DNA of 60,113 nucleotides from Candidatus Gastranaerophilales bacterium (GTDB taxonomy: Bacteria; Cyanobacteriota; Vampirovibrionia; Gastranaerophilales; Gastranaerophilaceae), in NCBI GenBank assembly GCA_944322705.1, contig CALUPR010000001.1, positions 1-60,113 on the forward strand, written 5' to 3'. Numbering within the stretch: the first letter of the stretch is position 1; every line of letters starts with the position of its first letter. Positions 1 through 60,113 of the stretch are shown piece after piece. The position numbers were made by a program, and so were the translations under genes. The notes under the pieces were generated by a model. That model was given only the letters and a program-made list of their open reading frames with translations. It was not told where the DNA came from and did not search any database.

Positions 1-882
1 TGCGAGAACTTTAGGCTCAGGTTTGGCTTGTGTAGCATTTTCCTTTATCCATTTATAGGTTGGATTATCAAGTTTACTTAAATCTGCACCTTGTTTCAAA
101 TTCCCGTCTTCGTCAAATACGCTCGGGTTATTCTTTATAATTGCATCACGAAGTACTGCATTATTAATCTCTTTATCGCCAAACTTAAAAGCATTAAAAG
201 CTTTTACTATAAAATCAACTGATGTTTCTGCGCCTTCATGTGCAGTTAATTCTTCTTTAGTAAATCTGTATGTGGTACTTGTAGCATTCTGTGATCTATA
301 CCAGCCTTGAGGCGAGCGGCTTACTCTGTTTGAATAAGGTGTGAGTGCTGAGGCTGCAATAATTCCGCTTTCCGGTGTGTCAGTTTCGACTACTGTGTCA
401 TCAACGACTACTGTTTCATCTCCTTCTGAACCTACAAACCAGTTATTATCTCCTTCGCTGGATTGTCTTACTTCTGCCTGTTTGTTCAAAAGCTCTTTCA
501 GGTTAGAAGCCGTAATAGTTGTTGTACCGTCTGTGTAAGTATATGTTAATTTGCCGTCTTCACCCATAGACACGCTATAGCCTGATTCCTTAGTAAATCC
601 CAGACTGTCAAGAGTTCTTCTTGCAGTTGACATTGTATCAACCTGCATAGGAGTCATTCCGGGCATATAATAAGGAGTGCTCGTAAAATTGTAATAAGGT
701 GTCATCTGCATATAGCTTTGCGGTTTGAATGCACTAAACAAACTTGTCATCATGTTTTGTGCCATATTAAAGCCAAGCATCCATTTAAATGCATTACCAA
801 AACCGCCGCCGCAATGATGTATTCTTGGCGGCATAAAGCCTATATTATTGTTAATAATAGTTGTAGATCTTGGAGGCCACAT
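1..882 (-). CDS. Hypothetical protein, 3'-truncated by window edge (>=294 aa), Met/Gly/Pro/Tyr-rich N-terminus
   Basis: Not in ORF track. ATG at 882-880 with AAGGAG RBS; frame open to position 1 (MWPPRSTTIINNNIGFMPPRIHHCGGGFGNAFKW...). Confidence 0.85.
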   Translation of the reverse strand, partial: MWPPRSTTIINNNIGFMPPRIHHCGGGFGNAFKWMLGFNMAQNMMTSLFSAFKPQSYMQMTPYYNFTSTPYYMPGMTPMQVDTMSTARRTLDSLGFTKESGYSVSMGEDGKLTYTYTDGTTTITASNLKELLNKQAEVRQSSEGDNNWFVGSEGDETVVVDDTVVETDTPESGIIAASALTPYSNRVSRSPQGWYRSQNATSTTYRFTKEELTAHEGAETSVDFIVKAFNAFKFGDKEINNAVLRDAIIKNNPSVFDEDGNLKQGADLSKLDNPTYKWIKENATQAKPEPKVLA

Positions 883-910
883 AATAATTCTCCTTATTTT
901 TATACTCTAT

Positions 911-979
911 ATATATAAAATATATAACTAATAAATAATTGCGTATTTTCAATAAACTAACTTTACAAAACTTAATAAA
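911..979 (-). promoter_or_regulatory. HLR1-like box plus bipartite promoter-like element
   Basis: Minus strand TATTAAGTTTTGTAAA-N18-CGCAA-N17-ATTTTATATA; similar copies at 8934, 22745, 28523, 38011, 43946. Confidence 0.55.
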
Positions 980-985
980 TATAAG

Positions 986-3364
986 TTATATATCAAGACT
1001 CCCGAAGATATTGGTTGATGTAATCTCTTTGAGCGAGGGGCAGTTATCTATATTATGTGTTTTCACAAAATCTATGGCTTCGTTTCTTGCAAGTTCAAGA
1101 ATTTTTGCATCTCTTACTATATCTGATATAATCAAATCCGGCAGTCCGCTTTGACGTGTTCCCAAAAATTCCCCCGGTCCGCGAAGCTGCAAATCTTTTT
1201 CAGCTATTACAAATCCGTCATTAGTTTGCGCCATTATGCCCAGTCTTTCACGTGTTTCCTGCGACTTTGACGCTGTATACAAAATGCAGTAAGACTGCAA
1301 ATCACTTCTCCCCACTCTTCCTCTGAGCTGGTGAAGCTGGGAAAGTCCGAAACGTTCCGCATTTTCAATAAGCATGACTGTCGCATTAGGAACATCAACA
1401 CCTACTTCAACTACAGTTGTAGAAACAAGTATATCGTATTTTTTATTTTTAAAATCTGACATAACCTGTTCTTTTTCTTCATTTTTTAATTTTCCGTGCA
1501 GCAGCCCTATTTTGAATTGAGGGAAAATTTCTTTTTTAAGTTTTTCAGCTTCTATTGTGGCAGCTTTTGCTGAAAGGGTTTCGCTCTCTTCAATTAGCGG
1601 ATATACAACATACGCCTGTCTGCCCTGTTCAATTTCATGCTGTATGAGTTCATACACCCCTCTGTGCGATGTTACAAGAGAAGTTTTTATCGGCTTTCTG
1701 CCTTTAGGAAGTTCATCAATTACCGTAAGGTCCAAATCTCCGTGTACAGTCAAAGCAAGAGTCCTTGGAATGGGGGTTGCGGTCATTGTAAGCATTTGCG
1801 GGTTTTGTGATTTTTTCTTTAATACATTTCTTTGTTTTACGCCGAATCTGTGCTGCTCATCAACAACAATTGCTCCCAGATTATTGAAATCTACACCTTC
1901 TTGAATAAGAGCATGTGTGCCGACTGCGATATTCATTTGACCGTTTTTTAAATCAGTACGGAATTTTTCTCGGATTCTTTTCCCCTGACTGCCTAAAAAC
2001 AGTCCGACACTTAATCCCATCGGGGTAAACCAATTTATTAGATTATTGTAATGCTGTTGAGCCAGAATTTCAGTCGGAGCCATTATTGCACCCTGATAAC
2101 CGTTTTCTACTGCCGCTAAAAGCATAATTGCCGCAACAACGGTTTTGCCGCTGCCTACATCACCTTGTAACAATCTTGCCATTGGTATATCAGAATTAAG
2201 GTCGTTTAAAATCTCATTTACGGCTTTTTTTTGTCCGCCTGTAAGTTCAAACGGCAAACTGTCAATAAATTTTCTCACAAGTCCGTCTTTTTTTATTTTT
2301 AAGGCAATTGCGTTATGGTGATGAGAATTTTCTTCCCTTATTCTTGCAAGTTTCAGCTGTATTATAAAAAGTTCTTCAAAAATAAGTGAAAATCTTGCCT
2401 GTTCAAGAAGCTCCATGCTCTCAGGAAAATGTATCTGCTCAACAGCTGTTTTTTTGTCTAAAATTCCGTATTTTTCTCTGATAAAGTCAGGAACAACATT
2501 CTCAATTTCATCTTTATATGTCTGTATTGCGTTAAAAATTGCCCGTCTTAGAACTTTAATGCTTAAATCCTCGCACACTGTGTAAATAGGAACAATTCGG
2601 GCAAGGTTCAGGTTTGAATTTTTATCCTCAATAAACTCTCCGGTCATAATAGAGTAATTGGGCTTATCAAAAGTTAATTTATTGTCATAATTATTACGCT
2701 TAACTTTACCTGAAATCATTATTCCGGCGTTTTTCGGGAACTGAGATTTAATTCTTTCAAGCATAAATTGATTTGATTTTGCCTGAAAAAAGCCAAGTTC
2801 AAGCTTGCCGCTCTCATCGGCAACAACAACTTTTACAACTGACAGATTATTTCTTGTATTGAATGCGGAAACAGATGTAATATATCCGAAAACAGTTGTG
2901 GTTTCTCCTTCTTTCAGATTTTTAATGAGCGTCCTTGAAGAGTAATCAATATGTTTTTTAGGAAAATACAGCATTAAATCTTTTGCAGTAAAAATTCCTA
3001 ATTTGTTCAGTTTATAAGCAATTTTCGGTCCGACACCTTTTATGTACATTACATCCGTATCAGATGCTGGCTTTTTATGAGTGTTTTCTTTATTTACAGA
3101 AGTATTTGATGATGTTTCGGATTTTAAAACCTTTATGAGTCTGTCTATGCTTTTTCTTCGTTCATTTATTCCGGCAAAAGGATAATGCTCAAATATTTCA
3201 ACAATCAGTGACCATTTCGGATTTTTTTTTGAAAGTTTATAATATTTTTTTGCCTCATTTTTTATAAAAGAGGAAAAAGCCTGCTTTTTGCCGTGAATAT
3301 CAATATATTTGTACTGAATTTCAATTTCTATTGCTTTTTTCAGCTGTTCGATATTTTCAATCAC
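986..3364 (-). CDS. recG: ATP-dependent DNA helicase RecG
   Basis: LLQGDVGSGKT, DEQHRFG, TATPIPRT, QLRGRVGR, wedge domain. Confidence 0.97.
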   Translation of the reverse strand: MIENIEQLKKAIEIEIQYKYIDIHGKKQAFSSFIKNEAKKYYKLSKKNPKWSLIVEIFEHYPFAGINERRKSIDRLIKVLKSETSSNTSVNKENTHKKPASDTDVMYIKGVGPKIAYKLNKLGIFTAKDLMLYFPKKHIDYSSRTLIKNLKEGETTTVFGYITSVSAFNTRNNLSVVKVVVADESGKLELGFFQAKSNQFMLERIKSQFPKNAGIMISGKVKRNNYDNKLTFDKPNYSIMTGEFIEDKNSNLNLARIVPIYTVCEDLSIKVLRRAIFNAIQTYKDEIENVVPDFIREKYGILDKKTAVEQIHFPESMELLEQARFSLIFEELFIIQLKLARIREENSHHHNAIALKIKKDGLVRKFIDSLPFELTGGQKKAVNEILNDLNSDIPMARLLQGDVGSGKTVVAAIMLLAAVENGYQGAIMAPTEILAQQHYNNLINWFTPMGLSVGLFLGSQGKRIREKFRTDLKNGQMNIAVGTHALIQEGVDFNNLGAIVVDEQHRFGVKQRNVLKKKSQNPQMLTMTATPIPRTLALTVHGDLDLTVIDELPKGRKPIKTSLVTSHRGVYELIQHEIEQGRQAYVVYPLIEESETLSAKAATIEAEKLKKEIFPQFKIGLLHGKLKNEEKEQVMSDFKNKKYDILVSTTVVEVGVDVPNATVMLIENAERFGLSQLHQLRGRVGRSDLQSYCILYTASKSQETRERLGIMAQTNDGFVIAEKDLQLRGPGEFLGTRQSGLPDLIISDIVRDAKILELARNEAIDFVKTHNIDNCPSLKEITSTNIFGSLDI

Positions 3365-5312
3365 TTAAGCGTAAAACCTCATATATATCCATTTTTTTTG
3401 ATTTGCCTCTGATTGTAACATCAGCAATTTTTATAACATCAACAATATCGCTTACATAAGAGTATGTTGTACTGCTTATTAACATGTTTGTCTTATAAAC
3501 TTTATTATAACTTTCAATTCTGCTTGCCAGATTGACCGTATCACCTATTACAGTGTATTCAAGACGTGTTTCGGAACCGATATTGCCGACAAAGGCTTCG
3601 CCTGTATTAATACCTATGCCGATTTCTATTTTGGGTTTGCCTTCAAACAACCATTTATCCTGAAGCTGATCAACCTTTTTCAACATTTCACAGGCACATT
3701 TTACTGCGTTTTGCGGATGATTGATATCCTGTATAGGTTCTCCGAAAATAGCCATAACAGCGTCGCCAATGAATTTATTTATTACACCGTTATATTTAGT
3801 TATTATAGGTTCAATTTCAGAAAAATATTCATTCAGAATAAGAGAAACTTCTTCAGCAGTCATTTTTTCACTCATGCTCGTAAATCCTCTTATATCTGCA
3901 AATAAAACGGTTACATTTGCTTTTTTCCCGCCGAGTTTAATATCGTCAATATTCTGCACAACATTTTTCATAATGTCCTGCGATAGATATTTACCCATGG
4001 CGTTTTTAATTTTTTCTTTGTTTCTGCCCTCAACAATAAACCTGTAGGAGTAACCGAATATCATTGTACTAAGCTGTACGGCAAGTGGAGTTATAACGTT
4101 CGGTACAATATTATGTTTGAAACAGAAAACGCAGAATATTATATATAATACAGCAGCTGCAATGAGTGTTATTAGTGATGCAAGAAACGGCAGATATAAA
4201 ATCAATATAAAAGTTATTATCGTGAAAAATACAATTATAATAAAATTAAGAATTCCCGGCAGTTTTACCATAAATTCATTATCAATAAGATTATTTAAAA
4301 TTGTAGCCTGAATATCAACTCCGGGGTGTCTTAAGGATATTGATGTTTCAAGATCGTCTTGAACACTCATTGCATTTGCGCCGATAAAAACAACTTTATT
4401 GTCAAATTCGGAAGGATCAATTATCGGCTTTTTCCCATCTTTGATAAGCCTGTTTGAATTAATAATGTCGATAGCCGAGTAATGCTTATGCGAATATAAT
4501 GAATTTTCTATTTGTTTATAGTATTTGATATAATGTATAATATCGCCGTATTTCACTACTACAGGTATTTTTAAACCAGTTTTATCAACAAGAATATAAC
4601 CGTTTGTCAAAGTGAGTTTATTTGTATTATTAAGATACAGATAAGCTCTTAGAGCCAGTGACGGATAGAACTTGTCATTATAGCTTATCAAATCATTTGA
4701 AGACCTTAAAACTCCATCAACAGGGGTTAAGCTTAGATTTACCGAACCGGCGTATTTAAGAGAGTTGAAGTACGGTTGCGGTAAAATAGTCATGCTTCTG
4801 TATAAACTGTAGCGCGAATTATTTACGGTTCTCTCATCGGATATATCAACAGCAAATTTTTTGTGAAATTCGTTGTCGAATTTTTCTCCTTCCTCTTCGT
4901 TTTCATAATTGGAAGTTAGTACCATATAACCCCCGATAAAGTTAGGGGTGTTGCGTACTGTATCAAAGAAATAGTTATCAGAGGAAGCAGGTCTGTCTTT
5001 ATCTAAACTCCTTATCAATGAGTCAAAAACAATGACTTTTGCTTTTGTATTATTCTTCAGATATTCAAGAATTTCTCCATACATAGAGCGTGCCCAGGGC
5101 CATCTGTAACCCGCAACTGATTTATCATCAATTACGATAAGAGAAATTTCATCAGAACCTGTCTGAATGGCATTTATTTTGTTTACTAATGTATCATAAA
5201 TCGGGTTTTCCCAGAAATTTAGCGATACAAAAGCTATAATTAAAACCAAAAATATGTGAAAAAATATTGTTTTTAAGAAAAAAGCTTTACCTTTGAATAT
5301 TTTCATTTTCAA
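3357..5312 (-). CDS. CHASE2-domain class III adenylate cyclase
   Basis: N-terminal TM, RWPWAR CHASE2 motif, 3 TMs, FADIRGFT, KFIGDA, GDTVNLASRIE. Confidence 0.92.
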   Translation of the reverse strand: MKMKIFKGKAFFLKTIFFHIFLVLIIAFVSLNFWENPIYDTLVNKINAIQTGSDEISLIVIDDKSVAGYRWPWARSMYGEILEYLKNNTKAKVIVFDSLIRSLDKDRPASSDNYFFDTVRNTPNFIGGYMVLTSNYENEEEGEKFDNEFHKKFAVDISDERTVNNSRYSLYRSMTILPQPYFNSLKYAGSVNLSLTPVDGVLRSSNDLISYNDKFYPSLALRAYLYLNNTNKLTLTNGYILVDKTGLKIPVVVKYGDIIHYIKYYKQIENSLYSHKHYSAIDIINSNRLIKDGKKPIIDPSEFDNKVVFIGANAMSVQDDLETSISLRHPGVDIQATILNNLIDNEFMVKLPGILNFIIIVFFTIITFILILYLPFLASLITLIAAAVLYIIFCVFCFKHNIVPNVITPLAVQLSTMIFGYSYRFIVEGRNKEKIKNAMGKYLSQDIMKNVVQNIDDIKLGGKKANVTVLFADIRGFTSMSEKMTAEEVSLILNEYFSEIEPIITKYNGVINKFIGDAVMAIFGEPIQDINHPQNAVKCACEMLKKVDQLQDKWLFEGKPKIEIGIGINTGEAFVGNIGSETRLEYTVIGDTVNLASRIESYNKVYKTNMLISSTTYSYVSDIVDVIKIADVTIRGKSKKMDIYEVLRLSD

Positions 5313-5360
5313 TAATTCCTTTATTTTATGATATAATAAATTTCGGAAAAAGGATAGATT

Positions 5361-5969
5361 ATGACAGAAAATTTAATTAAGCTTTTATCAGAGGAGAAAG
5401 TTTTTCCGATAGTACGCAGCAGAGATCCGAAATCTGCACTTGATATTGCTAATGCACTTATAGAGGGCGGAATAAAAGTTTTAGAGATAAACGTTGAGAC
5501 TCCGGCAATTTATAATGTAATAAAAGAAATTTCAAAATATGCCTATGTATGTGCCGGCGGTATAATCACTTCTATGCAAGCTGATGCTTCTATAATGTCA
5601 GGTGCTAAAATTCTTTCTTCCCCAATTTTCTCAATGAATCTTGTAAAAATTTCAAAGGATAAAGAAATCCCCTATATTGCCGGAACTTCTACTGCTAATG
5701 AGGCTTATAACGCCTGGAAAGCACGTATCCCATTAATAAAAATTTATCCTATTACAGCAATGGGCGGTGCTATGTATATTGAAGATTTGTTAAGACCCAT
5801 GCCGTTTTTAAATGTTATGCCTTTAGGTAATGTTAAAATAGATGAAATTAAGTCATATATTAATGCGGGTGCTTCAGTTGTCGGAGTGGGGCGTGACTTT
5901 TATGAAAATTACTCTTTAAGTGAAATAACTTCTCGAGTAAAGCGTGTTCTAAAAGAATTAAAAGGTTAA
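5361..5969 (+). CDS. eda: KDPG/KHG aldolase
   Basis: GGIKVLEI, IKIYP Schiff-base Lys, PLGNV; upstream of PfkB kinase. Confidence 0.85.
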   Translation: MTENLIKLLSEEKVFPIVRSRDPKSALDIANALIEGGIKVLEINVETPAIYNVIKEISKYAYVCAGGIITSMQADASIMSGAKILSSPIFSMNLVKISKDKEIPYIAGTSTANEAYNAWKARIPLIKIYPITAMGGAMYIEDLLRPMPFLNVMPLGNVKIDEIKSYINAGASVVGVGRDFYENYSLSEITSRVKRVLKELKG

Positions 5970-5971
5970 TT

Positions 5972-6916
5972 ATGGATGAAAAGTTAGATATAGTAGCAAT
6001 TGGAGAAAGTTTAATTGAATTATCAACAAATGCCAAAATGTCTGCCGCTGGTTGTTTGTACAAAAGTTATGGCGGGGATGCTTTGTCAACTGCTATTGCT
6101 GCTTTAAGAATGGGCTCTAAGGTGGGTTTTATTACAAGAATAGGCGATGATCCGTTTAAAGATTTCTTGCTTGACAGCTGGGAAACAGAGGGATTGGATG
6201 TTTCACAGGTTAAATTAACAAATGAAGCTAACGGGCTATATATTATTGCTCGTCCTTCGCTTGATGAAAAAGAAGTTGTCCATTACAGAAAAAAAATCGC
6301 ACCGTCAAAACTTTCAATTGATGATATAAATGAAGATTATATAAAGAATTCTTCTATAATTTACGCTTCAGGAGTTACTCAATCTCTTTCCCCATCTGCT
6401 GATGAAGCCGTTGAGTATGCATTTAAACTTGCTAAAGATAATAATATTACTACTGCCTATGATCCTAATTATTATTCAAGACTGACTACACCTGATGATG
6501 CAAAAGAAGCTTTCACCAGAATTTATCCGTATGTTGATATTATGTTTATGAACACTAAACATGACGCAATTCATATTCTTGAAATAGATTCATATGAAAA
6601 TGCAATTAAAAAACTTTGGGATATGGGAATTCAGACTGTTGTTCTTAAATCAATTGAAAGAAAGGGATATTTCACAGGTTATAACGGCAATATTGTGTTT
6701 ACCGAATTTTATTCAACGGATTATATTGATACGACATGTTCGGGCGATGTATTTAACGGTGGTTTTTTGCACGCTTTAACACATGGATTTACCCCTCTTG
6801 AAGCTACAAAATTTGCATCAATTCTTGCGGGTATTCAGGCTCAAGGTATTGGAGCAATTAAATCTATTCCGTATAAAGAACAGGTTTACTCAATATATAG
6901 AGGTAATAATGGTTAA
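5972..6916 (+). CDS. kdgK: PfkB-family sugar kinase (KdgK-like)
   Basis: IGESLIE, YGGD, DTTCSGDVFNGG; linked to eda. Confidence 0.8.
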   Translation: MDEKLDIVAIGESLIELSTNAKMSAAGCLYKSYGGDALSTAIAALRMGSKVGFITRIGDDPFKDFLLDSWETEGLDVSQVKLTNEANGLYIIARPSLDEKEVVHYRKKIAPSKLSIDDINEDYIKNSSIIYASGVTQSLSPSADEAVEYAFKLAKDNNITTAYDPNYYSRLTTPDDAKEAFTRIYPYVDIMFMNTKHDAIHILEIDSYENAIKKLWDMGIQTVVLKSIERKGYFTGYNGNIVFTEFYSTDYIDTTCSGDVFNGGFLHALTHGFTPLEATKFASILAGIQAQGIGAIKSIPYKEQVYSIYRGNNG

Positions 6917-7919
6917 AGCTGTTATATCGGGTTATTACGGATTTAAAAATTTTGGGGATGAAACTATACTTTCTGTTTTAATTAAACATTTAAAAAATTT
7001 AAATGCTGATATTACTGTTTTTTCGTCGGATCCTAATTTTACCGAAAAAACATACGGAATAAATTCAATAAAAAGTTTTGATATGATAAAAGTTATTTGT
7101 ACTCTTAGAAATACCGATGTTCTTATATCAGGCGGGGGAAGTTTATTGCAGGATGCTACAAGTCTTAAAAGTCTTATTTATTACTTATCAGTTATAGCAC
7201 TTGCACTTTTTTTTAATAAAAAGGTAATAATATTTGCGCAGGGCATTGGTCCTGTAAACAATAAATTTGCCCGTTTAATTCTCATAAATTTACTTAAATT
7301 ATGTTCACTTGTTACGGTACGTGATGAAGCAAGTCTTAATTTCTTAAATAAATACGGTGTCAGTGCTAAACTTGTCTGTGATCCTGTTTATTCTTTGGAG
7401 GTAAATCAGACATCCGCAAAAAATATAGCAGGGGTTCAGTTAAGAGAGTTTAAAACTATGAATTATGCACTGCTTCAAAAGCTGGCTTTATTTATAAAAG
7501 AAAAATTTGGAAACTGCAAAATAGAAATATTTTCACTTCAAGAAAATTTAGATTTAGCTCTGTGTAAAAAATTTGAGGATTTATTGCATTCTATAGCTCC
7601 TGATATCCGCACAGAAATAGTAACTGAAGATATAATTAACCGTATAGCTAATCTTGAATATATGATTGGTATGCGGTTTCATGCCCTGCTAACAGCGATA
7701 AAATGCGGAGTAAAGACCTGTGCAATAAATTACGATATAAAAGTTGAAAGACTTGCAAAAGATGCTTCTATTCCCATGATTTCAATGGATGCCCATGAAA
7801 ATTTTGAAGAAATTTATTCAAGAATGCAAAATCTCAAAAGAGATGAACTTTTGAGATTTGCTGATAATAAATCTTTTGATTGGTCAGATTTTGATAAATT
7901 ATTTATCTTTACCGAATAG
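6909..7919 (+). CDS. csaB: Polysaccharide pyruvyl transferase CsaB
   Basis: Start reassigned to ATG 6909 (MVKAVISGYYGFKNFGDE); SGGGSLLQD, GMRFHA. Confidence 0.9.
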   Translation: MVKAVISGYYGFKNFGDETILSVLIKHLKNLNADITVFSSDPNFTEKTYGINSIKSFDMIKVICTLRNTDVLISGGGSLLQDATSLKSLIYYLSVIALALFFNKKVIIFAQGIGPVNNKFARLILINLLKLCSLVTVRDEASLNFLNKYGVSAKLVCDPVYSLEVNQTSAKNIAGVQLREFKTMNYALLQKLALFIKEKFGNCKIEIFSLQENLDLALCKKFEDLLHSIAPDIRTEIVTEDIINRIANLEYMIGMRFHALLTAIKCGVKTCAINYDIKVERLAKDASIPMISMDAHENFEEIYSRMQNLKRDELLRFADNKSFDWSDFDKLFIFTE

Positions 7920-8906
7920 TCTGTTGTAATTTTTAATTAATGTCTGCGAGAATGTCGGTTTTGTCGGATCTACCAATAACTCAGCTTGTTTTTTAAAGGC
8001 ATTTGAGTCAATTTTTCCGTCCACAATTCCATTATCATCTGTGTCATATGTTGCTATAGTTGCGGCTAATTCCTTCCAATCAACTTTTTTATCCTGATTT
8101 AAATCCATTCTTGAAAAGGCATAAGAAGCCCCTAATCTTATATTTTGCTTCTGTTCTTCTGTAGCATCATCAGGTAATTTTGATAATTCGTATTTTATGT
8201 ATTCTTCCATAGTTAATTCCTGGTCACTATTACCTGATGTCTTGTCAATATGTGCAGCGTAAGATTTTGCTATATCTGAAATATCTTTTTTATACTGTTC
8301 CGAGTCAGTTCCTGTTGCAGTAGTAAGTTTTATTTCTTTACCTTCAACAGCATTATTGTCTTTGTCAATCATTTCGTCCAGGTCACTATCAAATCTTTCG
8401 CCTTTTTCGGTACTTTGAGAAGCATCCCACTTGCCTGCATATTCATTGTTCTGTTTACTTAAACCTGCAATAGTCCCGTTTGATTGCATTAATTCCGGAT
8501 ACTGAGCTTTAAGTTGTTCCATGTACATCTTGCCATACTCATAAGGATCCATGCCGCCTGTTAAACTCATAACCCCGTTATTCATAATCCCAGTCATAGG
8601 AGAAATACCTGTACCCATCAATCCGGTATATGAATTCGGCATGCCCATAAAGCCACCCATACCATACAAGCTGCCGCCAAGTAAATTCATACCTATAGGA
8701 TAATTAAGTCCTGCACCCCACATCCCGTTGAATATGCTTGGACCACCGCAGCAACTGCTCTTATTCATATCATGAATCATTGCACCTGTTAAGCCTGTAT
8801 TTAATGTGAACATTCCTGTTGCGGCTATTCCTTTTTGGAGATTGCCGTTATTCCATCCTGTTTTGAAGGCGTTGCCTACATTATTCATGAAAGAACTAAA
8901 GCTCAT
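7899..8906 (-). CDS. Hypothetical EF-hand protein with Gly/Met-rich N-terminus
   Basis: DLNQDKKVDWKE EF-hand loop plus degenerate loops; GAGG RBS; no signal peptide. Confidence 0.75.
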   Translation of the reverse strand: MSFSSFMNNVGNAFKTGWNNGNLQKGIAATGMFTLNTGLTGAMIHDMNKSSCCGGPSIFNGMWGAGLNYPIGMNLLGGSLYGMGGFMGMPNSYTGLMGTGISPMTGIMNNGVMSLTGGMDPYEYGKMYMEQLKAQYPELMQSNGTIAGLSKQNNEYAGKWDASQSTEKGERFDSDLDEMIDKDNNAVEGKEIKLTTATGTDSEQYKKDISDIAKSYAAHIDKTSGNSDQELTMEEYIKYELSKLPDDATEEQKQNIRLGASYAFSRMDLNQDKKVDWKELAATIATYDTDDNGIVDGKIDSNAFKKQAELLVDPTKPTFSQTLIKNYNRLFGKDK

Positions 8907-8933
8907 AGTTATCCTCGTATTTATATATTTTAT

Positions 8934-9000
8934 ATATATAAAGTATTGATTTTATTAAAAATTGCTTATTTTATTAAAGTTGTTTACATTACTTAATAAA
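8934..9000 (-). promoter_or_regulatory. HLR1-like box plus bipartite promoter-like element
   Basis: Minus strand TATTAAGTAATGTAAA-N16-AGCAA-N17-ACTTTATATA. Confidence 0.6.
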
Positions 9001-9028
9001 AAAAAGAACTCTGTAAAAGAGTTCTTTT
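8998..9028. terminator. Intrinsic terminator downstream of tRNA-Leu
   Basis: AAAAGAACTC-tgtaaaa-GAGTTCTTTT with A/T tracts. Confidence 0.8.
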
Positions 9029-9032
9029 AAAT

Positions 9033-9118
9033 TGCCCTGGGCCAGACTTGAACTGGCACTGGATTTAACTCCAACCGGATTTTAAGTCCGACGCGTCTAC
9101 CGATTCCGCCACCAGGGC
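9033..9118 (-). tRNA. tRNA-Leu(UAA), intronless, CCA not encoded
   Basis: GCCCTGG acceptor stem, GGAATCGGTAGAC D-loop, CT-TAA-AA anticodon loop, long variable arm, GTTCAAGTC T-loop. Confidence 0.97.
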
Positions 9119-9205
9119 ATATTAAATTTTAAATTTAAAATCCTGCTTTTGTGCTTAGTGACAAGATTTAGAGCAAATTTATATTAACCTAAACATTATA
9201 TCATG

Positions 9206-10417
9206 TCAAGAATTTTGTTTCAAAGGATATTTGCTAATATATTTTGACAAATCATTAACTTTTGTTTTTAGGTTATTGTTAATTCTTGTAAGTTCTGCTT
9301 TGACAAGAGTTTGATTAGACAGTTTTACTGCGCCGAACAGCGGAGGATGTTTAATATTTTGTAAGAATAAATTTTTAAATGCCTTTATTTCATTGTAATC
9401 ATTTTCATCTATTATGGGATAAAGTTCAGAAAGTTCAATAAATAAATCACCAAGTTCTATTTTGGCTTTAACTATTTTTTGAGCGGATATGTATTTTGAA
9501 ATTTTTTGAGTATAACAAAGAATTTTTTCATAGTTTATTTTTATTTTTGATTTTTTACAGGTCAAAAATTTTGTAAAATATTCCATAGTTTGCTGATACC
9601 CTGACTCAATAAGTTCATTTCTTTTCGCTTCATTCATATTAAAGTCGACTATGACGATATCTCCGGTATTAAGTACAACATAATCATATTTGTCGTTATC
9701 AGCATAAAGACTTGTTATAAATGATGTTGACATTGCAGTCATGCAGCTATAAACAGCATTAGCGTAATCTATACCCGAGATGTTATTTTTGTCATAATCA
9801 CCTTCAAGTCTGAATTCTAAAATTCTTTCACCTGTATTAAAAAGATTTTTTGAAAGTTTCCACATAGGAAAACTTTTTTGAAGGTCACCGTCGACAAGAA
9901 GTGTGTTGTTGTATTCTATGGGTTTCATAAGACCGGGCATACAGGATGAAATACGTATTGCAGAAGCTATTTCAAAATCAGGTGTTTCAAATCTCGAAAA
10001 TTCTTTACATTCAAAATTTGAAAGGTTAGTTGTAATAACGATGAGATTTTTTTCTATGTCTTTGAATGTGACTGCTTTATTTTTACCTTTTTTATAATTA
10101 TCACCGTAAAATTTTGATTCAATAAGATCGCGTACCCATTCAAGAAAAACTTCTCCTTTGCTTATAGCAAAAAGCGGACCGATGCCGATTGATATATCTT
10201 TAAAAAGTTCAAAATTAACTTTTATAAATATTTGTTTTAGCTCTTCAGCGCTGTAACCGACTGCCAGAAGTGCGGCTATGATTGAACCTACAGAGGAGCC
10301 TCCAAAAGTATCCGCCTGAACACCCAGTTCTTCCATCGCTTTTATGGCTCCGATATAAGAAACACCGCGTATTGCACCGCCTCCAAATAGGCATGTATAT
10401 TTCAAATTATTATCCAT
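9206..10417 (-). CDS. Patatin-like phospholipase
   Basis: GGGAIRG, GSSVG nucleophile, DGD in place of DGG. Confidence 0.88.
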   Translation of the reverse strand: MDNNLKYTCLFGGGAIRGVSYIGAIKAMEELGVQADTFGGSSVGSIIAALLAVGYSAEELKQIFIKVNFELFKDISIGIGPLFAISKGEVFLEWVRDLIESKFYGDNYKKGKNKAVTFKDIEKNLIVITTNLSNFECKEFSRFETPDFEIASAIRISSCMPGLMKPIEYNNTLLVDGDLQKSFPMWKLSKNLFNTGERILEFRLEGDYDKNNISGIDYANAVYSCMTAMSTSFITSLYADNDKYDYVVLNTGDIVIVDFNMNEAKRNELIESGYQQTMEYFTKFLTCKKSKIKINYEKILCYTQKISKYISAQKIVKAKIELGDLFIELSELYPIIDENDYNEIKAFKNLFLQNIKHPPLFGAVKLSNQTLVKAELTRINNNLKTKVNDLSKYISKYPLKQNS

Positions 10418-10432
10418 ATTTTAATTATACTG

Positions 10433-11941
10433 TTATTTAAAATTTATACCTGTAGTAAATAGTGTATTTTTATAATAGTTTAAATCATCAGTCGGTTGTA
10501 TAAATTTTTTATTTGCTTTTTCTTCCGGCAAAAATACCCCGAAAGATTTGTCCTCATAGACAAGTTTCCAGCCGCCTTCTTTTTGTAAAACATTATATAT
10601 CGGATAATATTTTTCAATAATTATTATATCAGGCGGGAAGTAGGTTAAAATTTCTCTCCAGTGAGGGTATGCAAGGCAAAATTCTTTCAACATGGGCACC
10701 ATATAGTCAAAATATACTTCTTCATATCTTCCGTCCATAAATATGCGGTTATTCGGGTATAATTTATATGCAGTGTAGCTGCCAACACCGAAATTAGTCA
10801 GGATATTGCCTTTCAGGTTATTTTGTTTAATGAATTCTATTTCTTTAACGGGATATACTCCTATCCCGACAGGAACTGAAAAATCTTTGGACAGAAGCGT
10901 AAAAAGTGAAATAAACAGAAGCATGGCATATACAGCCTTGTCTTTCCACTGGGAGAATTTATAATTTTCAATTAGCCTGTAAAAATCTTCATAGACAAAA
11001 CACAGCGCTGATATCGCAAAGAAAGGAATAAGTTTTACATGGCTGATTGCAAGATAAAGTGTTGCAAGAAGAACGATATATTTAACCTTATCTGCTTTTT
11101 TATACCAATTTTTAATTCCTTCAAGTTTAATTTTATCAAATAAATCAATACTTTCTATAATAATTATAGCTGTCATAAACAGTTTAAATATAATGTGTTT
11201 AAACAAATGAAATTTGGAAAATATTCCCCACCATTCAACAATGTGTGTTCTTTCCATGGTATTAGCCATTAAAAGGAATTTAATATATTCATATCCCCAG
11301 GGATTTATGATTAGAGCTGCCGAAGAAAATAGAAAGGTAACAAGGTATTTTGCAAATTCTTTCTTATTAAGGAATTCTCCGAGAGCATACATTAAAAGCA
11401 GTCCTATACCTGATACAACGCCGCCGTGTATGTTGTTCCAAAAAATCACAATAAATGGTACCAAAAACAGCAGTTTGTTATCGCCCTTGCGTACTTTTTC
11501 AAGAAGGTAAATAAATACTGTGAACAGTAAAAAACTAAACATGTGGCATCTTACGGGATGATTAAGTGTTCCCATTAGCGCCATGACAGTAAAAAAGTAA
11601 AATAAAATATTGTAAGGAGAAACGTTAGTTCTTAATTTAATCACTTTTGATGCCGTAAAAAATATCAAAAACATCAGAACAGCCTGCAGAATTATGAGGC
11701 TGTACGGACCGCAGAACTTCAAAAATAAATAAAATATAACGCCGGCACCCCATTCATGATCCCACCACGTATGTACGGGAGTGTATGAGAGAAAATCTGT
11801 TTTTAAAACCTGTCCTCCGTCTACAACTCCCATGCCTGCAATAAGTCTTGCCCATAAATCAAAGTCAAAATAATTTGCGGCAGTAGAAAATGCAAGAATA
11901 AGTAAAAATAGTGTTAAATAAAATAATATCCCCTTTTTCAT
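10433..11941 (-). CDS. Polytopic membrane protein, possibly GT-C-fold glycosyltransferase
   Basis: ~11 TM segments; DLW, HEW, NIHGG, FMDGR motifs. Confidence 0.6.
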   Translation of the reverse strand: MKKGILFYLTLFLLILAFSTAANYFDFDLWARLIAGMGVVDGGQVLKTDFLSYTPVHTWWDHEWGAGVIFYLFLKFCGPYSLIILQAVLMFLIFFTASKVIKLRTNVSPYNILFYFFTVMALMGTLNHPVRCHMFSFLLFTVFIYLLEKVRKGDNKLLFLVPFIVIFWNNIHGGVVSGIGLLLMYALGEFLNKKEFAKYLVTFLFSSAALIINPWGYEYIKFLLMANTMERTHIVEWWGIFSKFHLFKHIIFKLFMTAIIIIESIDLFDKIKLEGIKNWYKKADKVKYIVLLATLYLAISHVKLIPFFAISALCFVYEDFYRLIENYKFSQWKDKAVYAMLLFISLFTLLSKDFSVPVGIGVYPVKEIEFIKQNNLKGNILTNFGVGSYTAYKLYPNNRIFMDGRYEEVYFDYMVPMLKEFCLAYPHWREILTYFPPDIIIIEKYYPIYNVLQKEGGWKLVYEDKSFGVFLPEEKANKKFIQPTDDLNYYKNTLFTTGINFK

Positions 11942-11971
11942 GTTTATAATTTTAACATAAAATTTTATAAT

Positions 11972-12009
11972 AAAAAAAGACTGTTGATAAAATCCAACAG
12001 CCTTTTTTT
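11972..12009. terminator. Intrinsic terminator
   Basis: A-tract, GACTGTTG...CAACAGCC stem, T-tract. Confidence 0.7.
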
Positions 12010-12026
12010 ACATCATATAAATTTAA

Positions 12027-12311
12027 CTATGCTGCAACAGAGCCTTTGATTTCTCTGATTAAATATTCAGCAACCCATTGAAAATCTTTGTTGCATTCAG
12101 CAGCTTTTTGTAAATATTTAACGGAAGCGTCGCCTATTCTAATCAAAGTCATGGCAACAACACCTCTTTTAATACCTCTTACAACCTGTAATTCATCTAC
12201 TAATTGAGGAAGAACAGATGTCCCGATATTAACAAGTTTATTTTCCAATTCATTTTTAGTTGTGTTGTCTGCATTTTCTAATTTTGAAAGAATTTCATTA
12301 ACTGTTTCCAT
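12027..12311 (-). CDS. Small helical (HEAT-like) hypothetical protein
   Basis: Start reassigned to METVNE behind GGAG RBS; LVNIG...LIRIG helical repeats. Confidence 0.7.
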   Translation of the reverse strand: METVNEILSKLENADNTTKNELENKLVNIGTSVLPQLVDELQVVRGIKRGVVAMTLIRIGDASVKYLQKAAECNKDFQWVAEYLIREIKGSVAA

Positions 12312-12447
12312 TATAATTATCTCCATTTATCTTATCTATATTCAAATTATAAACGAAAAAATGTTCATATTAAGATTTCCTTACATAATCTTTATATCTT
12401 TATAAAGCTGACGGAGCTCAAGAAGGTAAGCTATCAACTAAAAAATA

Positions 12448-12469
12448 AAAAAGCAGGTCATTGCCTGCT
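12448..12469 (-). terminator. Intrinsic terminator of 736-aa gene
   Basis: AGCAGG-tcattg-CCTGCT stem followed by T tract on minus strand. Confidence 0.7.
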
Positions 12470-12500
12470 CAGTGTGTTGCTTTCATTATTATTTCAGGGG

Positions 12501-14711
12501 TTAGCTGTAAATTTTGAATGTTCTTTCAATGTTTTTATCAATTGCTGTTTTAATTGAATCATATTCCGTTTGTAATGAATTATGTTCTGTATCTATATTT
12601 TTTAATTCAAGATCGAATTTTTTATCTTTGTTTTCAATTTTGTTCATAGCTGCGTTATATTCAGCCTCGGCAATTGCAACAGCCTGATCATTTGTTTGTT
12701 CTGTGATATCACTGCAGTTTGAATAATTAAGTCCGTTCCAGTTACCGTCTTTGTCGACCTGTTCCATAGTTACAAGTCCGTTTTCAAGTGCAAATTGAAT
12801 CCATTCGTTGCTTGATGCAAGTCCGTCCTGTAAAACCTTAAATCCGTTTTGCATACGTGCGAAAAGATTTGCATACCAGTTATATTTTGCTTCACCGTTT
12901 TCGTTGTATGAATCAGTTGGACTGCTTGTATCAATCCATGTAACATTTGGTTCGCCATATGTGTTCATAATGTTATTTAAAGCTATCACATCAAGCAAAT
13001 CCTGTAATGCATCTTTATCGACCGAAAGTGTAGTATTACCATCAGCTAGTTTAACGCCATCATTAAGAACTTTATCTAAATAAGTTGGATCTGTAGCAAT
13101 CTTATTTATTTCGGAAAGTTCAATTGTGTAGGTATTTCCATCTTTGCCGGTTATTTGTACTTTTTGGTATTCGTCTGGTTCAGTTGCATTTGTAGCTGTG
13201 ACGGGAGTTCCACCAAGCAAATGTGCAATGAATGCAGCAGCAGCATTTCTGTAAGCTAAATGCGCATCTGTTTCTGTAGTTGTCCCATCTTCATCTTCAC
13301 TTATAAATTCTGTGTTGTTTACGTCCCACAAATTGTAAATGCTTGTTGCAAGACTATTTATAATGGATGTTACCGTAGCTTTAATACTATCGCTGTCAAT
13401 AGGGTTCGTTTCCGTTATCTCAATTTTTGTGTTTTCGTCATTTTTTGATTTTGCTGCTTCCCTAAATAAAGCATCCAAGCCGCCGTCCCCGAAACTAAAT
13501 GTGTTATTTCCATCAGCATCTTGAGCTAATGTCCCATCTTCATTTACACTATAGCTTATTTTTGTAATGGATCCTGATAAATTGCTGCCAATGTTGCTCC
13601 AGCTGCTATTTTCAGCTTCATTCATTGCTTCTATAGAGTAACCATTCTCATCTTTTACAATCCTTAAAGTATCATTTATAGTTAATGTCTGTTTCCCTCC
13701 TGATTCAGTAAACACTATGTCACCCGCATCAGGATCATCACTATAAACCACTGTACCGCCGATGTTCTCGGTGCTTGTACCTTCTTCCATGCCTTTAACT
13801 TCATCAATATAAGTTTGAAGATAGGCACGTTCCTGAGAGTTTTCTTCTGTGCCCGGACAATATTTTTTAGCTGTCGTTAATATTTCTCTTAAAGCTTCTA
13901 GATAAGATGTATAGTCCGAATTACTAGCTGTGTCGCTGAATGTATTATTAAAGTATTCAGATATATCACCCAAATTTTTTTCATTATATACAAGTGAGTT
14001 TAATTTCTCTGTCATCTTATCAGCTATAGTACTTGCATAAGCTGTATATGCAGCATCAAATTTTTCTGCATAACCTACATAGTCATTATAGACAGATGAT
14101 GACAATGCAGCTTCATAGCCGCTATGACCGTTTCCGCCAAAAAACATGTCTTTTAATTCATCAATTGTGTAACCGGAACCGACATAGGTTGTATTGCCAT
14201 TCTCATCTGTTCCCAAGATTGGAACCTCTATTACGTTACCATCATTATCTCTTTTAGTCTTGTCATTCGGCCAGATATCATTTCCGTCCTCATCTGTATA
14301 TGTTGTATTTAAATATTTTTCTAATTGATCAAAGTATGTTGTTGTCTGCTCCAATCCATAAGCTTTAAGGAATTTATCCATATCTCCGTCAGCATTTATA
14401 AAGTTAGTTGCATCTCGTTCTGATACAAGTATCTGACCTGATGCATTAACAAGACCGTACTGGTTGTTATAAGGGTTGTATGAAGTTAATGAATTAAACG
14501 TCAATTGCTGATAGCTTGCGTTATTATCAGCATCGTAATTTGTAAACATCATTTGAGCCTGGTTCAATGCATTAATGTATGCTTCGCTTACCTGCGAACT
14601 TTCTGTTGCAAGACGCATCTTCTGATTGTTGATAATCTGAGCTCTTAACTCGTTATCAGACATACGAGAAGTTATTGATAATAATCTAGCTTGTCCTGCC
14701 GCCATTCCCAT
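12501..14711 (-). CDS. Hypothetical 736-aa protein: helical N- and C-termini around a D/N/T/G-rich core (flagellin-like architecture)
   Basis: N-term MGMAAGQARLLSITSR..., C-term heptad ...DTEHNSLQTEYDSIK...FKIYS; AAGGA RBS; no signal peptide. Confidence 0.85.
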   Translation of the reverse strand: MGMAAGQARLLSITSRMSDNELRAQIINNQKMRLATESSQVSEAYINALNQAQMMFTNYDADNNASYQQLTFNSLTSYNPYNNQYGLVNASGQILVSERDATNFINADGDMDKFLKAYGLEQTTTYFDQLEKYLNTTYTDEDGNDIWPNDKTKRDNDGNVIEVPILGTDENGNTTYVGSGYTIDELKDMFFGGNGHSGYEAALSSSVYNDYVGYAEKFDAAYTAYASTIADKMTEKLNSLVYNEKNLGDISEYFNNTFSDTASNSDYTSYLEALREILTTAKKYCPGTEENSQERAYLQTYIDEVKGMEEGTSTENIGGTVVYSDDPDAGDIVFTESGGKQTLTINDTLRIVKDENGYSIEAMNEAENSSWSNIGSNLSGSITKISYSVNEDGTLAQDADGNNTFSFGDGGLDALFREAAKSKNDENTKIEITETNPIDSDSIKATVTSIINSLATSIYNLWDVNNTEFISEDEDGTTTETDAHLAYRNAAAAFIAHLLGGTPVTATNATEPDEYQKVQITGKDGNTYTIELSEINKIATDPTYLDKVLNDGVKLADGNTTLSVDKDALQDLLDVIALNNIMNTYGEPNVTWIDTSSPTDSYNENGEAKYNWYANLFARMQNGFKVLQDGLASSNEWIQFALENGLVTMEQVDKDGNWNGLNYSNCSDITEQTNDQAVAIAEAEYNAAMNKIENKDKKFDLELKNIDTEHNSLQTEYDSIKTAIDKNIERTFKIYS

Positions 14712-14758
14712 AGTTGACGATTAATCCTTTCGATTTCCTTAGTAACTTTCACTATGGA

Positions 14759-14822
14759 TTATCGGATTATTTGAATAAAAACTTTAATAATTAAATAATT
14801 TTTTGTTACAAATCGTAATAAT
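14759..14822 (-). promoter_or_regulatory. Sigma28 (FliA/SigD)-type promoter with upstream HLR1-like box
   Basis: Minus strand TAAAGTTT...TCCGATAA (TAAA-N16-TCCGATAA, 14786-14759); box GTTACAAA-TC-GTAATAAT at 14805-14822. Confidence 0.7.
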
Positions 14823-14840
14823 TTTATTCTTTATTTAATT

Positions 14841-15866
14841 TTAAATTTTTTTCAAAGCTCTAAACAGCCTTGACAATTTTGTTTCATCAGTTCCTATTCC
14901 GCACAAAAGCATTGTGGAAATTTCATTTGTGCGTTCATCTTCTATATTAAATTCATCATACAATTTTTCGGATAGTTGATAACCTGTCATGCCGCATTTT
15001 TTTACAAGAATTTTTGTTATATCATCTCCGCCAAAATCAACATTTAATACATTTTGTTTGAATTTTTTTATATTTTCTATAAGAGTATCGAGCTTTTTTC
15101 TGCCTTTTTTAGAATTCAAAAAATTAATATTTGCTTCAATACTTGCAAGAAGCGGATATGAAGGAGAAGTTGTATTAATCATTGAAAGGGCTTCATCAGC
15201 TTTTATTTCACAATTTACATGTAGCAATGCTGTCGGATTTAAGCCACCTGCTGTTTTATGAAGCGACTGTATTGTGAAATCCGCAATTTTTACGGCGCTT
15301 TCCGGTAGTTTTTCAGAAAACGGGTACAACGCTCCGTGTGCCTCATCAACAATTAAATAAGTTTTATTTCTTTCACAGACTTTTTTTAGTGCTTTTATAT
15401 CGGATACAATACCTTCATAGCTCGGTGAAGTCACAATTACAGCCTTAACCTCTTTAATATTAATTAAGTCAGGAGTTACTCCGGCCGGTACCCCCCAATC
15501 TTTAAGCTCCGGTAATTCGTAAAATACCGGTTCACATCCTGCAAGTTTTACAGCATTCAAATGAGAAGGGTGCGCATCCTTCCATATCAAAACCTTATCC
15601 CTTTTTTTAGTACATGCTAAAACAGAAGCAATTATACCGCTTGTAGAGCCGTTTGTAAGAAAATATGTATATTTTGTTCCGTAAATTTTTGAGGCGCGTT
15701 CCTGAGCCTTACGTAATGCTGTCTGCGGATCATAAGCATCAGTTTCAGAAATATCATACTTATAAAATTGTCTGAATTTATGAAAAATAAAAAACTTTTG
15801 AGAATGCGATGGAGTAGTAAATAAAAGCTTTTTATTTTTTTTTCTTAGTAATTTTACAAGGCTCAT
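14841..15866 (-). CDS. Orn/Lys/Arg decarboxylase-family PLP enzyme (short form)
   Basis: LTNGSTSG, VDEAHG, QSLHKT PLP lysine; lacks usual C-terminal domain. Confidence 0.82.
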   Translation of the reverse strand: MSLVKLLRKKNKKLLFTTPSHSQKFFIFHKFRQFYKYDISETDAYDPQTALRKAQERASKIYGTKYTYFLTNGSTSGIIASVLACTKKRDKVLIWKDAHPSHLNAVKLAGCEPVFYELPELKDWGVPAGVTPDLINIKEVKAVIVTSPSYEGIVSDIKALKKVCERNKTYLIVDEAHGALYPFSEKLPESAVKIADFTIQSLHKTAGGLNPTALLHVNCEIKADEALSMINTTSPSYPLLASIEANINFLNSKKGRKKLDTLIENIKKFKQNVLNVDFGGDDITKILVKKCGMTGYQLSEKLYDEFNIEDERTNEISTMLLCGIGTDETKLSRLFRALKKI

Positions 15867-15880
15867 TAATACCTTTTTAC

Positions 15881-15950
15881 CCTCTCCCTAACCCTCCCCC
15901 GAGGGAGGAAATTATATTTGTAAGAGATTCCGAAACAAGTTCGGAATGAC
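15881..15950. repeat. Two short palindromic (REP-like) elements
   Basis: CCTCCC-ccga-GGGAGG hairpin; ATTCCGAA-acaag-TTCGGAAT hairpin within 15925-15950. Confidence 0.6.
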
Positions 15951-15958
15951 ATTTATTA

Positions 15959-16097
15959 GAGCGGCTACGCCCTTCTTTAGTTAAGACTGTATAAATTTAT
16001 ACAAAACCTGAGTGGCGGGTTGAGCGACACGCTCTTCTTTAGTATAGATTGCGCAAGTTCATACATAACCCAGGTTACGGGTTGAGCGGCTACGCTC
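15959..16097. repeat. Degenerate ~62-63 bp tandem repeat (about 2.2 copies)
   Basis: GAGCG..ACGC(T/C)C units start at 15959, 16022, 16084; intervening segments about 21/35 identical. Confidence 0.75.
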
Positions 16098-16686
16098 ATT
16101 TGTTGCGGATTTCTATACTTCTTTTAGTGCAATATTGAATTAAAGTCATTCTGTCTTTGCTGTCATTATATTCAAAACGACCTGAAATTGTGTATCCGCC
16201 GTTTTCATTTTTTTCAATTCTTATCGGTGTGAAAAAGCATTCGACAGACTGTTTTTCGGAAAGCGGAAGAACTATTGAATATCTGCCTTCAATATTTATA
16301 TTTTCGTTTGTACGACATTTCATACCGCCTGCAGAAATATCCAGAGTTGTTATTTTATGAGAAACGTTATCGCAGGATAAATTAAGTTCATATACATATT
16401 TAATACGTCTGTATTGACGTCTTTGCAAAAACCTGTGCTTAGCGGGATTTGCTACTTTTATTTTGTTCCCGTCAATTGTTTCAGCGTAAGAATCAAAATA
16501 AAGTGTTCCATGAGTTGTCTGTGTATAAAATTCACAGTAGTTATGCCTCATTATTCCTTTAGGTTCATATTCAAGCTCAATCGTAAAATATTTCGGTTCA
16601 ACTTCAACTATTTTACCTTTATTAGCGCATTTAAAATCCGCGGGAACTACCGTAATATTTCTGTCTTTTTCAACTAATTCTCTCAT
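16096..16686 (-). CDS. PilZ-domain c-di-GMP receptor (YcgR-like)
   Basis: QRRQYRR (RxxxR) and DISAGG motifs. Confidence 0.85.
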   Translation of the reverse strand: MRELVEKDRNITVVPADFKCANKGKIVEVEPKYFTIELEYEPKGIMRHNYCEFYTQTTHGTLYFDSYAETIDGNKIKVANPAKHRFLQRRQYRRIKYVYELNLSCDNVSHKITTLDISAGGMKCRTNENINIEGRYSIVLPLSEKQSVECFFTPIRIEKNENGGYTISGRFEYNDSKDRMTLIQYCTKRSIEIRNK

Positions 16687-16751
16687 AATAATCCTCTTTC
16701 TTTAGATTTATTCTACTATATTTTTTTTAATTTGTCGATATGTTAAGAAAG

Positions 16752-16780
16752 AAAAGCCCTGATCATATGAGTCAGGGCTA
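16752..16780 (-). terminator. Intrinsic terminator-like hairpin
   Basis: AGCCCTGA...TCAGGGCT with T-rich tail on minus strand. Confidence 0.7.
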
Positions 16781-16876
16781 AAATACTGAGCAATCAGAAG
16801 AGTTGAGGATTTACATTTATATAATACAAATTTTTTCAGAGTTATTCATTCTACAAAATAATAATAATTTGCAATA

Positions 16877-16908
16877 AAAAATAGCCCCTAAGCACTAGGA
16901 GCTATTTA
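16877..16908 (-). terminator. secY terminator
   Basis: AAAAATAGCCCCTA...TAGGAGCTATTT stem. Confidence 0.7.
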
Positions 16909-16927
16909 TTATTTATATTTGCTGTTT

Positions 16928-18265
16928 CTATTCTTTTAAAAACGATTCGTAATTTCTTGCCAGCAGATGTGTTCTGACTTGATTTATTAAATCAAGTGCT
17001 ACACCAACCATGATTATTAATGATGTTGCTCCAATCCCTTGTATTGTTTTTATATTTGTAATGTAACTTGCAAGAGATGGAACAAGAGCAATAATGCCAA
17101 GTCCCATAGCACCTATGAATGTTGTTTTAGTCAAAATTCTGTCGAGTGCTTCTGCTGTCGGTCTGCCAGGTTTAATCCCCGGAATTGATGAACCGTATTT
17201 CTTCAGGTTATCTGCTATATCTTTTGGCTGCATATTCGGCATAATTGATGCATAAAAGAATGTAAGCGCGACAATCAACAAGAAATATAAAACATAGTAA
17301 GTTATACCGTCAGGACTTAAAACCTGATTTAAATGTATAACTACATTTTTTACAGCCTCGCTTTTGAAATTAGCCTGTCCGACAAGACTTAAAATAGTTG
17401 ACGGAAAAAGCAAAATCGCAATTGCGAAGATAATAGGCATTACACCGCCCGGATTAAGTTTAAACGGAATAAATGAGTTCATCCCTCCGTAAACTTTATT
17501 CCCGACTTGTCGTTTTGGATTTACAATAATAACTTTTCTTACCGCTTCCTGCATTATTACAATGAAGACCATTGCAGCAAAGAAAATTAGCAGTAATACA
17601 GCTAAACCTAGCTGCATCATTGAATTATTTGCTACAATCTGCGCTGTCCTTGAAGCGTAAATAGGAATACCTGATAATATACCTATAAAGATTATTAAAG
17701 AACCTCCGTTGCCTATACCCTTTTCTGTTATAAGCTCTGATATCCACATTACAAGAATAGAACCTGCTGTTAAAACAACGATAGAACTTATAAAGAACAT
17801 TGCAGGATTAACATTCGGCAATACAGCACCAGGTAAGTGGTGCAGGTATAACATGAAAATTAATGATTGAAAAACCGCAAGTACTACAGTGAATACACGT
17901 GTATACTGTGACAGTTTCCTTCTTCCTGCTTCGCCTTCTTCTTTCTGAAGTTTTTCCAAAGAAGGAATTACAACAGAAACAAGCTGAATAATAATTGATG
18001 ATGTAATATAAGGTCCGATACCTAATGCAAATATTGAAACCTTACCAAGAGCACCGCCAGAGAACAAATCCAAAAAACCTATGATATTGTTCCCTTGAGC
18101 GATATTTTGGAAAATCTGGTTATTTATACCGAACAAAGGCATCTGAACTCCGAATCTGAATGCGGCAATCATAAGGAATGTGAACAATATTTTTTGTTTC
18201 AATCCTGATGCGTTCCACATTGACAGCAAATCATCAGTTGTCGGCATTTTCATTTGTGGTGCCAT
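16928..18265 (-). CDS. secY: Preprotein translocase subunit SecY
   Basis: SIFALGIGPYITSSII, GIGNG, GVMPIIFA, IPGIKPG. Confidence 0.98.
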   Translation of the reverse strand: MAPQMKMPTTDDLLSMWNASGLKQKILFTFLMIAAFRFGVQMPLFGINNQIFQNIAQGNNIIGFLDLFSGGALGKVSIFALGIGPYITSSIIIQLVSVVIPSLEKLQKEEGEAGRRKLSQYTRVFTVVLAVFQSLIFMLYLHHLPGAVLPNVNPAMFFISSIVVLTAGSILVMWISELITEKGIGNGGSLIIFIGILSGIPIYASRTAQIVANNSMMQLGLAVLLLIFFAAMVFIVIMQEAVRKVIIVNPKRQVGNKVYGGMNSFIPFKLNPGGVMPIIFAIAILLFPSTILSLVGQANFKSEAVKNVVIHLNQVLSPDGITYYVLYFLLIVALTFFYASIMPNMQPKDIADNLKKYGSSIPGIKPGRPTAEALDRILTKTTFIGAMGLGIIALVPSLASYITNIKTIQGIGATSLIIMVGVALDLINQVRTHLLARNYESFLKE

Positions 18266-18711
18266 TATACTAACTCAACCTTTCCGCCTGCTTTTTCGAT
18301 TTTTTCTTTTGCTGATGGTGTTACATAACAAGCTTTAACAGTAACAGCACCTTTTAATTCGCCGTTACCTAAAACTCTTAATCCTACACAAGAAGGGTGA
18401 ACTCTTCCTGCTTCTTTTAAAATTTCAAGAGAAACTTCTTTCATGCCGTACTGAGCAATTCTTCCAACGTTAATTTCAGCATATTTTAGCTGATTAATAA
18501 GTTTAAACCCTTTTAATTTTGGCATTTGTCTGTAACCCGGCATTTGACCGCCTTCAAAACCTCTTTTTGCAGAGCTTCCTGAACGCTGTCCTTCACCGTT
18601 GTGACCGCGGCAAGATGTTTTACCTCTGCCTGATGAACGACCTCTGCCTACTCTTTTAATTTTATGTGTTGAACCTTCTGCAGGTCTTAAATCTTCTAAT
18701 GTAATTGTCAT
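18265..18711 (-). CDS. rplO: 50S ribosomal protein L15
   Basis: RVGRG, GFEGGQMP. Confidence 0.98.
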   Translation of the reverse strand: MTITLEDLRPAEGSTHKIKRVGRGRSSGRGKTSCRGHNGEGQRSGSSAKRGFEGGQMPGYRQMPKLKGFKLINQLKYAEINVGRIAQYGMKEVSLEILKEAGRVHPSCVGLRVLGNGELKGAVTVKACYVTPSAKEKIEKAGGKVELV

Positions 18712-18795
18712 TTTATTTATTCCTTTTTAACTTGTATTACCGCTCGCTTTCACTGTAACTGCTATTAACAGTCATACGCGGTCAGTAAGTATTTA

Positions 18796-18987
18796 TTAAT
18801 CTACTATCTGAACTAAATGAGGCACTTTGTTTACCATGCCTAAAATAGTTGCGCTGTTGTAGTGTTCTACAATCTGATTTTGTTTTTTCAAACCTAATCC
18901 TGCAACAACTTTGCGTTGCTTTTCAGAAGCACCGATAAGGCTGCCTGTAAGTTTGATTTTAATTTGTTTTAATTGAGTTTTTGCCAT
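18796..18987 (-). CDS. rpmD: 50S ribosomal protein L30
   Basis: SLIG...LGL...GMVNKVPHLV; between rpsE and rplO. Confidence 0.93.
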   Translation of the reverse strand: MAKTQLKQIKIKLTGSLIGASEKQRKVVAGLGLKKQNQIVEHYNSATILGMVNKVPHLVQIVD

Positions 18988-19063
18988 TTTATTTTTCCTT
19001 ATATTTTATAATACGAAGTTTGGTTAATATAATAAATAACCTGATCGGCTACGTGCGTAGCAC

Positions 19064-19750
19064 CTAATTAAGTAATTCTGCCATTGTCAAACCGCGTTTA
19101 GCTGCAACTTCAGAAAACGGTGTTAAAGCTTTTAATGCTTCTAAAGTAGCGTTTGCTGCATTAAGCGGAGATTTTGAACCTAAAGATTTAGACAGAATAT
19201 TTTCAATACCTGCAAGTTCAAGAACTAAACGGACAGCACCGCCTGCAATAATACCTGTACCTTGAGAAGCCGGTTTTAACATTACAGCGCCTGCGCCTGA
19301 ACGTCCGGTAATCGGGTGCGGAATAGTTGTTTTGAAAATAGGTACTGTGATAAGATTTTTTCTGCCGTCAGCAATTGCTTTTTGAATAGCAATAATAACT
19401 TCTGCAGCTTTAGCACAGCCTACACCGACCTGTCCTTTTTTGTTGCCTACAATAACAACGGCACGGAAGCTTAATTTTTTACCGCCTTTAACAACTTTTG
19501 TTACACGATTGATTTGGACAACGCGTTCAACCCATTCAGATTGAGGTTTTTCTTCCGTTGTTTCAATTTTTTGTTTTTTGCTGCCTCTTGATCTTCTTTT
19601 TGAAGGTTTTTCTTCTTCTGCAGGCAATTCTTCCGCTTTTACTTCTTCAACAGCTTCAACTGTTTCATCTACAGCGGTATTTTCAGTTTCTTCAACTACA
19701 TTTTCTGCAGCTGCTTCAACATTCATTTCGTCTTTGTTTTCTAAATCCAT
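19064..19750 (-). CDS. rpsE: 30S ribosomal protein S5 with acidic N-terminal extension
   Basis: [18 protein letters not shown]. Confidence 0.97.
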
Positions 19751-19950
19751 TGATTTTTACCTTTCATTTAACTTTTTATTCTGAACTAGCATCAGAATCT
19801 GATTTCTATTAAATTAACGAATACATCAAAATAAAGCTATATTATAGCTATTGATAAAATATTCGTGAGTAACTTTTCTGACAAATTCATAATAACATAA
19901 AAATATTACATTTCAAGCGAAATGTAATATTTTTATATATATTGTTTCAA

Positions 19951-21405
19951 TTATTTTAAAATATTTTCTAAAGTATTGAGCATGCATGATTTAAATCTGT
20001 CGCATTCTTCTTTGTTTTTTGCTTCAAATCTTAGTGTAAAAACAGGTTCAGTGTTACTTTGCCTTATTAATGCAAAACCGCCGTCAAAAACTATTCTCAT
20101 GCCGTCAAGTGTTATAATATCTTTTATATCCGAACCGAACATATTACGGTTGGCTTCAACACATTGCTTGAATTGTTCAAGAACTTCTTTTTTCTTTTCA
20201 TTGGGACAAGGAAATCGAACTTCTTCGGAAGAACACACATTATCAAATGGTTTGAGCATATCAGAAATTTTAAAATCAGGATTATTTTTTCTGTGGTTTG
20301 CTATAATTTCAATTATTCTGCATCCTGCATAAATAGCATCATCAAATCCGTAGTATCTGTCTTTAAAGAATGTATGACCGCTCATTTCTCCGGCAAGAAT
20401 TGCCCCTGTTTCTTTCATTTTATCCTTAATATAGCCATGACCGGTTTTACACATAACTGCGTTACCGCCGAGTTTGTTTATCTCATCATACAGAACCTGA
20501 GAACATTTTACTTCGCTTACAATTGTCGGGCATATCCCATTTTTCTTGCAGTCATCAATAAGATCCTGAGCATAAATTAAAAGAAGCTTATCACCCGTTA
20601 AAAATTTTCCGCTCTGATCAATTACTCCGATTCTATCGCTGTCACCGTCATAGGCTATACCAACATCAGCCTTATTTTCAACAACAACTCTTTTTAAATC
20701 ATCCAATGTTTTTTCTACACTCGGGTTAGGGTGATGGTTTGGGAAAGTTCCGTCAGGCTCTGAATACAGTTCAATTACGTCACATCCAAGTTTTCTATAA
20801 AGTTGAGGGCCTACAACTCCTCCGGTTGCATTTGCACTGTCAACAACAACTTTTATACCTTTACCTATTTCTCCGAAACGGTTTTCCATATCTTTTATGT
20901 AATCAGGAATTATATTATATTCTTTAACTGCAGAATTAATTTGTTTATCGCAAATAGTTGGATTATTTACCCAACCTTTGAATGTTAACTCCTTAACTTC
21001 AGCAATTTGTTTTTCTGTTAAAGTTCTTTTGTTGTAAGTCATTTTAAGCCCGTTGTATTCTTTTGGGTTATGACTTGCCGTTATAATTGCTGCTGCAATA
21101 ATATTATAACCGGGAATACCGGCAACTTCAGAATAATAACCGATGGGAGTAGGTGCAAGTCCAAGATGAATAACATTTGCGCCTGTTGAAGCTATACCGT
21201 CTGTTAATGCTTTTTCAAGAGCCGGCGAATGCAGTCTTGCGTCACGGGTAATTGTAATCCACATATCAGCTTCATTTTTTCCTGATTGCTTTTTTAACCA
21301 TTGTACAAAACCTCTGCCAGTATTATAAAAAAGTTCTTCAGTGATATCGTCGCCGTAGATTCCTCTTATATCATTTTTCCCAAAGGCGTGTTCATATTTT
21401 TTCAT
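19951..21405 (-). CDS. Phosphomannomutase/phosphoglucomutase
   Basis: TASHNP, DGDSDR, GEMSGH, SNTEP. Confidence 0.93.
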   Translation of the reverse strand: MKKYEHAFGKNDIRGIYGDDITEELFYNTGRGFVQWLKKQSGKNEADMWITITRDARLHSPALEKALTDGIASTGANVIHLGLAPTPIGYYSEVAGIPGYNIIAAAIITASHNPKEYNGLKMTYNKRTLTEKQIAEVKELTFKGWVNNPTICDKQINSAVKEYNIIPDYIKDMENRFGEIGKGIKVVVDSANATGGVVGPQLYRKLGCDVIELYSEPDGTFPNHHPNPSVEKTLDDLKRVVVENKADVGIAYDGDSDRIGVIDQSGKFLTGDKLLLIYAQDLIDDCKKNGICPTIVSEVKCSQVLYDEINKLGGNAVMCKTGHGYIKDKMKETGAILAGEMSGHTFFKDRYYGFDDAIYAGCRIIEIIANHRKNNPDFKISDMLKPFDNVCSSEEVRFPCPNEKKKEVLEQFKQCVEANRNMFGSDIKDIITLDGMRIVFDGGFALIRQSNTEPVFTLRFEAKNKEECDRFKSCMLNTLENILK

Positions 21406-21450
21406 ATAAAATTCTCCCCTTATTTAAATTAATTATTGTATAATTATAGC

Positions 21451-22332
21451 ATGAAAAAAATCTTTAATGATTTCTCTAACAGTGAAAAATTCGCCGGCTG
21501 GGTATTTATATTCCCTGCATTAATCGGAACATTTATATTTATAATTATTCCGGTAATATGTTCTTTCGGGTTAAGTTTTACGAATTGGGATTTGTTAAAT
21601 CCTATACAATTTGTAGGTTTTGAAAATTATAGAAATTTATTTGCAGAACCTTTGTTTTATAAGATACTTGTTAATACTATTGTATTTGCTCTTTCTACTT
21701 CAATTTTAGGTGTAATAATCCCTTTAGTGTTAGCTTGCATATTAAACTCCAAAATAATGGGAAGTGAATTTTATAAAACCGCGTATTTTTTGCCGTTCAT
21801 AACCCCAATGATTGTTATCGGAATTGTGTGGGAATGGATTTTTGACCCAAATATCGGAATTTTAAATCATGTTTTGAATCTTCATATTAACTGGCTATAT
21901 GATACGCATTTTGCAATGCCTGCATTGATTATTGTTTCTGTCTGGAAGCTTATCGGATACAATATGATAATATTTTTAAGCTCATTAAGTTCAATTTCGC
22001 AAAGTATGTTTGAGGCTGCAAAAATTGACGGTGCTAACCCAATACAGATATTTATTAATGTTACGGTGCCGCTGTTATCTCCAAGCATATTTTTTGTGGT
22101 TATTATAACTGCAATAAGTTCTTTCCAGATATTTGATTTAATATATTTAATGACTCAAGGCGGTCCTTTAGACAGCACAAATGTTTTAGTTTACGCAATA
22201 TATAAAAATGCTTTTGAATACTTTAACGTAGGCAAAGCATCAGCTATTGCCTACGTTTTGTTTGTAGTTATTCTTTTATTGACAGTGATTCAGTGGTCAT
22301 TGCGCAAAAAAATTGTTTATAATGAAAACTAA
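21451..22332 (+). CDS. Carbohydrate ABC transporter permease (orphan)
   Basis: EAAKIDGA EAA loop, 6 TMs, TQGGP; start approximate. Confidence 0.92.
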   Translation: MKKIFNDFSNSEKFAGWVFIFPALIGTFIFIIIPVICSFGLSFTNWDLLNPIQFVGFENYRNLFAEPLFYKILVNTIVFALSTSILGVIIPLVLACILNSKIMGSEFYKTAYFLPFITPMIVIGIVWEWIFDPNIGILNHVLNLHINWLYDTHFAMPALIIVSVWKLIGYNMIIFLSSLSSISQSMFEAAKIDGANPIQIFINVTVPLLSPSIFFVVIITAISSFQIFDLIYLMTQGGPLDSTNVLVYAIYKNAFEYFNVGKASAIAYVLFVVILLLTVIQWSLRKKIVYNEN

Positions 22333-22718
22333 ACGTTTATGTCAGTTGTATAGTTTTTCATAATGTCGGCGGCAGATATGCCTCGTTCTTTTACTTCTCC
22401 GCCAACAAGTTTTTTAAATTTACTTCCAAGTTCACCTAATTCTAAAATTCCATTAAAAGATGACTCTGCAGGTGAATTCACCGGCGAATTATAAACAGCT
22501 TTTCTGTTCATTGTAAAGTTAGAGTATACATTATTTTGGCTTGCTCCATGCATTATTAATATATCACCTTCATTTGCTTTTTTTATATTATTTAAAGCTG
22601 CATCAAGAGCCCGCAGTTGTTTGTTTTTTTCTGCAAATTCAACAACTTCTTTGAATGCTTTATTCGGAATAAATCTTGCCGTAAATGCCGGATGGTTACA
22701 CTTTTTCGAAATTTCCAT
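22329..22718 (-). CDS. Hypothetical protein
   Basis: 129-aa ORF with AGGAGG RBS. Confidence 0.75.
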   Translation of the reverse strand: MEISKKCNHPAFTARFIPNKAFKEVVEFAEKNKQLRALDAALNNIKKANEGDILIMHGASQNNVYSNFTMNRKAVYNSPVNSPAESSFNGILELGELGSKFKKLVGGEVKERGISAADIMKNYTTDINV

Positions 22719-22744
22719 AATTTGCCTCCTTTTATTAATTGTTC

Positions 22745-22838
22745 ATTAAAAGTTTAAAAAAAAATTTTTTTGCTATTAGATAAATTTTTGTAACAATCTT
22801 TAGGATTATACTAAAGTTTCAAAATATTTTGCCGTCAA
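22745..22838. promoter_or_regulatory. Divergent control region: bipartite element (-) and sigma28-like promoter (+) sharing a TGTAAC box
   Basis: Minus: TGTTAC-N15-AGCAA-N16-ACTTT; plus: TAAA(22812)-N15-GCCGTCAA(22831-22838). Confidence 0.55.
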
Positions 22839-22866
22839 CAAATATATAAGTACGGGAGTGTATATT

Positions 22867-23007
22867 ATGTATGATGATTTAAGAAATGAAAAAATAATTG
22901 TGGAAATTGTTAATCTTGTTGATGATATAGAACAATTTGAAAATGATATTGATGCTTATTGTGCCTTTATGAAAGAAGTAATATTGAATACTTCAGGTTT
23001 AAATTAG
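22867..23007 (+). CDS. Small acidic protein, 46 aa
   Basis: Below ORF-track cutoff; MYDDLRNEKIIVEIVNLVDDIEQFENDIDAYCAFMKEVILNTSGLN; GGGAG RBS and sigma28-like promoter. Confidence 0.6.
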   Translation: MYDDLRNEKIIVEIVNLVDDIEQFENDIDAYCAFMKEVILNTSGLN

Positions 23008-23057
23008 TAAAGGTGATAATTGTTTTATTTAAAATCATCTGCTAAATTAATATTGCT

Positions 23058-24425
23058 ATGAAAATTTTAATTATAGGTGGTGTCGCTGCGGGAGCAAAAG
23101 CTGCTGCAAAGGCTCGCAGAGAACTTCCCGATGCAGAAATAAATTTATACACCGATGATACGCACATATCTTATTCAGCCTGCGGATTGCCTTATTTTAT
23201 AGAAGGGAATTTTGAAGATTATAAATTACTTCTGGTGCGTTCTCCTGAAGATTTTGAAGAAAAAAACGTTCATGTATACCTAAAGCATAGAGCAGTAAAA
23301 ATTATTCCAGAGTCAAAACAACTTTTGATACAGAATTTAGATACTCAAAAAGCTTTTCTCACTGAATATGATAAATTAATAATTGCAACCGGTGCTCGAC
23401 CTGTTATCCCTAAAATTAAAAATGTAAATCTACCGGATGTTTACACGTTAAGAAAAATAGAGGACGGTATAGCAATAAAAGAAAAAGCTCTAAAATCAAA
23501 ACATGCAACAATAGTCGGCGCAGGTTATATAGGTTTGGAGCTTTTGGAAGCTTTTGTGCGTCAAAATCTTCACGTTACTGTTTGCGAATATTCCCCTCAG
23601 ATTATGAATTTTTTTGATGAAGATATGTCAAAACTTATTGAACAGCAGTTAAAATCAATAAGCAACGGTAGATTTGAATTGTATACTTCCGAACTGGTTA
23701 CTGAGATATCCGGTGATATAACAGGAGTGAATGGAATAAAAACAGGTTCTGGAAAAGAATTTCAGACCGATTTTGTAGTATTATGTGCAGGAGTTACTCC
23801 TAATGTTGAAATTGCTCAAGAGGCAGGTATTGAACTCGGAGTTACAGGTGCAATAAGCGTAAATGAACGTATGGAAACAAGTGTAAAAGATATTTATGCC
23901 TGTGGCGACTGCGTAGAGTCTAATCTTATTGTCAGTAATACAAAAATCTGGATGCCGCTGGGTTCAAATGCAAATAAGCAAGGAAGAACTGCTGCTATAA
24001 ATGCCTGCGGCGGAGATGATAAATTCTGCGGTGTTCTTGGTTCTGCCGTAACGCGCTGTTTAAATTTAACAATGTCAATGACCGGTCTGACTGAAAAAAA
24101 AGCGGCACTACTCGGGTATAAGCCTGTATCTGCAACTGTTACAAAAAATGATAAAGTAGGCTATATGCCAGATGTTAATAATATTACACTTAAGCTGATT
24201 GCGGATTATGAAACAGGGCAAATTTTAGGTGCCCAGGCAGTAGGTGCCGGTGACCCTGATAAAAGGATTAATGCCTTAACAGCAGCTCTACTTGCAAAGA
24301 TGTCTGTTTCAGAATTTTATAAAAATGATCTTACATACGCTCCACCCTATTCGCCTACTATTGATCCATTATTAAATGCTGCTCAAATACTGGCGGGCAA
24401 AGTTAAGCCATCAGACCTGCAATAA
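23058..24425 (+). CDS. CoA-disulfide reductase / NADH oxidase family flavoprotein
   Basis: GGVAAG, SYSACGLPY redox Cys, GAGYIG, YAPPYS. Confidence 0.9.
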   Translation: MKILIIGGVAAGAKAAAKARRELPDAEINLYTDDTHISYSACGLPYFIEGNFEDYKLLLVRSPEDFEEKNVHVYLKHRAVKIIPESKQLLIQNLDTQKAFLTEYDKLIIATGARPVIPKIKNVNLPDVYTLRKIEDGIAIKEKALKSKHATIVGAGYIGLELLEAFVRQNLHVTVCEYSPQIMNFFDEDMSKLIEQQLKSISNGRFELYTSELVTEISGDITGVNGIKTGSGKEFQTDFVVLCAGVTPNVEIAQEAGIELGVTGAISVNERMETSVKDIYACGDCVESNLIVSNTKIWMPLGSNANKQGRTAAINACGGDDKFCGVLGSAVTRCLNLTMSMTGLTEKKAALLGYKPVSATVTKNDKVGYMPDVNNITLKLIADYETGQILGAQAVGAGDPDKRINALTAALLAKMSVSEFYKNDLTYAPPYSPTIDPLLNAAQILAGKVKPSDLQ

Positions 24426-25698
24426 ATTTTGCGACTCCTTCTCCCATTGAAAAACAACTGCCTTGAACTCTCAAAGCACCTTGTGATAAATAGTCCGCAG
24501 AAAGGCATCTGCCTGCAACAAATAAATTATCAATGTCAGCTGACATCAGGCTTTCTATAGGAAGTTGATAATCTTTAACTTTCTCCAGTTTGCTCTCCGT
24601 AGGTTTATTTGAATGAACATCAACAGGATAGTTAGAAACTACAACCGGATGCTTAAATTTTTTGCCGGATCTTAAATCATCAATAGTATAAATATATTTT
24701 CCTTTAATTCTTCTGGATACCCGAACTCCAAGCATATCCGCCATATTTGAGATATAAGCCTTTTCAAATCCTGGAAAATATTTGCGGCAAAACTGAAGAT
24801 ATCTGTAAATGTTTTGTCTGGCAAGTAAAAGAGCTTTTGAAATACTCTTAACTTCAAGAGAATTATTATAATCAATGATTCGAGGGCAATTAAACGCAAT
24901 TGTATCAGGCATTCCGGGGACAGTAAATATTTGAAAATAGTTAGTGTCATACCTTTTCAGTACACCTTGCTTAACAGCATCCTTAAATATAGGCTCAAGT
25001 GCCCATTTTTTATCTTTATCCCATGTGTACGCAGTTGATAAATGTATGTAACCGTCAATTTCTTCTACTATAGTAACATTCCTGTCTTTGTCATATTCTT
25101 TTAGCCACATTGAAAAAGTTTTTAAATCAATACCTCCCATCATGAATCGCAAAGTTACAGGCTGAAATTCATGATCTTTTTCCAAAAAGTTGCAGTTGCA
25201 AATTTTTCCGACAACGCAATTTCCGGTTGCATCAATTACATATCTCGCTCCGACAGATACCGATAATTTTTTTGTTTCTAATTCTATCTCATCGTTATAT
25301 GCCGATAATATTTCTTTGGTTATTTTTATTCTTTTAATCTGATTATGTTCAATTTTTATCCCAAGTATATTCGTATCAAAAAATATATCAACATTTGCTC
25401 TTTTCATTAAATTATCAAGAGCAATTTTTGTTATTTCAGGATTAAACCACGCCGGATTATTTTGAAATGTTGTCTGTCCGCCTAATTTGCGGCATTCATC
25501 AATTAAAGCGTTTCTAAATTCGGTATTGATTTGATTATCGCCTGACTTCATAACCGGAATAACAAGCCCCGATGTTATCGTACCGCCTAAATGAATATTT
25601 TTTTCGATAATTAAAGTTTTCAAACCGAGCATTCCTGCCGTGTAGGCTGCTGCACATCCTGCAGTTCCTCCTCCTACAACAACTACATCATATATCAT
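24403..25698 (-). CDS. FAD-dependent oxidoreductase (FAD_oxidored-type)
   Basis: DVVVVGGGTAG, IDATG, GVRVSRRI, VAGRCLS. Confidence 0.85.
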   Translation of the reverse strand: MIYDVVVVGGGTAGCAAAYTAGMLGLKTLIIEKNIHLGGTITSGLVIPVMKSGDNQINTEFRNALIDECRKLGGQTTFQNNPAWFNPEITKIALDNLMKRANVDIFFDTNILGIKIEHNQIKRIKITKEILSAYNDEIELETKKLSVSVGARYVIDATGNCVVGKICNCNFLEKDHEFQPVTLRFMMGGIDLKTFSMWLKEYDKDRNVTIVEEIDGYIHLSTAYTWDKDKKWALEPIFKDAVKQGVLKRYDTNYFQIFTVPGMPDTIAFNCPRIIDYNNSLEVKSISKALLLARQNIYRYLQFCRKYFPGFEKAYISNMADMLGVRVSRRIKGKYIYTIDDLRSGKKFKHPVVVSNYPVDVHSNKPTESKLEKVKDYQLPIESLMSADIDNLFVAGRCLSADYLSQGALRVQGSCFSMGEGVAKFIAGLMA

Positions 25699-26887
25699 TT
25701 TTCCTCCCGAATTGTTTTATAAATCTTGAGCTTGAAATTAAATCAGAATTTTCCACTTCTTTTTTATGCTGCTCTATAATCGCCTCATTAAGGGCGCTTA
25801 ATTTTTTATCACGATAAAATATACCTGCTTTAGTTTTTAGAAGCCCTAAATCAAATTCTGAAAGGTCATGTTTTATCAAAGACTTATTTTTTACAGCAAC
25901 GGTACCCGTAAATTTATTTTCTCTTTCAGAATAGATTTTACCGATATAAAAGCCTGCGTGCATAAAAGCATTTCTTACAGCTGCAGAGTTTGAATAAGTT
26001 AAAATCATTCCTTCATTATCAAGATGATTATAAAGGAGCTTAAAAAAGTCGACAGTCCAGAGGCAAGGGCATTTAGCCGGAGTAAATGCATCTAAAAATA
26101 TAAGATCATAGATTTGAGTATCATTTTTTATTGCACTTCTTGCGTCATCAATATTCAGTTCAAAGTTTAGATCTACAGTTTTTAGGACTTTTAGAGCCTT
26201 TTTATAACTACAAGAAATATACTTATAATATATATTATGTAAGAAGGCGTTTAAATATCTTAAAGGGGCATATTTACCTATCTTCATTTTATAAAGCTTA
26301 TATAAGCCAATTATATAGCTGTCGAAAAATACAGAATATTTTTTAGAAAATAATATTTTTTCGGATTCGGAATCAATATAATCTTTTATTTTATCCAATA
26401 ATATAATTTCTGTTTCTTTTTTAAGCCTGAAGCAAGTTTTAGTCTTACCTGACAACATTCTTTTGATTTTGTCTTGTTTAAAATTAAGTCTACTATTTAT
26501 AATTTTATCTTTTCCGGCAACAAAAAAAGGAGATAAATTAGCTAAAATTTTATCATTGTCAATGGCATGTATAAAAATTTTGCGTTTTGTATTATTGGTA
26601 TATACCTTAGAGTTATATTTATTATTATCGACATCTATCGCCTCGTTATACAAAATTTCGAGAAATTTATTTATTAAACTTTTTGTGTTGTATCCAATTC
26701 CAAAACAAATATCCAAAACTTTTATTTCGGATTTTCTTTTAAATAAATCATCCAGATTAGCAGGCAGAATAAATTTTTCATAAGCTTCTGTCAGAGCGCC
26801 GTAAGTCGAATGATATATATCATCTGCTTCCGGCGAAAAAAGACCTACTGAGCCGTCATTAGTAAAATATGCGTATAATTCATACAT
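25688..26887 (-). CDS. MnmC-type (MnmC2/MnmD-like) SAM methyltransferase
   Basis: TNDGS...YHS..GALTE, LDICFGIGYN, DAFTPAKCPCLW, LTYS. Confidence 0.82.
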   Translation of the reverse strand: MYELYAYFTNDGSVGLFSPEADDIYHSTYGALTEAYEKFILPANLDDLFKRKSEIKVLDICFGIGYNTKSLINKFLEILYNEAIDVDNNKYNSKVYTNNTKRKIFIHAIDNDKILANLSPFFVAGKDKIINSRLNFKQDKIKRMLSGKTKTCFRLKKETEIILLDKIKDYIDSESEKILFSKKYSVFFDSYIIGLYKLYKMKIGKYAPLRYLNAFLHNIYYKYISCSYKKALKVLKTVDLNFELNIDDARSAIKNDTQIYDLIFLDAFTPAKCPCLWTVDFFKLLYNHLDNEGMILTYSNSAAVRNAFMHAGFYIGKIYSERENKFTGTVAVKNKSLIKHDLSEFDLGLLKTKAGIFYRDKKLSALNEAIIEQHKKEVENSDLISSSRFIKQFGRKNDI

Positions 26888-26994
26888 ATAGCAATTATAG
26901 AGTACATTTAAAATAGTTCAAATTCTTTAAATATCTTCATTATTAGAAAATTTTAATGTTTTTGGTATAATATAAATATATAAATGAGGAAATT

Positions 26995-27948
26995 ATGAAA
27001 ATAAGTGTCAAAGTACCCGCAACAACAGCAAATATTGGACCCGGTTTCGACTGCCTCGGGATGGCTTTACCAATATATAACACTATAACAATAGAAGAAA
27101 CCGTTTTACCGGGTACAGGAATTGAAATAAATGTTTTGAATGATGATGCAACAGCTGATGAATTAATGCTTGAACACATTCCTATGGATGAAAACAGTAT
27201 TATTTATAAGGCTGTAGAACTGTTATATAATTCAATAGGTCAGACGCCAAGCGAGTTAAAAATAACTGTGCAGGGGCAAATACCTATTGCAAGAGGTTTA
27301 GGAAGCAGCGCTGCTGTTATAGTCGGCGGTCTGTTAGCTGCAAATGAACTTCTGGGGCATCCTGCGGATGAAGTTGCATTGTTATCAATAGCAACAGAGG
27401 TTGAAGGTCATCCTGACAATGTTACACCGGCTATAGTAGGTGGTCTGGTTTTAACTTCGCAGGAAGATGACGGAAGAATTGTTTATACAAAACTTGATTG
27501 GCCGGATGAGTGGAATATTACTGTTTGTATTCCCGACTATGAACTTTCTACGGAAATATCACGTTCAGTCCTGCCAAAAGAGGTTCCGATGCAGGATGCT
27601 GTTTTTAATGCGAAACGACTCGGCATGTTTGTACAGGCAGTAAATACTAAAGATGCAGAACTAATGAAACTTGCTTTGCATGATAAACTGCATCAACCTT
27701 ACAGGATGAAACTTGTTCCCGGACTTGATAAAATTATTGAAAATCTAAGGCACGAAGAAAACGTGTTAGGTTGTGTATTGAGCGGCGCAGGTCCATCAAT
27801 ACTGGTAATATCACAAAAGAATAATCTGGACAAAATTAAAGCAATTGTAAAAAACACCTGGGAAGAAATGAATGTTAAAGTAAACATGATGACTCTTCCT
27901 GTGGCAAATGAAGGCGCAATTATCATAAATAACGAAAATCAGATATAA
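26995..27948 (+). CDS. thrB: Homoserine kinase
   Basis: PATTANIGPGFDCLG, PIARGLGSS, EGHPDN, SGAGP. Confidence 0.97.
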   Translation: MKISVKVPATTANIGPGFDCLGMALPIYNTITIEETVLPGTGIEINVLNDDATADELMLEHIPMDENSIIYKAVELLYNSIGQTPSELKITVQGQIPIARGLGSSAAVIVGGLLAANELLGHPADEVALLSIATEVEGHPDNVTPAIVGGLVLTSQEDDGRIVYTKLDWPDEWNITVCIPDYELSTEISRSVLPKEVPMQDAVFNAKRLGMFVQAVNTKDAELMKLALHDKLHQPYRMKLVPGLDKIIENLRHEENVLGCVLSGAGPSILVISQKNNLDKIKAIVKNTWEEMNVKVNMMTLPVANEGAIIINNENQI

Positions 27949-27977
27949 AAAAAGGCTCCTTTTTTAAAGGAGCCTTT
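27946..27977. terminator. Bidirectional terminator
   Basis: AAAGGCTCCTTT...AAAGGAGCCTTT between convergent genes. Confidence 0.85.
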
Positions 27978-27981
27978 ATAT

Positions 27982-28491
27982 TTATGAACCCTGTCCGGTG
28001 TAGTCCGGAACCATATTCTTGGCACCGTCTTGTTCTTCTTTCTTCTTAGCTTCGTATTGACCTTTAGCAATTTCAAGACGTGATTCTAAATTATCTTTTT
28101 CAACTTCTAAATCTTCTTGAATAGCCTTTAACGGTTCAAGCATCATATCTCTCATCATATCAAATTGTTCAGCCATCATTGCTTGTTGATACATCATCTG
28201 CTGCTGTAAACCTTGAATACCATACGTATAAAGATTGTAAGCCTCCATAGAACCTGATTGAGCTCCTTGTTGTCCTGAGAGACCAAGCATCATACCGCTT
28301 CTTATCTGGTTGAAGGCAAACGTATTTTGCATATTAATCATGCGTTCCTGGCTCTGCAGGTTCTTTTCCATGTCACCAACTTGTTTGGTAACACGGTTCA
28401 GACGGCTTTGTACGCTTGTCAGTTGCCATTGAAGCTGTCTGACAAGTCGTCCGGCCATTAATTTACCATATGCGCCTGATAGGAAACCCAT
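27982..28491 (-). CDS. Hypothetical Gln/Met-rich helical-hairpin protein, apparent short paralogue of 12501..14711
   Basis: Ungapped N- and C-terminal similarity to the 736-aa protein; AAGGA RBS. Confidence 0.8.
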   Translation of the reverse strand: MGFLSGAYGKLMAGRLVRQLQWQLTSVQSRLNRVTKQVGDMEKNLQSQERMINMQNTFAFNQIRSGMMLGLSGQQGAQSGSMEAYNLYTYGIQGLQQQMMYQQAMMAEQFDMMRDMMLEPLKAIQEDLEVEKDNLESRLEIAKGQYEAKKKEEQDGAKNMVPDYTGQGS

Positions 28492-28522
28492 GTCTTTATC
28501 CTTATGTTTTAGTCCTCGTAAA

Positions 28523-28587
28523 TATATAAAGTATATATTTATTTGATTATTGCTTATATATAAGAAATTTTTACATTTCGTAACATT
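28523..28587 (-). promoter_or_regulatory. HLR1-like box plus bipartite promoter-like element
   Basis: Minus strand TGTTACGAAATGTAAA-N15-AGCAA-N17-ACTTTATATA. Confidence 0.6.
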
Positions 28588-28615
28588 TATTTTACAAATA
28601 CAATCATATTGTTAA

Positions 28616-28644
28616 TTGCATGATTACAAATTTTTTGATAAAAT
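28616..28644 (+). promoter_or_regulatory. Sigma70-type promoter
   Basis: TTGCAT-N17-TAAAAT with extended TG. Confidence 0.55.
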
Positions 28645-28665
28645 TTGTAAAAAAGAGGAGTAATT

Positions 28666-29706
28666 ATGCTTAATAAACGTTTTTTTACAGGTAAAAATAT
28701 AATTTTTGCAGGCTTAGTTATTATACTTTTATTAATTTTACCCAAAATAATAGGCGTGTTAATGTTATTTTTTGGTGCATATGTAATTGCATGTGCTCTT
28801 AACCCTTATGTTACAAAATTAATGAAAAAAATGAACCGCACACTTGCTTCATCTGTAGTTTTAATGGCAAGTATACTAGGAATAATTGCATTGTTTATTC
28901 CGATATTTTTTGTGGCATATAAGGAAATTAAAACATTCTTAATTACTCTTCCCGAAAAAATTACAGATGTGACAAATTTTCTCTTAAATACTGAATTTAT
29001 GGGACATAAAATTCCTGAGATGTTTGATTCCGGAACTATCCTGGGAAGTTCATCTTCCTTTGCACAAGGACTAGTAAATCAGTCTTGGAGTTTTACTGTC
29101 GGAATATTCCAGCTGGTAATGGTATCTGTTGCACTTACTATGATTGTATACTATATACTGGCTGATAAAGTTTATTTAAAACAAAAATTTCTTGAATTTT
29201 TCCCGCCTGATTTAAAAGATAAAGCAAATGAAATATTGAGCAATATAAGTAATAAAGTCGGCGGATATGTACGTGCGCAAATATTATCAATGGCTGCTGT
29301 CGGTATAATGATGGCTCTGGTACTTGTTATATTAGGGGTTGAATATTCAACCTTGCTTGGACTAATTTCAGGGATATTGGATATTATCCCTATCTTAGGA
29401 CCTACAATTGCGTTAGGCGTTATTATACTGGTTGCTTACCCTGCCGGAATTGTAAAAATAATTTTAATAATAGCAGGTTTTCTGCTTGTACAACAAATTT
29501 CAAATTATGTTGTAAGACCGGTTTTGTTCGGGAAATTGATGGAATTACATCCGCTTATGATTTTTCTTGCCCTGTTTCTTGCAGAACAATTTTTAGGATT
29601 TTGGGGAGTAATTCTTTCCCCTGCCATTGCAGCAACAATTTGTGTTTTAATTGATGAACTCTATATTATTCCAATGAACTTAAAGGCAAAAGAAACTGAT
29701 GAATAA
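28666..29706 (+). CDS. AI-2E family transporter
   Basis: GGYVRAQ, IIPILGP, LHPLMI, GFWGVIL. Confidence 0.9.
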   Translation: MLNKRFFTGKNIIFAGLVIILLLILPKIIGVLMLFFGAYVIACALNPYVTKLMKKMNRTLASSVVLMASILGIIALFIPIFFVAYKEIKTFLITLPEKITDVTNFLLNTEFMGHKIPEMFDSGTILGSSSSFAQGLVNQSWSFTVGIFQLVMVSVALTMIVYYILADKVYLKQKFLEFFPPDLKDKANEILSNISNKVGGYVRAQILSMAAVGIMMALVLVILGVEYSTLLGLISGILDIIPILGPTIALGVIILVAYPAGIVKIILIIAGFLLVQQISNYVVRPVLFGKLMELHPLMIFLALFLAEQFLGFWGVILSPAIAATICVLIDELYIIPMNLKAKETDE

Positions 29707-31231
29707 TAATGAGACATATTTATATAATACAAAACCAAATAAAAACACTGATTTTGTCATATGGATGGGTTTTCCGGGCTGTTACGCGTTTTCAATGTCA
29801 TCACTCGGATATTTGTGGATGTTCAAATCTCTTGATGAACACGAAGATATAAATATTGAACGTATATGTTCTGATACAAATATAACTAAATATAACCCTA
29901 ATGATGTTAAACTATTTGGGTTTTCATTCTCTTTTGATATGGACTTTCTTACTATTTTTTCAATGCTTGAAAAATACAATATACCTTTAAAATCAAAAGA
30001 CAGAACAATTGAACCTCTTATATTTGCAGGGGGACCTGTTGTAACTGCAAACCCTGAACCATACAAAGAATTTTTTGACTTTTTTATTGTGGGTGATGGC
30101 GAAGATACAAATCTCACAGCAGTTAACATATGTAAAAAATATAGTAACAGAGATGAAGCTTTAAAGCATCTGTCCGAGGTAGAAGGAATTTATGTTCCCA
30201 AATTTTCCAAAAATGTGAAAAAACTTACCAAAAAACTTTCGGAATGCATATATACACCAATAATAAGCGATAAAGCTTTTTTTAAAAATACATTTATATT
30301 GGAAATGTCCCGCGGCTGCGCTAACAGATGCGGATTTTGTCTTGCTTCATATAACAATCTTCCTTTAAGATGTGTTTCATATGATAATCTTATAAAAACA
30401 ATTGAGCTTGGCTTAACATATACGAATAAAATAGCTTTACTCGGAGCACAAATAAGTGCACATCCTCATTTCCATGATATTTGCGGATATATTTATGAAA
30501 AAATAAATTCAGGACAAAACATTGAAATGAGCGTTTCTTCTCTTAGAGTTGACGCCATAACCCCCGACGTTATAAAAACTCTGGCTGCAGCAGGGCAAAA
30601 AAATACGACTCTTGCGATAGAAGCAGGCAGCGAGCGATTAAGAAAAGTTATAAATAAAAATATTAATGAAGAACAAATTATCAATGCAGTAAAGCTGGCA
30701 AAAGATAATGGAATGAATGGTATCAAGTTTTATGGAATGATAGGTTTACCAACAGAAACGTATGAAGATTTAGAGGCTACAATTAATCTTGCTAAAACGA
30801 TTAAAACTGCAAATAAAGGTTTTGATGTTTCATTCGGTTTTTCAAGTTTTGTACCTAAACCAAACACTCCATTCCAATGGATTGGTCGTCAAAGTACAAA
30901 ATTATTAGAAGAAAAAGCAAATTTTGTAAAAAAGGAATTGCATAAAATCGGCATACACGCCAACGTTTCAAGTATTAAATGGGATTACTGGCAGGCTGTT
31001 TTATCCCGCGGAGATGAAACTTTAAATGATTTTGTGCTTGAGGTTTATAAAAACGGCGGGAAACTCGGTGCATTCAAAAAAGCAGCACAAATTTTAAATA
31101 CAAATACAGACTGTTTTGCCTTAGAAGATTACACATTAGACAAGCCATTGCCCTGGGATTTTATAGAAATGTCTCCCGGAAAAAATTTCCTAAAAAAAGA
31201 ATATAAGCGATTATTATCGGAAACTACATAG
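29699..31231 (+). CDS. Radical SAM protein with N-terminal B12-binding-like domain
   Basis: RGCANRCGFC (CX3CX2C), AIEAGSERLR, FVPKPNTPFQW, LPWD. Confidence 0.9.
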   Translation: MNNNETYLYNTKPNKNTDFVIWMGFPGCYAFSMSSLGYLWMFKSLDEHEDINIERICSDTNITKYNPNDVKLFGFSFSFDMDFLTIFSMLEKYNIPLKSKDRTIEPLIFAGGPVVTANPEPYKEFFDFFIVGDGEDTNLTAVNICKKYSNRDEALKHLSEVEGIYVPKFSKNVKKLTKKLSECIYTPIISDKAFFKNTFILEMSRGCANRCGFCLASYNNLPLRCVSYDNLIKTIELGLTYTNKIALLGAQISAHPHFHDICGYIYEKINSGQNIEMSVSSLRVDAITPDVIKTLAAAGQKNTTLAIEAGSERLRKVINKNINEEQIINAVKLAKDNGMNGIKFYGMIGLPTETYEDLEATINLAKTIKTANKGFDVSFGFSSFVPKPNTPFQWIGRQSTKLLEEKANFVKKELHKIGIHANVSSIKWDYWQAVLSRGDETLNDFVLEVYKNGGKLGAFKKAAQILNTNTDCFALEDYTLDKPLPWDFIEMSPGKNFLKKEYKRLLSETT

Positions 31232-31847
31232 GTGTATAATCACAATACACAAGGCTTGACCATTTTTCAAAATAACTGATTTGTGTTGCACTGCCTGATT
31301 TTATATATATTCTGCTTAATGAACTATGCGGAATATTTAAAGCAAGACAAATTGCGGCTTTTATTATATCTTTATGAGTAACTATTACAATTCTGCTCCC
31401 TTTGTTTTGTTCTATTATACGATTTAAAGAAACGTCAACTCTATTTATAAAATCTGTAATGCTTTCTGCATCATCAGGAGTAGCAATATCAGGAGAATTA
31501 ATAAGTTTTTCCAGATCATCAGGACATTTTTCGTATAATTGTTCGAATGTCATCCCGTTAAAACTGCCACATTTACGCGGATGTAAATCTTCAATTACTT
31601 CAAAATCCTGTTTATAAACTTTTGCTACCATTTCCGCGCTTTGTTTTGATCTTACCGCAGGAGAAGAAAATATTTTACTGTTTTTAATCCCGCGACGTCT
31701 TATAAAGTCACATATTTTCTCAATCTCTTCCTGTCCTGTTTCACTTAAAGGCGGATAATTTTCAGCGTCTGTTAACCTGTCGTCTTCGCTGAATATAGTC
31801 GCACCATTACATATAAAAGTTATTTTACATTTTCTGTCAAAATACAT
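31224..31847 (-). CDS. Histidine phosphatase-fold protein lacking RHG motif
   Basis: FICNG replaces RHG; SSPAVRS, AES, IVTH retained. Confidence 0.8.
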   Translation of the reverse strand: MYFDRKCKITFICNGATIFSEDDRLTDAENYPPLSETGQEEIEKICDFIRRRGIKNSKIFSSPAVRSKQSAEMVAKVYKQDFEVIEDLHPRKCGSFNGMTFEQLYEKCPDDLEKLINSPDIATPDDAESITDFINRVDVSLNRIIEQNKGSRIVIVTHKDIIKAAICLALNIPHSSLSRIYIKSGSATQISYFEKWSSLVYCDYTPM

Positions 31848-31915
31848 ATTAAATTACCTCACTTAGTTTATTATAACACTATTTTGTAGTATAATCAAGA
31901 AAAAAGGAGTTTAGC

Positions 31916-32410
31916 ATGAGAGGTAAAGCATTTAAATTTGGAGATAATATTTCAACTGACCATATTGCACCCGGTCGTCTGTTTCATTTGCGTTCTAATT
32001 TACCGGAATTTGCAAAGCACGTTTTAGAAGATGCGGATCCCGAGTTTGCGGCTAAAATGAAAAAAGGAGATTTTGTTGTAGCAGGCTCAAATTTTGGTTT
32101 AGGTTCATCCAGAGAACATGCTCCGCAAATCATAAAAATAGCAGGAGTAGGTGCGGTAATCGCAAAATCATTTGCAAGAATATTCTACAGGAATGCCATA
32201 AATATTGGGCTTCTTGCTATAGAATGCGATACTGATTCAATTGATGCTGGAGATGAACTGGATTTGGATATTGAAAAAGGTATAATCAAAAACCTCACAA
32301 ACGGTACTATAACTCAAATTGAGCCTTTGCCTCCGGTAATGATAAAACTTCTAAATGACGGAGGGCTCGTCGAACACATAAAGAAAAACGGCGATTTTAA
32401 ACTAACGTAA
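31916..32410 (+). CDS. leuD: 3-isopropylmalate dehydratase small subunit
   Basis: NISTDHIAP, NFGLGSSREHA, SFARIFYRNAINIG. Confidence 0.92.
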   Translation: MRGKAFKFGDNISTDHIAPGRLFHLRSNLPEFAKHVLEDADPEFAAKMKKGDFVVAGSNFGLGSSREHAPQIIKIAGVGAVIAKSFARIFYRNAINIGLLAIECDTDSIDAGDELDLDIEKGIIKNLTNGTITQIEPLPPVMIKLLNDGGLVEHIKKNGDFKLT

Positions 32411-32413
32411 TTT

Positions 32414-33100
32414 TTACCATTTTCGCAAATTATTCAACACTTGAACTGCGGAACCAAAGTTTCTGTCTTTTAAAATTATGTACTGTTTTGTTTCAGGCTT
32501 AATTATACAAACAGTTTGACCGCATCTGTTAAAAAATTCAGCCATATTTGAATAATCAGAAGCTCTCATTCTTTGCTCATTACATTCTTCAAAACTGTCG
32601 CAAATTTTGCTGGGACCTATCATTCCGGCTTTTATATTTTTAAAATATGATAATGACACAGAAAAATTTGTATAATATGGTTTATTGTCTTTAGTATTCA
32701 AATAATTAGTCATTCTTATATTAAAATCATTTGAATATCTGCTATCAGAAGAATCATATAGATAAAAAACAGCCTTTTTTTCAGAATTAAAAATATTAGT
32801 CCAGGTATTTGATTCATAGACACCTCTCAAAACTGTATCAGGTATAGTTTTAGGTCTGTAATTTTTATATGATGTTCCCTTTATCGTATTAGAATTGCCT
32901 GTACTTAATATATTTGTTCTTTCGTTTGATGCATGAGTTTTAGCAGAAAGTTTAAGAACAATGTTTTGATAAGCATCAACAAAATCCTCAGGGGCAAATC
33001 CTTTTAAAAAACCTGTATAATAGCCTGCAACAAGTAAAACAATAAGGCATATTATAAAATTACCTGCTTCTTTCAATCTGTTTTTTAATTCTTTATTCAT
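32414..33100 (-). CDS. Hypothetical membrane-anchored protein
   Basis: N-terminal TM, four Cys in C-terminal part; start at MNKELK behind GGAG. Confidence 0.7.
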   Translation of the reverse strand: MNKELKNRLKEAGNFIICLIVLLVAGYYTGFLKGFAPEDFVDAYQNIVLKLSAKTHASNERTNILSTGNSNTIKGTSYKNYRPKTIPDTVLRGVYESNTWTNIFNSEKKAVFYLYDSSDSRYSNDFNIRMTNYLNTKDNKPYYTNFSVSLSYFKNIKAGMIGPSKICDSFEECNEQRMRASDYSNMAEFFNRCGQTVCIIKPETKQYIILKDRNFGSAVQVLNNLRKW

Positions 33101-33353
33101 ATAAAACTCCAATTTCAAAAGCAATTATATAGCATTATTAAGTTAATTGCAATATTGATTGACAAGTAATTTTGGCTGTAGTTAAATATAATTACGCACT
33201 TGCCGAATTTTTGCATTAAAATTTGTATTTAGTGCGGGTAAAGCAGGAACGTAGGAATAACTTATATTCGGCAGTTCCGGTTAAAATCAGAATGCGTAAG
33301 GGTTTTAGATTTTAATCTTTACCGATGTAGTAAAAGAAAAAGGAGAAAATTAA

Positions 33354-33740
33354 ATGCCTACAATTAATCAGCTTGTTCGCAGAGAACGTAAAAAGCTAAC
33401 TGACAAAACAAAATCTCCTGCTTTGATGGATTGCCCTCAAAGACGCGGAGTATGTACTAGGGTTTACACAACTACCCCTAAAAAACCTAATTCAGCTTTA
33501 AGAAAAGTTGCAAGGGTTAGATTAACAAACGGATTTGAAGTTACTTCATATATTCCGGGTATCGGGCATAACCTTCAAGAACACAGTGTTGTTCTTATTA
33601 GAGGCGGCAGGGTTAAAGACCTTCCGGGTGTAAGATACCACATAGTAAGAGGCACTTTGGATACTGCAGGCGTTGCAAACCGTGCTCAGAGCAGATCTAA
33701 ATACGGTGCTAAGAAAAATGCTAAAGGAGGTAAGAAATAA
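33354..33740 (+). CDS. rpsL: 30S ribosomal protein S12
   Basis: [30 protein letters not shown]. Confidence 0.99.
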
Positions 33741-34210
33741 TGTCAAGACGTTCTAAACCGGCTAAAAGAATACCTTTAGCAGATCCTGTATACAACAGCG
33801 TTGATATTTCAAAATTTATTAACAGAATTATGAGACGCGGTAAAAAATCACTTGCAGAAAAAATCTTCTATGCTACTTTGTTAAAAATAGAAGAAAGAAC
33901 CGGTGAAAAACCGCTTGATATTTTCCAAAAAGCTATGTCAAATGCTACACCGCTTTTGGAAGTAAAAGCAAGACGTATCGGCGGTTCAACTTATCAGGTT
34001 CCTATTGAAGTTAAAGCAGACAGAGGTTTTGCTCTCGCTTCTTCTTGGATTATTGAAGCTGCAAAAAAACGCGGCGGTAAATCATTCATTGATAAATTGA
34101 CTAATGAATTAATTGATGCTTCAAACGGCTCAGGTTCTGCTTGCAAAAAGCGTGAAGACACCCACAAAATGGCAGAGGCAAACAAAGCTTTTGCTCACTA
34201 TAGATATTAA
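33740..34210 (+). CDS. rpsG: 30S ribosomal protein S7
   Basis: RRIGGSTYQVP, MAEANKAFAHYR. Confidence 0.99.
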   Translation: MSRRSKPAKRIPLADPVYNSVDISKFINRIMRRGKKSLAEKIFYATLLKIEERTGEKPLDIFQKAMSNATPLLEVKARRIGGSTYQVPIEVKADRGFALASSWIIEAAKKRGGKSFIDKLTNELIDASNGSGSACKKREDTHKMAEANKAFAHYRY

Positions 34211-34226
34211 TAAATTAATAGTTAAT

Positions 34227-34259
34227 AAAAAAAGCGGAACCGGATAGTTCCGCTTTTTT
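34227..34259. terminator. Bidirectional terminator ending rpsL-rpsG
   Basis: AAAAAAAGCGGAAC-cggata-GTTCCGCTTTTTT. Confidence 0.9.
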
Positions 34260-35835
34260 ATTGTAAAAATTTTAAGTCCTCTTCAGGTTCTGTAATTGTG
34301 TTGATATTATAAAGCTTATTAAATGCGGAAAGAACTGAAGGATTGATAACAGTCGGCGGACAATCTGACAAGAATATATTTTTAGCACCTTCACACTTTA
34401 AATTAATTATATTTGACAAAGAATTTACATCGCATTTGGTCAGGAAAAAAGCTAATTTTTTAGAATCAATCGGTATTTTTTCAAAAATTTTTTGAAGAAC
34501 TCCATAAAGCTGCGGATAATTATTACACAAATTTATTACAAATACATTTTCCATGTTAGGATTGTAAGAAAAACTTACAGCAAATGAATTATCAGAAATA
34601 CTGTCAAAAAATTTTTTAAAGTAATCATTTTTTTGCAGACTAAAGGTTGAATGCCCGATAATAAAGAAGTAATCATAGTTTCTGGAAACAGCTTTATCTA
34701 TAAATTGATTTAATTTTACCAGATCATATCCTGTTTCAATTGGCTGTCTTGTTTGACCTTTTGCAAATCCTTTAGCTTGACGTGCCGACTCTAAAAGAGG
34801 CGAAAAATTGCTATTGCAAATTTTTACAACTCCCTTTGGAGCTATTTTATCAGTCGTAAATAATCTGCCCCTGTATAAATATTCTATATTTTGCGCTTCA
34901 TTTTTTGTAAGCAATATAGCACCGGGAAAAGTCGCAAAATCCAAGATTGCAGTAGACATTCCATTTCCAAAATGTCCTTTTAAATTTTTATAATTTTTAA
35001 ATAATGAAAATGCATGTGCTACTAATAAGTTACCGTTTGTGTAGACATCAATGTCTGATGATTTTGTGTATTCCAGAACATTTTTTAAATCAATAAGGTT
35101 AGAACCTGAAACAAGAATAGCCTTATTGGGTTCTGTAGACGCAGAAACCAGCGCAATTTCTATATTGCCAAATGTTGATATTTGAATTTTTTTTATAAGT
35201 TTTAAAAGTTCTATATCAATTTTTGAAAGAATTTCAATATATTTTTTTACTGCTTTAAAATCAATTTTAGAATTATTATAAATATTTAATGCCTCCAAAA
35301 TATTATCGGAAGCATATTCACACTCACAATTATATTCAGAAAGAGAAACAATATTTACACAAACACTTTTCATGACAGCAGCCAATATTTCAGACAAATA
35401 TTTATTATCTGAACTCAACTTTTTGTATTTATTTAAAAACTCCTTATCACCTTTTTTTAAAATTAAAGACAGACTTGCATCAGAAGGAAGCTTTAATAAA
35501 TTTTTTATATCATGTACTTCTTCATCGCGCTCTTTGCAAGTGTTTAAATACTTTTTTCTCAGATTAATTAAATTTTGATAATGTTTTGAAAAAATATTTA
35601 AAATTTGTAATTCAGAAAAATCTTTTGCGGCATCAATAAATGCTATTTGATAAATTAAGGATTTTAAAATTTTATGCTCATAAATACTGAATTCTTTAAG
35701 TTTTATAAGATAGAACGCCGTCTGTCTTAAAAGAATCATCATGACCTCCTGCATTGAGGATACCGCAGGAGAAACAGAACATGCACCTTTAGATACACAA
35801 TCATTATATTCTTGATTATTTGAATTATAAAACAT
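34258..35835 (-). CDS. Degenerate hybrid-cluster protein (Hcp/hydroxylamine reductase)-like
   Basis: AILVSG, DVYT, LKGHFG, FPGAIL, RLFTT, VKI...FS motifs of Hcp; most cluster ligands substituted. Confidence 0.78.
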   Translation of the reverse strand: MFYNSNNQEYNDCVSKGACSVSPAVSSMQEVMMILLRQTAFYLIKLKEFSIYEHKILKSLIYQIAFIDAAKDFSELQILNIFSKHYQNLINLRKKYLNTCKERDEEVHDIKNLLKLPSDASLSLILKKGDKEFLNKYKKLSSDNKYLSEILAAVMKSVCVNIVSLSEYNCECEYASDNILEALNIYNNSKIDFKAVKKYIEILSKIDIELLKLIKKIQISTFGNIEIALVSASTEPNKAILVSGSNLIDLKNVLEYTKSSDIDVYTNGNLLVAHAFSLFKNYKNLKGHFGNGMSTAILDFATFPGAILLTKNEAQNIEYLYRGRLFTTDKIAPKGVVKICNSNFSPLLESARQAKGFAKGQTRQPIETGYDLVKLNQFIDKAVSRNYDYFFIIGHSTFSLQKNDYFKKFFDSISDNSFAVSFSYNPNMENVFVINLCNNYPQLYGVLQKIFEKIPIDSKKLAFFLTKCDVNSLSNIINLKCEGAKNIFLSDCPPTVINPSVLSAFNKLYNINTITEPEEDLKFLQ

Positions 35836-35837
35836 AA

Positions 35838-36068
35838 CTAAACCTTGCTTTCAATATATTTTATTATATCGTCAGACTCATACATATTTATATTTAGAGC
35901 TGAATCATGCAAAAAAGGAACCTGCTCATAACCTCCAAGTCTTATAAGCTGTTCACGGTTTTCTTTATCTGAAATATTTTTTTTATTATAAGTTATATTA
36001 TTTTTATCAAGAAAATCCATAACTTTACGGCAGTAAGGGCAGGATTCCAATATATATAAATCAAACAT
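35838..36068 (-). CDS. Glutaredoxin-like protein
   Basis: CPYC, QVPFL, MYESDDII. Confidence 0.9.
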   Translation of the reverse strand: MFDLYILESCPYCRKVMDFLDKNNITYNKKNISDKENREQLIRLGGYEQVPFLHDSALNINMYESDDIIKYIESKV

Positions 36069-36183
36069 ATTTAATCTCCTTTAAGGACATTATAAGAAAT
36101 TTCTGATAAATAAAAATCGCCAAAGTAACCAATAAGCATATAACACAATTGCATAAGAAAAATTTTTATAATAAACTAATTGT

Positions 36184-37296
36184 ATGAAAAATATATTGTT
36201 TGTATTTGGTACTCGTCCTGAAGTTATAAAACTTGCTCCTGTTATATTAGAGCTAAAAAAATATCCTGATAAATATAATACTATTATTTGTAATACAGAG
36301 CAGCAAAAAGAGCTTTCAAACCAAACTCTTGCGTATTTTGGGCTGAAAGCTGATATAAATCTTGATTGTATGCGTCCAAATCAATCTTTATTAGAAGTCC
36401 AAACAAGAATATTAAATGCACTGGATAATGTTTTTAAAAATAATAAAATTGATGCAACAATTGTTCAAGGTGATACAATGACCGTTTTATGCGGTGCACT
36501 TGCAAGCTTTTACAGAAAAATACCGGTTTATCATGTAGAAGCCGGTTTACGTTCTTATGACATATATGAACCGTTTCCGGAAGAAATTATGCGGCAAATG
36601 ACATCAAGGGTTGCAGAAATTAACTTCGCACCTACTGATAAAAACAGACAGGCACTTTTAAAGGAAAACATAAAAGATGAGAAAATTTTTGTTGTAGGGA
36701 ATACTGTCATTGATGCACTATTTTGCTTATCGGATGCAACTTTAAATGAAGCTAAAAAATATTTTGAAAATTTAAACATAAATATAGATGACAAGCTTGT
36801 ATTAATAACAGTACACAGACGCGAAAATCACGGTGAAAGAATTGACAGAATTCTTGATGCAATAGAATCTCTCGTAAAAAAATATTCAGACCATACATTT
36901 GTAATTCCTGTACATCCCAATCCAAATGTTAAAGATAAAATTTATTCAAGGCTTGGACAGTATCAAAATGTATCCCTCTTGAAGCCGCTGGATTATCCTT
37001 ACCTTGTTTATTTAATGAAAAATGCAAAACTTATACTTACTGATTCAGGAGGAATACAAGAAGAAGCCCCTTCATTCGGCTGTCCGACACTTGTTATGAG
37101 ATATGAAACAGAAAGACAGGAAGGCATTGATGCCGGTGTTTCTGCTCTTGTTGGAGCTGATTATGACAAAATTGTATCACATAGCGAAACAATTCTTTCT
37201 AAAACAAGAACTCAAACGAGATTAAAAGCTCAAAACCCTTACGGTGATGGCAATTCTGCAAAAAAAATAGTAGAAATTATAAATCAACAAAATTAA
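36184..37296 (+). CDS. wecB: UDP-N-acetylglucosamine 2-epimerase
   Basis: GTRPEVIK, HVEAGLRS, TDSGGIQEEAP, PYGDG. Confidence 0.96.
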   Translation: MKNILFVFGTRPEVIKLAPVILELKKYPDKYNTIICNTEQQKELSNQTLAYFGLKADINLDCMRPNQSLLEVQTRILNALDNVFKNNKIDATIVQGDTMTVLCGALASFYRKIPVYHVEAGLRSYDIYEPFPEEIMRQMTSRVAEINFAPTDKNRQALLKENIKDEKIFVVGNTVIDALFCLSDATLNEAKKYFENLNINIDDKLVLITVHRRENHGERIDRILDAIESLVKKYSDHTFVIPVHPNPNVKDKIYSRLGQYQNVSLLKPLDYPYLVYLMKNAKLILTDSGGIQEEAPSFGCPTLVMRYETERQEGIDAGVSALVGADYDKIVSHSETILSKTRTQTRLKAQNPYGDGNSAKKIVEIINQQN

Positions 37297-37916
37297 ACTT
37301 TTGTCATTGCATTATTGTAATGTCTTAATGTTTCACCTTTTAATACATGTTTTTTATAACTTTTTAATTTATAATTTATACTCGGCATTGAAGCAATTTC
37401 TTTTTGAAAATTTCTGTATAAAGCCATTTCACGCTCTTTAATTAACTCAATATTACTTTTGGGTTTTATTTGTTTTTTAGCAGAACGCATTATACATAAC
37501 AAAATTAGAATTGAAACAATACTCCACACAGCCTTTTCTTCATTTGCTCTGTTTACAACAGTTATTGGAGAAGCATTAGGAGTTTCAAGTACGACATTAG
37601 CTTTTGAAATTCCTTTTGCATCCATATAAATTTTAATATCATTATTCCCGTTACTCTGAATGCCAATACCATTTACATTTGAAGTATTTTTATAAAGCGT
37701 ATTTATATCGGGAGACTGTTCTATACCTTTAAGATAAAGTGTTATTTTGTCAGGAGATTCAATTTCTTTTCTGACTTTAACAATTTTGTCAGCCCTTAGA
37801 ACAATTGACATTTGCCCATCATTGTTATCAATCACAACGGAATTAAGAAAATTTTCAGCTGCATTAGCAGACAAGCCTATAGTTATAAGTAATATAAGAA
37901 TAATCCTTTTCAACAT
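37293..37916 (-). CDS. Exported membrane protein, AMIN-like domain plus TM helix
   Basis: Signal peptide (ANA|A), beta-rich ~110 aa, TM, basic cytoplasmic tail. Confidence 0.6.
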   Translation of the reverse strand: MLKRIILILLITIGLSANAAENFLNSVVIDNNDGQMSIVLRADKIVKVRKEIESPDKITLYLKGIEQSPDINTLYKNTSNVNGIGIQSNGNNDIKIYMDAKGISKANVVLETPNASPITVVNRANEEKAVWSIVSILILLCIMRSAKKQIKPKSNIELIKEREMALYRNFQKEIASMPSINYKLKSYKKHVLKGETLRHYNNAMTKV

Positions 37917-38010
37917 ATCCTTTTAATCCTCTACACATATACCTTACTTTATTTTGTGTAAACATACATCAATCAAGAGTTTTAACTATATAAATCCAGA
38001 GGTTGATATA

Positions 38011-38075
38011 TTTATGAAGTAATGTAACAAAGAAAAGCCATGCTGAAATACTTAAAAATAAAATTTGTTTATATA
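38011..38075 (+). promoter_or_regulatory. HLR1-like box plus bipartite promoter-like element
   Basis: TATGAAGTAATGTAAC-N15-TGAAA-N17-TGTTTATATA. Confidence 0.6.
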
Positions 38076-38107
38076 AATGTAAGACACGAGAATTAGGAGT
38101 TTGAAAA

Positions 38108-38479
38108 ATGAACGGTATTTTAGCAAAAACTTCGGAAAACAGAACTAATGATATTAAAAGTACAAAACCTGTAGAATCAATTGAAACAGCAGGCTCATTA
38201 GCAATGAACAATGTATTTCACAGTTTATTTGAAACAAATACTTATGATGAATTTTCAACAAATAATCCTTTTGCTGTGGATTATTCTCAGTACTCAGATT
38301 CAGGTGATACCGTAGCTTATTCAAGCTTTTTAAGCAGTTTTACAAATGCAATATCCACACTTTCAAATTCATCCGGATTTTCATCGACCGGAGGCGCTGT
38401 TTCCTGCGGAGGTTTTTCAGGAGGTGCATCAGCTGGCGGTTCATGCGGCGGAGGCGGTGGATTTTCATCAGTTTGCTAG
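38108..38479 (+). CDS. Hypothetical protein with Gly/Ser/Cys-rich C-terminus
   Basis: AGGAG RBS; ends ...SCGGFSGGASAGGSCGGGGGFSSVC; own hairpin terminator near 38518-38545. Confidence 0.75.
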   Translation: MNGILAKTSENRTNDIKSTKPVESIETAGSLAMNNVFHSLFETNTYDEFSTNNPFAVDYSQYSDSGDTVAYSSFLSSFTNAISTLSNSSGFSSTGGAVSCGGFSGGASAGGSCGGGGGFSSVC

Positions 38480-38558
38480 GTTATTAAAAGGTGATAAAGA
38501 AAAAGAAATACTATAAATGGCGGTACCCAAAACCGCCTTTTTTATTTATTAAATAAAT

Positions 38559-38810
38559 ATGACAAAAAAATATTTTACATATATATTATTAACAGAGCAT
38601 AACACATATTATTGCGGTTATACAGATAATATTGATAAACGTTTTAAAGAACATGTCAGCGGTAAGGGTGCTAAATATACTAAAGCTAATAAACCATTGA
38701 AAATCGTTTATACTAAAGAATTTAGCAGTAAATCCGACGCAATGAAAGAAGAATACAGAATAAAACATTTAACAAAAGAAGAGAAAATTCAGCTTATTAA
38801 TAATTATTAG
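38559..38810 (+). CDS. GIY-YIG nuclease family protein (YazA/YhbQ-like)
   Basis: FTYIL...YYCGYT, GKGAKYT, AMKEEYRIK. Confidence 0.9.
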   Translation: MTKKYFTYILLTEHNTYYCGYTDNIDKRFKEHVSGKGAKYTKANKPLKIVYTKEFSSKSDAMKEEYRIKHLTKEEKIQLINNY

Positions 38811-38850
38811 TATTATTCACATGAGTTTCAATCTGATTAACGTTTATATC

Positions 38851-40197
38851 TTAATTATTTACGGAGTTTTTTGTCTTTTCTCTTTCCAGACGTTTTAACT
38901 CTTTTTGTTTAAGTTTTTCAAGCCGCTGCTGCTCTTTTAATTCCTGTTTTTCTTTTATTTCATTATACTTAATAAGGACTTCGTTGCCTGATGTAGAACC
39001 TTGTATACGCTTACGAAGCTTGTAATCTTTTTGCTGCTCCTTAAATTCTTTATCCATTTCTTTTACTTTCGCTTTATAAGAAGCTTCCAAATCTTTAACA
39101 TATATTTTATCTTCTTCTTTTTTCTTCTTTTTTTGAAGTTTTTCTATATGTTTCAGCTGTTTTTCTTCTCTCTCCGTAATATTGGGTTGAACAACTCCTT
39201 CTTTAACAAGCTTATAACCATTCATACTAATATTTACAGCATCAGTTTTAAATGTAAGAAGACGTGACTGTTCACCTTTATAATTTACAGTCCAGGTACC
39301 TAAGTTTACAGGGATTTCACCGGTATACGCAAAAGCATTTACAATAACCCAATCAGGATTATCAGCCGCAAAACCTAACGGATAAACATCCCAGCGCTTG
39401 TCTTCAAGCTTTAATCCTTCATTTTCTTCCCAGTAATAAGCAATAGCATCCCTAACTTCAACCAAACTGTAAGAAACATTAGTTATAAAATCATAAACAA
39501 CAGGGGTCGTTTTCCAGATACCATCTTTTGTGTTGCCTATCTTTTCTTTTACCAGCAGTTTTGAACCGTCTGACGAAAAATCAACCGGAGTAATTGTCCG
39601 AAAAGTGTAATAGTTATCAATATTTTTATCAGTTGACAATATGGGTTCCGCTAACCTGTGAATCACGTTAGCTGTTAAAATTTTATCAAGATTTGATTTT
39701 GCTTCTTCTAGATTAATAACAAATAAATCACAGGCAGTAGAAGCACTATCGGGGTAATAATAAACCGAAGGATAAACTAATTTTGAAAAATCAGGGGAAA
39801 CTATCCCTTGAGCGTTCTGCTGTCTTTTTTGATAAAATGTTTTATTTAAAGAAATTTCAGCAACCCCGGGCGGATTATTATATTTTACAATTTTATACGC
39901 AGGTTGCGGGACATAAACCATATCAGCAGGTGTCGGATTTTTGGGAACTTCAATTTCAACAGTCATTCGATCTTTAGGAACAGATAACAACTCATATTCT
40001 TCTACCGTCATGAAACCAGACGGATTTCTGTTAAATTTAGTCTTTTTAAATTTTTCTTTTTCTGCTCTTTTATTTACATTATGGATATATTTTGCTTGTT
40101 TTTGATTTACATCATCAAAATTCGGAAGCGGAATTTCATCTCCCCATTGAATAAATGCACAAAAAGCAGCAGCAACCCCAAGCAGCGCATAAATCAT
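38851..40197 (-). CDS. Hypothetical exported protein, beta-repeat core with charged coiled-coil tail
   Basis: Hydrophobic N-terminus, SPDFSKL and FSSDGSKL repeats. Confidence 0.65.
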   Translation of the reverse strand: MIYALLGVAAAFCAFIQWGDEIPLPNFDDVNQKQAKYIHNVNKRAEKEKFKKTKFNRNPSGFMTVEEYELLSVPKDRMTVEIEVPKNPTPADMVYVPQPAYKIVKYNNPPGVAEISLNKTFYQKRQQNAQGIVSPDFSKLVYPSVYYYPDSASTACDLFVINLEEAKSNLDKILTANVIHRLAEPILSTDKNIDNYYTFRTITPVDFSSDGSKLLVKEKIGNTKDGIWKTTPVVYDFITNVSYSLVEVRDAIAYYWEENEGLKLEDKRWDVYPLGFAADNPDWVIVNAFAYTGEIPVNLGTWTVNYKGEQSRLLTFKTDAVNISMNGYKLVKEGVVQPNITEREEKQLKHIEKLQKKKKKEEDKIYVKDLEASYKAKVKEMDKEFKEQQKDYKLRKRIQGSTSGNEVLIKYNEIKEKQELKEQQRLEKLKQKELKRLEREKTKNSVNN

Positions 40198-40198
40198 A

Positions 40199-40873
40199 CT
40201 ATACTAAACCTTCCTTCATAGCCATGGAGATAGCTTTTGAACGAGAATTTACATAAAGTTTCTGCAAAATACTGTGAACGTGAGTTTTTGTTGTAGAAAT
40301 TGTAATAACAAGTTTTTCTGCAATTTGCGGGTTTGTAAGTCCGTCAACAATTAATGCTAAAACCTCCATTTCCCGTTCGGTAAGTCCGTATAAATTTTTA
40401 CCGAGTTTATAATTGATTTCACCGCGCTTTTCAGTATATTCACTGCCGCGTCTTATATTAGTCAAAACGACTTTTGCAATTGCCGGATCAAGCCAGCCCG
40501 CGCCCTCTGAAACTGCAGTAACAGCAGCAACAGTCTGCTCAGATGTTGCCCCTTTTGTAATATAACCGTCTGCTCCTGCCTGAAATGAATCAAAAATATC
40601 ATCTTCACTTTCTCGCGATGTATACATCAAAACTTTTACATCAGGATTAGCACACTTAATTCTTTTTGTTGCTTCAATACCATCTATTGTTGGAAGACCT
40701 ATATCCATTATAACAACATCAGGTCTAACCTGAAGAGTCTTTTCAACTCCGTCAAGACCGTCAGCACACATTCCGACAATCTCAATATTTTGATTATTAC
40801 TCAGTATAACCGAGAGCCCCATACGCGCCATATCGTGATCTTCTACAATCAAAACTTTGATATTTTTAGCCAT
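40199..40873 (-). CDS. NarL/LuxR-family response regulator
   Basis: VEDH, MDIGLP, ADGYITK, LTEREMEVL HTH; start at MAKNIK. Confidence 0.95.
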   Translation of the reverse strand: MAKNIKVLIVEDHDMARMGLSVILSNNQNIEIVGMCADGLDGVEKTLQVRPDVVIMDIGLPTIDGIEATKRIKCANPDVKVLMYTSRESEDDIFDSFQAGADGYITKGATSEQTVAAVTAVSEGAGWLDPAIAKVVLTNIRRGSEYTEKRGEINYKLGKNLYGLTEREMEVLALIVDGLTNPQIAEKLVITISTTKTHVHSILQKLYVNSRSKAISMAMKEGLV

Positions 40874-42470
40874 TGGAAACCTGTCTTTCTTTAACTTTAG
40901 CATCCGCTACCACATTTGTTAACAGGAAAGAAAATTCACTTCCTTTATTAATTTTACTATCTACCCAAATTTTGCCGTTATGAGCTTCTATAATTTGCCT
41001 TGAAAGATACAATCCAAGTCCGGTCCCAGTAGAACGTTTTCTTGTTGTGCCTTGAGAAAAGCGTTTAAACAAATTAGGGATATCAGATTGTGGTATGCCA
41101 TTACCGTTATCACTTACGGAGAATATAAAATCATTATTTTGTGCCTTTGCAAGAACTTTTATTTCTCCGCCTTTGTTGGTATAGTTAACTGCATTACCGC
41201 ACAGATTTGTAATAACACGCTTAATTTCTGCTCGATCGGCAAATATATGCAAATTATCTGACAATTCAAAAGTAACTGTAAACTTTAAATCTTTTTTATC
41301 AGCCAGCGGCTTCAATTCGGAATAGCACTGTTCTACAAGATCTTTAACAGGAAATGCTGTTTTGCAAAGAGATAATTTCCCGCTTTCAAATCTATAGACT
41401 TCCAAAAGTGCATTCACAAGCCCCAGTAAATCTTCATTACTCTGAAGCATTGTAGACAAAAGTATCTTTTGTTTTTCTTCAAGATTTCCAATAGCACCTT
41501 CAAGAAAAAATTTCAAAGTTTGTATGGCAGCAAGAAGAGGAGTTCTCATATCATGAGTTAATGTCGCAATAAAATCATCTCTTAATCTTTCTGTTTCTTT
41601 TTGTACGCTTACATCTCTTATTACGCCTACAAACTTATCAAAATTATTATCACTGTCATTTGAAATAGCGGCAAAACTTATTTCAACAGGGGTATGCTCT
41701 CCGCTTAAAAAATTAATTATATAGTAATCTCTGAGAAGAACTTCTGAATTATCAATACCTAAACCAAAAATCTCACCGGATTTATTTTCTGTAGAAGAAT
41801 TCAATTCTTTAACAGTTGAATATGCTATTTCCTGAAATTTTTTCTTGCAAAGAGAGTTTTCTGAAAGACCTACAAGGTTTTCGCAGGCGGGATTAACCTG
41901 TAAAATATTCCCTTCGCCATCTACAATTATTATTCCGTCAGCACAGTAGTTTATTATGCCCGAAAGCTTTTTATTTGCTTCGGACAAATCAGCAGTACGC
42001 TCAGCTACAATTTTTTCTAAATTTTGAGAATAGTCTTCAAGTTTTGAATTTGCGGCTTCAAGTTCATTAATTTTATTTTTGAGATTTTGAAGCAGATGAC
42101 TTCTTTCAATTCCGTTTTTTATATTCATTAACAAATCATCATTATCCCAGGGTTTTTCAATATATTTATAAAGTCCTATTTCATTAATAGCTTTTATCGC
42201 ATTTTCTTTATCAGCATAACCTGTTAGTAAAATCATGCTGACTTCAGGGTATAATTTTTTTGCTTCTGTTAAAAATTCAAGCCCGTTCATCTCCGGCATT
42301 ATAAAATCAGAAATAATTAAATCAGGGGTGTTTTCACTTAAAAATTTAATAGCATCTTTAGGGGAATTAAACAAATGTATATCAGAATAGCCCTCAACTT
42401 TGAACAGAGCTTTAAAAGCCGAGGTAACTATTTTTTCATCATCAACTACTACAATTTTGCCGTTATTCAT
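40866..42470 (-). CDS. Hybrid sensor histidine kinase (REC-PAS-HisKA-HATPase)
   Basis: VVDDE/ISDFIMP REC, PAS, THDMRTPL, NAVNY, GTGLGL. Confidence 0.94.
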   Translation of the reverse strand: MNNGKIVVVDDEKIVTSAFKALFKVEGYSDIHLFNSPKDAIKFLSENTPDLIISDFIMPEMNGLEFLTEAKKLYPEVSMILLTGYADKENAIKAINEIGLYKYIEKPWDNDDLLMNIKNGIERSHLLQNLKNKINELEAANSKLEDYSQNLEKIVAERTADLSEANKKLSGIINYCADGIIIVDGEGNILQVNPACENLVGLSENSLCKKKFQEIAYSTVKELNSSTENKSGEIFGLGIDNSEVLLRDYYIINFLSGEHTPVEISFAAISNDSDNNFDKFVGVIRDVSVQKETERLRDDFIATLTHDMRTPLLAAIQTLKFFLEGAIGNLEEKQKILLSTMLQSNEDLLGLVNALLEVYRFESGKLSLCKTAFPVKDLVEQCYSELKPLADKKDLKFTVTFELSDNLHIFADRAEIKRVITNLCGNAVNYTNKGGEIKVLAKAQNNDFIFSVSDNGNGIPQSDIPNLFKRFSQGTTRKRSTGTGLGLYLSRQIIEAHNGKIWVDSKINKGSEFSFLLTNVVADAKVKERQVSNG

Positions 42471-42530
42471 ACTTATATGATAAGCTATTTTTTAATTTCA
42501 GACAAATTGTTTACAAAATTGAAATAATTT

Positions 42531-42557
42531 AAAAAGCGGGAATTAGTTTCCCGCTTT
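42531..42557. terminator. Intrinsic terminator
   Basis: AAAAAGCGGGAA-ttagt-TTCCCGCTTT. Confidence 0.85.
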
Positions 42558-43068
42558 ACAACTTATAAGAATGAACTTTATATTCACGTTTCCCAAGTTC
42601 TTGATCAAGGTGATACAAAGATGCCTTTTCATCGCCGAACATCTTTAATTTTGTAATGATATCTCTAGCATTTGCTTCTTCTTCAACCTGTTCTGAAATA
42701 TACCAGTTTATAAAATGACGTGTTGCAAGGTCACATTCATCTTCACTTAACGAAGCAACACAATTTATGCTATCTGTTACAAATTTTTCATGTTCAAGAA
42801 TTTTTTCAAATACCTGAAGAGGATTATGAAAATCTCTTTGAGGCGCATCAATTTGTTCAAGCTTGACTGTTCCGTCACGTTCGATAATATAATCAAATAA
42901 AATCATACCATGGTCCATTTCTTCTTTAGCCTGAACTTTTGTCCAATTTGAAAAACCGGACAAACCTATCTCATCAAAATATGCAGACATTGCAAGATAA
43001 AGATAAGCTGAATAAAATTCCTTATTAATTTGTGAGTTTAAAATATCTTCTACTTTCTCGTTAATCAC
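42556..43068 (-). CDS. ftnA: Non-heme ferritin
   Basis: QINKEFYSAYLY, EEMDHG, HE, EQVEEE; GTG start behind GGGAGG. Confidence 0.93.
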   Translation of the reverse strand: MINEKVEDILNSQINKEFYSAYLYLAMSAYFDEIGLSGFSNWTKVQAKEEMDHGMILFDYIIERDGTVKLEQIDAPQRDFHNPLQVFEKILEHEKFVTDSINCVASLSEDECDLATRHFINWYISEQVEEEANARDIITKLKMFGDEKASLYHLDQELGKREYKVHSYKL

Positions 43069-43453
43069 TTTGTCCCTCCCACAGTCCGTGTAAATTACAA
43101 AATTCCCGCGCAAGAGTTTTACCTGATTTATTTTCTAAAAGCATTCTAGGCTCCTGACCGGGATACAAATATTCAAGTTGCACTTGTTTTTTATCTTCAG
43201 AAATTGTTTCTATAAACATAATATAATGTTCTTCTGTCATAGGATGTAAAACTTCTCCGACTCTGACTTCATAATTATTATTTTCGTTTTTAACAAAAAC
43301 AGGAATATGTTTTTCAAAAATAGCTTCTTCTCTATTTTGACCGCTGACTTTTTGCATCATCTGACCGCAGCATACAAGTTCACCGCCTCCAACCAAAATT
43401 ACTTCAACAAGATTACCGCAGATTTCACATCTGTATAAATCAAGTCTTTCCAT
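43061..43453 (-). CDS. Desulfoferrodoxin (superoxide reductase)
   Basis: CEICGN...CCG, EKHIP, HPMTEEHYI, CNLHGLW. Confidence 0.95.
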   Translation of the reverse strand: MERLDLYRCEICGNLVEVILVGGGELVCCGQMMQKVSGQNREEAIFEKHIPVFVKNENNNYEVRVGEVLHPMTEEHYIMFIETISEDKKQVQLEYLYPGQEPRMLLENKSGKTLAREFCNLHGLWEGQSD

Positions 43454-43564
43454 ATTTTCTCCTTTCACACACTATTATTAACGTGCTTATGTAAAAATTA
43501 ACATTCACCAAATGTCTATAAAATAAAGATGAAAATATTTAAATTTTGTGATAGGATATAATCA

Positions 43565-43819
43565 GCCGTGCTCCACGGGGAATTGCAATCCCTCGACCCG
43601 AAGTTTATGCGGGGTGCAGAGCCTGTTGTGAGGGTATAACGGTTAATTTTGATAAATTTGATATTGTTGACGTTTAGACTTATGGCGGCGTAAGCTGTCG
43701 AACCGTGTCAGGATGGAAACATAGCAGCACTAAGACAATACTTGCGGGTGTCATATTTTTAAAAAGAGATATCAGATTTAAAGATTTTTTCCGGTGTATT
43801 CGATAGACAGTGGCACGGT
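43565..43819 (+). ncRNA. ffs: Signal recognition particle RNA, large (Alu-domain) type
   Basis: Helix 8 GTGTCAGG-ATG-GAAA-CAT-AGCAGCAC near 43704-43730; helix 6 GGCGGC-GTAA-GCTGTC; 5' GCCGTGC pairs with 3' GCACGGT. Confidence 0.92.
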
Positions 43820-43824
43820 TTTAT

Positions 43825-43859
43825 AAAAAAAAGCCTCCTTTGAAAGGAGGTAATTTTTT
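43825..43859. terminator. Bidirectional terminator
   Basis: A8-GCCTCCTTT-G-AAAGGAGG-TAATTTTTT. Confidence 0.85.
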
Positions 43860-43945
43860 GTTTAGGAAGGTAGGAATAGGAATTTTAAGTCTCTCTCTTA
43901 TTTAAATACTCTCTTTTAATATCCTTGTGTTTATTTAATGTTCAT
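43825..43945 (-). ncRNA. Candidate sRNA with UCCU repeats
   Basis: Lies between a promoter-like motif copy (43946-44011) and the terminator; no real ORF. Confidence 0.4.
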
Positions 43946-44011
43946 ATATATAAAGTATATAATTATTATAGAATTTCAAACATTACCCGATTTGTTACAA
44001 AAATTAATACT
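43946..44011 (-). promoter_or_regulatory. HLR1-like box plus bipartite promoter-like element
   Basis: Minus strand TATTAATTTTTGTAAC-N15-TGAAA-N17-ACTTTATATA. Confidence 0.55.
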
Positions 44012-44039
44012 TGATTTTATTTATACATTAGTCTATACT
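44011..44039 (+). promoter_or_regulatory. Sigma70-type promoter
   Basis: TTGATT-N17-TATACT. Confidence 0.6.
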
Positions 44040-44071
44040 AATAAAGGTAGGAGATATACTAGGAGTTAGGA

Positions 44072-44335
44072 ATGTTAGTTTCTTCAATTGCCCGTTTAAA
44101 TGTTAATAATACTCTAAATATTTCAGCATCTAAGCAAAATAATTCAGCTTCAAATTCTGCACATACCTTTGGAGGCGAGCATGAACTTGGCATGCTGAAT
44201 AATATTGACAAAAAATTAAGTCTTGATCTGCTTACTAATAAACTTCTTTATAAGATAAACTATCTTCAGGAAAAATTTACTGCAAAAAAACATTATGATG
44301 TAAGCCAAAAAAAATCTGTTAATGTTTTAGCATAA
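44072..44335 (+). CDS. Hypothetical protein
   Basis: 87 aa, AGGAG RBS, N/S-rich N-terminus. Confidence 0.7.
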   Translation: MLVSSIARLNVNNTLNISASKQNNSASNSAHTFGGEHELGMLNNIDKKLSLDLLTNKLLYKINYLQEKFTAKKHYDVSQKKSVNVLA

Positions 44336-44338
44336 ATA

Positions 44339-45514
44339 TTAATGTTTTTCTTGAAATAACTCTTTGACAAAAACTGAACAAACTGCAGGTATAACAGCAA
44401 CAAATATTAGGACATTTGTTATACCAAACTTTTCCGCAATAAAGCCCAGAAGAGACATCACTATTGCAACAATCCCCCAAGAAAAGCCGTTTATAAAACC
44501 TGATATGATACTTTTATATTCAGGCAAAACATTTTGCGCCATCACCATTGTAACAGGAGTAGCCATCATTGTAACAAACCCCATAACAACAAATATAACA
44601 ATTGAAATTGCAGTATAGGATTTATAAGTAAGCACAAATAAAAGCATCAAAGGCAAAGTTGTAATCATTGATATATAAAAAACATTTGCAGCACCAATAC
44701 GGCGTTCAACAAAATTGCTTACAAGAGATCCAATACCACCTGTAAAAATAAATGCAAAAAGCGCCATACCTATAAAAAACGGCTTATAACCCATATTTTT
44801 CCACAGAAAGGGAAGCAAAATAAAACATGCAGAATTAATCATCGTTTTAAGCATAGCAATAAGGTTTAAAATATTGAGCTTTCTGTTTGTTAAAATACGC
44901 TTAAAAGCTGTTTTAAAATCTATTTTTGATATAACAGGTTCAGATAACGATAATTTTGGAACAAAATTAAACATTAATAATGCCCACAACACACCAAAAC
45001 AAGTCATTAACGGCATTTTATTCATCCCGAGAAACTGGGTTATTGAAGATGAAATTATAGGACCAAATGAATAACCTAATGTTCCCATTGCAACAAATAC
45101 AGCCATTGATTTTCCGGGATTAAACTTATTAGCGAATTTTGAAGCAAAACCCAGCGCCTGAGGATGAAAAAAACTTGAACCTAAGCTGCCGATAATTATA
45201 AATAAAATAAGAATTACAGGATTATCAGATAAGGTAGAAAGCGGAATAAATATTGAAGATAAAATTAATCCCCAGAATATAAAAGAACGTTTAACAATAT
45301 TATCTGCTAAAAAGCCAAATAAAGGCTGCATTAAAGACGAAAATATATGCGAAATTGTTAATATAACCGTAGCAAAAGCCATAGACAAACCTATTTTTGC
45401 TGCTATAAACGGCATAATAGGGTTTAGAACACCAGTATAAATATCGTTTATAAAATGACCGCCGCTTAGCCAGAAAAGAGCTTTTTTATTTGAGGGTAAA
45501 TTAACATTCTTCAT
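44339..45514 (-). CDS. MFS transporter (Fsr-like)
   Basis: HFINDIY, QPLFGFLAD, FFHP; ~12 TMs. Confidence 0.9.
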   Translation of the reverse strand: MKNVNLPSNKKALFWLSGGHFINDIYTGVLNPIMPFIAAKIGLSMAFATVILTISHIFSSLMQPLFGFLADNIVKRSFIFWGLILSSIFIPLSTLSDNPVILILFIIIGSLGSSFFHPQALGFASKFANKFNPGKSMAVFVAMGTLGYSFGPIISSSITQFLGMNKMPLMTCFGVLWALLMFNFVPKLSLSEPVISKIDFKTAFKRILTNRKLNILNLIAMLKTMINSACFILLPFLWKNMGYKPFFIGMALFAFIFTGGIGSLVSNFVERRIGAANVFYISMITTLPLMLLFVLTYKSYTAISIVIFVVMGFVTMMATPVTMVMAQNVLPEYKSIISGFINGFSWGIVAIVMSLLGFIAEKFGITNVLIFVAVIPAVCSVFVKELFQEKH

Positions 45515-45549
45515 AATACAAGAAATTAAACGCTAAATACAATAAAAAA

Positions 45550-46335
45550 TCAACCTGCGTTTCTTTTTACAAGGATTACCCAACTCAGGGAAGCAAAAAT
45601 AATAATTATAAAAGAAACAATTTGCGCAATCGGGATACTTCCAATATTTAATATACTGTCAATTCTGCAATATTCAACCAAAATTCTTACACATGAATAC
45701 ATTATCAAATACAGACAGGCAAGAGTTCCCGGATGTTTCGACAATCTTTTAAAAAGCATAAAAAGGATGATAAATATAAACAAATCGAGCATACTTTCAT
45801 ATAAAAAAGCCGGATGAAAATATTCGTAATCTATGTATTCTGCCGGTCTGTGAGATATTGGTATATAAAGTTTCCATGGCAAATTAGTCGGACATCCAAA
45901 AGCTTCAGAATTAAAAAAATTTCCCCATCTTCCTATACATTGTGACAACGGAGTAGCACAAAAAAATGAATCAATCAGTTTTAAAAACGGCATATTATAT
46001 TTTTTTGAAAGGAAATAAATTGCAATAATTCCTGCAATAATCATTCCATGAATAGAAAGACCACCCTGCCTGATATCAAATATCTCCAAAGGATTTACGG
46101 TGTAATAACTAAAATTCACAAGACAATAATAAATCCTGGCTCCCAAAATACCTGTTATAATTATAAAAGGAGAAAAATCAATAATGCATGCCGCTTTAAC
46201 ATTGTCATAAAATTTTTTATAAAATAAAAAAGCAGTATAAACCCCTACAAAAATAGCAAATGCCAATATTATACCGTAAAAATAAACAGGAAAATCAAAA
46301 ATTCTAAAAGCAATTTCTCCGGGAGATCTAAACAT
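45550..46335 (-). CDS. lgt: Prolipoprotein diacylglyceryl transferase
   Basis: GARIYY, GGLSIHG, IGRWGNFFNSE, HPAFLYE. Confidence 0.96.
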   Translation of the reverse strand: MFRSPGEIAFRIFDFPVYFYGIILAFAIFVGVYTAFLFYKKFYDNVKAACIIDFSPFIIITGILGARIYYCLVNFSYYTVNPLEIFDIRQGGLSIHGMIIAGIIAIYFLSKKYNMPFLKLIDSFFCATPLSQCIGRWGNFFNSEAFGCPTNLPWKLYIPISHRPAEYIDYEYFHPAFLYESMLDLFIFIILFMLFKRLSKHPGTLACLYLIMYSCVRILVEYCRIDSILNIGSIPIAQIVSFIIIIFASLSWVILVKRNAG

Positions 46336-46339
46336 AATC

Positions 46340-46936
46340 TTACTCTGTTTTACGGGTATATTCAGCCAAAAGCTGCTGAAGTTCTTTTATTTTATTCTCA
46401 ACATAAGTCTTGTCATCAATTGTGCCAACTTTATCTAAATATATACCGTAGTCAGATATTGCATCATTTAATAAATTTGTTAACATTTTTATGTCACTAT
46501 CTGAAAGCGAATTTTTTGATTGCTCTGACAAATCTGCATCATCATTAACTTGTTCAACTTTTTCTATTACACCTTCATCGTTTACTTTTAGGTAGCCTGA
46601 AATTATATCTTTAACTAAATTTTCTTCGCACACAGCACGAGAATAATAAGAGTCCGCAAAATCAGGATTTAATTTAATTGCAACATTATAAGTATCTATG
46701 GCATTAAGATAATCTTCAGCTTTTGTATAAGCGACAGCAAGATTATATTGCGTTTCAAAAACACTTCCGTCAAGGTCAACACTGGATTTTAAACGTTCGA
46801 TAGCAGATACATAATCCCCTTTGTCCATGAATTCTTTTGCCTTATTGTTTAACTCCTGCACAGCAAAGTTATTAATACAAGCTGTAGATATAACAGAAAC
46901 AAACAAGATACTAGCTAGTAAAAAAGCTTTTTTCAT
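46340..46936 (-). CDS. TPR-repeat lipoprotein
   Basis: Lipobox-like STAC; YNLAVAY TPR helices. Confidence 0.8.
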   Translation of the reverse strand: MKKAFLLASILFVSVISTACINNFAVQELNNKAKEFMDKGDYVSAIERLKSSVDLDGSVFETQYNLAVAYTKAEDYLNAIDTYNVAIKLNPDFADSYYSRAVCEENLVKDIISGYLKVNDEGVIEKVEQVNDDADLSEQSKNSLSDSDIKMLTNLLNDAISDYGIYLDKVGTIDDKTYVENKIKELQQLLAEYTRKTE

Positions 46937-47048
46937 GTTATAATAATCCTCATAAAATCATCCGTATTTTTTATTATAAAATAAATGAACAATATTTGGC
47001 AAATTTTATAAAAAAAAGTTACAAACGGATCCTGAAAATGAGGTGGAA

Positions 47049-47306
47049 ATGTCTGAAAAAAAAGTGATAAAATTAGGAGCGAAAAGAGATACCAAAAAAG
47101 AAAAAGAACAAGAACATGATGAGCTTGTATATTGCAGTTTCTGTCACAGACCTAATACTCAAGTTCTAAAAATGGTTCAGGGCCCCGGAGTTAATATATG
47201 CTCTGAATGTACCATGATTGCTGTACAGTATCTTATCCTAAACGACAGGATGCCTTCTGCTGAAGCACAGCAAATTCTGGATGCTTTTTGGGGGAAAGCC
47301 CGCTGA
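47049..47306 (+). CDS. Stand-alone ClpX C4-type zinc-finger protein
   Basis: YCSFC...MVQGPGVNICSEC; no AAA+ domain. Confidence 0.88.
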   Translation: MSEKKVIKLGAKRDTKKEKEQEHDELVYCSFCHRPNTQVLKMVQGPGVNICSECTMIAVQYLILNDRMPSAEAQQILDAFWGKAR

Positions 47307-48820
47307 TGGTTGAACAATTTGAACTTAATCCGTTTGAGATTAAAACCGAAATAGCAAATCTATTAACAAAATTGTGTGATGTAAAAGACTTTGAAAATTA
47401 TGAAATCCATTACAGGATTCTTGATATGCAAAGTGACAAAAGCATTATAGTTAAACTTTTGTTTAAAGAAATAAATTCTTTGCCGCAAAATCCTGATTTA
47501 ATTAAATTTTTACTAAAGCGATACTGTCCTCAAAAAGAACTTATAGAACGCTTATGGAATATTATAAAAAATAATATGGCTTCAAATAATGCAAAAATTT
47601 TTGCGCTTGATCTTTTAAGAGATATAGACACTAACTGGTCTTACGAAGAGTGTGATCAATATTTTGAAAATCCAAACGAATTGGTTACTGCGGATACAAA
47701 AAAAATACTGGATAATGCCATTTTAAATCCAGAGGTTCAAATAGATTTTTTGGATTTTTTGAGTTCATTGCCTGATAATGACAAAATTGTACTGTTAGAA
47801 TCATTATCTGACGACTATTCAAATGATGAACTGGCTAATATGCTTATTCCGGTATTTTTATCAATGTCTGACACCGAAACCGGTAAAACAGCTCTTAATA
47901 TTCTGGGGAATTCAAAATCCCAGCTCGCATATCATGCATTAAACACTTCTCTTGGATTTATTGATGATAAACTTAAACCGCTAATTAATAAAAATTTATC
48001 AATTTTGAAACTTTCCGGAATCAGAGAAGATAATTCTCTTGAATTTTACAAAGAGCTTTTAAAGGATTCAAAGCCTTATAAATTTTGTATAACATATCCG
48101 GACGGACAAGGGAATCAAGCTGTTATAATATCAAGAATTAAAAAATCCGGTAAAATTCAATTTGTTGCAATTGTAATCGATGACTACAAAGGCATTAGGG
48201 ATTGTTTCGGGTTTAATGAGATTTCAAAATTTGAGTGTAATGCTATAATTGAAAGATTTTACAGAGGACAAAGAGCAATAGAATTAGAACCGGGCGTTCT
48301 AAAATCAATATTAGAATATTCAGAAAAACTTTCAGGATGCAAGGTTCCATATGAATATATATGCTGGAAAAATCTGCTTGCAGACATTGAACCTGCGAGC
48401 CTGCAACTGAATTATAAACCAACACATCTTTCAAATAAAGACTTTGAAGATGTTTTAAAATATGATTTTACAGATTTTTGGTTTTTAAACAGCAATTACA
48501 GTGACGAATATGAAACGTTCTTGAAAAATTTAGAAAATGTACAACCAGAAGATTTCGACAAGTTTATTGATAATAATCTGGAAAAAGTATTCTTTGAAGA
48601 TGAATACAATATCTGGCATGAAAGAATTTTGCATACTGCGATTTTAAAATATTTTTCGGGCAACGAGAAGGCTGCAAAAAATTTATATTCGCTGTATAAT
48701 GATAAAACACTTGTGCACGACTTTTTCAAAAACATTTTGCGTAAAAGTATTTATGAATATTATTTTGCCAAAAATGATAAGGAAAAAGTCAAAGCAATAG
48801 AAGAAATGTGGGTAAAATAA
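47306..48820 (+). CDS. Hypothetical protein with HEAT-like N-terminal repeats
   Basis: TGATG overlap with upstream gene; helical repeats then PDGQGNQ...GIRDCFG beta region. Confidence 0.75.
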   Translation: MVEQFELNPFEIKTEIANLLTKLCDVKDFENYEIHYRILDMQSDKSIIVKLLFKEINSLPQNPDLIKFLLKRYCPQKELIERLWNIIKNNMASNNAKIFALDLLRDIDTNWSYEECDQYFENPNELVTADTKKILDNAILNPEVQIDFLDFLSSLPDNDKIVLLESLSDDYSNDELANMLIPVFLSMSDTETGKTALNILGNSKSQLAYHALNTSLGFIDDKLKPLINKNLSILKLSGIREDNSLEFYKELLKDSKPYKFCITYPDGQGNQAVIISRIKKSGKIQFVAIVIDDYKGIRDCFGFNEISKFECNAIIERFYRGQRAIELEPGVLKSILEYSEKLSGCKVPYEYICWKNLLADIEPASLQLNYKPTHLSNKDFEDVLKYDFTDFWFLNSNYSDEYETFLKNLENVQPEDFDKFIDNNLEKVFFEDEYNIWHERILHTAILKYFSGNEKAAKNLYSLYNDKTLVHDFFKNILRKSIYEYYFAKNDKEKVKAIEEMWVK

Positions 48821-49221
48821 TGTATAAAATAATGGCACTTGATATAGGAACCAAAAGGATAGGAGTTGCTCTGAGCGACTATTTGCTTATGCTTTCAAAC
48901 GGGCATTCATGCCTTATGCGCCAGCCCGAAAATAAAGCCCTTGAAGAAATTAATAAAATTGCCCAAAATAATAACGTAAAAAAAATTGTAATAGGTATAC
49001 CTTTAAATATGGATGGAACTCAAGGCGCTCAAGCACAGGATTGTAAAAATTTTGCATCAAAAATAACAGATTACGAAATTATTTTTGAAGATGAAAGACT
49101 CACATCAGAAGCAGCAGAAGAAAATTTAAGACAAAAAAAAATAGACTTTAGAAAAAACAAAGGACTGGTTGATATTGAAAGTGCTTGTATTATACTGGAA
49201 CAGTACCTTAGCAAAAAATAA
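48820..49221 (+). CDS. ruvX: YqgF/RuvX family nuclease
   Basis: ALDIGTKRIGVA, GIPLNMDG, DERLTS; TAATG overlap. Confidence 0.95.
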   Translation: MYKIMALDIGTKRIGVALSDYLLMLSNGHSCLMRQPENKALEEINKIAQNNNVKKIVIGIPLNMDGTQGAQAQDCKNFASKITDYEIIFEDERLTSEAAEENLRQKKIDFRKNKGLVDIESACIILEQYLSKK

Positions 49222-49243
49222 AAAAGAAAGGACAAAATAAACT

Positions 49244-49501
49244 ATGGCAGATGAAGATCAAATTATTGAAACACTTGATGAAAACGGTAATGTCATCAAA
49301 TTTGAATTGTACGATATAGTAGAAGTTGATGAACAAGAGTATGCTCTTTTGTTACCGGTTGAAGAAGAAGGTGATGAAGTCGTTCTTATGAAATTAACAA
49401 AAGACGGCGAAGACTATTTATTTGAAACAATTGATGATGATGAAGAGTTCGACAGAGTTGCAAATTATGTTGAAAATATGGATGATGAAGACGAGGAATA
49501 A
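49244..49501 (+). CDS. DUF1292-like small acidic protein
   Basis: LDENG...F...EYALLLP...IDDDEEF; follows ruvX. Confidence 0.82.
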   Translation: MADEDQIIETLDENGNVIKFELYDIVEVDEQEYALLLPVEEEGDEVVLMKLTKDGEDYLFETIDDDEEFDRVANYVENMDDEDEE

Positions 49502-49504
49502 ATT

Positions 49505-50866
49505 TTGTTTGAAAAGTTTACCGAAAAAGCAATAAATGTTGTAAGTACTTCACAAAGCATAGCCAAGGAGATGAAAGCTGATAAGGTTTACCCGGAGCAT
49601 CTTCTTCTTGCGCTTTTTGATGAAGCTAAAGGAATTTCTTTAAAAATATTTAAGTCATATGATATAACTAGAGATAAATTAGCGGATAAAATCAGAGAAA
49701 TATCCCACAAAACGGTTGTGTCTAACATTACCAAGCCATTACCGTTTGATGACAATATCAAAGAAATTTTAAAAAAATCACTTGACTTAGCAAATAAGTC
49801 AGGTAATCCTACAATACTTTACGAACATTTATTTCTTGCGGTAATTTCAGATAAAAAATCTCTTGATGTAAAAATGCTGGAAGACTTAGGCTTTGATATT
49901 TACAAATCAAAAACTCTTCTTGAAAAACTTGTTCAAAAGAAAACAAAACGCCTTTATCATCCTGAAATAGATGAAAAAAAAGAAAATATCGAAAATAAAG
50001 CTAAAGAAACTGATAATATATTTGACAGTGAAGAATCAACAAAAGTCTTTCAACGTGCTGTTTCAAAACTTTCTGCTTCTAATTACGAAATTTTGGGAAC
50101 AGAACAAATTCTTTCTTCAATTTTAGAAGATAAAGACTCTGAACTTTCAAAAATATTTGCACAATACGGCGTAACAAGCGAGAATTTTGAAGAAAAACTT
50201 GAAAAAATTCAATCAAGACAGGCTGAATATGAAGGAAGGCAAATAATTTTTACTCCCAACGCTTTCACGACAATGAACATGGCGCTTCAGACCGCAAAAG
50301 AACTTGGTTCATCAGTTGTATTGCCCGAACATATTGTGCTCGGTCTTTTGAAAACGAAACGCGGAATAGCTTACGATATATTAAAGGAATTAAAAATACG
50401 TGATGACGATCTTGCTCACAGCATAATAAAACCAATCGAAAAACAAATGCCGGAAACATTAACTATATTACGCCTTGCAAAAGAAGAAGCCAGACGCCTT
50501 GGAAGAAACATCGTCGGAACGGAAATGTTTTTACTTGGCATTATCGGGGAAGCCACAGGAATCGGAGCACAGGTGCTTTCAGAACTTGAAATCAATATAA
50601 AAGATGCAAGAGCAGTGGTTGAAAACCTTATAGGTTTCGGAAATGAATACTATGATACGGAAATTGTATTCACTGAACGTGCAAAAAGGGTTCTTGAAAC
50701 AGCATGGGAATTAGCTAAAAAAGATCATAAAGATAAAATTGAATCATCTCATATGCTTCTTGCTCTGACGACAGAACCTGATTCACTTGCGATGAAAGCA
50801 CTTGAACAGCTTGGAGTTGATGCTGTAGAGATAAAAGAAGGAGTGAAAAAGTTCAAAGAGGCATAA
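49505..50866 (+). CDS. Protein composed of three Clp N-terminal domains, no ATPase
   Basis: MFEKFTEKA start; EHLLLAL/EHLFLAV, TEQIL/EHIVLGL, TEMFLLG/SHMLLAL repeat pairs; no Walker motifs. Confidence 0.88.
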   Translation: MFEKFTEKAINVVSTSQSIAKEMKADKVYPEHLLLALFDEAKGISLKIFKSYDITRDKLADKIREISHKTVVSNITKPLPFDDNIKEILKKSLDLANKSGNPTILYEHLFLAVISDKKSLDVKMLEDLGFDIYKSKTLLEKLVQKKTKRLYHPEIDEKKENIENKAKETDNIFDSEESTKVFQRAVSKLSASNYEILGTEQILSSILEDKDSELSKIFAQYGVTSENFEEKLEKIQSRQAEYEGRQIIFTPNAFTTMNMALQTAKELGSSVVLPEHIVLGLLKTKRGIAYDILKELKIRDDDLAHSIIKPIEKQMPETLTILRLAKEEARRLGRNIVGTEMFLLGIIGEATGIGAQVLSELEINIKDARAVVENLIGFGNEYYDTEIVFTERAKRVLETAWELAKKDHKDKIESSHMLLALTTEPDSLAMKALEQLGVDAVEIKEGVKKFKEA

Positions 50867-52132
50867 GTGATTGTAGAGCAAGTAAAAAATTTTATATCAA
50901 AAAATAATTTATCAGGCACATTTATCGTTGCATTTTCCGGCGGATACGATTCAATGTGCCTTTTAGATATTTTAAACAAATTAAATTATGATATTGTTGC
51001 TGTTCATTTAAATCACAACTGGCGCGGGAATGAAAGTTTATTAGAAGCTGAAAACTGTTACGAATTTTGCCAAAAGAATAATATAAAATTTTACACAGAA
51101 ACACTTGATGACAATATTGAAAAAAATGAAACAGCGGCAAGAGAAGCAAGATATGATTTTTTTAAGAGATGCGCAAAAAGATTTAATTCAAATATAGTTT
51201 TTACTGCACATAACTTTGATGATAATGCTGAAACTGTTTTATACAGGATTATAAAGGGTACCGGAACAATAGGGCTGCAAGGAATAAACGAGCATCGAGA
51301 TATTTTTTACAGACCTCTTTTAAAAATAACAAGAGAAGAAATAGAAAAATATTGCAGATTAAATAATTTAGCGCCGAATGTTGACAGCTCAAATTACAAC
51401 ACCAATTATAAAAGAAATTTTATAAGACATAAAATTTTACCTGTCTTAAAAGAAATAAATCCGAAAGTAACAGAAGCGCTCAATACTTTGTCAGAAATTG
51501 CTAAAGATGAGAATAGTCTTATTGAAAGCTATTTGCCTTCAAATATACTTGAAGCTTCTGGTATTGAACAAAAAAGAATTATATATAAAATTTTGAATAA
51601 ATACAATCTTGATTATGATAAGAAAAAAATCGATTATATTCAAAAATATATAGATGAAAATAAAAACTCAAAGTCAGGTAAAAAAATGTCGCTTGCACAA
51701 GATTTATGGCTTTTTGTAAACGAAAAAAAAGTTGAATTAGTTGAAAAAAAACAAAAAAATACGCAAGAAATTAAAATTACAGCAACAGGTAAATATCTTT
51801 TTGAAGAATATGAATTTTCAATAGAACCCGCATCACAAACTCCTTCTGTTTTTCCTGACGATAATGACTTTAAAGCTTATATTGAAACTGAAAAAATTAA
51901 TTTTACACTAAGACATCGAAAAAACGGTGATAAAATTTTTCCACTCGGAGCCAAAGGCTCTCAAAAATTAAAAAAATACCTTAATGAAAAAAAAATTCCG
52001 CAGCATGAAAAAGATAAACTTGTTTTACTTTGCAATAACAATAACGTTCTTTGGGTTGCAGGTATAGGTCTAAGCGACGAATTAAAAGTTATAAACAGAG
52101 CAACACATGTACTGACATTAAAAAAGAGGTAG
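50867..52132 (+). CDS. tilS: tRNA(Ile)-lysidine synthase
   Basis: SGGYDS, AREARY, AHNFDDNAET, RPLL, RNFIR. Confidence 0.96.
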   Translation: MIVEQVKNFISKNNLSGTFIVAFSGGYDSMCLLDILNKLNYDIVAVHLNHNWRGNESLLEAENCYEFCQKNNIKFYTETLDDNIEKNETAAREARYDFFKRCAKRFNSNIVFTAHNFDDNAETVLYRIIKGTGTIGLQGINEHRDIFYRPLLKITREEIEKYCRLNNLAPNVDSSNYNTNYKRNFIRHKILPVLKEINPKVTEALNTLSEIAKDENSLIESYLPSNILEASGIEQKRIIYKILNKYNLDYDKKKIDYIQKYIDENKNSKSGKKMSLAQDLWLFVNEKKVELVEKKQKNTQEIKITATGKYLFEEYEFSIEPASQTPSVFPDDNDFKAYIETEKINFTLRHRKNGDKIFPLGAKGSQKLKKYLNEKKIPQHEKDKLVLLCNNNNVLWVAGIGLSDELKVINRATHVLTLKKR

Positions 52133-52135
52133 GTT

Positions 52136-52675
52136 ATGGATATAAAAAAATTAAAAGTTTTGTTTACTGAAGAAGAAATACAATCAAGGATAAAAGCCCT
52201 CGCAGATGAAATGAATACTTTTTACAAAGGTGAAGAGGTTTACGCAATATGCGTTCTAAAAGGTGCTGTAATGTTTGCTACTGATCTTGTTAAAAATCTA
52301 AACATGCCTTTAAAAATGGAATTTATCAGACTGTCCAGCTATAACGGCGGGACAACAACATCAGGGAAGGTTAATGCAGTTGATATTTCACTTCCGGATT
52401 TGAACGGGAAAAATGTATTGATTATTGAAGACATTGTCGATACCGGACTTACTGCAAAATTTTTACTTGATTTTATGAACTGCAATTTTCACACAAAATC
52501 TACTAAATTCTGTTCATTGCTTGACAAAAAAATAAAACGTGTCACTGAAGTTGAACCTGATTACTACGGTTTTGAAGTAGATGACAAATTTCTTGTAGGT
52601 TACGGGCTTGATTTTGACGGATATTACCGGAATTTAAAATATATTGGATATTCCGACAAATTCCCTCTGGAGTAA
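52136..52675 (+). CDS. hpt: Hypoxanthine phosphoribosyltransferase
   Basis: VLKGA, IIEDIVDTGLT, VGYGLD. Confidence 0.96.
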   Translation: MDIKKLKVLFTEEEIQSRIKALADEMNTFYKGEEVYAICVLKGAVMFATDLVKNLNMPLKMEFIRLSSYNGGTTTSGKVNAVDISLPDLNGKNVLIIEDIVDTGLTAKFLLDFMNCNFHTKSTKFCSLLDKKIKRVTEVEPDYYGFEVDDKFLVGYGLDFDGYYRNLKYIGYSDKFPLE

Positions 52676-53777
52676 AATTTTGAACAAATACAAAGAATTC
52701 ACAAAACTTATAACAAAAATATCAGAAATTAATAATGGTAATGAGAGCAAAATTTTTGATATATTAAAACAAATTATAGACTTTAAATCAGGGTACATAT
52801 TTTTTCTGAACCCTGAAAGACTCATATATTCATTTAATCCCAAAGTAAAAGCAATAAAAGAAATTAAAGAACAAAATTTACAGGAAAATCTTAAATTTAA
52901 AAATTCCGTTTTTGGGGTAATTATCATTACAGGCGATAACTATTCAGATGCAGATAAAGAAATTTTTAAAGCATTTGCTTCAATGACAGCAAATATCATA
53001 AAAGATGCCGAACTTACAAAAGTTATAAAAATGCAAATTAGCGCATTGCAGCAAGGTTGCCTAGATGCATGCCAAAATACTGTGAAAATTAAACAGGCTG
53101 ATGAAATCAGGACAAAATTTTTATCACAAATTACTCACGAATTGAGAACGCCGCTTAATTCAATATTGGGATTTTCAGAGCTTCTGGAAAACGAATTTGC
53201 GGGGAAACTCAATGCTAAACAAAAAGAATATGTTAATGACATAAAGATTTCAGGTATAAATTTGCTGGGTATGATTAATGAAATTCTTGACATGTCTAAA
53301 ATAGAAGCAAAAGCAGCAAAGCTAAATATGCAGACTTTTTCGGTTACAACTGCCATAAATGAAGTTGTTAATACAATAATGCCTTTAATTATTAAAAAAA
53401 ATATAAAATTTACAAAATTTACGGAAGATATTGAAATTAATGCAGATTATATTAAATTTCAAGGAATAGTACTAAATCTTTTAGGAAATGCCATAAAATT
53501 TACTCAAGAAAACGGTGAAATCAGCATCAGAGCATATAAGTCCGGCAAAAATTTGCTTTTATCAGTAAAAGATAACGGAGCAGGGATAGATAAAAAATTT
53601 CATAAAAGCATATTTAATTATTTTGAACAAGGAGAAAATTTTTCTAAAAACTCTACCGGTCTTGGACTTGCCATAACAAAAGAATTTGTAAAAATGCACA
53701 AAGGTAAAATTGATTTAAAAAGTGAACTGAATAAAGGAACGGAATTTATTATTACACTGCCGATAAATATATATTGA
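52644..53777 (+). CDS. Cytoplasmic sensor histidine kinase (GAF-like, HisKA, HATPase)
   Basis: THELRTPL, NLLGNAIKFT, DNGAGI, GLGL; start uncertain. Confidence 0.9.
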   Translation: MDIPTNSLWSKILNKYKEFTKLITKISEINNGNESKIFDILKQIIDFKSGYIFFLNPERLIYSFNPKVKAIKEIKEQNLQENLKFKNSVFGVIIITGDNYSDADKEIFKAFASMTANIIKDAELTKVIKMQISALQQGCLDACQNTVKIKQADEIRTKFLSQITHELRTPLNSILGFSELLENEFAGKLNAKQKEYVNDIKISGINLLGMINEILDMSKIEAKAAKLNMQTFSVTTAINEVVNTIMPLIIKKNIKFTKFTEDIEINADYIKFQGIVLNLLGNAIKFTQENGEISIRAYKSGKNLLLSVKDNGAGIDKKFHKSIFNYFEQGENFSKNSTGLGLAITKEFVKMHKGKIDLKSELNKGTEFIITLPINIY

Positions 53778-53825
53778 TTTTCCTTTAAAATATGCTATAC
53801 TCAAAAAATAGAGAGGGCTTATAAA

Positions 53826-54539
53826 ATGGCATCCATTATAGACGCTTTTGAAGAATCTTTCCATGATAATCATGCGCTTACAAAATTTATAATATTTGCA
53901 ATTCCCGTATATTATTGTGTTGATTTATACAGTAAAAATGATGATGCATTCTGGTTTGTCAGCGCTTTGGTGTTTATATTGCTTTTCGGTTTTATGCTTA
54001 AATGTACTTCAAATGTAAGAAACGGTAAAAATTATGTAATGCCTTCTTTTAATATATTTTCAATGTTTTGGTCAGGGATTAAAGGGCTGGTTGCAATTGG
54101 ACCTATACTTGCAATTTTGTCATGGCTAGCCGCTGCTGCATGTAATTTCCTGAATAAATATTTTACAGAGCCTGATTCAATGACTGTTTGGCGAATTATT
54201 GTCTGGGGGCTTTTCATATCATTTATGATGACAGGATATCTGTGTTATGCAAAAAATTTTAAAATATCTGATGCATACAACTTAAAAACAATAGCTGATT
54301 CTTGTGTTGATGTCTTTGCAGGCGTGCTTTTTATGATTCCTCAAGTACTCATTGTAAATGCAATAATTGCAGGTCCGATCACATATTTAATCTGGTTGTT
54401 TTTTGGAATTCCTCATCCTATTGCCGTATTTTTCTGGAGTATGTGTTTAATATTCAATCTTGCACTTGTAGGACATTACCTTGCTCAAATTGACTATGAA
54501 GCAATTGCTGGTGATGACAAAAAAAATGAAACTATTTAG
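53826..54539 (+). CDS. Hypothetical polytopic membrane protein (DUF4013-like)
   Basis: ~5-6 TMs; sigma70-like promoter 53774-53801. Confidence 0.7.
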
Positions 54540-56517
54540 CCATTTCACGCAATTTTTTAAGTTTATCGCGAATATCTGCAGCACGTTCAAAGTCAAGAAT
54601 TTTTGCAGCTTTATGCATGTCCTTTTCAAGCTTATCAATAAGCTTTGGCAAATCTTTCTTTTCAATATTCAATTCAACCATTTCTTCAGCTACAATATCT
54701 TCAAGATCTCTGTAACTTGCAACTAGTGAAAGCAGATTATTTTCAATAGGTTTTTTAATAGTCTGAGGTACAATACCGTACTTTTTGTTATATTCAAGCT
54801 GAATTTTTCGTCGTCTTTCTGTTTCTGATATAGCTTTTTCCATTGATTCTGTAATTCTATCAGCATACATTATAACCTCACCGCAGGCATTACGTGCTGC
54901 ACGTCCTATTGTCTGTATAAGACTTGTCTCTGAACGTAAAAATCCTTCCTTATCTGCATCCATTATAGCAACAAGGGATACTTCGGGAATATCAAGTCCT
55001 TCTCTTAAAAGATTAACACCAATTAAGACATCAAATTCCCCAAGGCGCAAATCACGTAAAATTTCAACTCTCTCAAGAGATTGAATTTCACTATGAAGGT
55101 ACCTGACTTTTATCCCTTCCTGAACAAAAAAGTCAGTTAAATCTTCAGCCATACGTTTGGTAAGTGTCGTAATCAAAACACGTTCATTTTTATCTGTACG
55201 TTTTTTTATTTCATTTTTTAAATCTTCAATCTGAGATTCAATAGGACGAACAGATATTTTCGGGTCGACAAGACCTGTAGGTCTTATAATCTGTTCAACT
55301 AACCTAGCGGATGTTTTTCTTTCAAAATCACCGGGAGTAGCAGAAATATAAATTTTCTGATGTACTTTTTTAAAAAATTCATCATTTTTAAGCGGTCTGT
55401 TATCTCTTGCACAAGGCAGTCTGAACCCGTATTGAATTAAAGTATCTTTTCTTGAAGCATCACCATGATACATACCTTTTAACTGCGGAAGAGTAACATG
55501 AGATTCATCAATAACAGTTAAAAAATCACCCTGAAAATAATCCAAAAGAGTTGCAGGAGCAGAGCCGGGCGGACGACGTTCAATAATCCTTGAATAATTT
55601 TCTATACCGGAACAATAACCCATTTCTTTAATCATTTCAATATCATATTTCACCCGCTGTTCAAGTCTTTGGGCTTCTATGAGCTTATTTTCACTGTTTA
55701 ATTCAGCAAGGCGCTGCTCTAATTCTTTGCGAATTAAAGATATAGTTTCATCCACATTTTCATCGTAAGAAAGATAGTGAACAGCAGGATAAATTACAAC
55801 TTTTTGAGGGCTTTCAAGAATTTCGCCAGTTACATTATCAATTCGTACGATTTTCTCAATTTCATCCCCGAAGAAGTATATTCTGGTTACGATTTTTTCA
55901 TAAGCCGGCATAATTTCTACAATATCACCTCTTGCGCGAAATGTAGAACGTTCAAGGACTAAATCATTACGAGTATATTGAATACTTATTAAATGTCTCA
56001 ATAAATCATCCCGTGAAATTTCATCTCCAACATTCAATTCCACAGAACCTTTAAAATAATTTTCAGGCAGCCCCAAACCGTATATACAACTTACAGATGC
56101 GACTATAATAACATCATTTCTTTCATACAAACTTCTGGTTGAGTTATGCCTGAGCCTGTCTATTTCTTCGTTTATTGATGCAGATTTTTCTATAAAAGTA
56201 TCAGTTCTTGGAATATAAGCTTCAGGTTGATAATAATCATAATAGCTTATAAAATATTCAACCGCATTATCAGGGAACAGTTCTTTAAATTCGTTATATA
56301 ACTGAGCAGCAAGAGTTTTATTATGCGCAATAATAAGAGTAGGTTTTTGCACACGTTCAATCACATTAGCTATGGTAAATGTTTTACCGGAGCCTGTAAT
56401 ACCAAGCAATGTTTGAGCATCATCTCCTTGATTTAAGCCTTCAACCAGTTGTTCTATTGCTTTTGGCTGATCGCCTGCCGGTTTGTATTTTGATGATATT
56501 TTAAATCTGCGTTCCAT
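54532..56517 (-). CDS. uvrB: Excinuclease ABC subunit B
   Basis: [33 protein letters not shown]; start at MERRF. Confidence 0.98.
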
Positions 56518-56610
56518 ATAAAAATTATAACCTAATATAAAAATAGTAGCAAAAAATATTTTTGACAAACGTATATATATTTGCGAAAATAAAACACAAG
56601 GTTTTTAATT

Positions 56611-57627
56611 TTGATACAACAGGTAACACAACAAAGTCATAGCCAGAATAAGACTATAAATAACGAAAAGAAAAAGTATCATGACCCGCTGAATAAAGGG
56701 GTTTTTGTTGTCCTGTCAAATTCAAACGAAATTGGTACAGCAATATCAGACATCGCACCTAAACTCGGGGCTGCTCTTTGGGCTCCTACTTTTATGTATC
56801 TGGGAGCAGATATCTACGATAAATACAAAAATGATAAGAATAATTATAACCCGAGTGCTAAACGTGCATTTAAAAGAGCAATATATCAGGCATTAACTTC
56901 TCTTGTAGCAATGCCTGCCGCAATCATTTTAGGTAAATATATAATTTCTCCGCTTGGCAAACTCGACAAATCCGGTGTTTCCGGCAATACAAAAGATGCA
57001 ATATATCGACACACAAAAGATATTATATCCCAAGCACATGGATATGCATTTGAAAGCTACGATAATTTCAAGAATATTGTATTAACTACGCTACAAAATA
57101 AAATTGACAGCAGAAAAAATGAAATTAATACAACCAACGTTTTTAATAAATATTATAAAAAAATTTTTACGGCTAAATATCAGCTGCTAAGCAATAATGA
57201 AGAAAAGATTTTACAATTCTGCGAACATAATGCAAAAAAAACTTTTGAAATATTTGAAGCGCTGAAAAATAACAATCATAAAAAAGTTCCGCATAAAATA
57301 TTAAAAAAATACAATAAGATTCTGCCGAAAATGAAAGAAATTTATAAGGAAGCAGATTATTCATATCAGGCTACCAGAAATGCACTTATGGAATATCAAA
57401 CATCACTTATCTTTAAAAATAAACTTGCTAAAACAATAAGCGGTATAGCCGTTATCTTTTTATTAACAAAACCTGTTAATGATTTTGTTGACAAACAAAT
57501 TATGAAAAAAGTGATTAATCCTGGAATTGATCAGATAGCACAAGCTTCAGTTAATGACTCAAGGCTAAAGAAAATATTTAATGACATGAAATATTTTAAT
57601 CAGAATTCAAAAAACGCGAATGCATAG
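56611..57627 (+). CDS. MTFP1/MTP18-like membrane protein
   Basis: LSNSNEIGTA...YLGADIYDKYK...YQALTS and C-terminal GIAVIFLLTKPVNDFVD resemble eukaryotic MTP18 motifs (by eye). Confidence 0.7.
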   Translation: MIQQVTQQSHSQNKTINNEKKKYHDPLNKGVFVVLSNSNEIGTAISDIAPKLGAALWAPTFMYLGADIYDKYKNDKNNYNPSAKRAFKRAIYQALTSLVAMPAAIILGKYIISPLGKLDKSGVSGNTKDAIYRHTKDIISQAHGYAFESYDNFKNIVLTTLQNKIDSRKNEINTTNVFNKYYKKIFTAKYQLLSNNEEKILQFCEHNAKKTFEIFEALKNNNHKKVPHKILKKYNKILPKMKEIYKEADYSYQATRNALMEYQTSLIFKNKLAKTISGIAVIFLLTKPVNDFVDKQIMKKVINPGIDQIAQASVNDSRLKKIFNDMKYFNQNSKNANA

Positions 57628-58891
57628 AACCGTTTTTGGCAATTGAGGATTCAGCCTTGATTGAAGTCAGAGGCTGCGGGATTTCCGTTATATATTGACC
57701 GTCAACAAGTTTAGCTATTACTTTTAATGATAAAGCAGCAGTCCTTCCGGGATTTAATTCAACAATAGAAGTGATTTTAGAAGAACCGTCATTCATTTTA
57801 TTTATTTGGATTATATAATCATAATCTGACAAAACTTTTGCTTTAGCATATTTTTCAGGCAAAGAATACTCAGCCATAAATGCAGATGTCAACTTTGTAA
57901 TTGCCGAATCAACGGTCGGCGCTCTTAACGTAAATATAAAGCCTTTTCTTTCCGAAAAATCCGATAAAGGATAATTTAGATCCGCGAATATATAATCAGA
58001 AGAAATTTTCAATAAATTATTGAACAAAGCATTTTTGTCAAAAGAATTTTCCGGCATTGTAAACTTAATTAAATTATCATTTTCTGTTGATAACTGTTTA
58101 TAATTTTCAAGAAGTATTGAACGAGCAGGTGCGTTTACTGAATTGATCAAGACATCAAGAAAAAAAGACTTCCCGGAATTTATATCACCGGAAATTATAA
58201 GATTTTTACCGTCATTCAACATGGAAATAATAAAGTCAAAAATTTCTTTTGTTGTTAAATTTTTTTCAAACAAAACTTTGATATCAGGAGTTAAAATTTT
58301 GCGTATTGTTAAATTTATTCCGCTTTCACAAACAGGAGGGAATACTAATGATATTAAATATTTATCCGTTTTAAAGTTAAAGATTTTTTTAGATGAAGTA
58401 AAATTTTCGTTACACAATTTAAATATATTATTTATTATTATATTTAATTGAGCATCAGAGAGCAGAATTTCAGTATTTAAAATTTTATTTCCTATTTCAA
58501 TATGTACTCCCCTTGTTCCATTTACAAAAACAGCTGAAACATTTTCTTTGGAAAGTAAAAAATCAAGCGGACCTAAGCCTGATAACAATGCATACATTTC
58601 AGATACTAAATTATTTTTTTCGCTGTCGGAAAGAGTTATTTTTTCAAAATTTAAACGCACATCAATAAAGCTACTAATCATTTCTTTTTGCTTTAAGTCA
58701 GTATACTCTGTCCATACAGGAATAGAAGCAATTTTATTAAATAATAAATCTTTTAAATCAGATATTATATCTTCTATATTTTTTGCACTGTGAGTATAAA
58801 CAGAATTTTCAATATCTTGCGTTTGAATATTTAAATTATTTACCAAAATTTCTTTTTTAAATCTGTCGCCTAGTCTGCTGCTTTTTAACAA
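57596..58891 (-). CDS. Degenerate CpaF/TadA-like secretion ATPase
   Basis: GLGPLDFLL...VFVNG, LTIRK, SGDINSGKS Walker A; Walker B eroded. Confidence 0.8.
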   Translation of the reverse strand: MLKSSRLGDRFKKEILVNNLNIQTQDIENSVYTHSAKNIEDIISDLKDLLFNKIASIPVWTEYTDLKQKEMISSFIDVRLNFEKITLSDSEKNNLVSEMYALLSGLGPLDFLLSKENVSAVFVNGTRGVHIEIGNKILNTEILLSDAQLNIIINNIFKLCNENFTSSKKIFNFKTDKYLISLVFPPVCESGINLTIRKILTPDIKVLFEKNLTTKEIFDFIISMLNDGKNLIISGDINSGKSFFLDVLINSVNAPARSILLENYKQLSTENDNLIKFTMPENSFDKNALFNNLLKISSDYIFADLNYPLSDFSERKGFIFTLRAPTVDSAITKLTSAFMAEYSLPEKYAKAKVLSDYDYIIQINKMNDGSSKITSIVELNPGRTAALSLKVIAKLVDGQYITEIPQPLTSIKAESSIAKNGSMHSRFLNSD

Positions 58892-58892
58892 T

Positions 58893-60062
58893 TTATACCC
58901 TTCCTTGTTTTTTAGTAAAATTTTGCCTGTACATACTGTCGGAAATCATAAGCGCAAGGTTCTTAAAGCTTAAAGCGAGATTGGAATCAGGATTAATCAT
59001 TGAAACAGGGACTCCTTTATTTATGGCTGACATCATTGTAAAATAATTATTCGGGATCTTCCAGTAAATATTTTTTCCCAGCACTTCTTCAACATCATCA
59101 GCGCTTATTTCATCATTTTCCATATAACGGTTAATAAGAATTTGAATTTTTTCATCCTCTAATCCAATTTTGTCAAACAACTCCATACATCTCTGACAAT
59201 TTCTTAAAGCAGGGAGGTTCACTATTGTGACAAAAAGAATTAAATCAGAATTTTCCAAAGCATTAATTGCCTTACTGTCAAAGCCGCCGAAAGTATCAAC
59301 TACAACATAAGAAAAAGTATCACGTAAAATTGAGAACAATTTTGTTATATCTTTTGAAGAAACATTGTCCGCCTGTTTAAAATAAGGCGGATCTGCCAGA
59401 ATATAAAGACTTGTATCTTTGTATTTTTCTAAAGTTGAAAGAAGAAAGTCTTCATTTATCTTATCAAGATTTTGAAGCATATAAGAAATATTAAATGACG
59501 GTTTTAAATCAAAAAAAGTTGTAATATCGCCGAGTTGAAAATTCAAATCAATCAATGCAACATTTTCTTTGGTTATTTTCGCAAGTTCAAGAGCCAGATT
59601 TGCAGCAATAGATGTTTTCCCGACCCCACCCTTGTTGGAATAAACAGTAACTACCCTGCATTTTGATTTTTTGGGTTTAGCACCTGTCATATCAAGATAA
59701 TGTTTTGTTAAAACATCAAAAAATTCATCTTTAATTAAAGGCAGCGAGATAAAATCTGAAGCACCTATACGCATCGCTCTGATTACAAGATCAACTTGAG
59801 GTTTGTCAGACAATACAATAACCCTGCAATTTTTAAATTCAGAGGTAATTTTTGAAACAAAATTCAAGCCTTGTTCCTGATATAAGGAAATATCAATAAT
59901 AACAAGAGATTTTTCTAATTCTTTGATTGCATTGCAAACTTTAGAAAAATCGGATGTTGAAGCAAGAAAATTAAAATTTTCAAACTCCTGAAGATATAAT
60001 TTCAAAAGTTCGCATGTACTCTGCTGCTCAGATACAACAATTGTTGGAATACTCTGTTTCAT
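58893..60062 (-). CDS. cpaE: CpaE/TadZ-like pilus assembly protein (REC-like plus MinD/ParA ATPase)
   Basis: N-terminal receiver-like domain, KGGVGKT, LIDLNFQLGD, IPN...AINKG. Confidence 0.88.
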   Translation of the reverse strand: MKQSIPTIVVSEQQSTCELLKLYLQEFENFNFLASTSDFSKVCNAIKELEKSLVIIDISLYQEQGLNFVSKITSEFKNCRVIVLSDKPQVDLVIRAMRIGASDFISLPLIKDEFFDVLTKHYLDMTGAKPKKSKCRVVTVYSNKGGVGKTSIAANLALELAKITKENVALIDLNFQLGDITTFFDLKPSFNISYMLQNLDKINEDFLLSTLEKYKDTSLYILADPPYFKQADNVSSKDITKLFSILRDTFSYVVVDTFGGFDSKAINALENSDLILFVTIVNLPALRNCQRCMELFDKIGLEDEKIQILINRYMENDEISADDVEEVLGKNIYWKIPNNYFTMMSAINKGVPVSMINPDSNLALSFKNLALMISDSMYRQNFTKKQGRV

Positions 60063-60113
60063 AAAAGTATCTTAGCATATTAAACTAAAAGTAACAAGTT
60101 TTTAATATTACCA

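Follow-up and report, generated by a model that had tools for sequence, protein, structure and literature searches.

A direct repeat that recurs across a 60,113-nucleotide stretch of contig CALUPR010000001.1 from a Candidatus Gastranaerophilales bacterium (hereafter the window) is likely the binding site of the RpaB orthologue encoded in this genome, a protein that probably serves as a co-activator at two classes of alternative-sigma promoters driving lineage-specific genes; we put the probability of this reading at just under 80%. The initial annotation of this DNA had proposed an RpaB-like regulator with a lineage-specific target set, and this interpretation is supported by motif enrichment, the match between matrix and consensus, promoter phasing, the presence of an rpaB orthologue and the lineage-specific nature of the targets. 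RpaB, RpaA and NblS have been noted as kept by these bacteria in the absence of photosynthesis, where they must do something else (Di Rienzi et al. 2013, PMC3787301), a point that later papers restate with no answer given; our literature search of open-access papers returned no description of RpaB sites or targets in this group. The site list, promoter geometry and target set given below make the role of RpaB testable with one recombinant protein and bear on the origin of the principal regulator of photosynthesis in cyanobacteria and red-lineage plastids.

Seven boxes in the window lie in reverse orientation to a predicted core promoter and 16-19 bp before its -35 box, close to the 15-18 bp originally claimed. 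Two promoter classes are involved: class A, with the core GCAAT/GAAAT...TWTATA, and class B, which is sigma28-type (TAAAG...CCGAT). The six boxes reported initially are all present with the letters and positions claimed for them. The first (962..979, plus strand, score 19.0, gap 19 bp) precedes a class A core promoter (914..942, minus strand, GCAAT...TTTTATA) and an ORF of at least 294 amino acids that runs off the contig end (1..882, minus), and the second (8983..9000, plus, score 17.7, gap 17 bp) precedes a class A promoter (8937..8965, minus) and an ORF of 329-335 amino acids (7899..8906, minus), neither ORF having a Pfam match. The box at 14805..14822 (plus, score 19.0, gap 18 bp) stands before a sigma28-type promoter (14761..14786, minus) and a 736-amino-acid ORF belonging to a multi-copy family (12501..14711, minus). 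Three further boxes precede class A promoters: 28570..28587 (plus, score 20.9, gap 16 bp), with its promoter at 28525..28553 (minus) and a 169-amino-acid ORF without a Pfam match (27982..28491, minus); 38011..38028 (minus, score 14.9, gap 16 bp), with a GAAAT-variant promoter (38045..38073, plus) and a 123-amino-acid ORF without a Pfam match (38108..38479, plus); and 43994..44011 (plus, score 8.4, gap 16 bp), which is conserved in the genus and faces another GAAAT variant (43949..43977, minus). The weak seventh copy, initially placed at 22779-22807, exists but occupies 22777..22794 on the minus strand (score 7.4), between two divergent promoters: a sigma28-type promoter (22812..22836, plus, gap 17 bp) before an ORF of 46-49 amino acids (22858/22867-23007), and a class A promoter (22745..22773, minus, forward gap 3 bp) before an ORF of 129 amino acids without a Pfam match (22329-22718). 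Two copies were missing from the original list, one at 28634..28651 (minus, score 14.8), 14 bp before the start of an AI-2E transporter gene, and a possible one at 56524..56541 (minus, score 12.8), 7 bp before a class A-like promoter (56549-56577, plus) of ORF 56611-57627.

The repeat is strongly enriched at a single spacing. In the window, KTTACAWWNNKTWAYAWW with one mismatch matches 13 times against 3.85 +/- 1.74 in shuffled sequence, with none of 100 shuffles at 13. Genome-wide, all 13 perfect HLR1 copies are intergenic, intergenic DNA being about 10% of the genome, and the 10-bp-period pattern KTTACAW-N3-KTWAYAW has 50 intergenic copies versus 1.67 in 100 dinucleotide shuffles. The same half-sites at other periods (7-9 and 11-15) give 0-9 intergenic copies, confining the excess over AT-matched shuffles to 10 bp, and inverted-repeat arrangements occur 0-3 times per spacing across the genome, without enrichment. 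In an unbiased dyad scan, tandem repeats dominated the list and the box fell outside the top 25. A matrix learned from the genome reads KTWACAWW-NN-KTWAYAWW, has an information content of 15.5 bits, with the C and G/T positions conserved, and matches the published HLR1 consensus (KTTACAWW-N2-KTTACAWW, PMC13421787), from which it differs by more relaxed third and second-half positions (KTWACA, KTWAYA). Scanning with it yields about 114 intergenic sites at 10% FDR, and 121 sites compare with a mean of 11 and a maximum of 26 for 200 column-permuted matrices. At our threshold score of 12 there are 131 intergenic and 23 coding matches; the boxes at 43994 and 22777 score below it. Intergenic DNA is 71% AT and about 10% of the matches at score 12 are expected to be false, but thirty-fold enrichment at one period, phasing and cross-genome conservation leave chance virtually no room as an account of the repeat and already refute it for the strong sites, while individual weak sites may still be chance matches. 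The initial impression that no full copy precedes housekeeping genes does not extend to the whole genome, where some boxes adjoin genes that look housekeeping-like by sequence (C27:425, C74:325, C37:14037).

The positional bias is sharp. Of 59 box-promoter pairs, 33 have a gap of 15-20 bp (binomial p 6e-20) and six a gap of 5-9 bp; overall, gaps cluster at about 6, 17 or 28 bp before -35 boxes, and 37 of the 131 intergenic matches are phased to class A or B. Box co-occurrence has an odds ratio of 4.9 with class A promoters and 4.8 with class B. Class A was first seen downstream of boxes, and the seed of its model is therefore not independent of them, although training used the full set of 1063 promoter regions. 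The -35-like elements belong to these two alternative-sigma classes and not to sigma70: the sigma70 consensus, run as a control, was flat in the phasing test, and TTG and TATAAT profiles downstream of the boxes have no sharp peak at the -35-like position. Separately, a small TATAAT-like peak lies 29-30 bp downstream of the boxes and may mark a third, extended -10 class. The genome holds 37 sigma28-type promoters with a TAAA-N15/16-GCCGAT core, in agreement with the sigma28 consensus TAAA-N15-GCCGAT, and a FliA/WhiG sigma factor (C80:2746-3573) that passes TIGR02479 (243.9 vs cut-off 189.6), as in the FliA/WhiG late flagellar regulon, together with two divergent FliA-like proteins (C39:4200 and C40:4938) and a SigF-like sigma on C5. 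The fixed orientation initially described holds for all seven boxes in the window but not genome-wide, where phased pairs comprise 23 reverse and 16 forward boxes, a mixture due in part to the near-palindromic nature of half-sites such as TGTTAACA.

An AT-rich element phased to the -35 box and found before both promoter classes could also be an UP-like or bending element read by RNA polymerase itself. We regard this as improbable, given that the box is a specific two-half-site pattern with the information content and conserved positions noted above, that copies occur in either orientation and at any of three helical spacings, that many of them lie far from any class A or B promoter, and that about 60% of the promoters of both classes lack a box at score 12 (32 of 83 class A and 15 of 37 class B promoters have one). 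As judged from predicted -35 boxes, gaps of 5-9 and 15-20 bp imply box centres near -50 and -60, and in Synechocystis RpaB activates from sites at -66 to -45 relative to the TSS (PMC6525291). If transcription starts where predicted, the 15-20 bp gap would thus be the activating position known for RpaB. Since many of the box copies stand at fixed distances before alternative-sigma-type promoters, RpaB likely switches these genes on. Relative to the cyanobacterial RpaB regulon, one difference is that the phased promoters here are sigma28-type or of a second non-sigma70 class. The arrangement suggests that an activator of the OmpR type operates at sigma28-type promoters; we know of no upstream OmpR-type activator site on sigma28 promoters in E. 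coli or Bacillus.

The genome encodes a candidate for the regulator. Its RpaB orthologue (C22:1408-2157) scores 362 bits against NF045944 (cut-off 330), compared with 207 and 212 for the two other OmpR proteins; it groups with the RpaB of photosystem-bearing genomes by alignment and tree, its DNA-binding domain is 76-79% identical to theirs, and its recognition helix matches that of photosynthetic RpaB. A candidate partner kinase, a HAMP-PAS-HisKA-HATPase protein (C82:3970-5781), has NblS as its best family but reaches 340 bits against a cut-off of 1000, unlike cyanobacterial NblS, and we call it NblS-like. PsaA/PsaB and Photo_RC have no match in this genome (89% complete), nor has Photo_RC in seven near-complete genomes of the family. 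The 18-bp direct repeat is the same as in the HLR1/RpaB-NblS/Hik33 system of Synechocystis PCC 6803 and Synechococcus PCC 7942 (where RpaB is also Rre26/Ycf27), with an orthologous regulator, identical recognition helix and regulon of similar order (about 100-130 sites here vs more than 150 promoters there).

Other members of the OmpR family recognize comparable 10-bp repeats, and the genome encodes two such proteins besides RpaB, an RpaA orthologue (C21:21102-21797) and a third OmpR protein (C35:8753-9466), either of which might bind the box, whether by itself or competing with RpaB. A search of 30 genomes recovered RpaA in all 30, and competition between RpaA and RpaB is described at some promoters in Synechococcus (PMC13421787). 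We consider binding by another regulator unlikely, if less so than direct reading by polymerase, in view of DNA-binding domains that are 38% (RpaA) and 32% (C35) identical to that of RpaB, a different recognition helix, a motif that equals the published RpaB consensus (PMC13421787), and binding of kaiBC by RpaB at a site distinct from that of RpaA (PMC12916501). Families without RpaB also lack sites: in three families whose 8 genomes gave no RpaB match at all, strict sites total one. Presence of RpaB is accompanied by few strict sites in some other groups, with two sites in five genomes of family f2, none in six of f31, and 0-5 per genome in f35 and another non-photosynthetic class; counts among photosynthetic genomes range from 0 to 19. 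There, the strict pattern returned near-identical strings, one of them 146 bp upstream of a gene for a photosystem II reaction centre in G150. In four other, distant families, with 58 strict sites, 11 of 13 nearby class A promoters are phased.

The likely RpaB regulon is dominated by genes restricted to the lineage. Pfam domains occur in 5 of 48 targets vs 34 of 50 controls, and photosynthesis or high-light genes were not encountered among targets, 43 of which have no Pfam match; the cyanobacterial RpaB regulon differs in including photosystem genes. Gene 27982-28491 is present in 16 of 18 family genomes and in none of 72 others in the class; all 19 of its copies, the one in this genome included, carry a box (score 15.8-21.5), directly before a class A promoter in 18. 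The regulon also holds rpaA, a group-2-like sigma gene, a small-RNA candidate and a few enzymes, and rpaA, sigma genes and small RNAs are kinds of target reported for cyanobacterial RpaB too. A box precedes rpaA in 10 of 12 family genomes but, with an AT-tuned matrix, in none of 13 other class genomes nor within 250 nt in five photosynthetic genomes, and we therefore make no claim about the ancestry of the rpaA box.

The small-RNA candidate departs from the initial description of boxes upstream of orphan genes. The promoter facing the 43994 box probably drives a non-coding RNA of about 110 nt (43825..43937, minus strand, ends approximate) rather than a protein gene: this interval has no ORF, conserved blocks and a terminator hairpin plus U run, and the box is kept in 18 of 18 aligned copies. 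Folding of the whole sequence is no better than in shuffles (z -0.7), with the terminator alone supported. ORF 44072-44335 was rejected as the target: its side of the box holds neither a class A nor a class B promoter, and the promoter that is present faces the opposite way.

In the mechanism we propose, a phosphorylated RpaB dimer would bind head to tail on one helix face, centred near -60 (or -50), with the NblS-like kinase setting its phosphorylation. Bound RpaB would recruit RNA polymerase carrying the FliA/WhiG sigma at class B promoters, and class A promoters would use another sigma, for which the two FliA-like proteins are candidates. As a weaker element, some of the products might be exported through a flagellin-free FlhA system, chiefly those of the sigma28-driven hairpin family to which ORF 12501-14711 belongs. 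Members of this family are predicted to have conserved N- and C-terminal helices that pair around a variable middle, and share with flagellins the conserved helical ends and variable middle; box and sigma28 promoter recur before most family copies. ORF 12501-14711 has no Pfam flagellin match. A Foldseek search with its 736-residue model ranked a flagellar filament second, weakly (E 0.005, TM 0.12), and VIA-align gave generic coiled-coil matches only (Z up to 11.8 over about 110 residues); these searches are uninformative, and the lack of a match is no evidence of a new fold.

Of the initial claim that the targets are lineage-specific and probably exported, the first half stands, whereas the second is circumstantial and predicted. 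A Sec-like signal (hydrophobic N-terminal stretch) is found in 2 of 47 targets vs 253 of 1442, and N/S/Q/T make up 0.31 of residues 2-26 in targets vs 0.21. Some targets are possibly cargo of a flagellum-derived export machine. The main competing account, that RpaB chiefly represses or that its targets are intracellular, with developmental or stress roles unrelated to export, keeps a real minority chance. The N/S/Q/T richness spans whole target proteins (0.26 vs 0.20) and not only N-termini, the targets include an HD protein, a kinase and a CopG-like protein besides the small RNA, rpaA and the sigma gene, the fold search was generic, and this genome's own export genes have no box (best score 8.6). 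Against it, phased boxes sit entirely on the upstream side of the -35 box, the activating position in cyanobacteria, and in two relatives (G151, G209) the leading gene of the second export operon has a box in front of it, as has a fliP gene in a third (G200). A bolder form of RpaB activation is similarly doubtful: NblS-RpaB, in this branch of non-photosynthetic cyanobacterial relatives, as master switch of an undescribed second, flagellum-derived type III export system, licensing sigma28 and a divergent FliA-like sigma to produce a filament of hairpin proteins along with dozens of proteins for export. If true, the RpaB-HLR1 pair would be older than oxygenic photosynthesis, and its recruitment to photosystem genes would have followed.

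The flagellin-free FlhA system has been read as a decaying flagellum (PMC3787301, PMC4040986). It is kept in 29 of 29 family genomes, with export gate, ATPase, MS ring and C-ring genes but no filament genes; flagellin has a match in none of the 29, in contrast to the sigma28 flagellar regulon. This FlhA scores 702 against the FlhA profile and 585 against that of SctV, falling short of the cut-off in each case. Flagellin-bearing relatives have two FlhA copies in 15 of 15 genomes, the second forming a clade separate from the flagellar FlhA with which it coexists, and the second system is therefore not simply a decaying flagellum. Truncated flagellar basal bodies are used or proposed as export machines in Buchnera, and in Chlamydia with FlhA/FliF/FliI; these likewise keep export gate, ATPase, MS ring and C-ring without filament genes, whereas here a separate FlhA clade exists alongside flagellar FlhA in relatives. 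Within this uncultured group, the analysis draws attention to two features, a second export system that is conserved and a multi-copy family of hairpin proteins.

The HLR1-type regulon in this genome is real and conserved; it most likely belongs to RpaB, the protein that binds HLR1 in cyanobacteria, and most likely acts on alternative-sigma promoters of lineage-specific genes, a known regulator-site pair that is new in form here. The six direct-repeat boxes and the weak copy that the initial annotation had described in the window were all found as written, the weak copy at 22777-22794, and with one mismatch allowed the window contains 13 box matches versus 3.85 in shuffles. The excess over shuffled DNA also held across the genome (1.58 Mb, 89% complete, with the window as contig C1): the half-site pair at a period of 10 occurs 50 times versus 1.67 in 100 dinucleotide shuffles, with 0-9 copies at other periods, a slight excess of strict period-11 copies (6 versus 0.2) and no genome-wide enrichment of inverted arrangements. 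With genes called by our own script (1651 calls, 1595 after filtering, starts and small genes being approximate), 44 of the 47 degenerate HLR1 copies and all 13 perfect ones are intergenic. An iterated matrix (KTWACAWW-NN-KTWAYAWW, 15.5 bits) recovers, at 10% FDR, about 114 sites between genes, against a mean of 11 hits for 200 column-permuted control matrices, and at scores of at least 12 it yields 131 intergenic versus 23 coding hits. Beside the 8983 box, a tRNA-Leu(TAA) gene (9032-9119, minus strand) ends 32 bp away.

Three OmpR-family proteins are encoded in the genome, and the proposed rpaB orthologue is among them: the product of C22:1408-2157 lies above the RpaB equivalog cut-off (362 versus 330), the other two scoring 207 and 212. 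Its recognition helix and wing are the same as in eight photosynthetic genomes, its DNA-binding domain is 76-79% identical, and it groups with RpaB in a tree of 23 rows that is rooted by midpoint only and has both paralogues on long branches. RpaA is encoded at C21:21102-21797 (PDB 9dvt, E 2e-83), and C82:3970-5781 encodes an NblS-like protein, as judged from the order of its domains and its best-scoring family, with a score under the cut-off. Homologues of these regulators are reported, their function being left open, in the relevant passages of PMC3787301, PMC4040986 and PMC5877343, and Melainabacteria NblS is placed at the root of its family in a section of bioRxiv 2025.01.21.633742. Photosystem I and II reaction-centre families had no match in the genome, and Photo_RC was matched in 8 of 8 presumed photosynthetic genomes of the comparison set. 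Together with the cyanobacteria returned by the phylum search and a homologue in the same class that is labelled Vampirovibrionales, this probably places the genome in Gastranaerophilales (Vampirovibrionia).

Two core promoter classes were first found 3' of boxes and then trained on all 1063 promoter regions. Class B (n=37) reads TAAAG-N14/16-GCCGAT, which is of sigma28 type, and a FliA/WhiG sigma is encoded in the genome. Class A (n=83) reads G(C/A)AA(A/T)-N17-19-T(A/T)TATA; candidates for its sigma are two divergent FliA-like proteins (C39:4200-4862, locus L076, and C40:4938-5555, locus L117), both missed by the Sigma70_r2 profile and one encoded directly 3' of flhB. Such copies number two per genome in families f1, f30, f33, f36 and f38 and one in f2, f32, f34 and f37. 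Boxes are present at 32 of 83 class A and 15 of 37 class B promoters versus 11-12% of other regions. With forward sites given a 3-bp offset, the half-site being near-palindromic, the box-promoter gap is 15-20 bp in 33 of 59 pairs, 5-9 bp in 6 and 25-29 bp in a few; the sigma70 control distribution is flat, and gene-anchored regions place 30 and 7 of 49 pairs at the two main gaps. Phased pairs comprise 23 reverse and 16 forward boxes, and only 37 of the 131 intergenic hits are phased to either class. If transcription starts sit at the usual distance, box centres would fall near -60 and -50, within the activation window of -66 to -45 given in parts of PMC6525291 and PMC13421787. A recurring cassette (twice on C13; also on C14, C36, C55, C62, C64, C74 and C89) consists of a box, about 40 bp holding a possible extended -10, and three to six TAGGA repeats, often followed by a class A promoter; since the repeat number varies, the cassette may undergo phase variation or be bound by a second protein.

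The arrangement recurs in other genomes. For gene 27982-28491 (169 aa), a box scoring 15.8-21.5 is present in 19 of 19 copies, our own included (21 loci, less one duplicate and one broken copy), and lies immediately 5' of a class A promoter in 18 of 19; the proteins are 24-100% identical and the spacer letters differ. For gene 12501-14711 (736 aa), a sigma28 promoter with an equidistant box is repeated across the family, with box scores of 4 to 20, and short copies in distant families mostly have no box close by. Among genomes that are kin and so not independent, strict sites number 16-34 in each of 12 family genomes (reversed pattern 1-14, period 12 0-6), 8-21 in f33, 21 in f30, 9 in f38, 2-10 in f36, 0-1 in f2, f31, f32, f34, f35 and f37, and 0-19 in six photosynthetic genomes. 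In four distant genomes with 58 strict sites, 11 of 13 nearby class A promoters are phased, and no sigma28 phasing was seen near those sites. RpaB was matched in 49 of 50 family genomes and in none of eight searched in f32, f34 and f37, where strict boxes are likewise absent, contrary to the view that RpaB is kept in all orders; f2, f31 and f35 have RpaB and almost no strict sites.

We defined targets by the joint presence of a box and a promoter phased to it, which gave 48 genes. Only 5 match Pfam at E 1e-4 (HD, PRK, SLT, RHH and MgtE_N), versus 34 of 50 controls at the stricter E 1e-8 (p 3e-9), or 34 of 52 with two scanned elsewhere without match, these controls being the first 52 in a draw of 70 out of 131 eligible genes. 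Because box and promoter together defined the set, this shortage may be a property of alternative-sigma regulons as much as of the box. A hydrophobic N-terminal stretch occurs in 2 of 47 targets versus 253 of 1442 genes and N/S/Q/T content is high, which suggests that the targets are not Sec-exported. Boxes also lie 5' of rpaA in 10 of 12 family genomes and 5' of a group-2-like sigma gene.

The 43994 unit comprises a box, a class A promoter, about 110 nt without an ORF, and a terminator with paired letter changes in its stem. It aligns in 18 copies of the genus, often not linked to the SRP RNA neighbour, and indels break the reading frame. The conserved candidate small RNA (43825-43937, minus strand) carries a CU-rich block, for which TAGGA repeats or Shine-Dalgarno-like sequences are possible pairing partners, and it has a two-way terminator in common with the SRP RNA (43566-43818).

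Putative export of the targets is a reasonable extension of the regulon reading. The genome encodes FliE, FliF, FliG, FliH, FliI, a FliM/N protein, FliO, FliP, FliQ, FliR, FlhA and FlhB, together with a FliK-like protein and one FlgE/F/G-domain protein; flagellin and Flg_bb_rod/Flg_bbr_C had no match in it. FlhA was found in all 29 of the family genomes and flagellin in none of them, and every flagellin-bearing genome (15 of 15) has two FlhA copies. In an FlhA tree (n=18; quick method, no outgroup), the flagellar set stands apart (SH-aLRT 100) from a second clade, which contains our copy. The genome has a complete-looking flagellar-type export apparatus of this second clade (C32:1304-7485, C23:411-4063, C39:3096-4169 and 9031-11192, and C7:11235-12581; loci L074, L075, L076, L094 and L109), which is flagellin-free throughout the family and stands alongside a true flagellum in other families. 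A partial flagellar gene set is taken as flagella loss in passages of PMC3787301 and PMC4040986. Flagellin_N matches are very numerous in single genomes, with 34 in G163 and 20 in G151.

None of the export genes of the studied genome has a box. Elsewhere, in G151 and G209, the second operon has a box 80 and 118 bp 5' of its first gene, and further boxes lie 5' of one fliP in G200 and 5' of a 109-aa hairpin gene in G151. The family of gene 12501-14711, with about seven copies in the studied genome, is confined to f1, f30, f33, f36 and f38 (53 genomes). Fold searches of its model (pLDDT 87) gave no decisive match; in the model, N- and C-terminal helices pair around a variable middle, a layout that would be that of a putative polymerising, type III-exported subunit. 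The minimal 109-aa form shows 77-87% identity among the 118 matches listed, its own two left out.

Elsewhere in the window, 49505-50866 (plus strand) encodes a 453-aa protein of six Clp_N repeats in which an ATPase domain was not found. At 57596-60062 (minus strand), a receiver-plus-ParA-type gene is followed by an ATPase-like gene without a Pfam match, a pair that resembles CpaE/CpaF of Tad pili, with the ATPase possibly degenerate.
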